A stretch of DNA of 64,000 bases. It comes from Raillietiella orientalis (Eukaryota). The notes beneath the pieces are model-generated. The model did not search any database. It saw only the letters and a list, made by a program, of their open reading frames with translations, and was not told the origin of the DNA. The DNA is taken from assembly GCA_036172245.1 (NCBI GenBank), contig JAYWIR010000012.1:4278001-4342000 (forward strand), written 5' to 3'. Numbering within the stretch: the stretch's first letter is position 1; every line of letters begins with the position of its first letter. Shown piece by piece: positions 1-64,000 of this stretch. The translations under genes were made by a program, and so were the position numbers.

Positions 1-330
1 GAAAAGCAGGCTGCAGGAGCTTCCAGAGCTTCTTGCTTTCATCAGTCGAGAGTTCGTCTGGGGGTCCTCGCTGTCTTCTGTATGGCTGCAAAGTGATCCA
101 TTATTGTGCTGCTGCGCACAATATCCGAGAATCCCACCATCCTTTTTTTCCCTCTTTTTGTGGAATCATAACTGCTGCGTAAGAAAACTCGCTCCAGCCC
201 ACTCCAGGTTTCGTGGACCAGTTTTCGACTGCCTGTGCGGTGGCATGTGCCTCACTGGATGCTCTTTGTCGATCCAAACAATTTATCTTGCAGAAGAGAT
301 AAAAAAGAGGCGAGGGTCCAAAAATTCCAA
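1..330 (-). mobile_element. Decayed Ty3/Gypsy-like pol (RT N-terminal) fragment
   Basis: Frameshifted minus-strand pieces in the expected order: IVWIDKEHPVRHMPPHRQS, FSYAAVMIPQK / KKDGG, STIMDHF. These resemble the Gypsy RT motifs I..D..PV...PYR.S, SP.VLV.KKDG and T..D.FP. Confidence 0.4.
220..328 (+). repeat. 109-bp direct repeat, copy 1
   Basis: Matches 2851-2959 with 4 mismatches by manual alignment. Confidence 0.9.
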
Positions 331-2850
331 AAATCTTCTTGGAGCAAATACACAACAGCAAGCTTTGCAGCTGGCGAACAGTTCGGCAGAACACCGTGTC
401 CTGAGGAGCACGGTGTTCTTAGGCAACAGAACGCGACCCGCGTAATGCCAACACCGAAGGGAAAGAGCAAACGCAACGGGCATCTCTTTAATTCTGTCAA
501 GAACGAATTTCGTTCCTCATCCGTGCGATAGATGTCCGGCACTTCGCTCGGGGAGCAGCCGATCCGCAAAGAAGAGCACGTACCGCGGCTCTTTGGGAAG
601 TGCGTTGGCGCGTGCTTGGCGATCTGCAGTCAATAAAAACTGCGGCCGCCGCTCTCGAGGAGCCGCCGAACGCACTGCGGGTTTTCGATGGCCCCGGAAG
701 GGGAGGAGGGAACTCGAAACACCGACGCGGCTGCCTTGCGCGGGGGTTGGATTTTCACTCGCGGTCTTGACGCTGCCGTGTTTGCTGGGCGGCTTGCCGG
801 GATGGGCGAGGTGGAAAGCGCTCTTCTGGCGGTTTCCTTTTCTCCCCAATCCCCACCTCCCTTCTCCCGGCAAAGCCGGCTGCGCAACGACCATGCATCC
901 CCCCAACCCGCTTGGGATTCCCCCCTTCGGGGCAGTGTGCTCCCGCTTTGCGTGTTCGCCTCCCTCCTCACGCTCCTCTGGGGTGAATCAGCTCAGGAGT
1001 GCCGCCGCCGCCGCCGCCGCCACTTTTCCCGCCCCCCCTTCCTTTTTTTTTTCTCTTCCCTTCTTTTGCTTTTGTCCTTCCTTTCCTCCGTTTCCTTCGT
1101 CACAGCTGCTTCACTGAGCCAGCGCGAGCAGCCGCCGGTGCACTACGCGCTGCACTCCTGTGAGGAAGAGACGAGGGAGCCTTCGGGAACGGCTCTTCCC
1201 ATGTACGAACACAAGGGGGCTCACTCAGGCTCGCGTGCTGGGAGGGGGCCCTCGCTGGGGCTCGCGTGCGACGGCGCGCGCGCGTGCACGTGCACCTCCA
1301 GCACCCTATTCCCTGGGACCCGCGCCCTCCCGCGGAGAATGGCGCCCCCACCTGAGAGGTGAGCAGGCGGGGATGCGTTTCCTCCCTCCCATGACCCTTC
1401 CCTTGCCCTTCGCGAGCAAGGGAGTGTGCCGCTTCGCCCTTCACTCCCAGGCCCACCCTCCGAGCAGCTTCAACCGGAGGACGGCCGCCGCCGCAGCCTG
1501 GGCGCGCGAAAGCACAGGCGGGGCGTCTGCTCCTCCTCTCTACCCCCCTCCCCTGGGGGTGAGGGAGGGATGGCGGGGCGGCGCCGGCACCTTCACGAGC
1601 GGAAGCGCCAGGAGAAATTCCCCCGTCCGTCCCCGATGAGCCCTTCCGCCATCAGCGCCTGCGAAAGGGCAAAAAAATCGGGGCGCTACCGCCAGCAGCG
1701 AGAGTCCCGGGGGAATTCGGGCTCTCCCAAGGGGCAACTTCCCTGTGGCCGCAGGAAGGAAGGGGGAGTCCCGCCCTCCGGGAAGAGAGTGGGAGTGCGT
1801 AATGCAGCCTCTTCTCCCACCCTCCTGACAGCGGCGGTTCCCCCTTCCCGGACGCTGACCGGGCGGAAGCGGCACCACCTGCATCCCATCCTTCCCCGTC
1901 TCCCGGATAGCGGATCCCGGTGCGCGCGCTCCTGCTTTGCGATCCCGCCGAATCATCGATTCTCCCCTCGCGGCCTGGTTCGTGGGAAACCGATGATCCC
2001 GGAGGAGGAGCCGACAATTTCCCGTCATTTCCTCTTTTTTTTCTTCCCCTCCTCCCGCGGTGCGCTCGCCGATCGCGGAGGAGCGAGCGCGCTCGATCCG
2101 GAACCCCCCCCCCTCCCCGGCGGGACGAAGTCCTCGCGGCCCGCCGGGGAAAGGTGGCCCCACTGGTGCGAAGGACCGCCTCCCCACAGAGCGGGCTCGT
2201 CCCTGCACCCGTGGAGGCTGGACCCTCCGAGACGTCTTCCAAGAACAACAGGCAGGCCCCTCCCGATGCCGGAAAGAGGCGGGAAAGCACCCCGACGACG
2301 AGTTGGGGGGATGAATCCCCCCCACCCACCCGCCTGGGACAGGAGAGTGGCAGAAATTTCCAGACGGACGGGTGGAGTCCCGAAGTTCTGTCTCTCGGGC
2401 AAGAGGAGACGGAGTGAGGGGATGCGGAGAGAGAGAGGAAGGGAAGAAGGGGGGGACGTGGTATTCCGGAGGCTTCTACTGGCTTCGAAAGAAAGGACGA
2501 GCCCTTCCTCCTCCTCTCTCATAGCCCGACCGCTCTTGGTCTCGGGTGAGGAAAACAGGGAGCTGGAGAGAGGACGGAGGGAGGGAGCTGAAGAGGGAGG
2601 GGCGAAGGAAAGATCTTGGAGGCGCCACAGTCGTTCACCCGCCCCTTTCGATGCCCTCAGGCAAGGAAAGGGGACAAGGAATCTCCTCCTCGTCGGGGGG
2701 GAAGGAGGATGCAGCAGAGGAAGGGAGGGTACCCTGGAAGGTCGTGGCGGTCGAGAAGCTGAAGGTGAGCTCCTCTCCCCACTACAGACCCACGCAGGGT
2801 GGCAATGAAGAGGCGATCGCCGCCCCTGATGTTCCTTGCCCGGGGACGCA

Positions 2851-2959
2851 AGTTTGCGACTGCCTGTGCGGTGGCATGTGCCTCACTGGATGCTCTTTGT
2901 CGATCCAAACAATTTATCTTGCAGAAGCGATAAAATAGCGGCGAGGGTCCAAAAATTCC
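2851..2959 (+). repeat. 109-bp direct repeat, copy 2
   Basis: Matches 220-328; both read DCLCGGMCLTGCSLSIQTIYLAE in the ORF track. Confidence 0.9.
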
Positions 2960-5239
2960 CTCGCTCGCGCACCGAGGGACGGGCCGAGCGAGCGTCCACA
3001 AGGGGCGGGAGACCGATCTTGGCGACGGGGAGCAGGATGGGACTGTGGGCTCGACGGAACGGGTCGGCAAGCGCCATGGGGCGAGCACTTAGGTGACGCC
3101 CGAGCGCCCCCACGCTCTAGGAAGGAGGAGGAGGGGAAGGAAGATGCGCCCAGCAGCCGCCACCACTACAGAGAGCGGCGTCCAATGAGCGACCGCTCCC
3201 CACGACACCTTCCTGACCGCCCGGGGAGCGTCGAGTGCTCCCTCGCAGCGAGGGCACAGCGCCTCCCCGCGCCTTGGGATCGCCCAGACCTCGAAGGAAA
3301 GGGCGAATCACTCCTCGTGGCCGATGGCGCAGTGGTTGCCCAGGGCGATCTTCCCATCTTCCCCAGCCGGCAGTCCCGGGAAGAGCGACTCTCGAAGAAG
3401 GGCGGGAGTGCTCCTCCTCCCGCCTTCCCCCCTTTCCTTCGCTCTTCTGGGAGAAGAGAAAACAAACAAACAAGCAAATAAGCAAAACGCGCACGCACCC
3501 CCGGGAGGACGGCTCTCAGGGTCCGAAAAGGGTGGGGTGGGGCGCGCTCCCGGGACTTTCTGGGATCACGAGGGCCGCCGCTGCGGACCCGTCTCCCGTC
3601 TTCCCGCCTCGGGCGGACGCCAAGTGGCAGCGATCCCCGTCATCTCCGCTTCCGGCAGAGATGTTTGCACGCGCGGTCGTCCGGGAAACGCGCGACACCG
3701 CCGTGCTGCGGGTCCTCCCTCCCCCTCCTCCTATGAGACGCCGCCAGCAGAAAAGGGGCGAGGCTGCCCCCTTGCCCGGGGGAAGGAAGGGCGCTGGCCG
3801 ACCGGAGAGTCCCGCGCAGTGAGGAAGCGCTCCACGCGCCTGCGCGGCGCCCGCTCTCGCGCCGCCGCCGCGCTCCCAGCGGGGCTTCCCCCGCCCTCCC
3901 CCCCTTTTGCGCGCGCAGGCGCGCGGAGGGAAACGGGAGCCTTAGCGTGGAATTCCATTATCGGGAAAGCTGGCGGGCGGGACGCGAGTGCCCTCGCGCG
4001 GTGCGACGCTGCCGCCCGCCCGCTACGTGCGCGCGCAGAAGGAAAAGGGAAGAAAGGAGACGCCACAAAGCCTGGATCCCTCCTCGGAATTGTTCCAGGG
4101 CGCAAAGGTCGATTCCTTTATCTCCAGGAGAAACGAAAGAGAGGGAGGGGAAGAGAGAGAGAGGGAGAAAAAATTTTTTTTCCCGTTCCGGGAGGCGGTC
4201 GGGACCGAAAGGGAATCGGTAGGGCCGTCGGGCCCTGCCCCCGCTTTATATGCGCTTTCTTTCGCCCCTTTCTTTCTCCTTCCGCTGCTGCTGCTGCCGC
4301 CGCCGCCGCCGCCGCCGAGGACGACCCACGGCTTCTGTCCCTCCCGTGCCCTTTCGCACGCACCCGGGAGAGACGCGTCGCTGCCCATCGCCCGAAGGCC
4401 GGAAATCAGGGCAGCGTCGTCGCCTTCCATCAGGAGCAACAGCGGCAGCCATCCGAAGGTCTGTTCCGGGAAGTGAGGAGGGGGAGGTTGGTAGGAGGTG
4501 GGCACACGCGCGTAGGGGCGGCTGCGCCCTCCCGTCCGCCGTCTCCCCGGAGGACGGGGACCACTCAACAGCGCGCTCCCGCCTGAAGGGATGGAGGCGT
4601 TCTTTCTCGAGACTTCGCCAGAGGCCACACCACCAGGATGAGCGCGTTCCGCCCGAGCGTCAACCGGCGGCGCGATGCCGGGGAGAACGAGGAAGGGCTG
4701 GAAAAAAAAAAAAAAAACTGGAAGGAAGGGGAACCGAAGGCTCGGCCCCCTTCGCGCCCGTCTCTGAGCAACGTGGCGGCGGAAAGCGCCACGCTGCTGA
4801 TCCGGGAGTCCGGAGGAACTCGCGAAGGGGGAGGGAAGGATTCTCCTCCCGGAATAGTCAGGAAGGAGGCTGCGGGCAGTCCCTCCGAACGCTCGTATCC
4901 CACCCGCGCGGATCGGTCCGTGCGACCCCGAGCCGTACGCGGGCGCAGCAGCACCTGGTGGCGGCGTGGCGAGCGACACCTGGCACGTCCGCTGCTGCTG
5001 GCATGAGCGGAGAGCCGGCTGGCCGCTCAGGAGGTTCCAGGCTCCTTTCCCCTGTTCTTCAGACTCGTCTTGGTCAGAGCCGGGAGTCCGGCCACCCTCG
5101 CGACACAAAGTGCACGAGGCGAGAATGCCCCCCCCCCCCGGCCTCCGGGGAACACAGGTCCGGAGGTATGTGCGCGCGCGTCGCTTTCCGAGGAACCAAG
5201 AGCCCCTAAGCAGGACGATGGGATGAGGGGGGGGGGGAG

Positions 5240-5865
5240 AAAGCAATGCGAGGCGGCATTAACACTCCTTTGCAAAGCGCGCCTCTCCCACTGGACATTA
5301 GGGATTGTGGATGCCAATTGTGCAGGGAGCGGGGAACGGGAGACCTCATCATCGAGTGTGTCGCCCTCCGTCCCATGTGGAATCGACTGTCGTCGATTCT
5401 GAACATTCCGGTGGGGGATCCAAAGGACATTTTTCTTCGCCTCCTGATGCAGGACGCTTTGCCTGCAGCCGCGTATGTAGCAGTTCTCTACTGCATACGC
5501 GGGATGCTGGCAAATGGTCTGCGTCGAGGAGAGGTCACAACAGCCGGAACGCCATCTACTGGGCGGCTCTGAACATTGAGAAAACTTCCCGATGGCCCCG
5601 GCTAAGAACTTTGAGACCAGCACTTGTCCTCATCCTGAACAGGATGCTTGAGGACCACTCGGGGCGAACAGTGATCCCTTCCCAGCCGTCCCCTCCCCCA
5701 TCGCCTGCAGAGAGGACCTCACCGGCCTACGGGCCGGTAGTGGCAATTGTGGCAGGACAGGCGGGAACCACGTGTTCTGTCTGAACATAATTCCCAGACT
5801 TTATTCTGAAATTTTTCTTGTAAAAATTTTAATAATAAATGCCCCGGCAAATCCGGGTGACAAAC
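5240..5865 (+). mobile_element. 5'-truncated, decayed L1/Tx1-like non-LTR retrotransposon 3' end (zf-RVT-like Cys region and 3' UTR)
   Basis: CKARLSHWTLGIVDANCAGSGERET /frameshift/ DLIIECVALRPMWNRLSSIL resembles the C..CG..ET..H....C......W motif of ORF2. It ends in AATAAA plus a stem-loop. Homologous to 26941-27760. Confidence 0.65.
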
Positions 5866-8800
5866 ACTTCGATTAATGACTCCCCGAGTCGCGTGTTTTC
5901 CTTAAGAAAACAAACACGTCACCGTGTCATTACCGACGCTTCCCTCCCCCCCCCCCGCATTTCGAAACGTCCCGATTTTCCCCACATGCGAACCTCACTC
6001 GAGGAACGGTGAGATGACACTCTTGAATAACAAGCCGAAGCGTGCAAACACAAAGGGAACAACAACAACAACACAAGGCAAACAGACGAAACAAAACAAC
6101 GGGAAACGAAGCATGCGAAAACCGTGCTGCGAGGAAAATGCCGTGGTCGAGGAACTCACGTGGTGGGAAGTGCTGCTGCTTCCTGACTTCCTGTTCCTCG
6201 AAGCGCTCCAGCGTCGGACTCTGCGACTACTCCCTGCGTCCCGCCCTTTCCCAGGGCGCAGCTGCCCCCGCTGCGGTGTCAGGGCGGTCGGAAAGGGCCA
6301 GGTCCGGTCCGGTCCGGAGGCGAGAGGGGCTCGCAGAATCTTCCCTCTTCCTCGGCCCGGTTCCCGGGCGGCGAGGCTCGAAAGGGCGTGCGATGCCGGC
6401 GGGAATCGCGGAGGCGCTCTTCTTCCCTCCGTCCTCTCCGGGAACGGAGGGATGCTCTCTCCGCCGCCGTTTTCGAACGGGTGGTGGGGGATGACCATCC
6501 CCCTGCTTTCTGTTGCGAAGGGAGAGGTTCCGAGTACCACCACCGCAGTGAAACTGCGCACCGCCGTGGGGCAACGTGGAAATTCTGCACCGCGGGTGCC
6601 CCCGACGGATACAAATGTCCCGCGGAAAACCGTGCAACGCGCGTCCCGCCATGTGCGCGTCCGACGCGTTCGAACGACGCAACAATGGCGCAGCCTTAGA
6701 CCGCGTCGGACGGATCTAAAAATGGATCCGTCGTCGTCGTTTTCGTTTGTTTGTTCCCTCCCCCCTCCTCCTCCCCTCCCCCCCCTCCCTCCCTCCCTCC
6801 CTCCCGATCGGAAGAGAGGCAGCGGCGTCCAAAGTGTTCCTAATTGCTCCAACGGTTTTCTCGCACACCGCGAGGCGGCCCGAGCGGTGGAAGAAACAAC
6901 CCGCAAAAACCGTTCCCATCGTCAGGGGGGGGATGCAGACGGAACAAAAAGTACTGCGGAAAAAACAAGCTCTGCCCCTCGGATGGAACGGATTCGTGTA
7001 TTTTATTTCCATCCCTTGCACATGTTCTATCTCGTGTTCCGGACTGGAGTTCCTCGTCGGAGCAGACGACTGCAGGCAGCCAGCTCCGCGGAACTGCAAG
7101 TGTTCCGGCCAATAAAGCAGTGTCGCACACTTGTGTCAACAACTGGGCACATCCGCACGCTGCATCCGACTGGCAGTGTCCCCGTGCCCCTATGTGAAAG
7201 AGACGCCTTCCAGGGTTGGCCAGGAGCGCACAGGAAGCGGGTACGAGGCAACCGTGCATCTGCACGGCGCAGACGTCGCGGGGAAAACTTTTCTTTTCGC
7301 GTGCGTTTCCGGCGGTGAAAAATGCAGCCCATCAGCCCGCGACCCGCGCGATCTGCTGGGAGCACAGGCGGGTCGCGAAGCCCTACGGGGGGGAGGAAAC
7401 GGCGGCAAACGGAAGCAGCGCCATCGTCGCGGCTTCACCATTCCCATTGGGCCAAAGCTCCACTTGGGGGGGACGGGATGCCTCGTGGAAACGAGCGGCC
7501 GACCGGGCCGCGTTCACATGGCAACCAGGAAAACCCCCGCAATGGATTCCCGGCAGCGAGGCACCGCCGACACGGCAAGCGTTCGAGAGAGAGGGAGAGA
7601 GCAGAAGAGAAACGACCGCATCGACCGCGAAGCCTAGTGAGCACAAAGAGCAGCCATGTGCTTCTTCTGGAAGCGGCGGCTGGGGTACCGGTCCAGGAGG
7701 TCGAGAGGGCTCTCCTGGGAGTGCGCGCAGCGTTTCGCAGAAGCGCCGGGAGTCGCCGCGTGTTCGACTTGGCGGAACGTGCTGCAACACGAAGACGGAC
7801 GGACGACGGACAGACCAGGCGGCGGGAGGAGCGAAGACGGGAGCAGGCTGAACGCCCGCCCCCGAAGAAGGAGGGAGGGGGAGGAAGGGGGGAAGAAATC
7901 CCGACTGCTTGCTGCTCCCAGCCGGACTCCGACCCGGAGTCCCTGGGGCAGGCGGCAGCTCACGACGCTCACGACGGAAGCAGAAAGGGGGGGGAGGGAG
8001 TCGCCGCTGTGGACGCTCTCCCCGAGACCAGAAGACGCGAGACGGAAGGGTGGCGCGTCGATCCCTAGTGACCTTTTCCCGGAGCGCACGAAGCGAATGT
8101 TGGTAAGGAAGCCAAAGATCAGCTCCCTCCCCCCCAACTTGGCATTCCTTTCCCCCTTCGGACTCCCGGCAGGTCAGCTGCTGAGAAGTTCCCGGGGCGT
8201 CTTCGGGAAGGGAGTCACTTGTTCCCGCAGCCGTCGGCAGGCGGCGCCGAGATCTCTTCCGCCTCGGGTCATCGCCATCACGCCACGACGGTTCGCAAAA
8301 AAAATGAGGGGCTCCAGCGGGCTTGCCGCGGAGCCCGAGGAAGGATTCGTTTCCAAGGAGGGAGAAGTAGCAGCATCCGACCTGGTTCCTCGAAACGCAC
8401 GCCCCAGCGCGCGCGCCGAGAGCGTTTTTTTTTCTCCACTCCCCCCCTTCCTCCGCCCTTGTCGCAGCCCCAAGCAGCCACCCGGAGGCGGCGCTTTCAC
8501 GCGCACGGGATGCCCGTGAGACGAGGAGCGGAAAGGTCTGGAGACCGGGATCGTGGGGGGGAACCGCGACTTCTTGGCGCGCGGCCGCCGAAAATCGGGA
8601 TCGTTCGAGGAAGCGCACGGAGACTTCGCCACTCACGTACGACGTGCGGATTGCCCACTCGGACGCGCGCGCAGCCTCCCTTCCGCTTTCCCTGTCCGCG
8701 GAGTCCTTTCCACTCCCGGCGCCGCGAAGTGTTCCTGCCTCCCCTTCTTCCCTCTCAACGCAGTTTCCGTTTCCTTCTCTCGCTCTTGGTGTCCCCCATC

Positions 8801-11800
8801 TGAAGGCCAGCAGAGCCGGAACGCTTGCGGACTCAGGGCGGGGAGTCGCCGCGCAGTCTTCCGAGTGTCTAACAGGTTGCCCAGCAAGCGAGGTCGTTCC
8901 AAAGCGGTGGATGGAGCTTCCATGCCACCCTGCGGCGCGACGCGCCCGGGGAGGGTCTTTCCTCGCCTCCTCCTCCCCCGCTGCTTTCCCCTTTCCCTTC
9001 CATCCTGGGCCCCTTCCGCTCGCACGAGCGCTCTTGTTCCGGCGCGCACTTGCCATCGGCAAGTGCACTTCCGGTACCTGAACGAAGCCAAGTCTGCTTG
9101 CAGACTTGGCTTCGTTCAGGTAGTAGGCAACAAGTAGCTGGGTTTTCCCCGCTCCGAGGCGACGCCCCTTGTCGAGATGGAAGGTTTAAGAACGCTCCCA
9201 TTAGGGCGCGGTCGGTCGCCGCTCCGGTCTCGGCCGCGGGCGCGCGGAAGTGGAGGTGGGTTCGCGTCCAGCGGCGGTCGGAAACGCGCGCGGCTACGCA
9301 GGGCCGAGACGCCGCGCGCACTGTCGAGTCGAGGAAGCTGGCGGAAACTTCTGGAAGCGGTGGGCCCCTCTTCTTCCGTGAAACCATCACTTGATTCTGT
9401 TTATTTGCCAGTGCGGACCTTTTGCGCAAGCTAATTTTATCCCCGCGACGAACAGAGGGATCGTAAGAGAGCCCCCAGATACGTAATCTTGGAGCTTCCC
9501 ACAGCGCAGTGTTACCGGAACACCACAGGATGGCATCCCGATAAGATCGTCGTTAACGATCCCACAAGATAACGAGAGCAACTGGTACGATTTCGGAAAG
9601 TTCCACACATGCGCGTTTCCGAGCGCCTCCTTTCCGAAAGGAGGAGCGAAAGACGGTCCCCGGGGTTGTGGGAAGGAACCGTCGGTCGGCCACGTCGGCG
9701 CACGTCAATCAGCAGCTTTCACTTTCCTTCAGTCCGGGAGGAGAATCAGCAAACGGCGGCAGAAAGAACTGCTAAGAGGGCCGCACAACTCGCACGGCAA
9801 ACGCGTTCAATGAACGCACACTTATGAAGATGAACGATTCAAGTAATGAGCGGTACAAACGACAGAAGCAAAGCAGAGACGAGCAAAGCCATCTAAAGAG
9901 AGGCTGCTCTCTTGCTGGAAGTGGCTACTCCTGGAGGGAGGGAGCGAGGGAGGGAGAAACAGTTGGGTGACAAAAACACAACAAAAAAAGAAAAAGAGAG
10001 AGAGAGAGAGAGAGAGAGTAAATACGTAGTGCCAATGCCGTCTCGTCCGGTTGTTTTCCAAGATGGTCCGAAAAGTGTGAGGGGTGAGGGTGAGCCCGTG
10101 CAAAGTGCTATCCCTATTCCTCTTGCTGATTAAGGGAATCCTCGGGAGAACAAACAATTTTTATTGGAAGGAGGTTCGCTTGGTGGTCAGCTGGGGGAGG
10201 AAAACTGGTCCACATGCCTGAGCAATGGGCGCCTTCAAGATGAAAATCTGGGTCAACAGAATTCTGGCTTTCTTCGGCAGACGCCCGTTGCCAGAAGTGC
10301 ACCGAGCATCGAACCTGCAAGCGCCGATCCGGAATCCTCCCCAAGGAACGAGCTGGTCCTCCTGCACTCCTTGGTTACGGGGATGTTCGCGTCCGGACGG
10401 CTCGACGACGTTCCGCACGCTTTTTTCCCTTCGGGCATCCCGTGATACTGCACATAGAAAAGGCGGAAAACGGGGGGTGTGGTGGGGTAGGGTGGGGTGG
10501 GGGGATTAAATAATGATAATACGGAAAAAGCAGTTGCTCATAAATTCAGCAAGAACGAAACCTAGGCTTAGGCAAACAGATCATCCCCTCGGTCGCCACT
10601 GGCAACCGAGGCGGAAACGGATTGTTGCAAGGAAGAACGAGGATATCCCCCGTGCTGACGGCGCGACGCGTTCCGTGGGCCCGCGATAAATTCCCGCTGG
10701 TTACTTTCGAGACCAAATGCAAAGTTTGACCTCGACCGCAGTTCTTGATTTTTCCATGGCACCGGTGATACAAGTAAATGTCGTCCAGGCATTTCAAGGT
10801 GATGCATTTGTTTGTTCGTTTGTGTGTGTGCGTGTACGGGCGTGTGTATTCAGGAATGGCATACTGAACACCTAGGGAATCCGCGGAAAGAGAACACCTG
10901 ACCTATCAGTGTTTGGGACCATTGAAAAGAGAGAGTAGAGAACGATTTATGGAAGCCCTCAGAGCATCGAACTATAAATAGATATTTATTAATAACTATA
11001 TATATGTGGCGGGAGATGGGTATTTCGGAACATGGTTGTAAAACGCGAATCGCAAAATTTTAAGCCCCCCCCCCTTCCCCCCCCTTTTTTCCCAACAGAA
11101 ATGCTAAACTTGGAGCCGGGTGCCCACGGGGACTTGTGTCTGCCTGGTGGTGACTGCGGTGTTCCTGTTCGGCAACCAGCAGGTACCAGTCAGCTGACTG
11201 CTGCATTGCTGTTGCGACCTGTTGCTGCACGCTTGTTTCTACAAGTACGATTCCGCTCCCGTTTTTGATGCAGATGAAGTCCTCCGAGCGGGAGAAAGGG
11301 GAGCGTGCGGAAGTGGAAAGATCGGAAAACTAAGACTGCCCGCAGCATGGGTGAGAGGAGGAGGACCACCCCGGGCAGGCCAGAAGCGGGGGAATCGGGG
11401 TTCCCAGGACCTAGTGTCAGCTTCGGACGCGACGGCGAACTCCGACCCCTTCCGTTGCATCCGAGGAAGAAGAGCCCCCCTCCTCACGTTTCCAGAAGGG
11501 CAGCGTATTCGCTGGGAACGTCTTTGGAAGGCTTCTTCATCGCCTTCCTGGGATTCCCTGGCACAGGGTCCTGTTCCTCTTCCATCAGTCTTCCCGGTTT
11601 CCCTTCTTCCTCCTCCTCCCCCCTCCCTATTTTACGAGAAAACGCTGGGATGGGAGGGAACGGGAGCTTTCCCTTGGACGATAGGGCCTCTCTCTTGCGA
11701 TTGGAAGATGGGATTCGCGAGAGGGAGACGTCCACCGCCTCGGATGCTGTCAGAAGACGCAGCCCCGTGGCGGGTCGCGACCGAGGGTCAGTAGGCGTCC

Positions 11801-14800
11801 CGGAGCCTACTTGATCCAGTCGGGTAAAAAAAAAAAAAAAAAAATCACCTCCTACAACGCGTTTCGGCACCGCGGACCAATCGGGAGCGCTGCCCAGGGT
11901 TCTCCCTCGACCTTATTTTGCGTGGGTGACTTCCTGACTTCCCCAGCGCGAGATTCCCGCCCACCCCATCAGGAGGGCAGGAACGGCCCCTCACTCCCTG
12001 CCCTTCTTTTCGCCTACCCGGGGGAAGGTATGAGGGAAGGGGGGGGGGAGGAAACTCGGTGAGCGCGCATCCAGATCTTTCGAGAGCCTGCGGGTTTCCG
12101 TTGCGAATGCTGGGCGAGATCTCGAGAGGGACGCAGGAAGCCCTCCTGCTCCGAGGATCCACCTCCATCGTGGGGAAGGGACGGATCTCCAAGGGGGGTA
12201 ATATTGGGATGAAGGGTGGGGGTGGGAGCATGAGAGAGAGTGGATTTTTGCGAGTCAGCCGGCGCTTCTCTGCGCCGTCTTCCCTCCAGAACTCGTGGGG
12301 TTCGCTGGCGGCACTGCAACACGTCCGGCGGAGGACGGGCCACACTGCCTCCAAGCGCCTCGACTCGGCCCCTCGCCAAACGCCCCCCAAATAACGCGCG
12401 AGCGCGTTTTTCCCCCCCTTCCTGCCTTTTTGTTTTTGTTCTTTTTCCTGCCTCTCCTGCTCCCGCCTCCGGAACAGCAGTGGCAGCGCGACCTTGCGCT
12501 GCCCCTGGAATATTCGGGCAGAGACGGGGTGGGTGGGGTGAGAGAGAAGACCCAGGGGTTAATGGGGGGTGGGATGGAGAGGGTGACTGCGTGCTGCCCC
12601 CGCATGCTTGCAGCCGCGCTCGCTCTCTCCATGTCCGACTCGATGCACGGCACGACGAGATGAGGCGGCGGCGCCAGCGCCGTGCGCACGGCGAGGAGGA
12701 CGCGGCGCGAGTGGAGGGAGAAACCTGTTCACGCGTCTGCTGCAGCGCGCCTCCGCCGACGGAGCAGGGGACGCAAGCGGGGAAGGAGCGAGGGAGGGGA
12801 GCAAGAAACGTGCTGCCGTTTCCACGGCAACGGCAACAATCCGGCCGTGCTTCTTTTTTTTTCTTTCCTTTTCGCGCGCGCATTTCCTTTCCTTTCCTTT
12901 CCTTGGCTCCACCTTCCCCCCCCCCCCCTTCACGCTTCCCCGCGATGCCGCCGCCGCCGCCGCAGCAGCAGCAGCAGCAGCGCCTTTTAGGGGAGGAGCC
13001 TTTCCATTCGCAACCTGCCTGCCCGTCTTCGAAAGAACGGCCATAAAAGTCACCGTCGACTAGCCTTGAACCCGTAGGACTCGTTTTTCCGCCTGCTCCG
13101 CGCACGCGCGCAGCACAGCGAGCGGGTGCGCGCGCGGCGAACGTGCCGCTCGCTTCATCTCGATGTGCAGCGGCAGGCGAGTCAAGGATACGCGGAGGAG
13201 AGGTGCGCGGGTGCAATAAACCGAACCGGCCAATAATGGAATCCCCAGGGAGATCCTCCCGGACGGTGCGGGAGAGGCGGCGGCGCGCGCATCCGCTCTG
13301 GCTCCGCCGCCGCCTCCCCCTCCTCTCGTTCCCCCTCGTCCCTTCTCCCTCCCGTCTCGGCGCCGCCCCGCCGTCGCCAGGAGGCAGCAGACACGCTCGC
13401 TGGTGGGATCCGGTCGCGCGAGAGGTTGCGAGGGGCAACGGGGCCGCGGGGAAAGGGGGTGGTGGGAGGGAGGGAAAGGGAGGAGGGCGCGCCACCGCCC
13501 CTTCGTCTTCCCCAGTCGCCCTCGCAACAGCTGCCGCGCGCGTCCTGCCGAGCGCACCATTCAAGCTCGGGGTACCGGAGAGCGACCTTCCCGAGGAGAG
13601 AAGGAAGCGGAGGAACTCCTTGCGCGGGAGGGTACCCCCGGGAAGCCCGAGGGCCCTGACTCTCCTTAGGTAGCAAGAGGAGAAAGGTCCTCCAAGGGGA
13701 CGGCGGAAGAATGGGGAACGAGTCCTGGGGCCCTCCCTTTCTCGGGACACTGTGGTCAGCCTGTCGAGCAGACGTCGGAAAAGGGCCTGGGAGTGCGTCC
13801 AGTTCCCTCCACTGGAGTCGGGACGGGTCCCTCCCGCACGGTGTTGCCAGGGGCGACTGTGCCCCGCTTCGCCTCCGGCGCCTTCGGAGAACACTCCTTC
13901 TCCCCCCCCCCCTCTTTCCCTCCGGCAAACGCGGATCCAGACGTGCGTATCCCGACACACGGCGGATGCTCCTGCTGAGCTCCGCGGGGCGCAAAGGACG
14001 GCGCGCGGCGAACGCGCGCGGAAGACACGCTCTTGTGCTGCTCCTGTCCGAAGCGGCGGCGCTCGCAACCAGATGCCGCCTCCAGCGGGCGAAGCCGGAA
14101 ACGCCACCGCCCGTCGGAAGTGGCGGGAGAAGAAGGGGGAGGGAAGGAGGGAACGCGTGCGCCCGCCTGAAGAAGTCGGAGCCGCCTCGCCGGGCCCCCG
14201 GAAACTCCCGATGCGAAGGAGTCCTGCGCAGTGGACCGGACCGCCGAAAGGCGGCGCTTGCAGCCGAGAAGGCGCCCTTCGCGGGAGGAGGGGTAGGGAG
14301 AGATCGGGGAGACGGAAAAGGGGAAAAGGAGGAGGAGGAGACGCAGTCTTTCCTGCCGAGTCCGCGTTGCGACCCGCGAGAAGTCCTGGCCCGCGGCAAC
14401 CGGCGGCTCCCCCACGAGGGTTGCCTGCCCGCCCGGGAAGCAGAGGCTCCGCCCCGCCATAGTACGTCAACCACCCAGCCGCGCCACACCCCACCCGCTG
14501 GAGGCGGAAAGGAAGGCGGGAAAACACACGGGGACGCCATGTGCGGCTCCCCCTCCGTCGGCAGCGTCGCCGCGTCGCGCGTACGAGGGTACGAGGGGCG
14601 CCTCTGCTACGCGCCTGTCATCGCCGCCATCAGCTGCTGCGTTCGTCAGGACGGCGGAGGCGCGCGTGAGGAGGAGGAAGGGGAAGGAAAAGATCGCGCC
14701 GTAAAGGAGCCCCCTATCCCCTGCCTCCGGGAACCCACAGGGGAGGGAGATCGAAAGGGCGAAGTTTCCTCGCACGTCCGCAATCCCAAGCGATCGCGTC

Positions 14801-16349
14801 GCGTGCACGGAGGGGTGTTTCCAAGCCGCACCCGCGATTCGGCCGATCGACGGCGGCGGCGGCAGCAGTTGGCGCCCGGCGCACCCGCCAGACCACCACC
14901 GGCGGTGCGGCGCATGGCCCGCCAGCCACCTCGCGCGCCCGACCGGCGAGCTCTTCCTCGCTTCCCAAGAGGCACACCACGACGCACGTGACACGCGACG
15001 GTTCCTCTTCCCTGCCCCGCGCGATCGCACCCGAGCGGGGGAGAGAGCCCGTGCGTTTCTCGGCAGACTGCACGGGCGGGGCGAGCGGATGGAAACGAAA
15101 TCGAAATCGTCACGGGGGATGCCGAAAAAGGCAGGAAAAGGGGGAAGGAGGAAAGTGGGGGGGGGGGGGGGGGAAGAGAAAAACCGGGAGGCGGGCGGGC
15201 GGAGCAGCTGGCGACGACCGCCGCGGGGTTCCTGGGATCGCCAGCAAGGCACGCTGCCACCACTCCTTTTGCTCGGAAGGTTGTTGGCACCCGAATGTTC
15301 ACGCGTTTCCGGCGCCCTTTGCGAGAAGCATCTCCAAGGGGCACGACGAGGTGCGGCCTGGAGGAGAGCGAGGCGGGGATCGAAAGTTCCTGGATTCGGA
15401 GAGACGGGGAGAGTCGGATGCGGCGCTCGCACCAGCGGGGGGAGATACGGCTGCCTTCTCATTCAAGGAGCACCAGGATGAACGCGGCGCGCGCCGTCGC
15501 GCGGACCGAACGGTTCTGCTTGGCCTGCCTCCTCCGCGTTGGCGGGAGGGAGGGAAGGAGGGAGGGGGGGGGGGAGAACACTCGGAGGAAACACACCGTG
15601 ACCGGGAAGGACGGGATCCTCGTTTTCGGCGCTTCTCGGACCATGGTTGCCGCGGGAATTCTCTCGACGATCTGGATAGACCTAATGACACACCTCGCAC
15701 GATCTTGACCTTGATATCACTCGAGGGGGATTCACTTTCATTCTTGCCTTTTGAGAAGAAAGAACTGGAACGGAGGGGGCGGCGCGCGCGCGCGCCACGC
15801 ATTCGATGCCACCGCCGCCAGAAGGCGCGCACGCGACCCCCTCGTCGACGAGCCCGGGGTGAGGCGCGCGGAGGGCCGCCGCGTCGCTGCCAGGATGGAA
15901 AGTTCGGAACGGAGAATCCCATGCGACACGCCGCCGCGTGTTGTCCGTTGCCACGCACAGGTGCTGCAAGTGGGGGGAGGGGGGAGGGGGGGGGGGAAGG
16001 GGAAGCGCGCGCGCTCTCCCGGGAGTCTCCGGCGGCAGACACGTCCTCAACGAGCACCGCGTCCCCGTGGCGACGAGGACGCTGCTGCTGCGCCCCTGTC
16101 GACGTCGCCGGAGATGGCGTGGCGCGCGCGACGCTGCCGCGTTGCAGTGCGCGCCATCTCGAGCGCGCGCCGGAAGCCCTTCTTGCTGCCCGGCAAAATC
16201 CCGCTCGAGGTGCACTGCGGATCGACTCGCAGGAAGAGAATCCTCGGAGAAACCAGGCTCACAATCCTGCCCCCCCAAAATGCTTCGATCCATGGTGGGG
16301 GAGGGGAAGGAGGAGGAGAAGGGGGTGAAGGCTCGCAATTAGGTTTCAG

Positions 16350-16700
16350 GCTCCCCTACGCTAAGAAGACCTCTAATGATTCAACCACTTCTCATAGAAA
16401 TCCCAGCGACCTTGGATTCCCTAAGAACTGCCCCCCAGCAACAACAAAAATTTGGCGCACCTGGGATACGGGAAAGGTTAAATAATTTGGAGGGGGGGGG
16501 CGTGGAACGGGAAAAAAAAAAAATGGACCATCTGCCGCCCAAGCACCTGGCAGCTTCTCAAGATGTTGCCCAAAGAAAAGATTTGTTCAATGGTGGCCGG
16601 CTGGTTCCCATTCCTTGGAATGGAAGAGGGTCAAAGGTGGGAAATCCGCACGTTTCGTAATCGTGTTCACTTCTGGAGCAGCTGCTCCCCACAATACTCT
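16350..16700 (+). mobile_element. Possible decayed LINE RT N-terminal fragment
   Basis: PLLIEIPATLDSL...GAPGIRE, then LPKEKICSMVAGWFP, weakly match EI...I.SL...K.PG.DGI and LIPK.......NWRP. Confidence 0.3.
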
Positions 16701-17419
16701 CGTGTTTACGCGCGTCCCAATAGTAACGAGCAGCCTCCACGTGAGGCGCGCACTAGAGAGCGCGCGCGCGCGCGCGGAGAAGGCGAGGATTCCTCCGTCG
16801 CTCTGTTTTCGGACGCGCGCGCGACGTGGAGAAGACCTCGTGTCGAGTTGGTTGCCGCCTATGGTCAACTGTTGATGACGACGACGACGACGACGATCAA
16901 GAAGAATGGGGACGCGAGGAGATTTCCCAGTTCGAAGAACACCACTCGCGGCTCGTCTTGGCGGCAGCACCTCACAAAGCACTCACGGAAGTGTCATCGT
17001 CTCAAAAACAAGTTACTGGAAACATCGGAGCACCTACGCCACGGATCCCCCCCCCCGCCACACCAAAAAAAAAAAAAAAACAGGGCAGAAGGTCGTGTAC
17101 ACTCCAGCTGATGCCACGGGAACGCCTTTGAACGTTTCCATAATTTAAGGTGTACCAAGAAACCCCCGAGAAGGCAGGGCAGGCCCACTTCGTTGGGGTA
17201 GGCGCTCCCCGTCGCTGCTGCTGCTGCACGTACCCTTCCTTCTTACCGTCCGCATCTGTGGCTAAGAGATGGGGCATGCGCGGTACTCCTCGGTGGGGTC
17301 GGCTTCGTTCTTGGGAGCGTGGTGGGCTGCTGCTGGAGCCCGTGCAGGGTTACCTCAATGTTCTGCCATACTCAAAGACTTCGAGTTGTGAAAAAAAAAA
17401 AAAAAAAAAAAAAAACACA

Positions 17420-17425
17420 TTTATT
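17420..17425 (-). terminator. Polyadenylation signal of myc copy A
   Basis: AATAAA on the minus strand about 140 nt after the stop, followed by TGTG and a long T run (GU/U-rich downstream element). Confidence 0.6.
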
Positions 17426-17507
17426 CTCAAAAAAATCTATCTTAAGAATATAGAATACACTTTCATATGAAAAAGTATAAATTTCCAAATATATCGATAC
17501 CACAGAA

Positions 17508-17563
17508 TAGATGTGTGCTTTCTTTGCGTACCAGTGAACGTACGCAAAACGTTCCCACATCTA
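17508..17563 (-). other. Stem-loop starting 2 nt after the myc copy A stop codon
   Basis: UAGAUGUG/CACAUCUA (8 bp) and UUUGCGUAC/GUACGCAAA (9 bp) perfect stems, a 7x7 internal loop and an 8-nt terminal loop. Confidence 0.7.
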
Positions 17564-17565
17564 CT

Positions 17566-17958
17566 TTACATATCTTTCGGGCAAGATCGCAAGATATCCA
17601 TCTTCCTTCGGAGGAGAGCGTTCAGTTCCATTTGGCGCCTGCGTTCGTTCGCCAGGAGGTCGTGTTCCCGGCGCAAAGCGCGACAGTTATCAACGGCTCT
17701 ATCCAGAATGGAGGCTTTGGGGGCCCTTTCGGACTGGCTGAGTTCGGGCAGCAGGGCCCGCAGCTTGTCGAAGGCGATACGGAGCTCTATGCGCCGCTGC
17801 CGTTCCAAGGTGTTATGGAAGGCTGGCTTTTTGCGAGGCGCCTTCGCTGGACGCTGCGCCACCTCCTCCCGGCTCTCTATCCGCCCGGGCGCCAGCAAGG
17901 AAGCTTGGGCTTGGTGCAGACGCACTTTCATTACTCGGTTACCGTTCTCAGTGGGGAA
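17566..17958 (-). CDS. myc: Myc (copy A), coding exon 3: bHLH-leucine zipper
   Basis: Follows a 59-nt GT..AG intron (18017-17959, phase 0). Encodes HNTLERQRRIELRIAFDKLRALLP...APKASILDRA...zipper, with the canonical His/Glu/Arg basic residues for CACGTG binding. TAA at 17568-17566. Confidence 0.93.
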   Translation of the reverse strand, partial: FPTENGNRVMKVRLHQAQASLLAPGRIESREEVAQRPAKAPRKKPAFHNTLERQRRIELRIAFDKLRALLPELSQSERAPKASILDRAVDNCRALRREHDLLANERRRQMELNALLRRKMDILRSCPKDM

Positions 17959-18017
17959 CTAATGTTTGATTAAAAACACATAGAGAACACTGCCAAATCA
18001 CAAGGTAATTTCCTTAC

Positions 18018-18151
18018 TTGAATAATGTGTGACGTTGCATTATCATTCAAAATAGTCGCCAAAGCAAGCTGTAGTTTTTTTCTTAGAGGTTCGCTCAGCT
18101 GCGAAAGTTTAATAGCATTTCTCTTATTAGAAAATACATCCGTTTCTTCCT
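18018..18151 (-). CDS. myc: Myc (copy A), coding exon 2
   Basis: Acceptor (T)n-GCAG|AG completes SDS-E-EETDV, matching the Myc acidic EEEIDV motif. The frame is open for 134 nt and ends at donor CAA|GTAAGG; reading on into the intron hits an in-frame TAA. Confidence 0.85.
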
Positions 18152-18289
18152 CTGCAAAAAAAAAAAAAAAAAAAAAAAGTCAAAACATTTTGAATGGTTT
18201 GGGAAATTCGGGGGGCAGCCATGACGGCATTTACGCAAGCACGGCTGCTGCTGCTGCTACTACCACTACTACTACCACTACTACCTAGG

Positions 18290-18590
18290 ATCTTCAGGAA
18301 ATTGCAATACGCGCCAGCCTTGCAAATGCGTGCAAACATGAACGAATGGTCCGCCACAGAAGCAGATGGGAAGAACTACAAGACGGAGCTGCTGATGAAC
18401 GATGCACACAGATAAGCTACGACTGCACTACGCCTGGACAAGACGCTTATACGTTTCCGGTGACCTTCAGGATGCAATCGATAGAAAAATCCTCACAAGG
18501 TTTCCGCGGATCAGATGTACTCGCGTGTACTTGAAAAACTGCATGAAAGGCTACCTATAAGGCTCAGACGTTCAAATGTACTTTAGCAAG
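18290..18590 (+). mobile_element. Possible decayed LINE RT fragment inside myc copy A intron 1 (antisense)
   Basis: GRTTRRSC**TMHT...LYVSGDLQDAIDRKIL resembles GFR.GRSC.D.I.T and L.V..DL.KAFD of non-LTR RT; contains stops. Confidence 0.35.
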
Positions 18591-18753
18591 CGGGCACGTA
18601 CCGGCGCGGAGGAGGAGCGGAAGAAGGAAGGAAGGAAGGGAGGATGGAGGAGGAGGAAGAAGGGAAAAAAAAAGAAAAAAAGGAAAAAAAAGAAAAAAAA
18701 AAAAAAAAAAAGAGGCGCCGCCGCCGTGTTGTCCTCGAGCGAAGCGAACGTAC

Positions 18754-19222
18754 CTGAATCGGAAGGAGTTGGCAACCCTTGGAATGCATACGGCTTTCTC
18801 CTGGAAGTACCATAGCTGTGATCCAAGTGCATTGTATTGGGACTAGGCATTTTCGTTTCCTGAAGTACAGATTCGGAATCACACTCGGGTAAACTGGAGG
18901 GAGGACTGTCTGGGTAGGCGAATTCACTGTTGGGAGTACCAGCTGGATCAGCGAACTCGGAAGTTCTGTTTGGACCATGGTCATGTTTTTGATGATGTTC
19001 TTTGCTAATACAGGAGCCGGACCACATGCAATCGTGTCTGAGTTCGCATCTGATTTCTGGTTCACATTCGCTTGCCCACTCGTGAGACGCGTGTCCGAAG
19101 GAATACGTGGAGCAGTTGTTGTTCGACAGGTCGAACTTCTTCCAGATGTCGTCACTGGGAGTCGCGAACTCCTCTCCCGTGCTGTCGAAGAAGCAGTCGC
19201 CGCTCATGTTGCACAGACTCAT
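18754..19222 (-). CDS. myc: Myc transcription factor (copy A), coding exon 1: MBI core, MBII and start of the MBIII/acidic region
   Basis: ATG at 19222 in a CAAAATG context. Translation contains PSDDIWKKFDL (MBI core, 19159-19127), LRHDCMWSGSC (MBII), LDHSYG and LPTPSDS. It ends at the donor TCAG|GTACGT (phase 1), the intron position conserved in metazoan myc genes. The upstream GTG start in the ORF track is unverified. Confidence 0.93.
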
Positions 19223-19469
19223 TTTGCCAGTGGTGCGCGCATCTCCCTCCGGCCAGCAGCAGCAGCAGCACACACCCACACCTCGCGCGCTCCCGCAACG
19301 GAATGTGAGGAGCGACTGCACGGAGCTTCCACCTAAATGTACCCGCGAAACCGAGTTTACGTGGAATCTTGCGTAGATACATGCGGGGGGTACAGGCGCG
19401 AACCAAAATATCTGTCCGAAAATCGATGTACTCCCTCGCCCTTAACCCTGACGGGAAAAAGCGCGCCAG

Positions 19470-19703
19470 TTCTTCTTCTTCTTCTTCTTCTTCTTCTTCT
19501 CCTCCTCCTCCTCCTCCTCCTTCTTCTTCTTCTTCTTCGGTAATTGTGTGCGCACTCTTTCCCTCTTGAATCAGCAGATAGTAAAGTTTCGTTCATATCG
19601 TACATCGTACTTTCCCGTGCCCACGGACGATCCGTTTTTTTTTTTTTTTCTCCCCCTTCTTCTTCTCCTTATTCTCCCTCTCTCCCTCCCTCCCTCCCTC
19701 CCT

Positions 19704-19776
<73 letters not shown>

Positions 19777-19810
19777 CCTCCCTCCTCTTCCTCTTCTTCT
19801 TCTTCTTCTT
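19470..19810. repeat. Compound microsatellite/polypyrimidine block upstream of myc copy A
   Basis: (TCT)n(CCT)n(TCT)n, a T run, (CCCT)n and a long (CT)n tract are directly visible. Confidence 0.9.
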
Positions 19811-21499
19811 TTGAGCCTGCGTTGGTGTTCCTCTCTCCGCCGTTCCTTCTTTCGCTTCCAGATGCGTTCGAAGGAAAAAAAAAAAAAAAAAAAAAGTCGG
19901 AAAAAAAAATTCTGTGAACGCCCCCGTGTACACTTTATTACCTGTTCGTGGGGATCGTGTGTGTGTTGCAACGCATCACTTCAATGCTTGAAATGGAAAG
20001 CAAGCATTTTTCATCTCCTCTGCTCTTCCTGAGCAGTCCGCGCCTCTCGCACTCACGCCCGAAATTTCGGCCCGATGCGCCTTGCATTTGCAACTGCTCT
20101 GGTTTTCAGAGAAGGCACGGCATTCCACGGATGCCCTCTCTGGGCTGCGAGACCACATCCTCGCCGGCCCTGGCTGGAGGTAGCCGTGTGCCACCGACCA
20201 GCCCGAGCAGCGGGATGGAGCAGCAGCCGACACCGTCTTCGCCGCGAGAAGAAGAAGAGGACGCCGTGAAAGGGTTCGGAGCGACCGATGTCGGCAAAGA
20301 GGGACGGCGAGAGGAGAGGCGCTTATCAGTCGCGACAGCATGGCCTGGACAGAATGCTGTTCGGATGATTCTCTCTCTCTCTCACTCTCTCTCTCTCTTT
20401 TTTTTTTTTTTCCTTTCCTTCCTCTTCCCCCTTCTGTGAACGTCCAAGAAGCGCAGGCAGGTGATTTCCGCGGAAAGCCGGCGGAAAGTGGAGAGAAATC
20501 TCCTGCAGCGTTCCACCCTTTTCGAAACGTGGACAAGTTCAAGCGTGACTCATTTTCCATCGATTCGTTCGATTTGCTGTGGCGTACTCATCGTCTACCG
20601 TCGATGAAAACCCTGCGGTTCGTCTACGGTTTGCATTTCCTCAGGGCAACTCTGTCACCCTTTGCTTTCTTTTTCCTTTTTTTTTTCCCCCCCCCCCCTT
20701 CTTCCTTTTCCTTTTTTTTTTTTTTTTTTTTCGCACGGCGTATATATATATATATGCAGATATTTTCGAAAGTCGCGCAAGTCGCGCAAACAACAACAAC
20801 AGCAGCGATTTGTTCTTCGTAATTAGAGTTTCGCGAAATGCTCGGTTAAAGCGTCGTGGAAACGAAAATCGATTGTCGTTTTCGAACGAAACGCGCGCTC
20901 CGTAACCAACATCACCGCCGAGCAACAGCACACGTGTCTAATTACACTCCCATTGTTCGTAGTTGATTGCTTCCAGCATCGCCGCCGATTGTTGGCGTCG
21001 ACGATTTCAATAATGCGGAATCAACGAATCCGCCGTTCGCGACGCGCGCGTCCAACTCCGCAGGGTTTCACCTAGGCAACCCCCGCGCTTCCCGCCGCCA
21101 CTCTCGCGTATTTTCGGCAGGTTCGCCGGCTCCCCAACCAGCAGCCTCTTCCACGCGGGCGCGTCGGGTCTGCCTCGGCGGGACCACATTCTTCCCCCCG
21201 TCCGCTATGCCAGGAGCTGAAGTGGTGACAGAAGTCGTGGCAATCATCACGTACGATCTGCAGCGATAACCACAGATAAGTGCTGCTCTAGTTGCAGTCT
21301 GACTCTTCCAACTTACGTTTCTAGGTTACCTCGATGAGATGCCAGGGCGAGGAAGCGCGCGCGGGCTCTCTACCCGGGAGCGACGCTCGTCTGGACCCAG
21401 CATCGTCAAAGTCTGGCCAAAACCTCCCCCACCCACCCACCCCACCCCTCCTTCCCTCTGGGAGGAAGGTCCAGTCGGAACTCCACCCCGGGCAGATGA

Positions 21500-21800
21500 T
21501 AAAGCCGGGAGGGGGGGGGGGACGGGGAACCGCCGCCAGAAATGTCTGCGACAGCTACCCCGGGAGGGAGTCTTGCTGCTGATGCACCGGAGACCCCACA
21601 GTTGCCAGCACGCGCTGGTTTTCTCTTCGGGCAGAATCCCACGCCCTATCGGTTCCCAGGTTCGCGGCTCGTGTGGAAGAGAACCCCAGCATCCATTGTC
21701 ATCATGAATGAGGCCGTCATCGTGTGCGAAGAGGAAAGCGTATGAGAAGGGGTCGACTGGCTCTCTCGGAATGCGTCCTGGCACCCGAACGGTGGCGCGG
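21500..21800 (-). mobile_element. Decayed LINE RT fragment (catalytic region)
   Basis: YAFLFAHDDGLIH...TWEPIGRGILPEEKT resembles LFADD...W....GL....KT. Confidence 0.38.
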
Positions 21801-22999
21801 TAGCAGCAGCATGCAACTTTGAGAGAATCTGCAGTCGTTCGGTATCCGAGAGAACTGATGGGCGCTCTCATTCCCCTCCTCCTCCCCCCCTCTCTCTGTC
21901 TCTCTCGTCTTTCTCGGGGGTCTGCTGGTTTCGTCACCGCGAAGATGCATCTCGAGATCGGAAGATGTTTCGAAAATTTCCAGGAGGAGGGGAGGAGCGG
22001 ATGCGAGACGGAAACGGAGGAAACGCAAGATGGTGAAGCTGCCGTCCGTCACCTCTTCCACCGTCACTGACGACGACAGAGACGGGAGCGCGTCCGCCCG
22101 CGAGTAGCACGTGATCGTTTCCTCCCGCGCGTACGAGGACGTGCTTTGATTGAACCGCACGCTTCGCGTCTGTTCGCATGCGCGCGAGCGAGCGAGCGAG
22201 CGCGCGCGCGCGCTGTGTGAAACGCGCGGGAATTCGCGCGGGTCTCCGCACGCATGCCTGGCCCCCGACGCGGAGCGGCGGCGGCGGTCATGCATGAGAC
22301 GGGAAGCTCGGGCAGCGCGGCTGGAAGGAAGGAGAGAACAAGCAACCTGCACGCACGTTCTCCCTTCTCCTCCCCCACCCTTCTCCCTTTCCTCTCCCTC
22401 CCCCATCTCTCTCTCTCTCTCTCTCTCTCTGCCCGTTTCCCCTTTGCAGAAAATAAAAAGAATAAAATAAAACACGAAGCAGACAGCAGCAACGCCAGCT
22501 TCGGGCGTCGCCGCGAAGCTGAGGGATCTTCGCCTCAGATCCGCCTCGCCTCGGAGTCGTTTCCGCGGCGACGCGTCCGAAGTAGCTGAGCGCGTCGGGT
22601 GCCGGCGCCCGTGCGCACGCAGCATCTCGTCGTCCGGAGCGCGCTCACGCGCGCGGGAGAAGGGGGACAGAGGGACCCGATACCCCTTTGCACCCTCCGG
22701 GGGGGAAGAGGGCACTGCCATGTTTTCCCTCCCCGGGAATTGGGTTCGGACTCCGCAGTCCGGACGGGGCAGATGGAAGGGCCTCTCCCCGGCAGGTAGA
22801 GAGCGACCGGCGCGTCGGGAACGACAGGAACCACCTCCTCCTCCCCACTGACCCCTGCGTGCGTCCTTTTCCCGGAGCCCGCCTCGGAGCTCCCCGTGAG
22901 GAGCGGAGGGGAGCGCACCCAGTTCGAGGCCTCCACTCCCCTCTCCTTCCAGCGGACGTGGAATGCGGGGCTGGACGTGGTGCAGAGGAAAAAGGAAGG

Positions 23000-23500
23000 T
23001 GAGGACGCGTACAGTTAGGTCAGGAGGCCGCCTCCCTCCCGTCTCAGCCCTTGAAACCGATGCCAGGTAGCTCCGGCAGGCTTGCTGACCCTTCTATCCG
23101 CCTCCGAAAGGACTAGTAGAGGGTCACCCCTTCGGGGGAGCTCCCGCGCTTGGGGGCGTTCCGAAGCGGCACCCTTCTGGACGGGACTGATTCCTCTGGA
23201 ACCACGGGCAGGAGGGAGGGGGAACCTTCCTTCGCTGTCCCCGGTCTCCAGAGGATCCGGGAAGAGACGGATCGCTCCGGGAAAGGGTCGAGGAGCAGGG
23301 CAGGGGGGGGGGAGAAAGAAGGGAGACATCTTCTCCTCCCCGTTCCGAAGGGAAGGTCTCGCCAAACGGGACCCCTGCCCCCCTGCCCAGATCGTCCTCC
23401 TCCCGGACGTCCTGTCCGGGAGATCCTGCAGAGACGGTGCATCTCCGCAGGGCGGAAGCAGGCGGGAGACCTGGGCCGGAGGGAAGCAGGGAAACTCCCC
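23000..23500 (-). mobile_element. Decayed L1/Tx1-like RT fragment
   Basis: RELPRRGDPLLVL...FQGLRREGGGLLT*LYASS resembles RG.RQGDPLSPLLF...GL...G......LYADD. Confidence 0.33.
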
Positions 23501-26500
23501 CTCCCGTTTTTTTCTCCTCTCAAGGGGGAGAGGAGGGAGACGACAGGCAGCGCTTCGCGGCCGTCTGAGGCGCTGCGAGCCGCTGGATAGGAGAGGGGGG
23601 TGGGGCACCGGAAATCGAACCTCCCATCTCCCCGCGGAGAGCTTACCGGAGGACGCTCCTCTTTCGTTGTCGAGCCGCCCAGCGGGTTAGCCCACGCGTC
23701 CTCAGAGGGTTCTCTCGGCGGCTTTCTGCTCCTGCCCGCAGCGTCCTACAGGGAGGAAGGAGGGAGGAAGAGGGTAGCATCCCCTCCGGGGGTCGTTCCT
23801 GCCCCTTCCCCTCCCTTCCTGCGGCGGCTCAGAAGCAGCGGCGTCGCTCTCCTTCCCGGCTCCAGCCTCGTGGGGAAGCAAAGGACTCCCCAGCGCGGTC
23901 ACCCATTTTTTCCGCTCCGTGGTGGTCCAGGGACGCCCAGCATCACGATCGGCAGGGAGGGGGCTCGTTAATCCCTTCCTTCAAAAAGAATAAGGGCCGG
24001 GGGGAATCGAAATGGAGGAGGGCAGCCGCCGCCTCATCTGCCCTTCGGGAGCGTGCGCAGCACCTTCTCCTGCTCCTGGAGAGAGCGGGCCGCGTGCGGC
24101 GCGAGAGGCGATTCGTCCGGCGGCGGGGCAGGAGCGCCGGGGACGGGAGGCACTAGGAGGGAGACGGGACTGCGTGTCGTGGCCCCCCATCCCCTCCGGC
24201 TTCCCCGCTCGGCATCACTCCCCACGGCGCAGTCTCGGAAGGAGAGCAGCGCGCGCCCAGGCTGCCTCCTCTTCTGGGGCGCGTCCTGGCGGGCGCTACG
24301 TGGCCGCGGACCTCAGCGGGGCGGAAGGGCAGCTAAGACGGCGGCTCTCCCTCCCGCCTCCTCCCAGCACTCGCGGCTTCGAGCGAACCCGGGCGCCGCC
24401 ACCGCCGCCGCTCCGTTGGCGCCCGCCGCCCGCTGCCGAGCGGCGACGCCCCACTTCGATGACGGGGGAAGGTGGGTGGTTCCTCCTGCTCCTATATTTA
24501 ACCGGATCGTTCCCCCCCTCTCTCCCTCCCCCCTCCTCCTCTTCCCGCGTCTTGTTCCGAGCGCGCGTGCTCCGCTGCGGGGAGCAACGATCTCCGCGAC
24601 GGATCGTACCGGGATGCCGCACGTGGCAAGCTGCCATGGCAACGTTAGCAGCGCGCTAGAGAGAGCATCGGCCCAGCATCCCCGCTCTGCGGTACCTTCT
24701 CGGGAGCTGCGGAAGGCGCACGCGCGCGCCCTCCCGTGCCCGGGGATGCCACTTCGGGACGCAGAGCTGTCAATGACCGGCCGGGGCGCGCAAGGGAGGA
24801 AGGGAAGGGAGTGGAAGGGGGGGGGGAAAGGGGCGGGACACCCTCTTTTGGTACTCGAACGTAAGGAAGGCATGGGGTGCGCGGGGGTGCGAGATGAAGC
24901 CGTCCCAGTCCTCTCGGGGGAGGGAAGGCGAGGTGTGCCCCGAGGAGAGGCACGCCCCGCTTGGCCCCGGGGGAGGAAGAGAAGGAAGGGCAGAGAAGCC
25001 CCCCTCGCGGGCGGGCTCAACGGCCTCTCGCGCCTGGAAGAGGGGGCGAGAAAAGGCGAGGGGCTTGCTCGGGGAGCGGGAGCCCACTCGCCGCTCCCCC
25101 TCCACGCGGGCAGACGAGCCCAGAGGCGAGGAGGCCCCGTTGGCGGGCGCGGGGCAGCGGCGGAAGAGCCTTCACCGGCAGGAAGCCTCCAGGAAGCACT
25201 CGCATTGTTGCTGCTTCTTGCGCGGGCGGAGACGAAGCCGGAAGCGAAACAATCAGAAGGGGCGTCAGCCGGAAGGCGGATGCGCAGGAAGCAATTCCGG
25301 TCCCCCCCCCCACTCGCTCGCGCGCGGAAGCCCGGGCGCGCTTTGCTCCTCTGCTTTCACCCCGCGCGCAGGAGCTCTCGGATTTCCAGAGAGACCGCGA
25401 GCCACCCTCGAGAGAGGGAAGGGAGGGGGGGGGTCACCACGACGACTTCCGCCCTCCCCTCCAACCCTCCTCCTCGGCACGGCTGCGCTTCCCCCGCGAG
25501 GTAGAGCAGCGACGCACTCCCGGGTTCCCGCCAGACCGGCGTCGTTCGGCGGGCGAGCAGCAGCAGTTAAGGCCGTTGCTCAGACATGCGCTCTTGGACG
25601 CTCCGGAGCTGGCGACGGAGGTGGTCTCGCGGAGCGGGGGAGGGGAGCGCGGAGAACGCGCGCGCGCGCGCGCGCTGCGGCGAGCACTCCAGTCTCAGCA
25701 GCAGTCGCTGGCGAGGCGGCCGCCACGCGCGACGGTGCGGCCGCGGGTCTCCCGCCGATCCCGCGCCTGACCGAACGCCACCGCCCCGCCGATCCCGACC
25801 TCGGTTCCGAGTGGGGGCTCTCTCCTTAGTGGGGGTGGAGCGGGCCCGTCGCTTCCTCTCATCCTCACCCCTCAACCAGCCGATGAGAAGCGGCGGGACG
25901 GATGACGTCATCATCGAGCGAGACGGCGGGCTTGGGCGACGTGGGGGATCTGTGCTCGAGGCTCCACAGGTTCTCCGGGGGGAGAAGGGGGAGGGGGCTA
26001 ATCGGCGGCGGCGGCGGCCGCACGCCTGCAGCGGTACTGGCAATCCGCACCTACGTGCGCGTTCTTCCTTCCCTCCCCCTTCTCTCCCCTTCCTTCACCC
26101 ACTCCACGCGGTGGGCCACAACCGGATGCCCTCCCTCACATTCGCACGCCTTCCTGTTCCCGGAGGAAGGGGCGCGGACCTGTCCAACTTTCGCGCCACC
26201 TCTTTCGCCTGCGCGCTCTCCGAGCGACCTCTTCGTCCAACCCCTTTCCTTTTCCTGTGCGCCTCTGGCGGCTTCGATGAAGAGTGACGGGGCGGCCCTG
26301 CGTGTTCGACCTCTGCTGCTGCTGGTGCTTTCGCATCTACTGATGCTTCCGCTGCTGGGACTGCGGAAAGCCACCGCTTTTCCGGTCAGCGCGCCGCAAT
26401 GGGGAGCGCGCGCGCGCGCGCGCATCCCACGCGGCTTCCCCCCGGCGCCGCCCGCTTCCTCCGGGCAGAACGAATCGCCACATCCTCCGCGGTCCCCCCC

Positions 26501-26940
26501 GATCCCATCCGCTGCTGGTCGCGAAGCCGCCCCCACCGTCCCGAGTCTGCGCGCGTCCTCCCCCCAGCTGTTTATGGCCGCCCTGCCCGGGACCCGCCGG
26601 GAGCGATGCCGAGATTTTTTTTCTTCCCTTCTTACTCCCCCCCCCTTCCTCCCATTCCCCCCTCGCACCATCGTGACCCAGAAGCGCCTCCCTCGAGGCG
26701 ACCGGGAAACGAGATGGGCAGCAGCTCCGGTCACTCCCAGGAGCGGACCGGGGTGCGCCTCTCGAGAAGCGGGAAAGAGGGGGAGGGGAGGGAGGACCCT
26801 TCCTTTCGGCAGCCTCTCCCCTTCAAGCGCGCACGGTACTCCTCCGCAGGCATCCCTCGTAGTCCTGAGCCCCAGCCCTACCTGTCTGAATAGGGGACCC
26901 TCTCCAGGAGGTTCCCTGCGTACGCAAACGCATTTAGGGG

Positions 26941-27760
26941 TTGTTACCCGGTCACGCCGAGGCGTTTATTGAAGAAAAGCAATAAGCCTATAACTTTTGT
27001 GGTGGGGCGTGGAATCTCTCCCCCTTCCTCCCTGCAACCGATTCTGCAGTGGACCCGTCGGTGCACAGAGTGCCTTTGGCAACGGAAAACAAAGAAAATA
27101 AGATAGAAGAATAAAAGAATAAAAATCTTCGGGAGTGCCGGGAAGGGATCGCAGTCCTCTGGAGGAGTCCTCTGCATCTGTTCCAGGATGCCCTCTAGGA
27201 CCGTCCTTGTACTGTCCAGGTGGGACCATCTGACCGCCGTTTCCAGGAGGTGAACTGCGTCCTCGCTGGCGTCCCTTTCGTCCCTACCTCCTCCGTCGGC
27301 TTCGCTCTAGGCCGCCGCAATCACGCGGACGCAGCTAAGAGCTGCTAGGGCTGCAGAGCGTCCTGGCAAGAAGAGGAGCCGTGAAACGTATCTGGGGGGC
27401 TGCCAACCGGGATCTGGAGGGTCGTTCCCACATCGGCCGGAGGGTAGCGCAATCCGCCAGCAGGCACGAGAAGGGGGATTCCCGTTCCCCGCACCTGCGA
27501 CAGTGCGGGCTCGCCCTCCCCAGCGTCCAGTTGTGTCGGCGCGCGTCGCCGGGGAAACCGCAGTGCAACAGCAGAAGTACCGACTCCTCCGCTCCAGGGG
27601 GAGGGCGCTGCTGTTCTTGCCACTGGGGGCCACTCCAGATCTTCGGACGGAGTGCCGAGCAGCTCGCCCCAGCGCTACAATCCCCGCGGAAGGGCGCTCG
27701 AGGGTCGCGGCGTCCGCCAGCTGTCCCATGGTCCATCCGCTCATCAGCCTCCCTGCCCGC
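26941..27760 (-). mobile_element. Second decayed copy of the same L1/Tx1-like 3' end
   Basis: DARRHNWTLGRASPHCRRCGERESPFSCLLADCATLRPMWER aligns with the 5.3-kb copy, and the terminal AATAAA plus stem-loop is shared. The 5' boundary is approximate. Confidence 0.65.
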
Positions 27761-30700
27761 GATCTCACAGGGGACTTCCTGCCTCGCCGCCTAATGCCCT
27801 CCTCGGGAAGGGAACCGCTGTGGAGATGGGGTCGTCTCCGTCCGCGCGTCTCTGCTGGGGCGGGATCCAGAACCTCCGGGGCGAGCGGCGGGCGTGGGTG
27901 CCGCATCGCAGGCAGTCCCATCCCTCGGTTCCCGTCTCGTCGACCCTCTCTCGCTTGCCAACCCATTTCCAGCCAGGCTCTGGAGTGAGCCGGGAAATTG
28001 ACCCATCCGGGCGCTTCCCTTCGCTAGGGCGGGGTCAAGCGAACCGAGGGGGGAACCGCACCCATCGCACCTTGGGGTGCGCGAGCACCAGGGGAAAAGG
28101 CGCGAGTCATTCCGTCCTGGCTCCACGCTGGCGAGGAGGCGCCAGGGGACGCTTCGGCACTTCGCTGCGACGGCCGCGCTTCGCCATCGCGGCTGCACCT
28201 CCATACGCTCCAGCGTCGGGGAGGCCGCCGTCCCGACGAGGGGCGCACAAGTCCAGCAGCGGGACTCGGGGTAGGGTGCACCACTCCTGCTCTCGTCCTT
28301 CCAGCCGGGTTCCGGTTTGGCGGAGCCCCTGCCTCGAGGCGCTTTCGCGCGACGGCTGGAGGGGTGGGGTGAGGAGGGGCAGATTGGCGGGGAGGGGGAA
28401 CCCCAGAGGGGAATGCGGAAGGATAGTAGGCGGTCGCTGGGGAAGAAGAGCTGCGGGAAGTTCCCCGGCTGGAGGTCGAGGCGGCAGAAGACCCGCTCGC
28501 AGGATCCTCCGGAAGCCGTCGGTCCCCGGCGCTCCCGGAAGGGAAGGGAGAAAGAGAAGGGGGGGGTGATTGAGGGGAGCTCAACGTGCGCCGGCGCGCG
28601 TGCCCCTCGCGTGCTCCCAATGGCCCCGTGCGCGGTCGGCCGCGTTCGTCACCCCCCTCGCTCATGCGCTTTGCTGCTGGCGACTGCAGCGCCACTCTCG
28701 GCTGAGCGGCGGCGGTGCTCGACACTCGACCCGCTCGGTCGCGGGGACGATGGAGGGACGGGGGGAGGACGCGCGCCCGCCCCCAGGAAGCTCAGGAATG
28801 ACCCGGCCTCGCTTGCTCGCCTCGCTGAGCGCGCGAGGAAACCGGGGATCCTCCCACGGAGATCCACGGGTCGGTGGCGTCTATGGGGGGCGGGGGGGGG
28901 AGTGAAGACTCGCGGCCCTCCCTTTGATTCGTCGCCGTCCCCGCCCCCGCTCCTCTCCGCTGATTTTCGCTTCCTGACGAGCAGCCCTTCTGTCGCCTCG
29001 GTCCGTGTCGGCGGCGGGCTCGACGGATGTTCCCCGGCCGGTGTCCTGGCTGTCTCCTCCCGCCCCCCACTCCGCTCCCTCGGACCCGGGGATGAGAGGG
29101 CAGGGCGGAGAGCAGAGGGGGGAAGCGACCAGAGCGCTCGTCCATCCGTCCCTTCTCGACGGCGTCTTCCAGAGCGGCAGCTGCCGAGGAGCGCCGCGCG
29201 CATGCGCGCGCGCGCAGACCGACCGGCCGGCGAGGACTTTTAATTAAGAAATGAGCGCTGCGCTGCTGCTGCCGCTGCTGGCGAGGAGGGAGTGCTGCTC
29301 CGTGGTGCTGCTGCAGCGGCAGCACTCGCACGTGGCGCGCGTGGCGTGCGCGCCAGGTGCGCGGGGAGCGCGCCACTCCGGGAGCAATCGCGCACCTGCC
29401 GCCCCTGCATGAAAGGGAAGGAGGGGGCGCACGCGTTCGGCGTAATGGCGGGAGGGGGAGGGGCAACGCGCACGCATGAGGAAGAGGCAAAAAGGGATTC
29501 CCTCTCCCCTCCCCCGCACTTTTTTTTTCCCCCCTTTTTTTTTCTTTTTTTTCCTTAATTTCTTTTTTATGATCTCCTTTGCTTCCACGGGAGGGGAGGA
29601 GCCTCAGCCCCCGTTCTGTCGCTCTCGCTACGGGGGGAGGGAGCTGCAGGTCACCTTCCGCCCCGACCCTTCCGCGACCCCGCGCGCGCCGAGTCCTTGA
29701 AATCTATTTGCATCCCCCCCCCCTCTCCCCCCACTTGTTCAGGGATCGTTGAACTGGAGGCAGGAACCGCCCGGGACTCGAACTGCCGCCGCTCAGTTCC
29801 CTCAGCATCCGAATCTTCCCCTCCCCCCTCCTCTTCCCCCCCTCCGAGCCTCTCCGGGGACGACTCGCCGAGGCGCGCGCGGGCAGCGACGTGCACGCCG
29901 CGAGGAGCGGGGGGTTCTCCCGCCTGATGGCCGTTCGCCGAGCTCCCCGGGGTCGGGGCGGACGGGGAAGAGCAGAAAAACGGCGGGGTAGGTAATCCCA
30001 GCACGAAAAGAGGCGGCGGCCCCCCTGACAAACATGGCGGGGCAGCGGGGTCGCCTCTCCCAAGAGATTGGCAGGAGACAAAAACAAAGGGAGGAGGGGT
30101 CCCGGCCGCGACCCGTTTTATTTTATAGTGATATTTAAAAATTCTAAAAAATATTTAAGTAAATGATTTCTGGACCCTCGACTGACCGCCTTTGAGACAG
30201 CGCCGCGGGAGGAATACGGGGGGGCAGGGGAGAGGGAGTCCCGTCCTCGCACGAGAGCGGGGACGACCCGGGCGAGGCTCTCGTGAGCTCCGCAGCACGT
30301 CGGCGGAAGGAAGGGCGACCGGTAAGAGGGAGAGCGAGCAGGACCGGGGGAGAAGGAAGAGGAAAACGAATCGCCTTCTCGGGATCGCCAGGTGGGCGAG
30401 TGGTCCGAGGGTCCCGGGAGAGGGGACGGGGAGAGGCTGCAGGCAAAGGGCAACGGGGAAGAAGGTGCGGTCGGAAAAACGCGCGCACGCACTCGAGTGG
30501 ACGCCGACGAGGTCAGCACGCGGCGCGCCGCTCGCTGTCTCACCGACCTCCGGGAAAGCCACGCGTCGTCGTCTCTGAACGACCCAGGGGGGCGCACGCC
30601 CACCACTTCGGCAGAGGGTACGTCGGAGGAAGGGGGGGCGAGGGAGGAGGAGGGAGGGAGGAGGAAGGCATGAAGAGGAGGAGGAAGAAAAGATGAGGTG

Positions 30701-31239
30701 TTTTTCCCCCTTCCAGCCCTCCAGCCTCGTTCGTGTTCGTCGTCGTCAAGGCGACGGTTGCCGACAGTGCTCCCGCGGAGACGAGTTTCCGCAAGGCCGT
30801 CATCATCCTCTGTTAATGGGGACTGCTGGGTTCGGCTGAGACCCCTCCCGGGTTCGGACCCCATTGACTTCCCTCAATTAATGGGGCCAATTTGCACAAC
30901 TGGCGGCTCTGTACCCACCGCATTCCGAACAAAAGGGGTCGTCAAGGAAACTGCCGAGAGAAAGATGCGGCTTTTTCATCTCCCGTGCTCAAGGGACTGG
31001 AGGGGCCCTTTTCCCGCGCGCACCTCTCGCCGGCGCGGTTGGCGCGAAGGGTCGAAGCGCGGGAAGCGCCTCCCGAAAGGACGCCTTCGAGCCGAAGCGC
31101 TCCGGGGACGCGCGCACTCGGGGAGGAGTCCAACTCGGAGGAGGACGCTGCGATCCGGCAGCGACCGAGCGGCTCCGCGCCTCGGGGAAAAGAGGCCACT
31201 CTTCCGCCTGTCCTCGGAGTCCCCGCATCCTTCGGAACA

Positions 31240-31500
31240 GCTCCCCCGTATCCTTTCGCTCGCTCTCCCCCTCGCCCCCTCTCTCCTTTCATGGCTCATC
31301 AAGGGCGGAGAGGGAGAAAGAGTTCAGGAATCTGCAGTTTGGAACATCAAGGTCCAAGTGACTGGGTTTCCATGCCACTTAACCTCTTCGATCGGTGACC
31401 TCCTTCGTCCTCGGGAACAATAGACCTCCATTCGGGGGGTGGGGTGGAGCAGCTTCCACGTCAGTTTCTTATTAAAAGGCTCCATTCGTCGATACTCGAA
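31240..31500 (+). mobile_element. Decayed LINE RT fragment
   Basis: ERVQESAVWNIKVQVTGFPCHLTSSIGDLLRPREQ*TSIRGVGWS resembles DRV.H..LL.KL...GFP..L...I..FL..R.Q.V.I.G..S. Confidence 0.38.
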
Positions 31501-31723
31501 GCGCCACACGCTCCGAGAGACAACTCCCTAATTGCTCCATTTGCAGGGCGACTGCCGTGGTGGGCGGGCAGGCATCCCCGCCATGTGCTGCAGCACAGCG
31601 TGGAATAGGGAGGACCCCTGCGCTTGACCTTTTTTTCCGTCCGCACACGAAAATCTTCGCGGCCCTTTCGCCTGCCAAAGCTTCGCCCTCCGCATTTCTC
31701 TCGATCGCCGGCGCTGGAGTGGA

Positions 31724-32195
31724 GCGCGTTCGATTGTTGCCCTCCCGCCGTCTTCGTAGGGGGGGGGGGAGGAAGGAAGGAGCGAAGCGCGCGTTCGATT
31801 GTTGCCCTCCCGCCGTCTTCGTAGGGGGGGGGGGAGGAAGGAAGGAGCGAAGCGCGCGTTCGATTGTTGCCCTCCCGCCGTCTTCGTAGGGGGGGGGGGA
31901 GGAAGGAAGGAGCGAAGCGCGCGTTCGATTGTTGCCCTCCCGCCGTCTTCGTAGGGGGGGGGGGAGGAAGGAAGGAGCGAAGCGCGCGTTCGATTGTTGC
32001 CCTCCCGCCGTCTTCGTAGGGGGGGGGGGAGGAAGGAAGGAGCGAAGCGCGCGTTCGATTGTTGCCCTCCCGCCGTCTTCGTAGGGGGGGGGGGAGGAAG
32101 GAAGGAGCGAAGCGCGCGTTCGATTGTTGCCCTCCCGCCGTCTTCGTAGGGGGGGGGGGGAGGAAGGAAGGAGCGAAGCGCGCGTTCGATTGTTG
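31724..32195. repeat. 65-bp minisatellite, 7 full copies plus a partial
   Basis: Unit GCGCGTTCGATTGTTGCCCTCCCGCCGTCTTCGTA-G11-AGGAAGGAAGGAGCGAAGC. The CGATTGTTG anchor recurs at 31731, 31796, 31861, 31926, 31991, 32056, 32121 and 32187; the last unit has G12. Confidence 0.97.
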
Positions 32196-33969
32196 GCGCC
32201 TTGGCGCCGGGCAGGAGGCGTCGTCGGCCAACTCCGCTCTCGTGGGGATTAATGGCGCAGAATTTTTTGTGGTATTCGGGCGGGGTGGGGGACGAGCGGC
32301 GAAAAAAATTCCTCCGTCCTGCGACCGTTCCGCTGGAGCAGAGCGGAGGGAGCGCCGGTAGCGGCAGTGGCAGATATGGAAGCGGAAAGGGCGCTCGCTT
32401 TTCCCGGCGCTGTGGTGCACTCCGCAGCGTTCGAGAGACCGGAAAGATTCGTCCACAGGAGAGCGTGCGCGCGCGCTTTTTCACTTCTTCTTCTTCTTCT
32501 TCTTCTTTTTTTCTGCCGGTTGCCATGCAGAGCTTATTCATCTCCCTACCTATCTGTCCGTCTCATCACTGTACTTTGAAAATCGATACGGAGAAGCAGG
32601 AGGCCTCTCTCCCCGGATTAATTCTGCGCCAGGTCAGCCAATCCATCTCGTGCGCGGCCTGCCTCCTGCTCCCGGCGGAAGGTCAGTTCCGCGCGCCCGT
32701 GCACCAGCACTCATCAGCCGCGCAAAAGGGGAGAGAGCCGGAGGCCTCCCGGTGTCCCTTCCTTTTCTTGCCTCGGACAAAAACGAAAACGCTACTTAGT
32801 AGATGTTCAACAAGACATCCGGCGCGCGGTCTTCCTTTCTTCTTCTCCTCTCCTCCCTCTTTCCCTCTCCTCTCCTCGGGAAGAATTTATTGCGGCAGTT
32901 GACAATGGTCGGCCGGAATGAAAGCCGAGCAGCTTCAAACGCTTCCCGGACGCACCCTACTTAACTTTATGGAGCACGCCGAACCGCTCCTCCACAGTGG
33001 CTCGTTTCGGTCGGGGGATCTTCTAGGAGCACAGGCGCCGCGGCGCGCGCCACACGAACGGTTCGTCCCCCGCGCCACCCCCGAAAGGGAGTGCGAGCAT
33101 CATTTGCATGTTTAAAGGTGTCCTGTCTTATCTCCTCGGGACGGAGCGACGAGATGCCACTCTTAATTGCCCTCCTGAGCCGAGCCGACCTCGCGCCGAA
33201 GCACGCGCGCCGCCGCCACGCTGCCCCGGACGCAGGGACCGCTGTCCCCTCCGCCGTCGTCTCGCAAGCAAGAGAGAAGTGGTTGTTGCCCACACTGCCA
33301 TCGAGACGCTTCACCTTCGACACACACACACACACTTACACACACACGCGGAGACAGGCAGAGAGAGAGAGAGAGACAAAAAAAATGGAAGAAGGAAAAA
33401 CCGCATTGTTTCTTTGGCGAACTTATGGGAATTTATAGCCACCCTCGATTGCTTTCCTTTACCAACTTCCTTTATCTTAACACGAATCGTTCGCTCCAGA
33501 TTCGATCGTAAAGAAAAATGGTTCCTGATCATTGTTCTTTTTTCATCAGCCCTTTGCAGCCTTTGTTCGCGAAGGAGAATCCGGGTGTTTTCCACAGTTC
33601 CTCTCTGGGAAAAAGTGCTCTTCCAATAGTTCGAATCTTCCCCTGAATAGGAATGGCGAAAGAAAACAGCGCGGTCGAAGGAAAAACAGCTGCGATCGCG
33701 GCTCATTCAACGCACATTCACGCCAGAAGTGGCGGCGGAGGCTATTTGTCGCTGGGCCGGGCGACGCCGAAGACAAACCCCGGCGGGAGTCGGAGGAGCG
33801 GGCAGGACCGGACGCGATGGCCGAGGTCTCTGCTCCGCCGCCGCATCCCCCGCCGCCGCCGCCTGCTCCGCACGCTGCGTGCCCGTCTGCAGCTGACAGT
33901 TCTTTGAAAACTCAAAGACGTCTTTCGGCAAACCCTTTTCCAGAGGGGGGGGGGGGGGAGCCACCGCTC

Positions 33970-35240
33970 ATCATGTGGTGATGTGACCTTTAACATCTGC
34001 ATGAAGCAGGTAATTAATTGTGAGTTTGGCGAGCAGAGGAGGAGAACGGCCTTCCCGCGCGATGGCAGCGCTCGTACGACGGAGGTGCGCTCCCTCTTGC
34101 GGAGGTGACGATGGCGGCGGCTTTCGCAGCTGGCCGCATTGTTGCGCCCGGTGGGGAAGAGGCTGTCGTTTGCGAGGCGATCGCCGAGGCGACGGGGGAG
34201 GGAGGGAGGGGGGGGGGAGGCTGCACAGCAGCAGCAGCAGCAGCCTTACGGGCGGCGTTGCCGAGCGCGAGGCGGCTCCAGCCGGCTCCGCATCGCGACG
34301 CCCGTCGCACGCCGCCGGTGTCCCACGAAAGCCTGGCGGCTGGCGACGGATGACACGGGGAGCTGCAATGAGCGAGGGTACTCGCAAAAGAGGTACCTGA
34401 AAGCACATCCGGAACAGGAAGACTCCGTAAAGCGGCGCTTGCGAAGAGACAAACAATAAATCAAACGGCGCGGCTCGAGGGAAGAGGAGAAGGAAAGCGA
34501 AGAAGAGCCGGGAGGACGAAGCGATTGGCGGGGGAGCCGCCGCGCGCTTAGCGGGATGACCGCGAGACACATGCGTACGCAGGCGGGTTGCCATGGGAGC
34601 GGGCCGCTCCGCCGCCGCCGCCGCCGCATTGTTTACATCAACGGACAGCTCCGGTTGCGGCGTTGGGTTCGCAAAGACCGGGCTGCTCGGGGGCAGAGAG
34701 GGAGTCTGCTCCGCTGCCGAGGAGGAAGCGGGAGCCGTCCATCATCCGAAAGCAGTCCGTCCGACGAAACAGGATCTGGCCGTCATCTCTTCCGATGCTG
34801 CTGCTGCTCTCTCCGGCCATCCCTCCGCGCGTTCCGGGACGTCCTCTCCCGCGCCGCTGGTGCGGCGGCGGAGCACGGAAGAAACGCCACGCGGGCGCCT
34901 TTCTCGCGCCCCCCTCCTCCGTCCGGTTCTCCCCATTGTTGCTTCCTCCCTCCCTCCCTCCCTCCCTCCCCCTTTCCTTCCCTTGTGGTTGCTCCCATTA
35001 TTAAATTAACCTCGTTGCCTGAAAGCTTTGCTAATTATTAGTTACGTCAAAAATAGGTTGATTTATTTCTGGCTGAACAAACGATTAGAGGAATATTTGT
35101 CTTAACGGAGCGCCGAGAGAAGGAACGACCGTAAATTCGCACTGACGAATGGGAGGAGGAGGAGGAGGAGGAGGAGGAGGAAATCGCTTTTCCTTGCTTC
35201 CCTGATGAAATGCAAATAGCAGGTTTTAATTAATTTTCCC
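33970..35240. promoter_or_regulatory. Candidate enhancer block with clustered transcription-factor motifs
   Basis: AT-richer patches with TAATTA sites, TGATTTAT (35059-35066 and reverse 34456-34463), TGTTTAC (34630-34636), TTACGTCA (35042-35049) and the octamer ATGCAAAT (35210-35217). Confidence 0.35.
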
Positions 35241-38200
35241 CGTTCGACCTACTTCATCAATTCCAGGGTCTCCAGACGCCAGCAACAGCCTTTTTTTTTT
35301 TTTTTTTTCCCTTTTCAATTTTCCAATTAGAGACGATAGCGGCGACTGCGCACGCGCGCGGCGCAAAGTCCGGACGCCGGAGCGCCCACCGCCGCTTCTG
35401 CCCAGGCACCCTCTCGGACGTCCCGAGGCACGCTCCTGCCTTCCTGCTGCTCTGCATCAGTGGCTTGGTGCGCCATCTCGCGTGAAGGGGTGTGTGTGGG
35501 CGGGTGGCGTCCCGCGGCTACCGCGCTGGGAGGATTCGCAGCGCCTGCGCAGGAGTGCGGTGGGCCTGCTCGCACGTACTTCCCCTCCCACGGCGCGCCA
35601 AGATCGGTTTTCCGGGCCACCGGAAAGGACTGCCTCGCTATTTTCCTTTCTTCTCGATCTCCCAAGCGCTGCCCCTCCCCTCCTGCCACGCCACGCCGGG
35701 AGAGGAGCGAACCCTCCCTCCTTCCCGGCGAGCGAGGCACTCGACGAACACCGGAAAGGGTTGCCGTGGTGAGCGGAGGACCGCGTTTACAGGAAGCGGA
35801 AACCCGCTGCCGGGGTCTTCCTTTCGGATGAAGGGGGAGGGAGGGGCGGGGAAGGTCGCGTCTTCAGGCTCGAAAGCCCCCTCGGGATGCTGGAAGCGAC
35901 TTCGTGCCGAAGAGGAGGAGGGTGATCCGTGACTACGGAGACTGGGAATGGACCTCGGAACGGCCACAAAGTCGAAGATGCGCGGCCAGCCGCTTGGGGT
36001 TCTCCGCACTCGAGGTCGCCCCCTTCCGCCTCGATGCCGGACCAGAAGCGCGAGCGAAGTCTCGGTCCTTCCTCCGGGAGGATTCCGCCCCGGATGCGGC
36101 AGCAGGCCATCGGGACGCGCTCCGGTTCCTCTTCTGGACGATGGGAAGAGGCGGCGAGAGCTGCGCGAGTGCGTGCCCTGGAAAGGCGAGGGGAGATCGG
36201 CAGCCCCAAGGCCAGCCGGGAAGCGTCGGGGAGCGTTCCGTGTGTGGGGCACAGCCGCGCGCCCGGACGGGGAACGAGGAGGAAGGGAGGAATGGGAAAA
36301 GTGGGGGAGTAAAGGAGGAAGAAGGGGAAGGGAAGGAGGGAAGATGGGAGGAAAAAAAGAAGGAAGAAGAGGGAGGAGGGGTCGACCTTCGCCTCCAGCT
36401 CCTCCCACCGACTACCCGAAGACGCCTGGACTAGACCCGTCCTGGCCCCTTCGCTGCCGCCCTCGTCGGCCTTCTGACACTCAGGGGGCCATGTGAGGTG
36501 CCCAGTGGCGGCCCTTGCAGGTCCCCCCCGCAGGACACGCACAGCACTGGGTCGACGGCGCCGGCGCTCTCTTTTTTCCCGGCGGGGGGGAGGGAGACCA
36601 GAAGAACAGAGGGACGAAGGATGGGGAGGGGGAGAACCGCAGAGCGCGTGACCATCTCAACAGTGGAGGCGAGCGTTGCCTAGGAACGGAGGACGAAGGG
36701 AAACCGCGCGCGGGGGGTACTTGCCGAAAGCCGCCTGCGGCCCGTCCCGGGAAACGGGACACGTCCTTCCTCGAGGGAAGGGCCGCCGCTCTTTCCCTTC
36801 TCCGGATCCCGTGGGAACCGCGACATCCTGCCGTCCCTCGCGGATCAGCCTCGGGGCAGGGAGGGGGAGGCGGCGCGCTCGAACGGGAGCGAGAGGGCGA
36901 AGGAGCTGCTGGGCGGCGGCGCGCCCCTGGAGATGCCTGGAGCAGCTCGGAACGGGAAGGCTGCCTCCCGGGAGGCCGCACGCTCATCTTCCCAGGGGTG
37001 GCTTGCCTGGCGCCTGGAGACGGGCTGCGAGCGGGCGCAAGAAGGGGAGGGAGGTTGGCAAGGGATGGGTGGCACCGACTCCGAGGAAGGCAGCCCTCCC
37101 TCCCTCCTCCTTTTTCCTCCTCGAGACAGGAGACGAGAGAAGGAGGAGATGGGCGCGCCGACCTGCCTCGACCTCCACCCTCCCTCGACTCTCTCGTTGC
37201 TGCCGCGTCTACAATTTTCCCCTTAACCCCTCCCCCTCGCTCGCGACAGCGCCATCCCGCGGCTCAAGGGTTCTGTCCGAGGGCGGGATCATCGTCGGAG
37301 CCGCCTCGCCACGGTAGCAGCAGCGCCTTCCGCTGCGGCCGCGGCGAATCAAGGAAGTTCCGTCGCCGAAGAGGTCGTGAAACGGAAGGGGGGTGGGGGG
37401 ATAGGGACGGAGTCTCCCTCCCGCCTTTCATCTCTACCCCCTCCACCAACACCACGACCACCATCCTTGCTCCCCCTCCCCTTCCCCCTGTCTCCCCAGG
37501 GGTTCTCCAGGTGCGCGTGGGCATGAGGAGGGAAAGGAAGCGGCATCCCTCCGCCCCTGCCTTCCCGCAGACGGGGGGGGGGGAGAGGAGGGGGGCGATG
37601 CTGCTGCGGCTGCTGCACACGTGTCGGGATGAACGCGCCGTCCAACTGCCGAGCGCCGATAAGATCGCGCCGTTCCGTGTTTTCCCAGCGATAAGGATGT
37701 TTGCCGAATCTGGCGCCAGGGCTCCACCGCGGGCGGAAGTCCTCGACCCGACCGGGAGGCTGCTCCCCCGCGGGAGGAGGAGAAGGGCGCCGGGCGGTGG
37801 TGCGCGCGGACGACCCGCCGCCGTCGCCTCCTGATGCAGCAGCAGCCTCGGTGGGACCTACCTTCCTTCTTTTCCCTCCCACGAGGTCCCACGGACGCCT
37901 CCCCGAGGAAGCAGAGGAGAGGGTTGGAGTGGGGGAAGGAAACGCCCGCTGCCGCGGCTCCTCTCTCCCTCTAGCTCGCGGAAGGAATCCGCGGACGGCG
38001 TCCCCTGCGTCACTCCGCGCCGCTCCCCCCCCCCCCCCTCTTCTGCCGCCGCTCGCACTCCCAACAAGTGGTCCGGTGACTCAGCGCTAATTGGCGCGAC
38101 ACGGGAGGGAAACGGGAAGGAGCGCGCGCGATAATCGGATGGCGTGCCGCAGGAGCGCGAGCGGGAGAGGCCCCCGCCAACAGGCCACTTGGGCGCTCCT

Positions 38201-39273
38201 CTTCCGACCGGGAAAAAGTCCCGTTGTCCTCCTCCTCCTCCTCGCCTCGCGGCTGGTGCGCACCCTTTCCTCATCTGCGCCCCCCGGCACACCCGCGCGG
38301 AGGGGACACCGCTCAACGTGGACCTCAACGCGCGCCGTGATCGGTGGGACCGCTTGGGGCAGGGCAAAAAGTTCCCCGGTCTTCCTGCTGCCTCCGCGCG
38401 CGGCCTGGAACTGCGGCCAGCCGAGCCGGCGAAGACCCCCGGGGGATCTTTCCGGCCTGCCCCGAGCGTCTCCGCATCGCCGCTACGAGGACGGCGCGTT
38501 CCGTTCGGCGGCGGCGGCTCTGCGAGATTTCGTTCCGGCCGCTCCGCATGTCCGCGCGCGCGTACGTCCTACCCGTCGCCTGGAGACGGGAGTCCCGCGA
38601 GGAGGCTTCGCGAGGGGAAAGCTGTTTCTCCCCCTTAAGGGGGAGTGGAAGCTGCTGGGGCAGGAGCACCGCTTAGTTGACGGATCGGGAACAAACGTGG
38701 GGGGAGTCATGGGGAGAGCGTTCAAGGCTGCCGTAGGTTTCGTATTCGCAGCCCGCCCGACTGTTCGCGCGCGCTCCGCAACCATGGCGCCGCGGCGTGC
38801 CGGGCGCCTAGCGACGACGGCGAGCGCCGCGTCTCGCGGGCCGAGAAGCCAGGCGGCTTGGAAGGGGAACAAAAGGCAACGTCCACGGTGGACCTCCCCG
38901 AAAGCCCTTGTTCGCACGCACGTGCGTGTGATGGAGCGCGCGAGTGCCCGCGCACGCGTGATTTTTCCCCCCGAGCCGGATGAAGTGCGAACGCGCGCTT
39001 TCCTCTCTCTGGAGATCCTTCGGAACACGTCCCGCCGCTCCGTGTGCGCAACACGCCTCCGAAATTTCCATACGCTTAATTAAGTTAAATTGCTCCCGGT
39101 GGCAGCCAGCAGTTCTGGCGAAACATCCATTTGTGCGACGTGCGGACAATAGGGGACTCCACGCACACATGGGCTGCTGCGCAGAGCGCCTCTGACGACC
39201 TTTCTATTTATTATTATTATTATTATTTTTTTCCCCAACCTTCTCCGACCCGTGGATCCGGGAAAACGCAGAT

Positions 39274-39309
<36 letters not shown>

Positions 39310-40042
39310 GCTGCGCGCACCTTTTAATAATGGCTTGGAGCCATCGGCGATTGCGGTTTCGCTGGCGCCCGCGTTTATTATGAAGGCAAAGCAGTTTGTT
39401 GTGGCAACCCTTGCTGCTCGCCCCCGGCGAGCGGAAGCGCTTTCCGCACTACGGCGAACCCCGGTTGTGTTTTCCGGAAGATTCGTGACCCCCCCGCCCC
39501 TATCCCTCGCCTTGTTCCGCTTTCCAGCAACCAGAGGTCGGGCTGAAACCGCGACGGGATGCGCGCGGGCTCCCCATTTACGGGGGAATCGTGAGATTCG
39601 TCCAGCCGAAACCTCCGGGCGGGGGAACCTCTGTTCTGGGCTGGTCGCGGGAGCACCGGGGGAGTCTGTCGGATGCGGGAGGGGGGGCACCCGAGCGAGG
39701 GCAGGAGGGCTCGCCACCTCGCCCTTCCTCCCTCCTCCCCCCCTCCGTCCCAGAAGGGGTGCTGCTGCTGGGCCCCCTTCGAACGTGATTCAGGGTCGGA
39801 GAGCGACGGGGATCGACGAGAATCCCGCGCGCACCGAACGGGGGGGCCCTTCTCTCCCGCCTCCCCTTCCTCCTTTCGTTCCCAGTAGTCCGCGTGCGCG
39901 CCCGGCGTACTGCCGTGTTCCCGGAAGGGCTGCTAAGCCTTTTTTCCCGGCCTCCCCTCGCGCACTCTTCCTCCCCGCCGCCTCCCGGCCGGCCCGAAGG
40001 CGCGCGCGAGAAATGCGAACCGCCGGCGCATTGTTTCGGATC

Positions 40043-40076
40043 GTGACGTCACCCGTCCGCGCTCGGTTAAAAATTT
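40043..40076 (+). promoter_or_regulatory. Candidate proximal promoter of myc-like copy B
   Basis: Perfect CRE palindrome GTGACGTCAC (40043-40052), followed by AT-rich TTAAAAATTT (40067-40076) in a GC-rich context, 70-100 nt upstream of the ATG. A second TGACGT half-site lies at about 40135. Confidence 0.45.
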
Positions 40077-40146
40077 CCCGCACGTTCGCCCCGCACTGCG
40101 TCGTGAGAGCGGGGGTGCAGTGCGCTTGCGATGGTGACGTGCCACC

Positions 40147-40860
40147 ATGTGCGACTCGGACGGAGGAGACCCGGAGCGCGCTGGCGCCGCTTTCGGGAGC
40201 GGCGCCTGGGATGAGCGCGACGCGCCGAGCGCCACCCTTCCCCAGTCTCCCCCACCCCTCACCGCCCCCGGCCTCCCGGAAGGGCTCCTGCCCTCGCGGA
40301 CTCGACCCACGAGAGGGTTGCGGCGCCACGACTGCATGTGGTCCGGCTCGTGTCAGAGCCGGGAGCACAGGAAGGGCGCGTTCTCGAGCCCGAACTCCCT
40401 GGACTCGGACCCGGAGGAGGAGGAGCAATCCGCTCCCAGGAAAGGTAGGAAGGCAAACGCTCCGGGGGACGACGCGCTGACCTTCCCGCTCGCAGCCGCG
40501 GTCGCGCGCGGCGGGGCCAGGCGCGAGAGGGCACCCAGGCTGGTGTCGGTGCTCAACCCCAGCGTCGTGGGACGCCGGGCAGTGCACCCGCCGCCCAAGG
40601 GAGCGAAGAGGCACCGTCGAGGGGAGCTGAGGTTGTCCTTCGAGAAGCTGCGCCTGCAGCTGCCGAGCGTCAACCGGAACCCGAGGGCGTCGAAGGCGGC
40701 GATCCTGCTGTCGGCCGTGGGCCAGGTGGCGCAGCTGCGGACCGACAGCCAGCGGCTCTTCGCCGAGGAGCAGCGCCTCCGGGTGACGAAGGACAAGCTG
40801 GAGTCCTCCAAGCAGCGGCTGGAGAGACAGATGATCGATTTATACCACCAGGTGCAGTGA
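40147..40860 (+). CDS. Intronless Myc-like paralogue (copy B): MBII plus HLH-Zip with a degenerate basic region
   Basis: GCCACCATG start with an in-frame TGA just upstream. Contains RHDCMWSGSCQSREH (MBII), acidic DSDPEEEE, HLH ELRLSFEKLRLQLP...RASKAAILLSA and six heptad leucines. Uninterrupted 237-aa ORF. Confidence 0.9.
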   Translation: MCDSDGGDPERAGAAFGSGAWDERDAPSATLPQSPPPLTAPGLPEGLLPSRTRPTRGLRRHDCMWSGSCQSREHRKGAFSSPNSLDSDPEEEEQSAPRKGRKANAPGDDALTFPLAAAVARGGARRERAPRLVSVLNPSVVGRRAVHPPPKGAKRHRRGELRLSFEKLRLQLPSVNRNPRASKAAILLSAVGQVAQLRTDSQRLFAEEQRLRVTKDKLESSKQRLERQMIDLYHQVQ

Positions 40861-41259
40861 TGCCCCCCGCTTCCCCTCCTGATGCCGCCCTCGCGCGCGG
40901 TTTCCGGAACGCTGGGCACCTCTCTGGAACGCCGCAGAGGGAGACTTGTCGCGTCCATTTCCTTCCCTCCCTCTCCTGACTTGGCTCCTGGAGCTCAGGC
41001 GGCGGCGGACCTGACCCCTCCCTCCCCCCTCCCCGTGGCAAATCCTGGCGGGTCCAGACGGTAAGTGCAGTGCCGCGTCGTGCAGGAAAGACAGCAGGGC
41101 GTCGCCCCCAGAGAGCGCACGCGCGTGCGCTCTCGACACGGTTCTCGCGGGGTAGGCCGCCGCCGCCGCCGGAGTCACACGGCGCGGGAGCGAGTGCAGT
41201 AGCCGGGGAAGACGGGCCGGCGCTCCCCCGTGTCCCGGGACTCTTCTCCTGGAGAGGCG

Positions 41260-41265
41260 AATAAA
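41260..41265 (+). terminator. Candidate polyadenylation signal of myc-like copy B
   Basis: First AATAAA after the stop (400 nt downstream), followed by GTGTGTTTTTTTT about 50 nt further on. Confidence 0.5.
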
Positions 41266-44200
41266 AGTCTCTTTCGCCCCTTCACGGGCGGCTGTGCCTC
41301 AAGGGGAACGCTCCGTGTGTTTTTTTTTGGGGGGGGGGGGGGGGGATCACGCAGTAGTCGCGTCCGCACTGTCTCTTCCACCCTTCCTCCTCCGGCGCAC
41401 GTTTGGTGGGCGCAGCTGCTGCGGCCTGGCAGAGGACCGCTGCAGTTGCCGCCGCACGTTTCCCCCTTCCACCCGTTCCTCCGGTCCACCCTGCGCTCGT
41501 CAAGCGTGGTCCCGGAATCCCGTGGGGGAGGCCGGCACCCTTCTCCGGAAGAGTCCCGCCCCCCCCGGGCGACGGCGGCGGAAGGGGAAGTCTCCGGGCA
41601 AGTGCCGGCTTCCGCCGTCGGACAGCCGGACGTCTACTGAGGCGCCTCCAAACGGACGGGCTTTAGGGAGAGCGAAGCTGCGTCCTGACCGACTTCTCTT
41701 CCCTCACTGACCTCTCGGGAGGTGAGCAGAGACGCCCCTCGTCGGCTGCTGCATCTTCGCCGGGTGTGGGGGGGTGGGGTGGAGAGACATGAAACTCGCT
41801 TCGCCCACCCAACCCCACACATTGCGGGGGCGCTGCCTCTCCAGGGCGTGTGCCGACCCACCTGCCGTACCGCGTGGGGTGGCGGTCTGCCGCGCCCGCG
41901 TACCGCTGCGTCTCCTTGGCAACCAGAGCACGTTTGCCGCGCGCAGATATCCGTCTCCGGGTGTTGCAACCGGCTGCGGAGCGCTGGCTTCAGCCAGAGG
42001 TGGGTTGACGTGACAACCGGCGTTGCGCAAAGCGACCGGAAGCGCCCACCGCCCCCTCCCCCGGGGTCATCCCGGAAGGAGGCGACGTGCGGCTCCGCTT
42101 CCAGAAGTGGCCGGTGCGCCCGCAGGATCTCCGGTCGGGCGGCTTCCATGCGGAAGGAGTGGCCTGGGGGTGAGGGGACTGGGCCGCGAGGCGAGGAGGC
42201 GGAGGTACAGCAGTAGCTTCCGGCAGCCACCACGACGCTGCCGACAAGGGAAGGCGGATCAGGATTTGTGGGGGGGGGGGAAGGGGAGGTGCAGGCGTCC
42301 TCCGCCGCTGCCGGAAGTGGAGGCGCCCCCGCGCGGCTGAATCGCCCCTCGCCCGAAGGGAGAGGGGGCGGAGCGTCCCCTCCGCTCCCCTTCCCCGTAG
42401 CGGTGGTGGGGAAGGGCAGTCGTCGTCCTGGCGATGCTTCCTCTGACCGCCCGCTGTGCCCGTTGGTGCGGGCGGACGTGCGTTGCCTCACCTCTGGCGC
42501 CTCCCCGTTGCCTCAGGAAAGGGAAGCTTCCTCTTCCCTCCGCGAGAAGGCGCGCGATTCGGAAGTGGAGGGGGGGGGGACAGTCTCATTCGTTCCCGCC
42601 CCATTATTCCTGGAGGGGACGACTCACTTGCCTGCCTACCGAGCCGCCCCGGGGGTTCAGGAGGAAGGACGGGAGTGCTCCTCGCTCTTCGGACGGGTGT
42701 CACGGGGATCTTCCCCTCCCGCTCCCAGCCCGGGGATGCGTGAACGCTCCCCACCCCACCCCAAGGTGGATACGGAAGGAGAGAATCGATCCGCGCGCGG
42801 CAGGGTCAGGAGACCAGGATCCCCGCCAACCACAGGTTCTCCCCTCATCCCTGGGCGGCTACCTGGACGTCCTCCTGCCGGCAGGCTGGGTGCTCCCGGG
42901 ACGGGCCCGCCGCAAGGGGGCGTCTTCTCGGTCTCCCGCGTACGCGTGCGCTCATCCTCTCGAGCCGGACGCGTTCTCGCCGCGATCCAAGTCTTCCCGC
43001 CGTCACACATCCCCGCCCACACCCGACAGCGTAGCGACCCGGCGTCTGCCTCGCGCCACCTCGCGCAGGCGTGGCAGCCCGGCGCCGCTTACATTGTCAT
43101 TGATTCTTGGGCCGATTGGGCGCCAACCTGGTCCAGCTCCGCGTCGCCGCCTCCCCCTTTCCGTGCCGAGGTGCCGCCTTTCCGAAGGACGTGGAGTCGC
43201 GTGAGAGAGGCTCCGGGAGCCCCCTGCCGTCTCCGAGGTGATGCGAAAGCCGAAGCCCGGCGCGGTTGGTATCCCGGGACGGAAAACGCGCCGCCTGGGG
43301 GCCGCCGCCCTCCTCCTCCTCCTCCTCCTCCTCCTCCCGCCCCCGAGGCTTGCCTCCCTATCTCGGTCCCCGGGCGCGCGGCCGGACGGACGTGCCTATC
43401 TGCTTCCGGACGCGCTCCGCTCGGAGCGACGGAGGGACCCCGGCGGCACCCCTCGAAGGGGCGTTTCCGGCGCGCGCGCTCCGCAGGTGGGGGGAGGGCG
43501 GCGCTGTCCAACCCGGTCCGGAGCTTCTCGAGACGCGGAGCTACCTGCTGCTGCCCCTTTCCGTCGGCGGTCTCTCTCCTGAGGAAAGGACGAAAGGGGC
43601 GTCGTCCAGGGAAAGGAGGGCGACCGGCGGCACGCGACTTCCTGGTTTCTCCCGCGCGCGCGCCGTCTTCCCCCTTCGGTTGCCAGGTGGCAACCGGAGC
43701 GCGAACGAAGCAGGCGGAGAGGGAAGCAGGGAGGCTGCCGCCGCCGCGCGCCGGCGTCGCGCGAGCCTTCCCTCCAGCCCGACATGACAACCCTCGCCTT
43801 CAGGGCCGCAGGCCACCTGTCTCGTCGGCTGGCGGCGTCCGTCGTTCCGATTGATCGCGCGTCCGAGGTGGGGGCGTCGGCGGGGTGGGGGATTCTCTCC
43901 CGCCGGATCGCGGGAAGGGGAGCGCTCTCGGTTTCCTCGGGTCCCGTCGCGACCCCGCAAGAAGGGACGCCCCACCCCTTTCCTCTGAGACGCGTCGGGT
44001 GGACGCTGCTGCAGGGGGCGGGAAAGCGCGCATCCACGCATCGTCCTTCGAGCGACCGCGCCCGGCCGCAGCGTACAGACGTCTGGCCTGCGTCTGCTCC
44101 GTCCGAGGCACCCAGGTCGCGTGTGTCGGGGTGACGTCACTCGAAACGCGCGCGCCCTCGCGCGGACTTCCGCCGGGCGGAGGGGGGACGAAAGGCGTGC

Positions 44201-44829
44201 GCGTGCGCCGGAGGGAGGAGGTGAATGTGGGGACGGGGGGCCTCCCCCACGAACGAATGAGGGACTGCAGGGTGGAGGTCCTCGTTCGCTCTTCGAGACG
44301 CGGGAATCGCTCCCTCCTCCCCTCCTCCTTCGTGCCGTGGGCCCACAAAAGGCTAGGGGCATGTTGGCGCTCCGCCCTCGGTCCCATTCTCACCCGGCGG
44401 CAGCTGTAGGGTGGAGGGACTAGCCCGTCGCCCACTCCTACCCTACCCCGCTCCCGCGTGCAGCTGCTTTTTTGCCCCACCCGTGGCCGCGTCGCTGCCG
44501 CCGCCCGATGGCGGTGCTGCCCCCCTTCATTCGGGTAAGAACAGCAGCCGGGGGACTGGGGAATAGCGAGAACGTCTTGCTCCTTCCCCCTCCGGGCAGA
44601 CCTTCGCCTCTAGCTGGGGCAGCCACCGTTCGCTCGGGTTGACCCCGGAAGCGCGTGGAGGGGAATCTTCCTGTCGCATGAAGGGGGCGCAAGTCCGGGA
44701 AGACGGGTAGAGAGGTCGTTGACCTCCCGAGGCGCCGTGGCTCAAAGCGAGGGGCTCTGCGAAGCCGGTTGCCTGGGGCGACGCGCCTTCTTTCGCTTCA
44801 CTCCCTCTGGCTCCCGGAAGGTTAGTTTC

Positions 44830-45310
44830 CCTCCCTGAGACCCCGGTCGGAAGGCACGAAAGGAAAGCAGTGCAGGTGCGAATCTTCCCTGAAAGTGGAA
44901 CGGGTGCCCCGGGTCCGACGTTCCCCCCTCCCTCGTCTGCAGCCTCGCGCCGCTGCTCCCTTCCGGAATGGTGACTCTTCCCTTCTCCGGGATCGTAGCG
45001 TCACCTCGATGGCGGGAGGAGGAATTTCTCCGTCCTCGAACCCCAGCAGGCCTCTCCAAAGAGCTGCTGCCCCCCCCCCCGGGCGCTTCCTGAGAACGGG
45101 GGCTGCCGTGCGGGAGGTAGACTCCCACGCCAGGAGGGCATCAACTTTGGGAGGCTTCCCGGACGTTCTGGACGGGTTTTCGGCGCTTCGCTGCCTGTCC
45201 GCATCTCCCCCTAGACTCCTCCAGGCGACACTCCACTCGTTCCCCAACCCCACTTCTCCCGAAGACCTCCAAGTGCCGTCCCGCCTCCCCGCGCGACTTC
45301 CAGGCGCCGC
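44830..45310 (-). mobile_element. Possible decayed LINE APE-endonuclease fragment
   Basis: Ordered weak matches: RRDGTWRSSGEV, GVYLP, RGDATIP, TREGGTSDP and PSDR, against RRDR..R.GGGV, VY.P, GDFN.P, TR.G..LD and SDH. Confidence 0.3.
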
Positions 45311-46268
45311 TTTCGGATCGTCCTGAACGAGCCGGGAGGGGAGGGGGAAGGGAGAGCGTGCTGCCGAGTGACGAGCACGCGTTCCTTCCCCTCCCTTTTC
45401 CCGAGGGTGTAGTGGCCAGCACCTCCCGCGCGCTGCCCGATGGGCGAAAGGGGAGGAGAGCAACAAAGGCGGCCTCCAGGAGCGACAAAGAAGGCAGACA
45501 AAGAGAGGCTTCCGGGGCGTCGGCGACCGCTCGAACTGTTGAAAGTGAAAGGCGCGAGGATCGCGGGCATGCGCTCCGAGGAGGAGGCTGAGGAAAGGAC
45601 GCTCTTCGAACCGAGAAACCGCAGCGTCGCCCGCACCAGCTGGAAGACGAGCAGCCGCTCCCGCGCGGAGGAAGCGCGCTCGGAAGATATGCGAGGGACG
45701 CTTCGCCCCCCTCCCTCCTTCGGCGCTCCCTTCTGCCCCGCTCGTCATCGCCACCCGTCCGCGGCCCCTCCTCAAGGAGAGGCTCGGCAGGCGCCCGATG
45801 CGAGGGAACTCGCGCGCTCGGGAAGGGCAAAAATAAATAATAAAAAGATGAAGAAGAAGATGGTGGCGCTCTCGTGCAGGCGTCCTTGAAGAACACGCAG
45901 CGTCGTCCACCACAGAAAAGGGGGGGGGGGGACGACGGGTCGACAACAGCACGAAAGTCTGAGGTTCCGGACGTCTCCGCTACGCGTCTCCCGGGGTGTG
46001 CTAGCCCACCCAAGAATCGAAGAGGAGAGGGGGTCTGTCTCGTCCGTCGGCATTACGACTCTCAGGGAGTAGGGAGAGGAGAGAGGAGGCAGAGGGTGCC
46101 GATTAGGGTGCTGCGTCCTCCGGCCGGGTTCCGAGCAGCAGCGGCGGCGGAGCTGCCTTCTTTCCCCGCTAGCGGTCCAGACGCTGCGTCCCCGTCCCCC
46201 TCTGCGCGAGCTCAGACGAGCGAGCAAGGAGGGCGTCCCGAGGGTCTTCCAGATGGGCGGCTGCAGGA

Positions 46269-46298
46269 CTCGGCCTTTTGGCTAAGATCAAAGTGTAG
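46269..46298 (+). pseudogene. U2 snRNA 5' fragment
   Basis: CTCGGCCTTTTGGCTAAGATCAAAGTGTAG matches the conserved U2 5' region (stem-loop I up to the branch-point recognition sequence), then diverges abruptly. Confidence 0.88.
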
Positions 46299-46994
46299 GA
46301 CTGGGGAGAGCTTTGGATGTTTCCGGGACCGGTGGCCCTGGCCGGGAGCAGCCGCGAGACGAGCAGGCGAAAGGAATGCGTGGGGCTAATGGTCTGCCGG
46401 ATTCTAGAGAGCACAGTCCAGGATCGTGATGAGAGAGGGAGAGCTCCTCCCAGGGGAACGGTCCGTGGCTGCTGCTGCTGCAGCGGAGCGAAAGGTAGAG
46501 GACCTCGTGCAATCTCCCGCGCGCGGTCCAGGTCGAGGGAATCTTCGGGAATGTGTCACGTCCCTTGGAGCATCGGGAAGCACCTGCGGCGGGATGCGGA
46601 CCCGCTTCGGCGTCCAGGAAGAACTTTAGCGCGGTCCTCATCCTCCTTGGTGCCTCGGGGTACCCTCACTCTCGGAAACTGCGAGTCCCTCTGGGCGCTG
46701 TCAGGGACCCCCGCGTCACTGGACGGTCGTGAAGCAAAGGAAAGCGCAATAAAGTCTGCGCCTTCCCCCAAGGATTCTCTTTGCACAGTGTCTCTCCTGA
46801 ATGCGCGGCCCTTGCGGTGGAACGCACTCGAGGCAGCTCCGGGGTCCAAGAACTCGCTCTCGCAGAGCAAGGTGAACCGACGCCTGACCGGCTCCCAGCC
46901 CTGCTCCAGTGGCGCAGTCGTCTTACCAGTCTTTCATTATTTCTTCGATAGAGGGTCGGTAAATAAAGAAATCTTTCCTCCTAAAAAAAAAAAA
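46299..46994 (+). mobile_element. Putative 5'-truncated non-LTR element joined to the U2 fragment
   Basis: Starts at the U2 breakpoint, has a Cys-rich stretch (GCCCCSG..KVEDL) weakly like an ORF2 zinc knuckle, and ends with AATAAA (46962-46967) and A12 (46983-46994). Confidence 0.4.
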
Positions 46995-49149
46995 GTCATT
47001 ACAGAGCCAACTGGGGTTCCACAGGGGATACACACGCACGAAGAACGGAACTGTTTGAGGTGCGCCGGAACCACAATCGATTGAACCCATGAAATCGATT
47101 AAGAACCGATGTCTCCATCAACAACAACCTGAGGGCGATTCGAGACTGGGAAGAGCAGTGGCTTGCACAGGTTGTCAAAGGGGGATCGTCACGAATGTCC
47201 CTAAATACGTATTTGGGCGTTTCCACCCCACGGGAAACTTCTGTGCACTCATCCACTGCCTTCAAGAAAGTGCTCGTCTTCTCCATCGCCTTGTTTGTTC
47301 TGATTTCCCCGAATGTTTGCTCTTAGCCGTGTCTTCGTTGCCTGTATTAACAGTGCGAGCTGTTGATCGCCTGCTTGCCATCTTTTCAGCGTTCACTTTT
47401 TCATCAACGTTTTTTTTTTTTTTCCTTTCCCCCAATTCTTCGGTCGCTCCCTCTTGTTTTCCTGTTTCTTTCGAAAATGTTGGATGTGCTACTTGAGTAG
47501 CCTTGAGATGTGCATTCCCTCCGCTTGTCCGTTTTGGGATGAATTAAAAATTAATAACTGATTGATGTTCCCTCCCCTCTTCGAGTTTATCGTGTCTTCG
47601 TGCTCAAGTTCTCACATGAGGAATTTTCATTTTTAGCTTCGCCGGGCGCCCTGTGCTTCGCTTTCTGCATGGCGCTACCACATTGCAGGATGTTTTCGTT
47701 TTTTTAATCTATTTACACACAACTTTATGCAAGGCAATCAATTTCGAAGATAAAAAATATGGAGCTGTTGAGGGGGGGGGAACACTGTCTCGAGAGTTTA
47801 AGTCCTCCTCGGAAATTGCGGAATTGAAACGTTCCCGTTAGTAATTGTTCATGCATACCATAAAGAACGAGTCGATTTCAACTAATAAACGGGACGAACA
47901 CTTAATAACATCACACTGTGCATGAAGGAACAGTAGAGGAGCAATAAAATGTATATTCATTAGGATGTGTGTCTGTGTTTTTTTCCCCTGCCCGTGAAGG
48001 ACACTGTACGTGGAAGAAGTGGAAAACTCTCATTATTATTTGAAATGGGAAGCAGTGGCTTTTCGTTTAAAAAACTATTCGTTTTGAAACATTCTATTCA
48101 AGACGATACTACTACTGTCTCTCGTGGCAACCGATGTTTACAGCCTATTTATAAAGCCTACTGGAAAGTCATTTGGCAACGCTGTTTGGTGCTTTCCGAT
48201 CGCCATGTGCGTAATAGGTGTAACAGGTGTCGGATTTGGATACAGACCTGAGATTCTTCCTTTTTTTGATCCGGAGCTTTTCCACCGAATGCATTTTTTC
48301 AAGGAATTTTTTTCGATTTGTATTGCAGGTATGGTTTTTCGATCTGACCTCTCCATCCTTTCGCTGGTCGCACAGAACGTCGATCTATGACGACGACAGA
48401 CTTCTCACACGGTTATCTAATGGGAAGTTAATGGCAAAACGTTTTAGATCAGTAGGCATCACAAAAATCCCTCATCGGGATACTGTACTTCGTCCCATTG
48501 GCTGTTCTCTGCATGTGATGTACATCCGAGGGAACCTAAGACGAGAGGGCGCACGACTCTGCGTTCAAAATGAAAGAAAATTCCATGGCAGAGATCGTCG
48601 TCCTTCCACGTGTCTTCTACGTGTTTGTTTTTTGTCCTTACGCTTTGGTGGAAGCAAAGACGATCTCCAGCATGGATCAACCGGTGTTATCGTATCCTGC
48701 GGGCTCCACACACAACCGCCTATGCATGGAATAGGACGGCGGAGTTGTCAAGGTTCTCAGTCGCCGAGACCTTCAAAGCCCTCAGTACTACTTTGAAGCA
48801 CCACTTTTAACCAAAAGATCATCAAGGGGGGGTCCGGAAATCTCGAAGAGGCACCGCTTTTTGGTTAGGTGCGGTTCCAAGGAAGAACCGGCCGGCGTGG
48901 CAAACGAAAACGCGGACTGTCTCTGCGATGGAGTCTGCCAGGGGCTTCACGTTCGAATCTTCTCCATCCTGTTCGGCGGGAGTCTAAATAGAGCGGATTT
49001 AAGGTTCGTCGTGCTTGCCGCAGGAAGAGGCTGAGCACGGCAACAGATCTTCTTCCGCTCTTTGAGGCCGCAGACGGGAATTCGGTTCAAATCGAAATGC
49101 TTGCCAAAAGTTGCAAAGTATCTTTTAGAGACTTTTTTTTTTTTTTTTT

Positions 49150-49360
49150 TTTGCCTTTAGATTTCAATCTTAGCTTTTCACATCAAGCAACGGGAGAAAG
49201 TTTTTCAAGAAAGTAATTTTCAGGTCCAATAAATTTTACATACCACTCCAGATTTCTGCTCCCGAAAGGATTTTACTGGTCAAGTGAATTCCCTCCTGAG
49301 AGACGTGGTGGAAGAAAAATTCCGGCCATAACTCATAAACACCAAAGTCGATTTTATTCT
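49150..49360 (-). mobile_element. Decayed Penelope-like element, GIY-YIG endonuclease start
   Basis: STTSLRREFT*PVKSFREQKSGVVCKIYW resembles the Penelope motif TLR..L...K......KSGVVYKI.C; multiple stops. Confidence 0.4.
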
Positions 49361-49395
49361 TCAAATTAGTCGTTTTGTCAAGTGGCTTTAGTAAT

Positions 49396-49444
<49 letters not shown>

Positions 49445-49849
49445 CCAGAAAGATTTCTTTTCATTACTGCGGCCAGTTGCATTCGCTGCTGCTGTCGTAA
49501 AAGTTTGAATATTGCTGATTCGTTTTCGAGTTTGAAAGTGAAGTGCAGGTGATCGTCGAAATCTCGGAAAGCGAAAGCGCCTTTCAGATTCACTTTTTTT
49601 TTCCTTTGGACCAATGTGCTTCCTTCCCCCAAACGGAAAGCGGTCTCTCGTATCCAGCGCGTCGATGCTCCGGCACGGAAGAAGCATCTGAAGAAGCACT
49701 GGCGTTGCAACGCCGGAGGAATTCCGTCGGGAAAAAAATCCCAGTGCACCTCCGCACCCCCACCCCGGAATCGCAGGGTCCCCGAACTATCTCAGAACTT
49801 CGGGATTCGCGTCCTTTGAGCCGTCCGCAGGTGCCGAATGACATTTGGT

Positions 49850-50200
49850 GCGAGGTAGGATGGGATCGGCATAGAGAGAGGGATGCCATGGCAACGTGGA
49901 GGTCACGTCTTCAAGGATGACTGCTTGCGTTGGTTGAAACGATTCCTCCCGAACGCAGTCTTGTTCTTGTGGCTGCTGATAGGATCGTCTTCAGTCGACC
50001 TCCTCGAAAACGCCTGTGCCCAATGCTGAAGATCCCAACAGCACAGAGGGGAACAGGGGTCCAGGTCCGCACTAGGTCCGGTCTCTGTCAGAAGAAACTG
50101 GTCCAGCTGTCCTTTGCGGCTGCGCCCGATTCGAGTAAGGATCTGGACTTTTCGCAGCAGTCACCTTCATTACCGGGAACGTACCTGAGAGCGAAACCGT
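49850..50200 (-). mobile_element. Decayed L1/Tx1-like RT N-terminal fragment
   Basis: KSPDP followed by PDLVRTWTPVPL...GRLKTIL resembles KSPGPD and ...NWRPI.L....RLK.IL. Confidence 0.4.
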
Positions 50201-50659
50201 CTTGGAAACCTTCGGTTGTCTCGGCGTGAGAGAACCGTCCAGGTTTGGGGAGGTTGCGGCGAAGCAGATTGTGCTCTCACGATCATCGACGGAAGCTCAT
50301 CCGGACGGAAACGTCTTTTGTATGCTTCTGCTACTTACACTCGACTGGGACACTTTGAGGAGACGGACTACGTCCTCGAATCCTATGAAAGCAGTCACGT
50401 CGCTGCGTCTGCGATTTCCTTTACTAAGAAAATCGTTCCCTGTTCCGTACATCTTCCCCTTCCTTATAGTGGGAGTACAGGCACGTGTGTGCACACCGTC
50501 GTGACAACACAGCAACGAGAACTTTCTTTTCTTTCCTTTGCTGGCTTAAAAAGCAGATGTTCGTACTGTTTATTATCCTCTTCGAAATACTCTCGGCCTT
50601 CCGCACAACGGTCTCTCATCTTTGTTTCCTGCCTCTCGTAGCTGTCGAAGTGATAACTC

Positions 50660-50936
50660 AGGAGAGCGGCCGTGTGCCTTCCTCTTTTCATTTCCCAAAC
50701 TGAAGCCCACATTCGGGAAGTCTTAGAAGAACGGTGACTGGTGTTCTCAGGTCTTACTGAAACGGACTTGGAAACTGTTACGAAATCTGGAAGCGAAGAT
50801 GGATGGTGCAGTCAGCCAGTTGCATAGGAGCTAAGGTAATGTTTTCAACAGGATAATGAATAGTCTTAAAGCCTATTGTGTGAGCTAATAAAAAAAAAAA
50901 AGAAAAGAAAAGTGTATTATTTTATTACACCTCGTA
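50660..50936 (+). mobile_element. Mariner transposon 3' remnant with right terminal inverted repeat
   Basis: PCAFLFSFPKLK matches mariner PCDFFLFPKLK. CYEIWKRRW...CIGAK matches CF..WK.RW..CI...G.YFE. It ends in CACCTCG-TA (reverse TA-CGAGGTG, a typical mariner TIR start plus TA target). No left TIR was seen. Confidence 0.6.
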
Positions 50937-50940
50937 TGCC

Positions 50941-50974
50941 CACTCTGATCTTAGCCAAAAGGCAGAGAAGAGAT
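50941..50974 (-). pseudogene. 3'-truncated U2 snRNA pseudogene fragment
   Basis: Minus strand ATCTCTTCTCTGCCTTTTGGCTAAGATCAGAGTG is U2 from nucleotide 1 with about 3 substitutions. Confidence 0.82.
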
Positions 50975-51959
50975 ACTACCCACTTCCGTTAACGTCACCT
51001 TCCTAAACCTTGGTAATCAGCTTCTTTTTCTCTCTGTGGATTTGCGCATTTCTTGTTCCGCGTAGTGGATGTGGTAGTCCTGCAGTTCCCGCGGTGCGAT
51101 GCTTATGCAAAAATTCCTCTTACATCCTGTAGTCGCAATAAGTAATGAATAGACCGAAGACAGCACCTGCGAACCCTCCAAGTGCGAAGGTTCCCGAGAT
51201 CACAGGCAGTTCCTGCCGTAAGGCTAAGTTCTGGTTCCTGATCCAGAGACCAGAAGCTTTCTCGGGAGACCCTGCTTGCCTTTTCCGATCCCTTGGCATC
51301 CAGTTTCGCCGAAGCGGTATCCAGGAGCCTCCACTTTCAGCGTGCCTGCTGATCGAGGCACCTAGCAGAAGAGCTGCACACGTCGAGTCCGGAGAGCGAT
51401 GACAGCAGCGACGTAGGGACTGATGACGCGTCCCACTGTGGGAGGATGCTCGAATAAAATTGCAGTCTGCCGATGCTGCCTATGTAGCGAGGAGAGCTCT
51501 TTTTCCGAGTGTTACTACCTATTGCTTAGTTAACGGAGCGTTAGACATGTCTCTCGTATATTCAGTGAGCCGTTACGTGCTGGATGCTTGCTTGCATAAT
51601 TCGGCGTCCTGGCAACGTCATGCGAGATACCTCGCATGAAAAATCGCTCCGTGTTTTTTTCATGGACGAAATCTGCGGAAGGCACCGCGTAAGACTTTTT
51701 GCTCGCTGTTCTCGCACTCGACCGTCGTCGACTGCCTCGTTCGCGCGCGTGCGCGTGAACGAGGGAGTGTCGCCGCTTCCGCTTTCTCCTTCTCAGGGTT
51801 GTGGGTTTTTTCCCCCAGAAGACGAGTCTCTCTCTCCCCTTCCCCAGAACTCAGTGAGCGCGGGCTTCTCGCGCACTCACTGCAAGAAGAGTTCCGATTC
51901 TTATCCATGCTGACAGCACGTTTTGCGGCAATGATACTGCTCAACATCTTCCCGCAGAA

Positions 51960-52400
51960 TCAGTGGCTATCCGCGTCTTATCCTTCTCTCCCTCTCTTTG
52001 ATTCTTGCTGTCGGGATCACGTAGGAGGATGAGGATGCTCTGCGCTTTTGTAAGCATCTCCTTGCTGTTCGTTCCATAGCTGGCGGTCGCAACAGTGGCA
52101 GCGTTGACCTTGACGATCCCTCATCGGACCTGATCCTGCACCCTGCTGTGGCGGAAACGGCGCCACCTCTCGGGAACGGGCGCTTCTTGCGGGCGTGCTG
52201 CCCCGGGCCAGCCACATCGTTAGCAGCTGTTTGCTGCCTTTGCGGTATCCTGGCGATCTGGAGCGCCGCCGAAAGACGGGGACGCCATTCGCCGTATGAG
52301 GATCACGACGAGAATCCCCATACAAGAGGAACTTACAAGGGGACCATACATGGGGACAGAGCGTCTCGTTCGCATCTCCGACCAAGCGTTCCTCGTGATG
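51960..52400 (-). mobile_element. Possible decayed L1/Tx1-like APE-endonuclease fragment
   Basis: KFLLYGDS and GDAYKSAEHPHPPT*SR resemble IL.GDFN and DAWR..HP....TW. It lies on the same strand as, and upstream of, the RT fragment at about 50 kb. Confidence 0.33.
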
Positions 52401-55400
52401 CAGGCGCACACAAGAACGCAGGTCTCCGGGAAATTCAGAACCGTCTCTGCTCGTCCCCTTCTCCCGCAAGAACGCACACGTGATCCCTCTGGCACCCTCC
52501 TGGAGCAGAAGGCTTCGCGGCGAGACTCCGCAACAGAATCGGGAAGCAAGAACTTCGTTTCTTCTCGAGGTCAGGGGAAGAGGGAGGGTGCCTGCACCGG
52601 CTGGAAGCGACGAGGGAAGGAGCCCAGTCGAAAGCGAGCGAGAGAATCGCTGTTGTTTGGGAGGGTAAGAACGTCTTCATCCCGAGAATAAGTAGCTGAA
52701 CGAATGGGGGAGGGGCTGCTGGAAAGGAGATAGGACTAGGACCCCTCCTCCAGTCTCAAGCTCATGGCTGTCTTCGATCGGCTCACCCCACGAGCTCCCA
52801 TTCGCGACCCCACATCCACCTGCTCTCTTGTCGGAGGTGCTCCAAGTTTCCGAGCGACGTCGAGCGCTCACGTATGAAAGAGGCGAGGGAGGAGAAAAAC
52901 GGGAAGGGGTGGATGGAGGGAAAAATGGAGAGGGAATCGTGGAATTGGGTGGAGCTGGAGGTGGCGAAGGATGGGTGGAGTGGGTAGGTGGGTGCTTCCT
53001 GTCTGGCGAGGAGCTCCTCCATCCCTCTTTTTCCCGAAATCCCTCTCCAAGGCTTCTGGGTGCTCCTGTCCCGCGCACTCGCGCCACGCTTCCTTCTCTT
53101 CCCTGAGTTGTCCTGGATCCAGGCTGACACCCGTCTCCTTCCGCCGCACTTTCTCCCCAGCGCCACGGATTCCCGCTGTTTTCAGCCGTCCATGATGGCG
53201 CCTCGGTAAACCCCATGAGCTACGATGTCGCCTCTGCGCGACGTTCCTGGCGTTCGGGAACGCCGCCGCAGGTTTCAAAACGGACCCAGGGATGGGAGGG
53301 AGTAGGTTCTCCTCCCATTCTCACTGCGGTCGAAATCCGGAGCTGAGAGGAGCTGCCGTGACAGCTGCGCTCCCTGGGTGCGTTCCCGGGAGATGCTTGC
53401 ATCCGGAAAGGGCTCTTCAGGCATTGCCTCCTAGAATACCCCGGGTCAATTTGCCACCAACGCCCTTCTTCTGGCCGCCGTGGCATCCGACTTCTGGGCT
53501 GTTCCCTCCTCTACTCGCCCCCGTCCCTCCCTCCCTTCGCGGTTGCTTCGGATACTGCGGGGCAGGAAGAGGATGCGCGCCGCCGCCTGCGTCCTTCCTC
53601 CTTCTCCCTCTGCAGCAACCCTTCGTTCCTCCCCTGTTCGGCGCTGTTCCCGGCTCTGGACAGCTTCCCGTGAAGCCAAAGAGCGGGCGTGGCGTTCTTA
53701 GTGTGTGCCTGGATGCTGGGCGGCGCCCGGGAGCGTTTCCGAATTCCTGACTTCTCTGCTCGGCTGGGAGTTTCACGTGGTACGATGGCCACTGCGTTCT
53801 TCGCGGAGAGAGGAGGTCGCGTGAGCAGACAAGCCTGTTACCCTAGCGTTTCCAGGGTAACGTATCTTTCAGCTTTTTTTCCCTTTCTTTCTTGCTCTCC
53901 CTCCTCATCCTATCGCGCTCTTTTCCCTTCGAAGAACGGATGTGAGATCACGCGCCTTGTCTCCCTTCCCCCTCCCCCTCCTCCCTCTCGCGAAATTCCC
54001 CGGGGCTTTCTCGACCGTCGGGACTTTCCTTTTCGCGAGAGCAAAAATTTTAATGGTCACGTTCGCTCACGCAGCGGGCCGCGGTCTCCTAGGCAACCTC
54101 TCGGCGGCGGCCACCCTTTTGTTCCCGCTGCTGCTTCGAACCGTCGTGACGAAAGAGCCTGTTGTTGAGGCAGCAGAGACGGCCGATTCCGAGGCGGCGC
54201 TCGCGCTCGGGCGGGCGCCACGAAAGACCGCGCCTCCCTGTCACATCTTCGGAACCGCTGCCTCCCCTTCCTGCCCCGTCTTGCGTTGGGTCCCCATCCC
54301 CGTCCCGAAGAAACGCGGACGCGGGGCCAAACGGGCCTCTGGGACCCTTGAGAGGGCCTCACTGCCGCCAGGGCTTCCCCACTGCTCGGCGCACCTGTCC
54401 CGTCGCACGAAGGGGAGCGTCGCCGCCGCCGCAGAGTCTCCCCTCCTCCCGCATCCCTTCGCTCCTTTCCTGCCGAAGGGAAGAAGGCAGTAAAGGCGGA
54501 TGCCGCTCCAGACCGGGAAGGGAGGGAGAGATCAGCCGCTCGCGCGGGGTTGCATGCGCGCTTTCGGCAGGAGGGAGCACCCCGGGCCTCATATTCCCTG
54601 TTCCTCGCTCTTGGCCCTTTGGCTGCTGCCCCTACTCCAGTCCGCGGATCACGGAGCTTGGAACCGGCCCTTGGATGAGGAAGCTCGCGGGGTAGCAAAC
54701 GCTTTCTGAGAAGAGAGGTCTCCGGGACAAAAACGGCGGGAGCGTCGCCGTGCGCTGTAGGAAGGGGGAAGACGCCACCGCACGTGGGCCGAGTGGACGA
54801 CGGGGGGAGGGGAAGGGGACCGGGAAAAAACGACGCACAGGGGTGAAACCTTCCCTCTCCCCTCGTTTCGTTTCCCGGAGGGCTCTCCTGGTCGCTGGAA
54901 ATCCTAGGGCGCCTCGGAGCCCTATGCCGCGCTCTTCTTACACACCCATACCACTGCAAGATCTAGTTTACAGCTTCTTCGGAGGGCACCCCCGCGTTCC
55001 CCTTCCTTCAGTCAGCCTGTTTGCTGCGGTTTCCTCCTCCCGTCCTGATCAGCTCGGGAGGCTGCAAGGGGCACGTCGAAATGTTTCCGGAGGGACGCAC
55101 CCTCTGCAGCCATCGCAAAAGAAAGAAGGAATGAATTGCCACCCTGTGCCCCGCCGCCTCACGGCGAGGGCGCAGGCGCGCCTCCTCTTCCTCTGCCTAT
55201 CTTCTACCTCCTCTTCCTGCTCCTCCTCTTTCCTTCCTCTCTCCCTCTTCCTCCTTTCTTCTCTCTTCCTTCCTCCTCTTTTCCTCCTCCCTTCCTCTTC
55301 TTCTTTACCTTCTTGCCCTCTTTTTCCCCTTTCCTCCTCCTGTTCCTCTCACCCGGCCATCCCGAAAGAAAGGAAGGAAAGGAGGCTGTAGAGGATGCAG

Positions 55401-58400
55401 GATACATCCTTCAGACAACCTTTTGACGTGCCCCTTGCGGGGACCAGTCGCGCTCGCTCTCGCCTCCCTCGGGCGGAAGTCGTCGCTGCGAGTGAGATTC
55501 CTGCGCATGCGCGCCCGTGACGGGGGACGCCGTCTGCCCAAGCGGAGGTGCGGCAGGTGCGAGAGATAGCTGAGGGGCTCCTTTTGTTTTCCAGGCGGGA
55601 AGTGGGGTCTTCGCATTCCAGGGGGACGGGTGTTGACGAGATGGGAGGGGGACGGCCAAAATATAGGAATACCCCCCCCCCCCATCCCCTCGCGTTCTCC
55701 ATGCGGCTCGAAACGGCGATTTTCGGGGAGCTCCGAGCCAGTGGCAATGGCGGCGCGCGTACCCCGGCCTTCTTCAGCAGAGACGGTGACGCCATCAGAG
55801 GGTCACTCAGTAAGAAACGAGGGAAGGAGTGAGGAAGGAGGGGTTGGAGGAATCCTTCCGTTTACTCTTCCTTCTTCAATTCTCCAGATTTTCTCCGGGA
55901 GCTTCCTGAGCGCGCGAGCGTAGGAGCTGGGGGAGAGCAGTAAGTGCCCTCCCTCCCTGCCTCTTTCAGCGGGGAGTGGCTGGTGGTTTCTTCCGCCTGT
56001 CCTCGCCGCCGCCGCCCCCGCGACCGTCACCCAAGTGGGCCATCGTTCCGGGACCCTGCTCGTGGGGGGGGGGGAGCTCCTCTCGGCGTGTCCCCGGTGA
56101 TCCACGCGCGTTTCCGGTACCTACGGCCTCTCTCCGAGCGCGCGCGCCGCTCCCAGCCCCCTGGATGCGATGTCCGAGGGCGGCCTCTCCCTGTGTTCAT
56201 CCCTCCCGATCTCGGGTGAGGGCAGAGACGCGAGGAAGTCCCCGCCTTGCCTTTTTTTCTTGCTGCCTGTGCTGGGCAGGAGCCAGTAGCACCTCGCACT
56301 CCCGGGCAAGGACAGTAGCTCAGCGAGCGGCCAAAGGGGAGGAGGGGAGCTCGTCCTGACGTCGCTCAAGAAGCGGGGGCGGCGTGGCGGCGCTCACCTC
56401 TTCCGGAGGGGAAAAAGGAAGATCCCTCGCCTGCCTTCCCGGTCCTTTCCTCGACTCCAGCCCAGGAAAGGGTGGGCGGCTTCCAGGAGTACTTTTCGAC
56501 AGATTCCGGACGCATCCGTGAGCGCCGGACGCGACCGCACCGTCGGCTCCGCTCCTCCCTTGAGGGAGGAACCCCACAGACCCGGAGAGAATTCCCGGAA
56601 GGGACCCAGGGCAGGCGAGCACGGGCCCCTTCCCCCAGGTCTTTCACTTCACTCCTTTACTTGAGGTCCTTCTCCCCCCGAGTCGCGTCTTTGCTGCGGC
56701 TGCTGCGCTGCATCTGCCCGCTGTCGACACCTTCCGGTTTTCCTCTCCCCCTTCTCCTCCCCTGTACCCTTCTTTCTTTCTTCCCCTCCATCCTTTTCCA
56801 CCCGAGATAAGGGCGGAGGTTGTGGCAATTGCCTCAGGTAGAAACGCACGCTCTCGTGAGGTGGTGGGGTGGGGGAGGAACCGTCGCAGAGTCCTGAGGA
56901 AGCTGGGAGCATAAGGGCGTGCACCGAACCCAGGGAAGGAGATGTGCGCGCCTACTGACCCCCAGAAAGAGGGAGAGGGTAAACTGGAGTCTCTCTCTGT
57001 GACCCATTTTTTTTTTCTCCGCGGGCAGGGAGCAGAACTCCTCCTCCGCCAGTGACTTCCCTACTCGCGATCGCTAGGGGCGGCCGGGTCCACATGCTGG
57101 GAAAGGGGGTGGGTGGGGAGAGCACCCCCTGCCCCCGTCGCAGGCTCCCGCCACCCCGTTCCCGCGAAGCGTTCCGCGTTTCCAGGGGAGCGCGTCACTC
57201 CCCTCTCCCCTCCGCTTCCCGCCCTGCTCCCATTGGCCACCGTTGCCTCCAGAGAAGCAGGATTCCCCCATCGCGATCCTTCCCACCCCATTGTCGCGGG
57301 GGAAAGGAACGAACGAGGGCAGGGAAAGGTCATTCGGGAATGCCCTCCTTCACTTCTTTCCTTCTCTCGGGGAGCTATCGCTGCAGCTGCGGTCCAGCAC
57401 TCGGAAGCAGATGAGAGCGTCATGAATCGTCTCCTCTCCTCCCTCCTCTTTCTTCTTCGCTCCTTCTCCTCTTCCCTTCCTCCTCCTCCTTCCTTCCCCT
57501 TCCCTTCTCCCTCCTTCCCTCCTCTTCCTTGAAGGGGTGGCAAGTCGAGCGGTCAGCAGGTTGCCCAGCAGCAGGCAAGATTTGCCGGACCCTGCAGCTG
57601 GGAGCCGACCGCGGTCCGCCAGGCCGAGAGGTGTGCTGAGGCTGTTGTCGTGGAAGCCGAGCCAGCTCTCCTCACCCTTCTCCTGCGCTGTGGTCTTCCT
57701 CCCGCTGCCCCTTGCATGGGAGCGCGTCGGAGGGGACCGCGTTCTTCCTCTTCCTGTTCTTTCTTTCCTTTCTCTCTCCCTTGCACTTCCTTCTCCTCCT
57801 CCTCCTCCTCGAGCAGGAAGTTACAGTGAAGAAGGGAGGCTGATCTCCTCCTCTCGAGAGAGTCCGTCCTCTGCGGTGCACATGGCAACGGGCCCTTTCT
57901 CCTCGTGCGGTGGTCCCGTACTCTCCTGATGCGGTCCCGTCGCATCTGGAGGAAGGGGGCGGAGGGAAGGGTGGTGCACGCTCGAGGACCCTTGGCTCTT
58001 TTCAGCCCCACTCCTCTCAGCCGCGAGCCCCGATCCTCCCTGACCCTTCGGTGATCCCCAAGTCACACGGACGATGAAGGCTCAGCAGCAGCAACTGCAG
58101 AGGTGCATGGGGGATAGGGGTGGGAAGGGGGCGTGACTTCAGGATCCCCAAATTTCCTGGAGACCGCCGTGTCCACAAATCCCTACAGCTGTGTCCGGGT
58201 CGCCCCCCTTACCCCTCCCCCGTCCTCCCAGGATAAATATAGCCCTCCAGAGGTCCCGTTCGCCTCAGGGGCTATCAATTATTCGGCGCTTCCCTGATGA
58301 CGTCATCTGACAACACCCAATTTAGTCTCTGCCGCGTTCCGGGACTCCGCGCGCGCGTCGCCAAGGAGTGCCACTCTTTGGCTCCTTCCCAAAGCTCCCT

Positions 58401-58954
58401 CCTGCCCTTTCAGCGCGTTCCTCGGGCGAACGAGTTTCGCAGACAGAAGGGACAGGGTCCCCCTCCCTCCTGCCCGCTCTCCCGATGTCGGGAAGGAAGT
58501 GTGGCGCTTCTCCCTCCCGTTCTCCCTATCCCAGTCACCGTCCAGGAAACCTCGGATCCGGGAAAGCGGCATTCTGGGGTTAACGATCGGTCCTCCGCCC
58601 TCGGTGAGGAGGGGAGTGGAGGCGTTCCGAGCGCCTGTAACTTCCGGCAAGCCTTCGCCACCCACCCGCCGCCTTGCGCGCGGTCCTCGCTGGAGCACCA
58701 CGCGCCCCCAGGTGCACGCGCAGTGAGGGTGCTTCCGCGGAGCGCTCTTGACCGCCTGTCCCAGGAGGCACTCGGAGGAGACGGGGCCGGACTTCTTGTC
58801 CAGAAGGATGCGCTCCGAGTCTGGGTGCTCACGGGCGAAAGGGACGGCGCGTTTCGCCTGCTCTCGCACCCGTCCGCCGGGAAGGCGCCCTCCTGGTCGG
58901 GCACAGAGACATCACTCTGACCTCGGTCCTGCACATACCCCTTCCTTCCCAGGA

Positions 58955-59160
58955 GGAGGAAGAGAGGAGGAAGTGTAAGGGAGAGAGAAAGAAGGAAGAA
59001 GAAGAAGAGGAGGAGGAATAGGAAGGGAAGAGGAGGAGGGGAAAAGAGAAAAAGGAAATGGGGAGGAGTAATCTTTGGGATTCATTGCCTCTTCCTGTTC
59101 TCCTCCTCCTCCTCTTCTTTCCTTCCTGTTTTTCCTCCTCCTCCTCCTCCTCCTCATCGA
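58955..59160. repeat. Polypurine tract followed by a polypyrimidine tract (low complexity)
   Basis: (GA)-rich about 58955-59070, then (CT)-rich about 59085-59155. Similar tracts lie at 55180-55350, 57430-57530 and 61220-61450. Confidence 0.8.
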
Positions 59161-62100
59161 GCGGGTAGTCACTGTGAAGACGGGAGGCTCACGAAGTCAG
59201 CAGGGACGTGTGGTGCCGGCAGTGGCCGAGCGCTCGGGACTCGAGGGGGGACGGGCGCGTCTTCGCTTCCTCTGGGATGGAGGAGGGCGCCTTCGCAACA
59301 CCGCCAGCTCCCCTTGTGCGCGCGCACGTCCTCCCCCCCGGTCTTTCCAGGCGGCTCGCGCATGCGGTCCCCCTGCGCCCCGGTATCCACGCCCACCCGC
59401 GAGGGGCGCAACAAGCACTCGGCTTCTTCCCGCGAGGCGCGACGGCGAACGCATCGTCCGCCTGCCTGCCCTGCACGCGTTTGGAGCGTTCGCGTTCCTC
59501 CCGCGCGCATGCGCGCGTCGCGCCGCTCCTGGCGCGAGGAGGCTGGCTGCTCAGCAGGTGCGCACCGCTTGTCAATCATTCAACTTGTCACTTTTCGCTC
59601 ACTTAAGGATCCCGTAATCCATCTACGTCCAGGAAACCCGAGCCCGCTTCGCAAAGGTAGCGGGGGGAGGGGGCAGGGAGGCGCGCGCGCACGCGCGCTG
59701 AGACGGCGGCGCTCCTCTTCCTTGTGCCGCTCTCGCTCGAGGACGCTGCCCCGCCCCCCTCCTTGCTGGTGCGTGGGGGCTTCTTAGGGTCGCAGCAGGG
59801 GAAGAGCGAGGTGAGGTCCTGCCCGCGCGAGGAGCGGAACGTCGCGTTTTTTGCCGCCTCGGAGCGTGAAGCTCTCCTGCTCGCTGGCCGGCCGGACGGC
59901 TGGCCGTTGTTGCTAAGAGACGGCAGGGAAGGAAGGGGGGAGGGGGGAAACGCAAAAAAAAAAAAAAAGAGTCCGGATCGCAAGCGGTTTTTTTTTCGTC
60001 CCCTCTCCCCCCTCCCCGCCCTCCGCCTCGAGGGCAGAGCGAATCGGCGGCGGCGGCAGCAGCGCGGCAGCGGCGAACGGAGGAACGCATATGCGCGCGC
60101 GCGAATAGCCCGCTCTGAGCCGCCGCTTCCGCTGCTGGCTGTCGGGAAAGATCTCGCCGGCCTTGAGGGGGAGAGCGAAGGGAGGGGTAGAGGGGGAAGA
60201 AGCGGCGGAAAAAAAAGAAAAACGCAGCGGCGGCGCGGCGTATTGATTTAGGGAAGCGCTCGTTGCCGGGAGGGCGCCATGGGATCCGATTCAACCCGAT
60301 TGGTACCGAAGGCATCCGCTTACGGGCGTGCGCTCCCTCGCGTCCTTGACGAAGAGCCCCCGTCGGGATCCAGAAGCTTCCCGAGACTCCCGCTCAGAAG
60401 TAGCCGGCGGGGCGCAGCTCTCGACAGGGGCGCGAGTCCTTGACGGTCGCCAGGGAAACCGTTGCGCCACTTTTGCGTGGGGGGCACGGACGGCTTCTCC
60501 GCAGCGCCGTCCCGCCACCGAAGGAAGGAAGGCGAGGAGAAATGCGGTCGGCTCCTGCCCGCCCCCTTCCTCCCTCCCCCTCCCCTTTTCTCGCTGCCGA
60601 GCACGCGCATCCCGGCCGGGGTCGGAGCGACAGAGAAAGGCGCGGCCGGTCGCTCGTTGCCCCCGCCGAACGGCTTCGCCTCCGGCAGGGATCCGCCCTC
60701 CCGCGGTCGAAGGGCAGCGCAGAAGGGGCGGAGGAGATGCTCCCGGGCTCGGGGCCGGGTGCCTCGGGACGTCGGAGGCAGGAGGCCCCTCCCTCCTCCC
60801 CGTGTCCTCCCTCCGCGCGCCGAGGGGAGAGGGCTGCCTCGACGGGAGCCCCCTGGCAGCACTAGGGACCCGTTTCCCGGGATGCCCGATTTGTTCCCCC
60901 GCCTGCCCGGTAGAAAACCAAGTCCGGAGAGGGCACTTTCGGGATCGAAAGCGCGTGGTGAAGGCGGCATTCCCTTCGAAGACCCCCACAAGAGGGCAGC
61001 GGCGCCTCCACGGACGGACGGCCGTTCCACGACCCCCCTCTCTCCCGAGAGACGACGCTCCAGGGATGCGACGCTCCCGAAACTCTGCAAGGGAGAGAGA
61101 GAGGAAGGGAGTAGGCGGCTCTCTCCCCTTTCCTCCGGGAGTCGGGAAGGCGTCCTTGAAGGTGTGGGGCCATCGTCGTCTCAGGGACGGCCTCTCTCCG
61201 CTTCCCCAGAGAGGACGAAAGGGGAAGAAGAGAAGGGGAAAAGGAAGAAAGGAAGGAAGAAGGGTGAAAGAGGAGGAAGGGGGAGGAAGATGAAGAGAGG
61301 ACAAGAATAGGAAGAAAGGAGAAAGGATGGAGGGAGAGGTAGAAGCGAAGAGGAAAAAGCAGAGGAGGAGGAGGAAGAGGAGGAAATTAAGAGGAAGAAG
61401 AAAGAAGAATAGGAAGGGAGGAAGAGGAGGAAGGGAGGAGGAGGAGGCACCTCTGAGGCCTTGGCAGAGGTCGTCGTCGCGCGGGCGTTTTCGCTTGGCT
61501 GCCGACTTGCCGCGGCCACCGGACAAGGTCGCAGGCACTGTCTATGTCGTCGCCGTCGTCACCGTAGTTACCGACGGTCGTTCCGCTGAGGATGGTCGTC
61601 ATGGCCAGCGCCGCCATCGTTGCCTGGCCGCCGATTCTGCCTCACTCATTGCTGGGAGGAGATGAAAATCCGTCTTTAAGGTTCCTCCGTGAAGCAGCCG
61701 TAGCTGGGGAAACGGGAGGGGGGGACGCAGCAGGAGGACGGATGCGAGGGAGGTAAGGGCGAAGCGGGTGAGAGGGCGGGGCCCACGAGAAGAACATCTC
61801 GAGAAGGAGCCGCTGCCCTCTTAAGGGGAGCCGTCGGATGACGAGATGTAGCCTTTCCCATGCGCTTTCGGCCCCGCAGGTCCGTCCTCCCGTCTGGTCA
61901 TCCTGCCCTGGGAGGCGCGGTTGCCGCGGCAACGGGGAGGCAAACGGGGACCGGCGGAGGGCAGCACCGAGCTGACGCTGTTGGCAGCTCCCGGGAAGGG
62001 GGGGGGGGGAACGATGAAGGGAAGGAGCAGCTCTTCTGCAGCAGATAGATCGACCCCTCCCTTCCCCCCTCCCCTCCTGGAGAGGGGGCCCCCGAGAGGC

Positions 62101-64000
62101 CCGCTGCTCCCCTGACCCGCGTCCCTCCGGGAGGAGCTTCCAGCTTTCGGTCCATGAATCAAGGGCCGTTCTCCCAGCGACCCTTTACCTAGCGCGAGAA
62201 AGGGACTTCCGTGAGTCGTGCGGGGTGCAGGCGCCTTTTTCTTCCTCGACGCCACCTGTGGCTGCGGTGGCTCCCGGAGCTCCTACTGGAGAAGGGTTCT
62301 CGTGTTTGCTCCCACCTTCTCTCGGTCCGGCCGCCTTCATCCCCCTCACTCCCCGCCCGCGGAGGGAGCGGGGAAGCGAGGGGAGAGGAAGGAGAGCACC
62401 TGTGCCGCCTGTTCCGGGAGACTGCTACTGTGTTATCAATCCGGAGGGACGGGAGAACTGCGGAGGGCGCCGTCCCGCTGGGGCAGCTCTTCCCCCCATG
62501 CACCGCTCCTTGCCCACCGTGCGGCAGGCAGTGTCGGGTTCATAAAGTCCGATGCCCTCGCCTCCTTGGGAGATGGGGGAAAGGAAGGGACACTCCAGGG
62601 AAGAGTACCCTGCTTCCCAGGTGGATCTGAGGCGGGGAAAAATCCCCTGGGGGGAAGTTCGGGAGGGACGCAGGCCCTTTCCCTTCCCCCCCTTTCCGGT
62701 GGCTGGATTTCGGCGCCTCTCCTCCCCCCCTGCCCTCTCTTGAGGGCTGCTCTTACACCGTCTTCTCGTCCTCTTCCTCCCGGGAGGGTGCGCGCGCACG
62801 GGAGAGTGGAGGAAACGCGGCGAAAGGGAGACCAGGAGAGGTCCCGGACCCGTCCGCCGGTCCCTCCTCTTCCCGATTCCGAGCGCTTCGGGGTGGGCGG
62901 GGTGGTGGGTGCGGAGCCGAGCGAGCTCGTCAGGAGGTCCAGCGGCTTGGCCCCGGGCCTCGCGCGGCGGCGATCCGCAGCGGCAGACCCATTCCTCAGG
63001 ACATCCCTCCGGGACGTTCAGGACGTCCCCTCATCCCGCTCATTATTATCCAGGCGGCTTCCCGATCGCTTCCAGGAATCCTCACCACTGGAGACGCAGC
63101 GGCAGCGCCTTCGCTCGGTCCTGAGCCGCGCGCCTTTTTGTCGCCCACGTGCTGGCTGCGGAGCCTCCTGTTTCCCGGGGCGACGGGGCGACTCTCCACG
63201 GAGAGCCGCCTCCAGCCGACCTGCATCACTTCTTCCTCCCCATCCTCATCTCATTCCTAGCCGGTGACGGGAGAGGCGGACGCGATGACCACTTCGGCAA
63301 GCGGTGGCCCCGTAGTCGTGGCAACGGCAGCATTCGATGAGGGCGGCATCGTGTCAGCGGAGGAAGGCGTGGCGGAAGAGCGGGGGGCGGCAAGTCCTCA
63401 CGCTTGCGCGCACCCGCGGCAGCGGCGCGTGGGGAGCGATGCCAGCGCTGCGTGGCCAATCGTGTGGCAGGTGCGGCCGTGGCGAAAGGGGAAAAGCGAC
63501 TGGGCGGTGGTCGTGCGAGTCGCACCAGCGATGGCCGTGACGGTGGCGAGTGGAGAGGGCGAGGACGGAGGCAGCTCGAGGCGGCGGCGGGAGCGCGCGA
63601 CTCCTAGCAACGGGCTGCCGCGGCCGTGCGCACCGCAAGCGCCGGCCGTGGATTGCCCCGGTCGCTCCGCCTGGCCGCGCCGTCCGAATGCGGCGGCGCC
63701 TCCGGGCGCTGGGAGAAGAGCGACCGCGCGCGCTGGCCGGGTCATCGTCGCCGGAGGAGGGCGCGCGAGCGACTCGCCGTCGTGTCACCGCGTCACGCCG
63801 GGCGTGCCGACGGACGAGCGGCCGCGAGCCCACCCACTCCCCCCAGTGGCGCCATGCGAGCCCGCCGCTCGCGCCTCCTGGAGAGAGGGGGACGCGCGCA
63901 AGAAGGGTGGGGACTCCCTTCTCCTTCTCCCCCCCACTTTTCGGTTCCCCATGCACGTCCCCTCCCTGGAAGTTAGAAGGCGGCGCAGGCGTAGGTGCCT

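Follow-up and report, generated by a model that had tools for sequence, protein, structure and literature searches.

A canonical Myc gene and a divergent Myc paralogue with a broken basic region in Raillietiella orientalis

Layout of the locus and gene A

The window, i.e. the whole 64,000-nucleotide stretch of Raillietiella orientalis DNA analysed here, carries two Myc-family genes in divergent orientation, gene A on the minus and gene B on the plus strand, with start codons 20,924 bp apart (Table 1). Reading of the sequence confirms the positions and orientation given in a preliminary description (ATG at 19222 on the minus strand and at 40147 on the plus strand). The same description considered these the only two supportable genes, which is borne out by Pfam, phase-GC and tblastn analyses, although short exons of other genes could escape them. 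In a Pfam scan of 282 stop-to-stop ORFs (161 of at least 170 aa and 121 of 60-169 aa in which A/G/P/R/S make up less than 45%) the curated cut-off was passed only by the ORF of gene B and exon 3 of gene A. The phase-GC scan of the window flagged only exons 1 and 3 of gene A, gene B, plus two minor regions, a GAG repeat lying in one of them; a search of the window by tblastn with Myc proteins gave no third Myc copy. Within the interval between the start codons, which includes a 65-bp minisatellite, no Pfam-supported ORF was found, and self-comparison and motif counts there revealed nothing specific. The two genes may be co-regulated.

Table 1. Features of the two Myc-type genes and the interval between them (positions in the window)
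Feature	Position	Strand	Basis or remark
Gene A, three coding exons, 331 aa	19222..17566	-	all junctions GT-AG; frame closes
A coding exon 1, 156 codons + 1 base	18754..19222	-	ATG at 19222; donor AG/GTACGT
A MBI core DIWKKF, residues 25-30	19133..19150	-	comparison with P0015 and L002
A MBII RHDCMWSGSC, residues 62-71	19010..19039	-	comparison with B, P0015 and L002
A coding exon 2, 134 nt	18018..18151	-	putative; splice signals and frame closure are the sole basis
A coding exon 3 with stop, bHLH-zipper	17566..17958	-	Pfam HLH 9.2e-13
A basic region HNTLERQRR	17791..17817	-	His/Glu/Arg triad intact
AATAAA, likely poly(A) signal of A	17420..17425	-	about 140 nt past the stop of A
Interval between start codons	19223..40146	.	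GC about 0.56-0.71; sequence unique
Candidate core promoter of B	40044..40081	+	66-103 nt upstream of ATG; putative role
TGACGTCA, candidate promoter element	40044-40051	+	element of the candidate promoter
TTAAAAAT, candidate promoter element	40067-40074	+	element of the candidate promoter
TTTCCCGC, candidate promoter element	40074-40081	+	element of the candidate promoter
Gene B, single intronless ORF, 237 aa + stop	40147..40860	+	Pfam HLH 6.5e-6
B MBII RHDCMWSGSC, residues 60-69	40324..40353	+	peptide same as in A
B relic basic region RRAVH-PPP-KGAK-RHRR, residues 143-158	40573..40620	+	alignment; AlphaFold2
B HLH, residues 159-195, and leucine zipper, residues 196-232	40621..40842	+	alignments; AlphaFold2; human Max model interface
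AATAAA downstream of B	41260..41265	+	400 nt past the stop of B; GT/T-rich run after

Exon 1 of gene A holds Myc boxes I and II (MBI, MBII) and the DHSYG...TPSDS motif, and is colinear with whitefly Myc (P0015) and a metagenome Myc (L002). Of MBI only the DIWKKF half is present, while the downstream Thr/Ser-Pro degron typical of this box is not recognisable. Exon 1 scores 15.3 bits with the Pfam Myc_N model (PF01056), below the gathering cut-off of 24.4; in our judgement this model covers mainly vertebrate-type N-termini. Both blocks in which gene A was originally described are present, but closure of the frame needs an additional small exon (18151..18018, minus strand). This exon 2 follows a poly-T tract and CAG acceptor, opens with the acidic motif EEETDV and ends at the donor CAA/GTAAGG; blastp of it against two insect-type Mycs gave no significant match. 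Exon 3, for which an alternative in-frame acceptor exists at 17946, has its best PDB match in Myc (1.5e-9, compared to 3.7e-8 for Max) and is identical to the L002 Myc at 35 of 79 positions (E 5e-22). Its basic region is intact, as claimed before, and its zipper has leucine at three of the four heptad d positions, with Gln at the second. The nearest relatives of gene A are two full-length Myc transcripts on metagenome contigs. Gene A is the ordinary, complete Myc of this arthropod.

Gene B and its relation to Myc

Alignments confirm the earlier view that gene B combines MBII, HLH and zipper with a broken basic region. Its MBII codons differ from those of gene A by three synonymous changes while encoding the identical peptide; over the MBII region common to both genes 15 of 24 positions are identical, and the box of both genes aligns with MBII of insect, fish and reptile Mycs as well as of the metagenome Mycs L001 and L002. 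An acidic run lies between MBII and the relic basic region, and the zipper has leucine in all four heptad d positions (204, 211, 218, 225). Myc box I was found neither in the ORF nor upstream of it by tblastn, and Pfam Myc_N gives no match in B. The start codon stands in the context gccaccATG with an in-frame stop upstream. Among the elements of the candidate promoter, TGACGTCA occurs four times in the window compared to 0.48 expected, and TTTCCCGC occurs at chance level. The AATAAA at 41260 is the sole plus-strand copy between 34455 and 45832.

The basic region of B reads H-PPP-KGAK-RHRR where Myc has H-N-x-x-E-R-x-R-R. The Asn is replaced by Lys151 and the E-box-reading Glu by Lys154, and the run Pro148-150 parts the His from the helix, while Arg155, Arg157 and Arg158 remain. 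The His/Glu/Arg triad makes the base-specific contacts, as described in passages of PMC7226237. Among the 21 bHLH-Zip columns conserved in at least 80% of 12 Myc-type sequences, B keeps 19, a count biased towards B looking conserved as the 12 sequences are hits to B; the two losses (Asn and Glu) are DNA-facing, and from Arg155 on 15 of 15 conserved columns are kept. AlphaFold2 predicts helices at 151-171 and 183-236 (pLDDT 88-98) with disorder before 151. Judged from its sequence, B would not read the E-box, and the pattern suggests a targeted loss confined to the DNA-reading residues.

The assignment of both genes to the Myc family, and of B to a place within it, is supported by sequence comparison. 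The best PDB matches of B are Myc (1.4e-7 to 1.6e-6), compared to 0.59-1.2 for Max, 2.2 for Mad and 0.43 for USF2. A search of 1.84 billion representatives with B returned 19 matches at E of at most 1e-3, of which 16 by our reading have Myc boxes or a bHLH-Zip of the c-Myc type; source annotation names Myc for 5 of the 10 matches looked up. This is further supported by position b10, which is Arg in A and B, the residue that passages of PMC3177325 assign to Myc, Max and Mga, with Lys in Mxd and Mnt.

In the best tree, which covers Myc-type sequences, two metagenome Mycs are the closest partners of A (support 72/95), and a clade of A and B alone is disfavoured at a borderline level (p-AU 0.052). 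It is thus unlikely that B arose recently, and we regard it as an old and still intact Myc paralogue. While gene A is interrupted after TPSDS and once more 45 codons on, gene B is continuous through SDPEEEE and the rest of the frame. An intronless B next to an intron-bearing A is what would be seen for a processed (retro) copy such as S-Myc or L-Myc2. As to other retrocopy marks, there is no A-run past the AATAAA, self-blastn finds no flanking repeats, and B lies 21 kb from A; such marks could be erased if the event is old.

Coding constraint and possible roles of gene B

ORFs of 240 codons are common in DNA of 70% GC, the window holding 223 of at least 150 codons, and thus an open frame alone is meaningless; in such very GC-rich DNA it is codon-position GC that informs on function. 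B has GC1/2/3 of 0.69/0.55/0.87 and tops these 223 ORFs in codon-position periodicity. Its GC3-GC2 difference is 0.31, compared to a mean of 0.004 (sd 0.059, maximum 0.169) for the other 222, i.e. about 5 sd above them. The first 58 codons lack this periodicity (0.74/0.71/0.78). In an ungapped 46-codon HLH block, A and B share a GC2 of 0.457 with GC3 of 0.70 and 0.94, respectively, and differ at 21, 15 and 30 of 46 first, second and third codon positions. For this block dN is 0.58 and dS 1.67, giving a pairwise dN/dS of about 0.35 that adds up both lineages and has dS near saturation. In periodicity, in the 19 of 21 conserved positions kept and in this ratio B looks non-neutral, away from the value near 1 that the preliminary description had set against its own proposal. 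By these signatures B does not look like a chance ORF, nor, in appearance, like a decayed copy.

We see about an even chance that gene B is a selection-kept Myc paralogue which is blind to the E-box and probably competes for Max or for cofactors. B would pair with Max via its HLH-zipper; a B:Max dimer would have one working basic region, and therefore the CACGTG E-box would not be clamped. In this way B would withdraw Max from A:Max and other Max dimers and, via MBII, possibly also TRRAP-type cofactors, acting like an inhibitor of the Id/Emc type built from Myc. Max pairing is predicted by modelling with human Max as a stand-in for the Max of this species. The B-Max model scores 0.74, compared to 0.00 for the best of three controls, where memory of solved Myc-Max structures may contribute. 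Among solved complexes 51 of 78 attain the score mark, compared to 2 of 108 mismatched pairs; in a eukaryote benchmark 39 of 65 solved pairs without a like older complex and 2 of 126 unrelated pairs attain it. Contact agreement between runs is at least 97% and partner pLDDT at least 82; B is placed like Myc, with its HLH-zipper as the interface. B would be expressed and, purely by analogy, may antagonize A. The further step, that B is a natural dominant-negative Myc sequestering Max and possibly TRRAP-type cofactors, is tentative and somewhat doubtful; since B is encoded beside a canonical Myc, the locus would then act as an activator/decoy pair.

Gene B could instead be dead or dying, either unexpressed or recently inactivated, its frame open since stops are rare at 70% GC and the broken basic region being the first visible lesion. 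Loss of the basic region could likewise be a sign of early decay, the window is rich in long ORFs, B is short and without MBI, its first 58 codons lack periodicity, and neither the 1.84 billion representatives nor a metagenome scan yielded an orthologue of B. We consider such a fate unlikely. The periodicity of B stands well above that of the other long ORFs, the losses among conserved positions are only DNA-facing, MBII has kept its peptide despite synonymous changes, and no frameshift or stop has entered B although A and B share only 46% identity in the HLH. A recent death of B following a long functional life is possible.

We rate as quite unlikely that B is a working transcription factor, in which B:Max or a homodimer binds a half-site or non-E-box sequence via KGAKRHRR and brings MBII cofactors to another gene set. 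The kept arginines within a strongly basic stretch, the continued presence of residues 151-158 in the modelled helix and the retention of MBII, an activation box, are consistent with such a role. Against it, Lys replaces the triad Glu and three prolines split the His from the helix; moreover, one defective basic region is generally enough to prevent stable DNA binding by a bHLH dimer, which is the principle of Id-type inhibition.

It is improbable that B acts without Max, by pairing with A or a Mnt/Mlx-type zipper protein or as an MBII decoy: MBII is kept including the Trp on which TRRAP binding critically depends in human MYC, but the zipper a positions of B are Glu and Lys (numbering from the PDB-match alignment), where Glu417 and Arg424 of human MYC block homodimerisation (both points from passages of PMC7226237), and the human Max model favours Max pairing, within the limits of possible structure memory.

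Comparison with known Myc proteins and inhibitors

Gene A shares with arthropod Mycs (such as the Myc-A-like proteins P0002 of Cimex and P0015 of Bemisia; Drosophila dMyc is another canonical arthropod Myc) the order of parts from MBI, MBII and DHSYG...TPSDS to the acidic run and bHLH-Zip, together with the HDCMW-G-C-x-x-x-H extension of MBII and HNxxERxRR. It differs in its shortness (331 aa), in having no recognisable MBI phosphodegron and in the zipper d Gln. Gene B has the arthropod-type MBII and the HLH-Zip in common with them, and differs in lacking MBI, the triad Glu, the Asn and introns and in having PPP in the basic region.

Additional Myc genes have arisen by lineage-specific duplication as B-Myc and S-Myc in rodents and L-Myc2 in primates, according to passages of PMC3177325. 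From the same passages, S-Myc and L-Myc2 are intronless and interact with Max; gene B is likewise intronless, but lies only 21 kb from A. B-Myc is described there as lacking the whole bHLH-Zip and binding neither DNA nor Max, and gene B would be its converse, with HLH-Zip and MBII but no DNA reading. Hydra Myc3, a divergent extra paralogue proposed to counteract the canonical Mycs, is without N-terminus and Myc boxes and binds Max and the E-box efficiently, as stated in PMC10177328; gene B is the opposite, with MBII kept and E-box reading lost. The statement that the usual Myc antagonists are Mxd/Mnt proteins and not Myc-derived must be tempered, as B-Myc and Hydra Myc3 are Myc-derived proteins proposed to counteract Myc, each with a truncation of a different kind. 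A search of the open-access literature combined with a motif search found no protein like B in print.

The proposed principle of B, titration of a partner into non-DNA-binding dimers, is that of Id/Extramacrochaetae (bHLH group D). Lacking both zipper and Myc boxes, Id proteins act on class I/II bHLH proteins, not on Max, while B carries a long zipper, keeps an Arg-rich basic remnant and is Myc-derived, with Myc as its best matches. Myc:Max is known to be restrained by the Mxd/Mnt repressors, whose E-box binding is retained, and by designed proteins, among them Omomyc, which keeps its basic region and sits on E-boxes in the form of inactive dimers. As a designed dominant-negative MYC bHLH-Zip, Omomyc disturbs Myc:Max (PMC3284561), as proposed for B; it is man-made with an altered zipper, while B is natural with an altered basic region. 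If our reading of B is true, it would be a different kind of Myc brake, in which the Max and cofactor parts are kept and only the DNA-reading residues are lost, and evolution would have made an Id-type inhibitor within the Max network. B would then provide a naturally evolved sequence with which Myc can be blocked through titration, and would stand to Omomyc as its natural counterpart and to Id as a Myc-derived equivalent.

Gene models of the two divergent Myc-family loci

Motifs and alignments confirm what the preliminary description had observed, namely an intact Myc gene (A) and a divergent Myc-family gene (B) that keeps Myc box II (MBII), the helix-loop-helix (HLH) and the zipper but has a broken basic region. 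Both coding blocks of the earlier two-block view of A hold, while their direct in-frame join does not, as a 134-nt middle exon is required. The splice junctions of A read AG/GTACGT with T-tract-CAG, and then CAA/GTAAGG with TTAG. A blastp search of exon 2 against two insect-type Mycs gave no significant match, so that this exon is modelled from splice signals. The product has 331 aa, or 327 aa if the in-frame acceptor at 17946 is used, and AATAAA lies 3' of the stop codon. The order of its motifs, DIWKKF (the core of Myc box I, MBI), RHDCMWSGSC (MBII), DHSYG...TPSDS and an acidic run, is colinear with whitefly Myc. The basic helix-loop-helix-zipper (bHLH-Zip) contains HNTLERQRR, matches Pfam HLH at 9.2e-13 and has Myc as its top PDB match (1.5e-9).

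A metagenome scan seeded with B peptides yielded L001 and L002, both of them full-length Myc transcripts. A exon 3 is identical to L002 at 35/79 residues (E 5e-22), MBI and MBII also match between the two, and A clusters with both transcripts in the best tree (support 72/95, not decisive). We take A to be the ordinary Myc of its lineage. L001 and L002 are the nearest relatives of A found, and their second zipper d position is non-Leu, as in A; no B-like gene is present on either contig.

Coordinates of the gene models, metagenome reading frames and repeats
Feature	Position	Strand	Remarks
A coding exon 1	19222..18754	-	minus-strand reading, frame closed by script
A coding exon 2, 134 nt	18151..18018	-	splice signals only
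A coding exon 3	17958..17566	-	frame closed by script
B, 237 aa	40147..40860	+	single unbroken ORF
L001 Myc ORF, 451 aa	18-1373		metagenome contig
L002 Myc ORF, 481 aa	152-1597		metagenome contig
65-bp minisatellite, 7.2 copies, 99% identity	31724-32195		within A-B interval
Simple repeats: GAA/GAG-type runs and (TCTCCCTC)n	19470-19800		just upstream of A start
(GAG)n run	35150-35180		A-B interval; imitates coding periodicity

The start codon of B lies in the context gccaccATG, with an in-frame stop three codons 5' of the ATG. Residues 60-69 are the same RHDCMWSGSC peptide as MBII of A, from which they differ in three codons, all synonymous, and the acidic SDPEEEE run that follows MBII is continuous in B, while the corresponding point of A is interrupted by an intron. 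We rejected the possibility that B is one exon of a larger gene: tblastn finds no MBI-like exon upstream, and this view is further opposed by the stop 5' of the ATG and by the fact that Myc proteins terminate directly after the zipper. In the flanks, an out-of-frame ATG at 40131 starts a short upstream ORF (40131-40214) that overlaps the B start codon and is relevant to B only if transcription begins 5' of 40131; at 41321-41346, about 60 nt past the AATAAA downstream of B, a T-run passes directly into a long G-run.

Basic region and predicted partner of B

Residues 143-158 of B read RRAVH-PPP-KGAK-RHRR. The HMMER alignment with human MYC pairs KRHRR of B with ERQRR; in the MAFFT alignment, PPP is inserted behind the His and KGA-K pairs with N-x-x-E. 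Base-specific contacts of bHLH proteins are made by a His/Glu/Arg triad, according to a section of PMC7226237. Depending on the alignment the triad His of B is replaced or separated from the helix by three prolines, and the E-box-contacting Glu is Lys154 under both. Helix 1 begins at residue 151 in the AlphaFold2 prediction, which places helices at 151-171 and 183-236 (pLDDT 88-98). The HLH 3' of the basic region is intact, and the zipper carries Leu at 4/4 d positions. An altered triad is also seen in a predicted lemur protein named N-myc-like (P0013; R-N-V-M-E-F-Q-R-R, without His), which could be a further altered copy of Myc or an artefact of annotation.

A complex was modelled from B residues 138-237 and human MAX residues 15-110, as a stand-in for the species' own Max. 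The model scores 0.74, the best of three controls 0.00; the score mark is reached by 51/78 solved complexes vs 2/108 mismatched pairs and, in eukaryotes, by 39/65 solved pairs that had no similar earlier complex and 2/126 unrelated pairs. Contact agreement between runs is at least 97% and partner pLDDT at least 82, with a modelled interface extending over helices 1 and 2 and the full length of the zipper. Because solved Myc-Max structures exist and the modelled partner is the human protein, the pass reflects likeness to Myc and not binding to the species' own Max. The model thus supports binding short of demonstrating it; a rival reading has B act in a Max-independent role.

Constraint, ancestry and age of B

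With 223 stop-to-stop ORFs of at least 150 codons in the window, the open frame of B by itself proves nothing. Codon-position composition does discriminate coding from merely open frame here. B has GC1/2/3 of 0.69/0.55/0.87 and a GC3-GC2 difference of 0.31, vs a mean of 0.004 (sd 0.059, maximum 0.169) in the other 222 ORFs, the runner-up being the ORF antisense to B itself. B also gives the top phase contrast of the window (0.575, 240-nt sliding scan); a contrast of 0.27 is reached by only four further regions: exons 1 and 3 of A, the stretch 59.7-59.9 kb, and a GAG repeat near 35.15 kb. Codon periodicity is absent from the first 58 codons of B.

The codon comparison of A with B was restricted to a 46-codon ungapped HLH block, in which GC2 is 0.457 in both genes and GC3 is 0.70 in A vs 0.94 in B. 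Differences at codon positions 1/2/3 amount to 21/15/30 of 46, and NG86 gives dN 0.58 and dS 1.67, a dS close to saturation in a ratio that sums both lineages. Among 21 bHLH-Zip columns conserved at 80% or more in 12 Myc-type sequences, which are themselves matches to B, 19 are retained in B, including 15/15 from Arg155 on; the two lost columns are Asn and Glu on the DNA-reading face. Rival readings take B for a copy that died recently or for a factor whose DNA preference has changed. In a relative-rate count, B-only changes are fewer than A-only changes against 11/13 sequences; we do not use this as evidence because the sequences were chosen as matches to B and the metagenome Mycs, found via MBII, show the opposite, B being more distant from them (21/88 identical vs 34-35/87 for A).

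Matches of B in the PDB reach 1.4e-7 to 1.6e-6 for Myc, vs 0.59-1.2 for Max, 2.2 for Mad and 0.43 for USF2. HMMER with B over 1.84 billion representatives returns 19 matches at E<=1e-3 (best 8.4e-7) and none reaching 1e-10. On inspection of the sequences, 16/19 carry Myc boxes or a bHLH-Zip of c-Myc type, and three (P0003, P0014, P0018) are bHLH-Zip proteins of another or an unassignable kind; source names include Myc in 5/10 looked up. On these Myc-type PDB and library matches together with MBII, B is by sequence a member of the Myc family. Neither B itself nor a close relative of A or B occurs among the 1.84 billion representatives. Word-indexed protein searches returned zero matches for B at near lengths and for A exon 3 at longer and near lengths (E<=10), and the ESM Atlas gave generic HLH clusters only (scores 0.82-0.86). 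Vertebrate contamination or gene transfer, suggested by reptile and bird c-Myc as top matches, was rejected on the low identity (about 39%) and on the MBII of B, which is of arthropod type and the same as in A.

The HLH regions of A and B share 26/57 residues. The bHLH-Zip trees (15 rows, 87-88 columns, without a Max, Mnt or Mxd outgroup) are mostly unresolved, with 8/12 and 9/12 inner branches open. Topology tests do not reject a grouping of A and B with L001 and L002 (p 0.156), and they disfavour, at the borderline, a clade of A and B alone (p-AU 0.052). B is thus probably a duplicate that is either old or fast-evolving. S-Myc and L-Myc2 are described in part of PMC3177325 as processed copies without introns, and B is likewise intronless. 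Unlike the expectation for a processed copy, B is separated from A by only 21 kb, and its surroundings show neither the remnant of a poly(A) tail nor flanking duplications.

Genomic setting and proposed role

Curated-level Pfam matches among the 282 window ORFs scanned are limited to B and A exon 3, tblastn of the window with Myc proteins finds the A and B loci and no third, and Rfam gives zero matches. Self-comparison reveals scant repetition in the window besides the minisatellite. GC content is 0.46-0.71 per 2-kb bin and about 0.69-0.71 surrounding B, with CpG observed/expected of about 1. A sits in a GC island of 0.48-0.56 (16000-21000; GC3 0.57) and B, 21 kb away, in about 0.70 GC (38000-44000; GC3 0.87). 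A further block of lower GC (0.46-0.53) at 46000-52000 has many AATAAA sites and is without a Pfam-supported ORF.

CACGTG occurs 17 times in the window vs 7.2 expected from dinucleotide shuffles, 0/100 of which reach 17, and six of the 17 sites fall inside the A-B interval, which makes up 33% of the window. E-box enrichment was rejected as a regulatory signal, the sites being evenly distributed over the window, as was the E2F-like motif TTTCCCGC, whose frequency is at chance level. TGACGTCA is found four times vs 0.48 expected, at sites scattered across the window. Of the earlier activator/decoy interpretation, the Myc ancestry, the kept MBII, HLH and zipper and the broken basic region stand; as to the proposed shared regulation, the 20.9-kb interval yielded no signal attributable to it.

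The data are explained most simply if B is a Myc paralogue that has been maintained, still dimerises and keeps MBII but is unable to read the E-box. Its most likely partner, as modelled, is Max, and in analogy to Id/Emc proteins B would then leave fewer Max dimers that are competent to bind DNA. Its MBII, a box with a role in relation to cofactors such as TRRAP according to part of PMC7226237, might also compete for such cofactors.

Searches of the open-access literature yielded no naturally occurring Myc paralogue whose basic region has been selectively disabled. B is related to known kinds, namely Myc duplicates and HLH inhibitors. B-Myc, as portrayed in a portion of PMC3177325, is without the bHLH-Zip, unlike B. 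Hydra Myc3 differs from B in having no Myc boxes yet binding E-boxes, in the relevant excerpt of PMC10177328, and Omomyc (PMC3284561) is a designed protein, whereas B is natural.

Follow-up and report, generated by a model that had tools for sequence, protein, structure and literature searches.

A Myc-family gene with a degenerate basic region, possibly an E-box-blind paralogue, close to a canonical Myc gene in Raillietiella orientalis

What remains of a Myc protein once the residues that read its DNA site have changed is the question raised by a locus in Raillietiella orientalis (GenBank assembly GCA_036172245.1, contig JAYWIR010000012.1, positions 4,278,001 to 4,342,000 of the forward strand). 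The whole stretch of 64,000 nucleotides that was analysed, referred to here as the window, holds two Myc-like genes, copy A and copy B, which lie 21 kb apart on opposite strands in a head-to-head arrangement; when both copies, together with nine further Myc proteins, served as tblastn queries, the window yielded no third Myc-like locus. We put at roughly one half the probability that copy B is a functional, E-box-blind Myc paralogue of copy A, old and intronless. The parts of copy B are listed below, with positions counted from the first letter of the window.

40147-40860, + strand: copy B, an intronless Myc-family open reading frame (ORF) of 237 codons, with the stop codon TGA at 40858-40860
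40324-40353, + strand: Myc box II (MBII) core RHDCMWSGSC, residues 60-69, recognised by its identity to copy A
40573-40620, + strand: degenerate basic region RRAVH-PPP-KGAKRHRR, residues 143-158
40588-40596, + strand: nine-nucleotide, three-proline insertion CCG CCG CCC between the histidine at b5 and position b6, from the gap columns of a MAFFT alignment
40606-40608, + strand: AAG, Lys154, at the invariant E-box-contacting glutamate (b9; c-Myc E363), from a HMMER alignment to 1nkp_A
40621-40857, + strand: helix 1, loop, helix 2 and leucine zipper
41260-41265, + strand: AATAAA, a candidate poly(A) signal by consensus match, its function presumed

The frame of copy B is open throughout its 237 codons, with neither frameshift nor internal stop and no need of an intron, and its start ATG sits within a perfect GCCACCATG context at 40141-40149 (+). 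Along it follow the MBII core, an acidic run (SDPEEEEQ), the basic stretch, the helix-loop-helix (HLH) and six leucines at an exact seven-residue spacing, as read from the translation. The AATAAA lies about 400 nt past the stop and is the only one in the following 4.9 kb; on the other side of the gene, a perfect palindromic CRE (TGACGTCA) occurs at 40044-40051 (+), about 100 nt 5' of the ATG. An in-frame 51-nt segment at 40445-40495 (+) begins AAAG/GTAGGA and has a pyrimidine-rich end (...CTCGCAG); were it spliced out, the linker would be shorter by 17 residues, with the frame and the basic region the same. Small introns do exist in this genome, since copy A has one of 59 nt. Among the features that characterise Myc proteins, MBII and a Myc-type HLH-leucine zipper (HLH-LZ) are found in copy B and the basic-region motif and Myc box I (MBI) are not, the latter having been sought with BLASTP and tblastn. 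Residues ~21-43 (40215-40275, +), W-DERD...LPQSPPPLTAP, loosely recall the two halves of MBI, a Trp-containing part and then a Pro-directed phosphodegron; there is an extra proline, and the resemblance, which is suggestive, was picked up by no search tool.

Copy A provides the comparison closest to hand, and its gene model consists of three predicted coding exons.

18754-19222, - strand: coding exon with MBI (DDIWKKFDL) and MBII, predicted from frames and splice consensus
18018-18151, - strand: middle coding exon (EEETDVFSNKR...), predicted from a polypyrimidine-AG acceptor and a CAA/GTAAGG donor
17566-17958, - strand: last coding exon with an intact bHLH-zipper, predicted from the gene model and the Pfam HLH match

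The first of these exons ends in a GTACGT donor, in phase 1, and copy B is unbroken at the positions of both copy A introns. The last carries a canonical basic region (KKPAFHNTLERQRR, 17829-17791, -) and matches Pfam HLH with an E-value of 9.2e-13 over profile positions 4-52, and copy A has a PDB match to c-Myc (E 1.5e-9). Both MBII and the 'PTPSDS/EEE-x-DV' junction of copy A look most like those of insect Myc (bed bug, whitefly); the middle exon has no significant similarity to bed-bug Myc. Copies A and B share an extension of MBII, SGSC-x-S-[KR]-EH, and a Lys-Ala pair that opens helix 2. With respect to MBI, DDIWKKFDL represents the first half, and the Pro-rich second half is absent from copy A. 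A short frame, ATG CGC GCA CCA CTG GCA AAA TGA (19243-19220, -), overlaps the start of copy A in another frame and is a possible uORF.

The preliminary description of this DNA had reported that the basic region of copy B is interrupted by three prolines after the conserved histidine and carries lysine in place of the invariant glutamate, and the alignments bear this out. The codons at 40573-40620 (+), CGC CGG GCA GTG CAC CCG CCG CCC AAG GGA GCG AAG AGG CAC CGT CGA, translate to RRAVHPPPKGAKRHRR, that is R143 R A V H147 P P P150 K G A K154 R H R R158. A MAFFT alignment of 14 bHLHZ sequences, made up of copy A, copy B and 12 proteins from a HMMER scan, opens a three-column gap after the conserved histidine which is filled by the PPP of copy B alone (1/14). 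When copy B is compared with the PDB by phmmer, its KRHRRGELR is aligned to ERQRRNELK of c-Myc, which sets Lys154 on the glutamate, as does the MAFFT alignment. Numbered b1-b13 after McFerrin and Atchley (excerpts of PMC3177325), copy B has lysine for both Asn b6 and Glu b9, His b5 displaced by PPP, glycine at b7 and histidine at b11, and keeps the three arginines at b10, b12 and b13; 8 of the 16 residues 143-158 are Lys, Arg or His.

How unusual this is can be judged from the motif H-N-x-x-E-R-x-R-R: every one of its His, Asn, Glu and three Arg residues occurs in 11 of 11 reference Myc-type sequences, and the motif was also read by eye in both of two metagenomic Myc loci. Copy B misses two of these six invariant positions, the Asn and the Glu. 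The reference set numbers 11 because a predicted lemur 'N-myc-like' protein (P0013) was removed ahead of counting conserved columns, its own basic region being aberrant, with Arg for His b5 and Phe for Arg b10. This entry probably stems from the prediction of a retrocopy or pseudogene, and it illustrates that deviant basic regions occur in annotated databases too. The Pfam HLH match of copy B spans profile positions 10-46 only, as against 4-52 in copy A, so that its basic part is left unaligned. As to how the prolines may have been gained, CCGCCGCC is present 49 times in the window, and slippage at the insertion CCGCCGCCC would for this reason be mutationally easy.

Beyond the basic region the picture is one of conservation. 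Copy B matches Pfam HLH at an E-value of about 6.5e-6 to 6.7e-6 (26.3 bits, cut-off 20.7), and its best PDB sequence match by phmmer is the c-Myc bHLHZ (E 1.4e-7). Its HLH-LZ retains 9/9 invariant positions, 13/13 near-invariant ones (at least 9 of the 11 references) and 17/19 of those conserved in at least 8 of 11, and thereby equals or exceeds copy A, for which the same classes give 9/9, 12/13 and 13/19. The invariant positions missed by copy B thus amount to 2/6 in the basic region versus 0/9 in the HLH-LZ, a difference which, with so few positions, is not significant alone. Judged by alignment, damage in copy B appears to be limited to the DNA-reading residues. In the zipper, the phmmer alignment sets Thr and Lys of copy B where c-Myc has Arg423 and Arg424, so that a preference for Max is not assured.

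Predicted structures are in keeping with this division. An AlphaFold2 monomer model of copy B residues 131-237, made from a 19-row alignment and without DNA, has a mean pLDDT of 88 and helices at model residues 21-41 and 53-106. In it helix 1 begins at Lys151, directly after PPP, with a pLDDT of 47-57 over the 20 residues that lead up to it; copy A, modelled by the same procedure as a control, is helical from b1 through all of b1-b13 and helix 1. The earlier expectation that the prolines break the recognition helix thus agrees with the models. The best fold match of copy B is 6g6l_C, the MYC chain of human MYC:MAX crystals (TM 0.91, rmsd 0.7 Å). A complex prediction of the copy A bHLHZ with the copy B HLH-LZ scored 0.73, with one unrelated control at 0.65, and is counted neither for nor against pairing.

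It had also been suggested that the basic region is disabled and that copy B is an 'Id-like' Myc. The former is borne out for the base-reading residues, Asn b6 and Glu b9 being replaced and His b5 pushed out of register; the arginines at b10, b12 and b13 are kept. The latter is overstated, and we do not retain it as worded, because copy B keeps these backbone arginines in a strongly basic stretch, a full leucine zipper and MBII. Membership of the Id/Emc proteins (group D HLH) was considered and rejected, given its basic residues, six-heptad zipper and MBII. The comparison with Id would fit the idea of an antagonist and not the anatomy, in which copy B seems nearer to a natural version of the engineered MycHEA discussed below than to Id.

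Whether copy B is a real gene cannot be argued from the length of its frame. In the window 223 frames run for 150 aa or more without a stop, which at 62% GC makes ORF length worthless as coding evidence, and for copy B it was rejected as such. Pfam was run on every ORF in the window that reaches 178 aa, and copy B was the sole one of these 145 to match any family (HLH). Its GC content at the three codon positions is 0.688/0.553/0.878, and the difference GC3-GC2, 0.325, is the strongest periodicity among 114 ORFs of at least 200 aa (0.005 ± 0.063); the second-highest value, 0.174, belongs to the antisense frame of copy B itself. Over the HLH-LZ, GC2 falls to 0.42 and GC3 reaches 0.92, within DNA of 0.69-0.71 GC, and a GC2 so far under background argues against old neutral sequence, which would drift to background. 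Periodicity is weak over the first 59 codons (GC 0.75/0.71/0.80).

The comparison of the two copies adds an indication of age. Synonymous differences are saturated (pS 0.95 in MBII and 0.67 in the HLH, with pN of 0.24 and 0.40), identity in the HLH is 46%, and the ten residues of the MBII core are identical (10/10) despite four synonymous differences, the extended block being identical at 15/24; the MBII block of copy B also matches that of insect Myc by tblastn. These values span both lineages since the split, and are silent on when constraint ended or on the copy B branch alone. Taken together, the sequences suggest that copy B probably split from copy A long ago and has been under constraint. 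In a maximum-likelihood tree of the 14 bHLHZ sequences (94 columns) both copies form long branches and 6/11 inner branches are open, so that it has no bearing on whether the two are sisters.

With regard to its origin, copy B may have arisen by retroposition, or by local duplication followed by intron loss, to judge from the gene structures. It is without both copy A introns, like known Myc retrogenes (excerpts of PMC3177325), and yet adjoins copy A. Of the marks of a retrogene, neither a poly(A) tract nor flanking repeats were observed at copy B, and the age of the split would have erased them. A search for an inverted duplication found the flanks of the two copies joined by low-complexity (inverted-repeat) matches only.

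A reading frame of this kind could also be a retrocopy or duplicate whose function was lost recently, the lesions of the basic region being the first visible damage, and its frame could have survived because stop codons are rare in DNA of 69% GC. Copy B lacks introns and copy A has two, the Myc retrocopies S-Myc and L-Myc2 are known (excerpts of PMC3177325), the window is rich in chance frames (the 223 of at least 150 aa), no orthologue was matched, the N-terminal coding signature is weak and the lemur prediction has a similarly deviant basic region, all of which such decay would accommodate. What makes it unlikely in our assessment is that synonymous saturation marks an old copy that has nevertheless kept all 9 invariant and 13 near-invariant HLH-LZ positions, its six leucines in heptads and the ten residues of the MBII core, with GC2 still far under background and 237 codons free of frameshift or stop; neutral loss, moreover, would not strike the DNA-reading positions alone while sparing the HLH-LZ and MBII. 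An error of sequencing or assembly, by which the nine-nucleotide insertion, the G-to-A change or both would mask a normal basic region, might be expected in DNA of 69-71% GC with CCG-type repeats and CCGCCGCC 49 times in the window. We regard it as very improbable, since restoring the canonical motif needs the insertion removed and at least Lys to Asn, a change of the Gly, Ala to Leu and Lys to Glu, and an in-frame error of nine nucleotides together with several substitutions would seem an unusual error pattern.

There is, in addition, a reading in which the basic region has been re-specified rather than lost, with a copy B:Max dimer reading a new asymmetric site composed of the CAC half of Max and a novel half-site bound by a short helix rich in Lys, His and Arg. 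We know of no bHLHZ case of such re-specification of DNA binding. The model of copy B does keep KGAKRHRR as a predicted helical and highly basic segment, with a histidine gained at b11, and the retention of MBII suggests that copy B still brings cofactors to chromatin. MycHEA acquired a weak preference for CACGTC, according to excerpts of a preprint (bioRxiv 10.1101/2020.05.04.076190), and AHR may serve as an analogous precedent for the reading of a non-canonical half-site beside ARNT (excerpts of PMC8440571). The helix of copy B is shortened, however, to ~8 residues ahead of helix 1, with glycine at b7, and we consider this course of events quite unlikely.

The preferred reading, that copy B is an E-box-blind Myc, draws on what is known of the individual residues. 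In c-Myc, H359 and E363 bond to bases that are invariant in the E-box, and R364, R366 and R367 hold the backbone (bioRxiv 10.1101/2020.05.04.076190, in excerpt). According to the same excerpts, Myc H359A/E363A still co-precipitates Max and keeps non-specific and open-chromatin binding, loses E-box recognition, does not switch on Myc targets and, on overexpression, slows growth, and Myc R364/366/367A loses all DNA binding. For Max, excerpts of a further preprint (bioRxiv 10.64898/2026.04.01.715400) report that E32K makes E-box and non-specific DNA indistinguishable, that R35P kinks and unfolds the basic region, and that dimerisation is kept in both. Since copy B combines lesions of both kinds, in the glutamate and other base contacts and through prolines, with retention of the arginines, we read it as an E-box-blind Myc that would still dimerise. 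Selection would have maintained MBII for the docking of cofactors and the HLH-LZ for dimerisation. Lysine at b9 and b6, together with PPP, which would end the helix and put His b5 out of register, would abolish E-box reading, and the arginines at b10, b12 and b13 could still grip the DNA backbone. Copy B would be expected to pair with Max through its HLH-LZ, and the dimer to touch DNA non-specifically or by the Max half-site, without recognising CACGTG; being blind to that site, copy B would therefore compete for Max and for chromatin with copy A, which is E-box-competent, and so act as a putative antagonist. The altered sequence, the selective conservation, the coding signature and the shortening of the helix in the model were observed; that copy B is expressed, binds Max, no longer binds the E-box and acts as an antagonist is what this reading predicts. 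Its fuller form, in which copy B is expressed and selected, is paired with Max and brings MBII cofactors to chromatin without reading the E-box, either as an antagonist or as a re-aimed factor, is one that we consider less likely than not.

Relatives of copy B were sought in several collections, and none of these yielded an orthologue. A search for homologous proteins, among those of near length for copy B and of longer and near length for the last exon of copy A, returned nothing at E ≤ 1e-3. With HMMER, 1.84 billion representatives were scanned and 19 matches obtained (best E 8.4e-7), all of them at or below 41% identity, so that copy B has no close relative in that scan. A scan of metagenomes gave two loci; both are Myc transcripts of the ordinary kind, have a canonical basic region and were matched via MBII only.

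The surroundings of the two genes have few features. The window (1-64000) is 62% GC, with a CpG observed/expected ratio of ~0.99 and thus no CpG depletion, and the exons of copy A are its least GC-rich part (0.48-0.55). Rfam and tRNA scans of the window gave no match, and Pfam, run on 145 long ORFs and on 150 of 152 short ORFs from the lower-GC parts, gave only the HLH of copy B and a sub-threshold FAM27. Outside the two Myc genes the window looks like a GC-rich gene desert. Such surroundings and the insect-like features of copy A would, taken together, point to a non-vertebrate animal. CACGTG occurs 17 times in it, versus 7.2 ± 2.6 in 100 dinucleotide-preserving shuffles (largest 14), for example at 38919-38924, 37618-37623, 20931-20936 and 16738-16743; two of them fall in the 2.6 kb upstream of copy B, and the flanks of copy A have others. 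The surplus may be an effect of composition or may represent Myc/Max autoregulatory sites.

If the preferred reading is true, copy B is a natural experiment on the function of Myc once sequence recognition is gone. It is debated how far Myc acts via the E-box and how far via non-specific engagement of open chromatin and recruitment of cofactors, and so far engineered proteins such as MycHEA and MycRA have been used; an E-box-blind copy B would be a natural version of that work, situated beside a canonical Myc gene, and could expose an endogenous Myc antagonist within the Max network. In a full-text search of open-access papers and bioRxiv, no description of a natural Myc-family member of this type was found.

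Several known systems resemble copy B in part. With canonical Myc (c-, N- and L-Myc, and that of insects) it shares MBII (DCMW), a stretch of acidic residues and, at the C-terminus, an HLH-leucine zipper, and it differs in having no Asn b6 or Glu b9, in the added PPP, in the lack of a detected MBI, in its length of 237 aa and in being intronless. The likeness to Id/Emc is one of idea, namely an HLH partner that gives a dimer blind to the E-box. Id proteins have no basic stretch, zipper or Myc boxes and target E-proteins, whereas copy B has a basic stretch, a zipper and a Myc box and would target Max. B-Myc is, like copy B, an extra intronless member of the Myc family; it lacks the whole bHLHZ and does not bind DNA. 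S-Myc and L-Myc2 are further such copies (excerpts of PMC3177325). In copy B the HLH-LZ is retained, the paralogue is 21 kb away and divergence is far greater (46% HLH identity). Hydra Myc3, as described in excerpts of PMC10177328, is also a divergent invertebrate Myc paralogue minus one functional module, and its loss is the opposite one, there being no Myc boxes and a retained Myc-specific bHLH-LZ, whereas copy B keeps MBII and has a degenerate basic region. In AHR, Ser36, His39 and Arg40, which overlap a nuclear localisation signal, read the XRE half-site, and ARNT gives the canonical half (excerpts of PMC8440571). MAX E32K and R35P, as covered by the excerpts cited above, have in common with copy B lysine in place of glutamate at b9 and a proline within the basic region; they are somatic or germline cancer variants of Max with the proline elsewhere, whereas copy B is an evolved Myc paralogue. 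MycHEA, within the excerpted text, resembles copy B in that the His and Glu base contacts are lost and the three backbone arginines kept, which is not the MycRA pattern, and copy B differs from it in being a natural gene, in having Lys rather than Ala at b9, in its proline break and in the loss of Asn b6.
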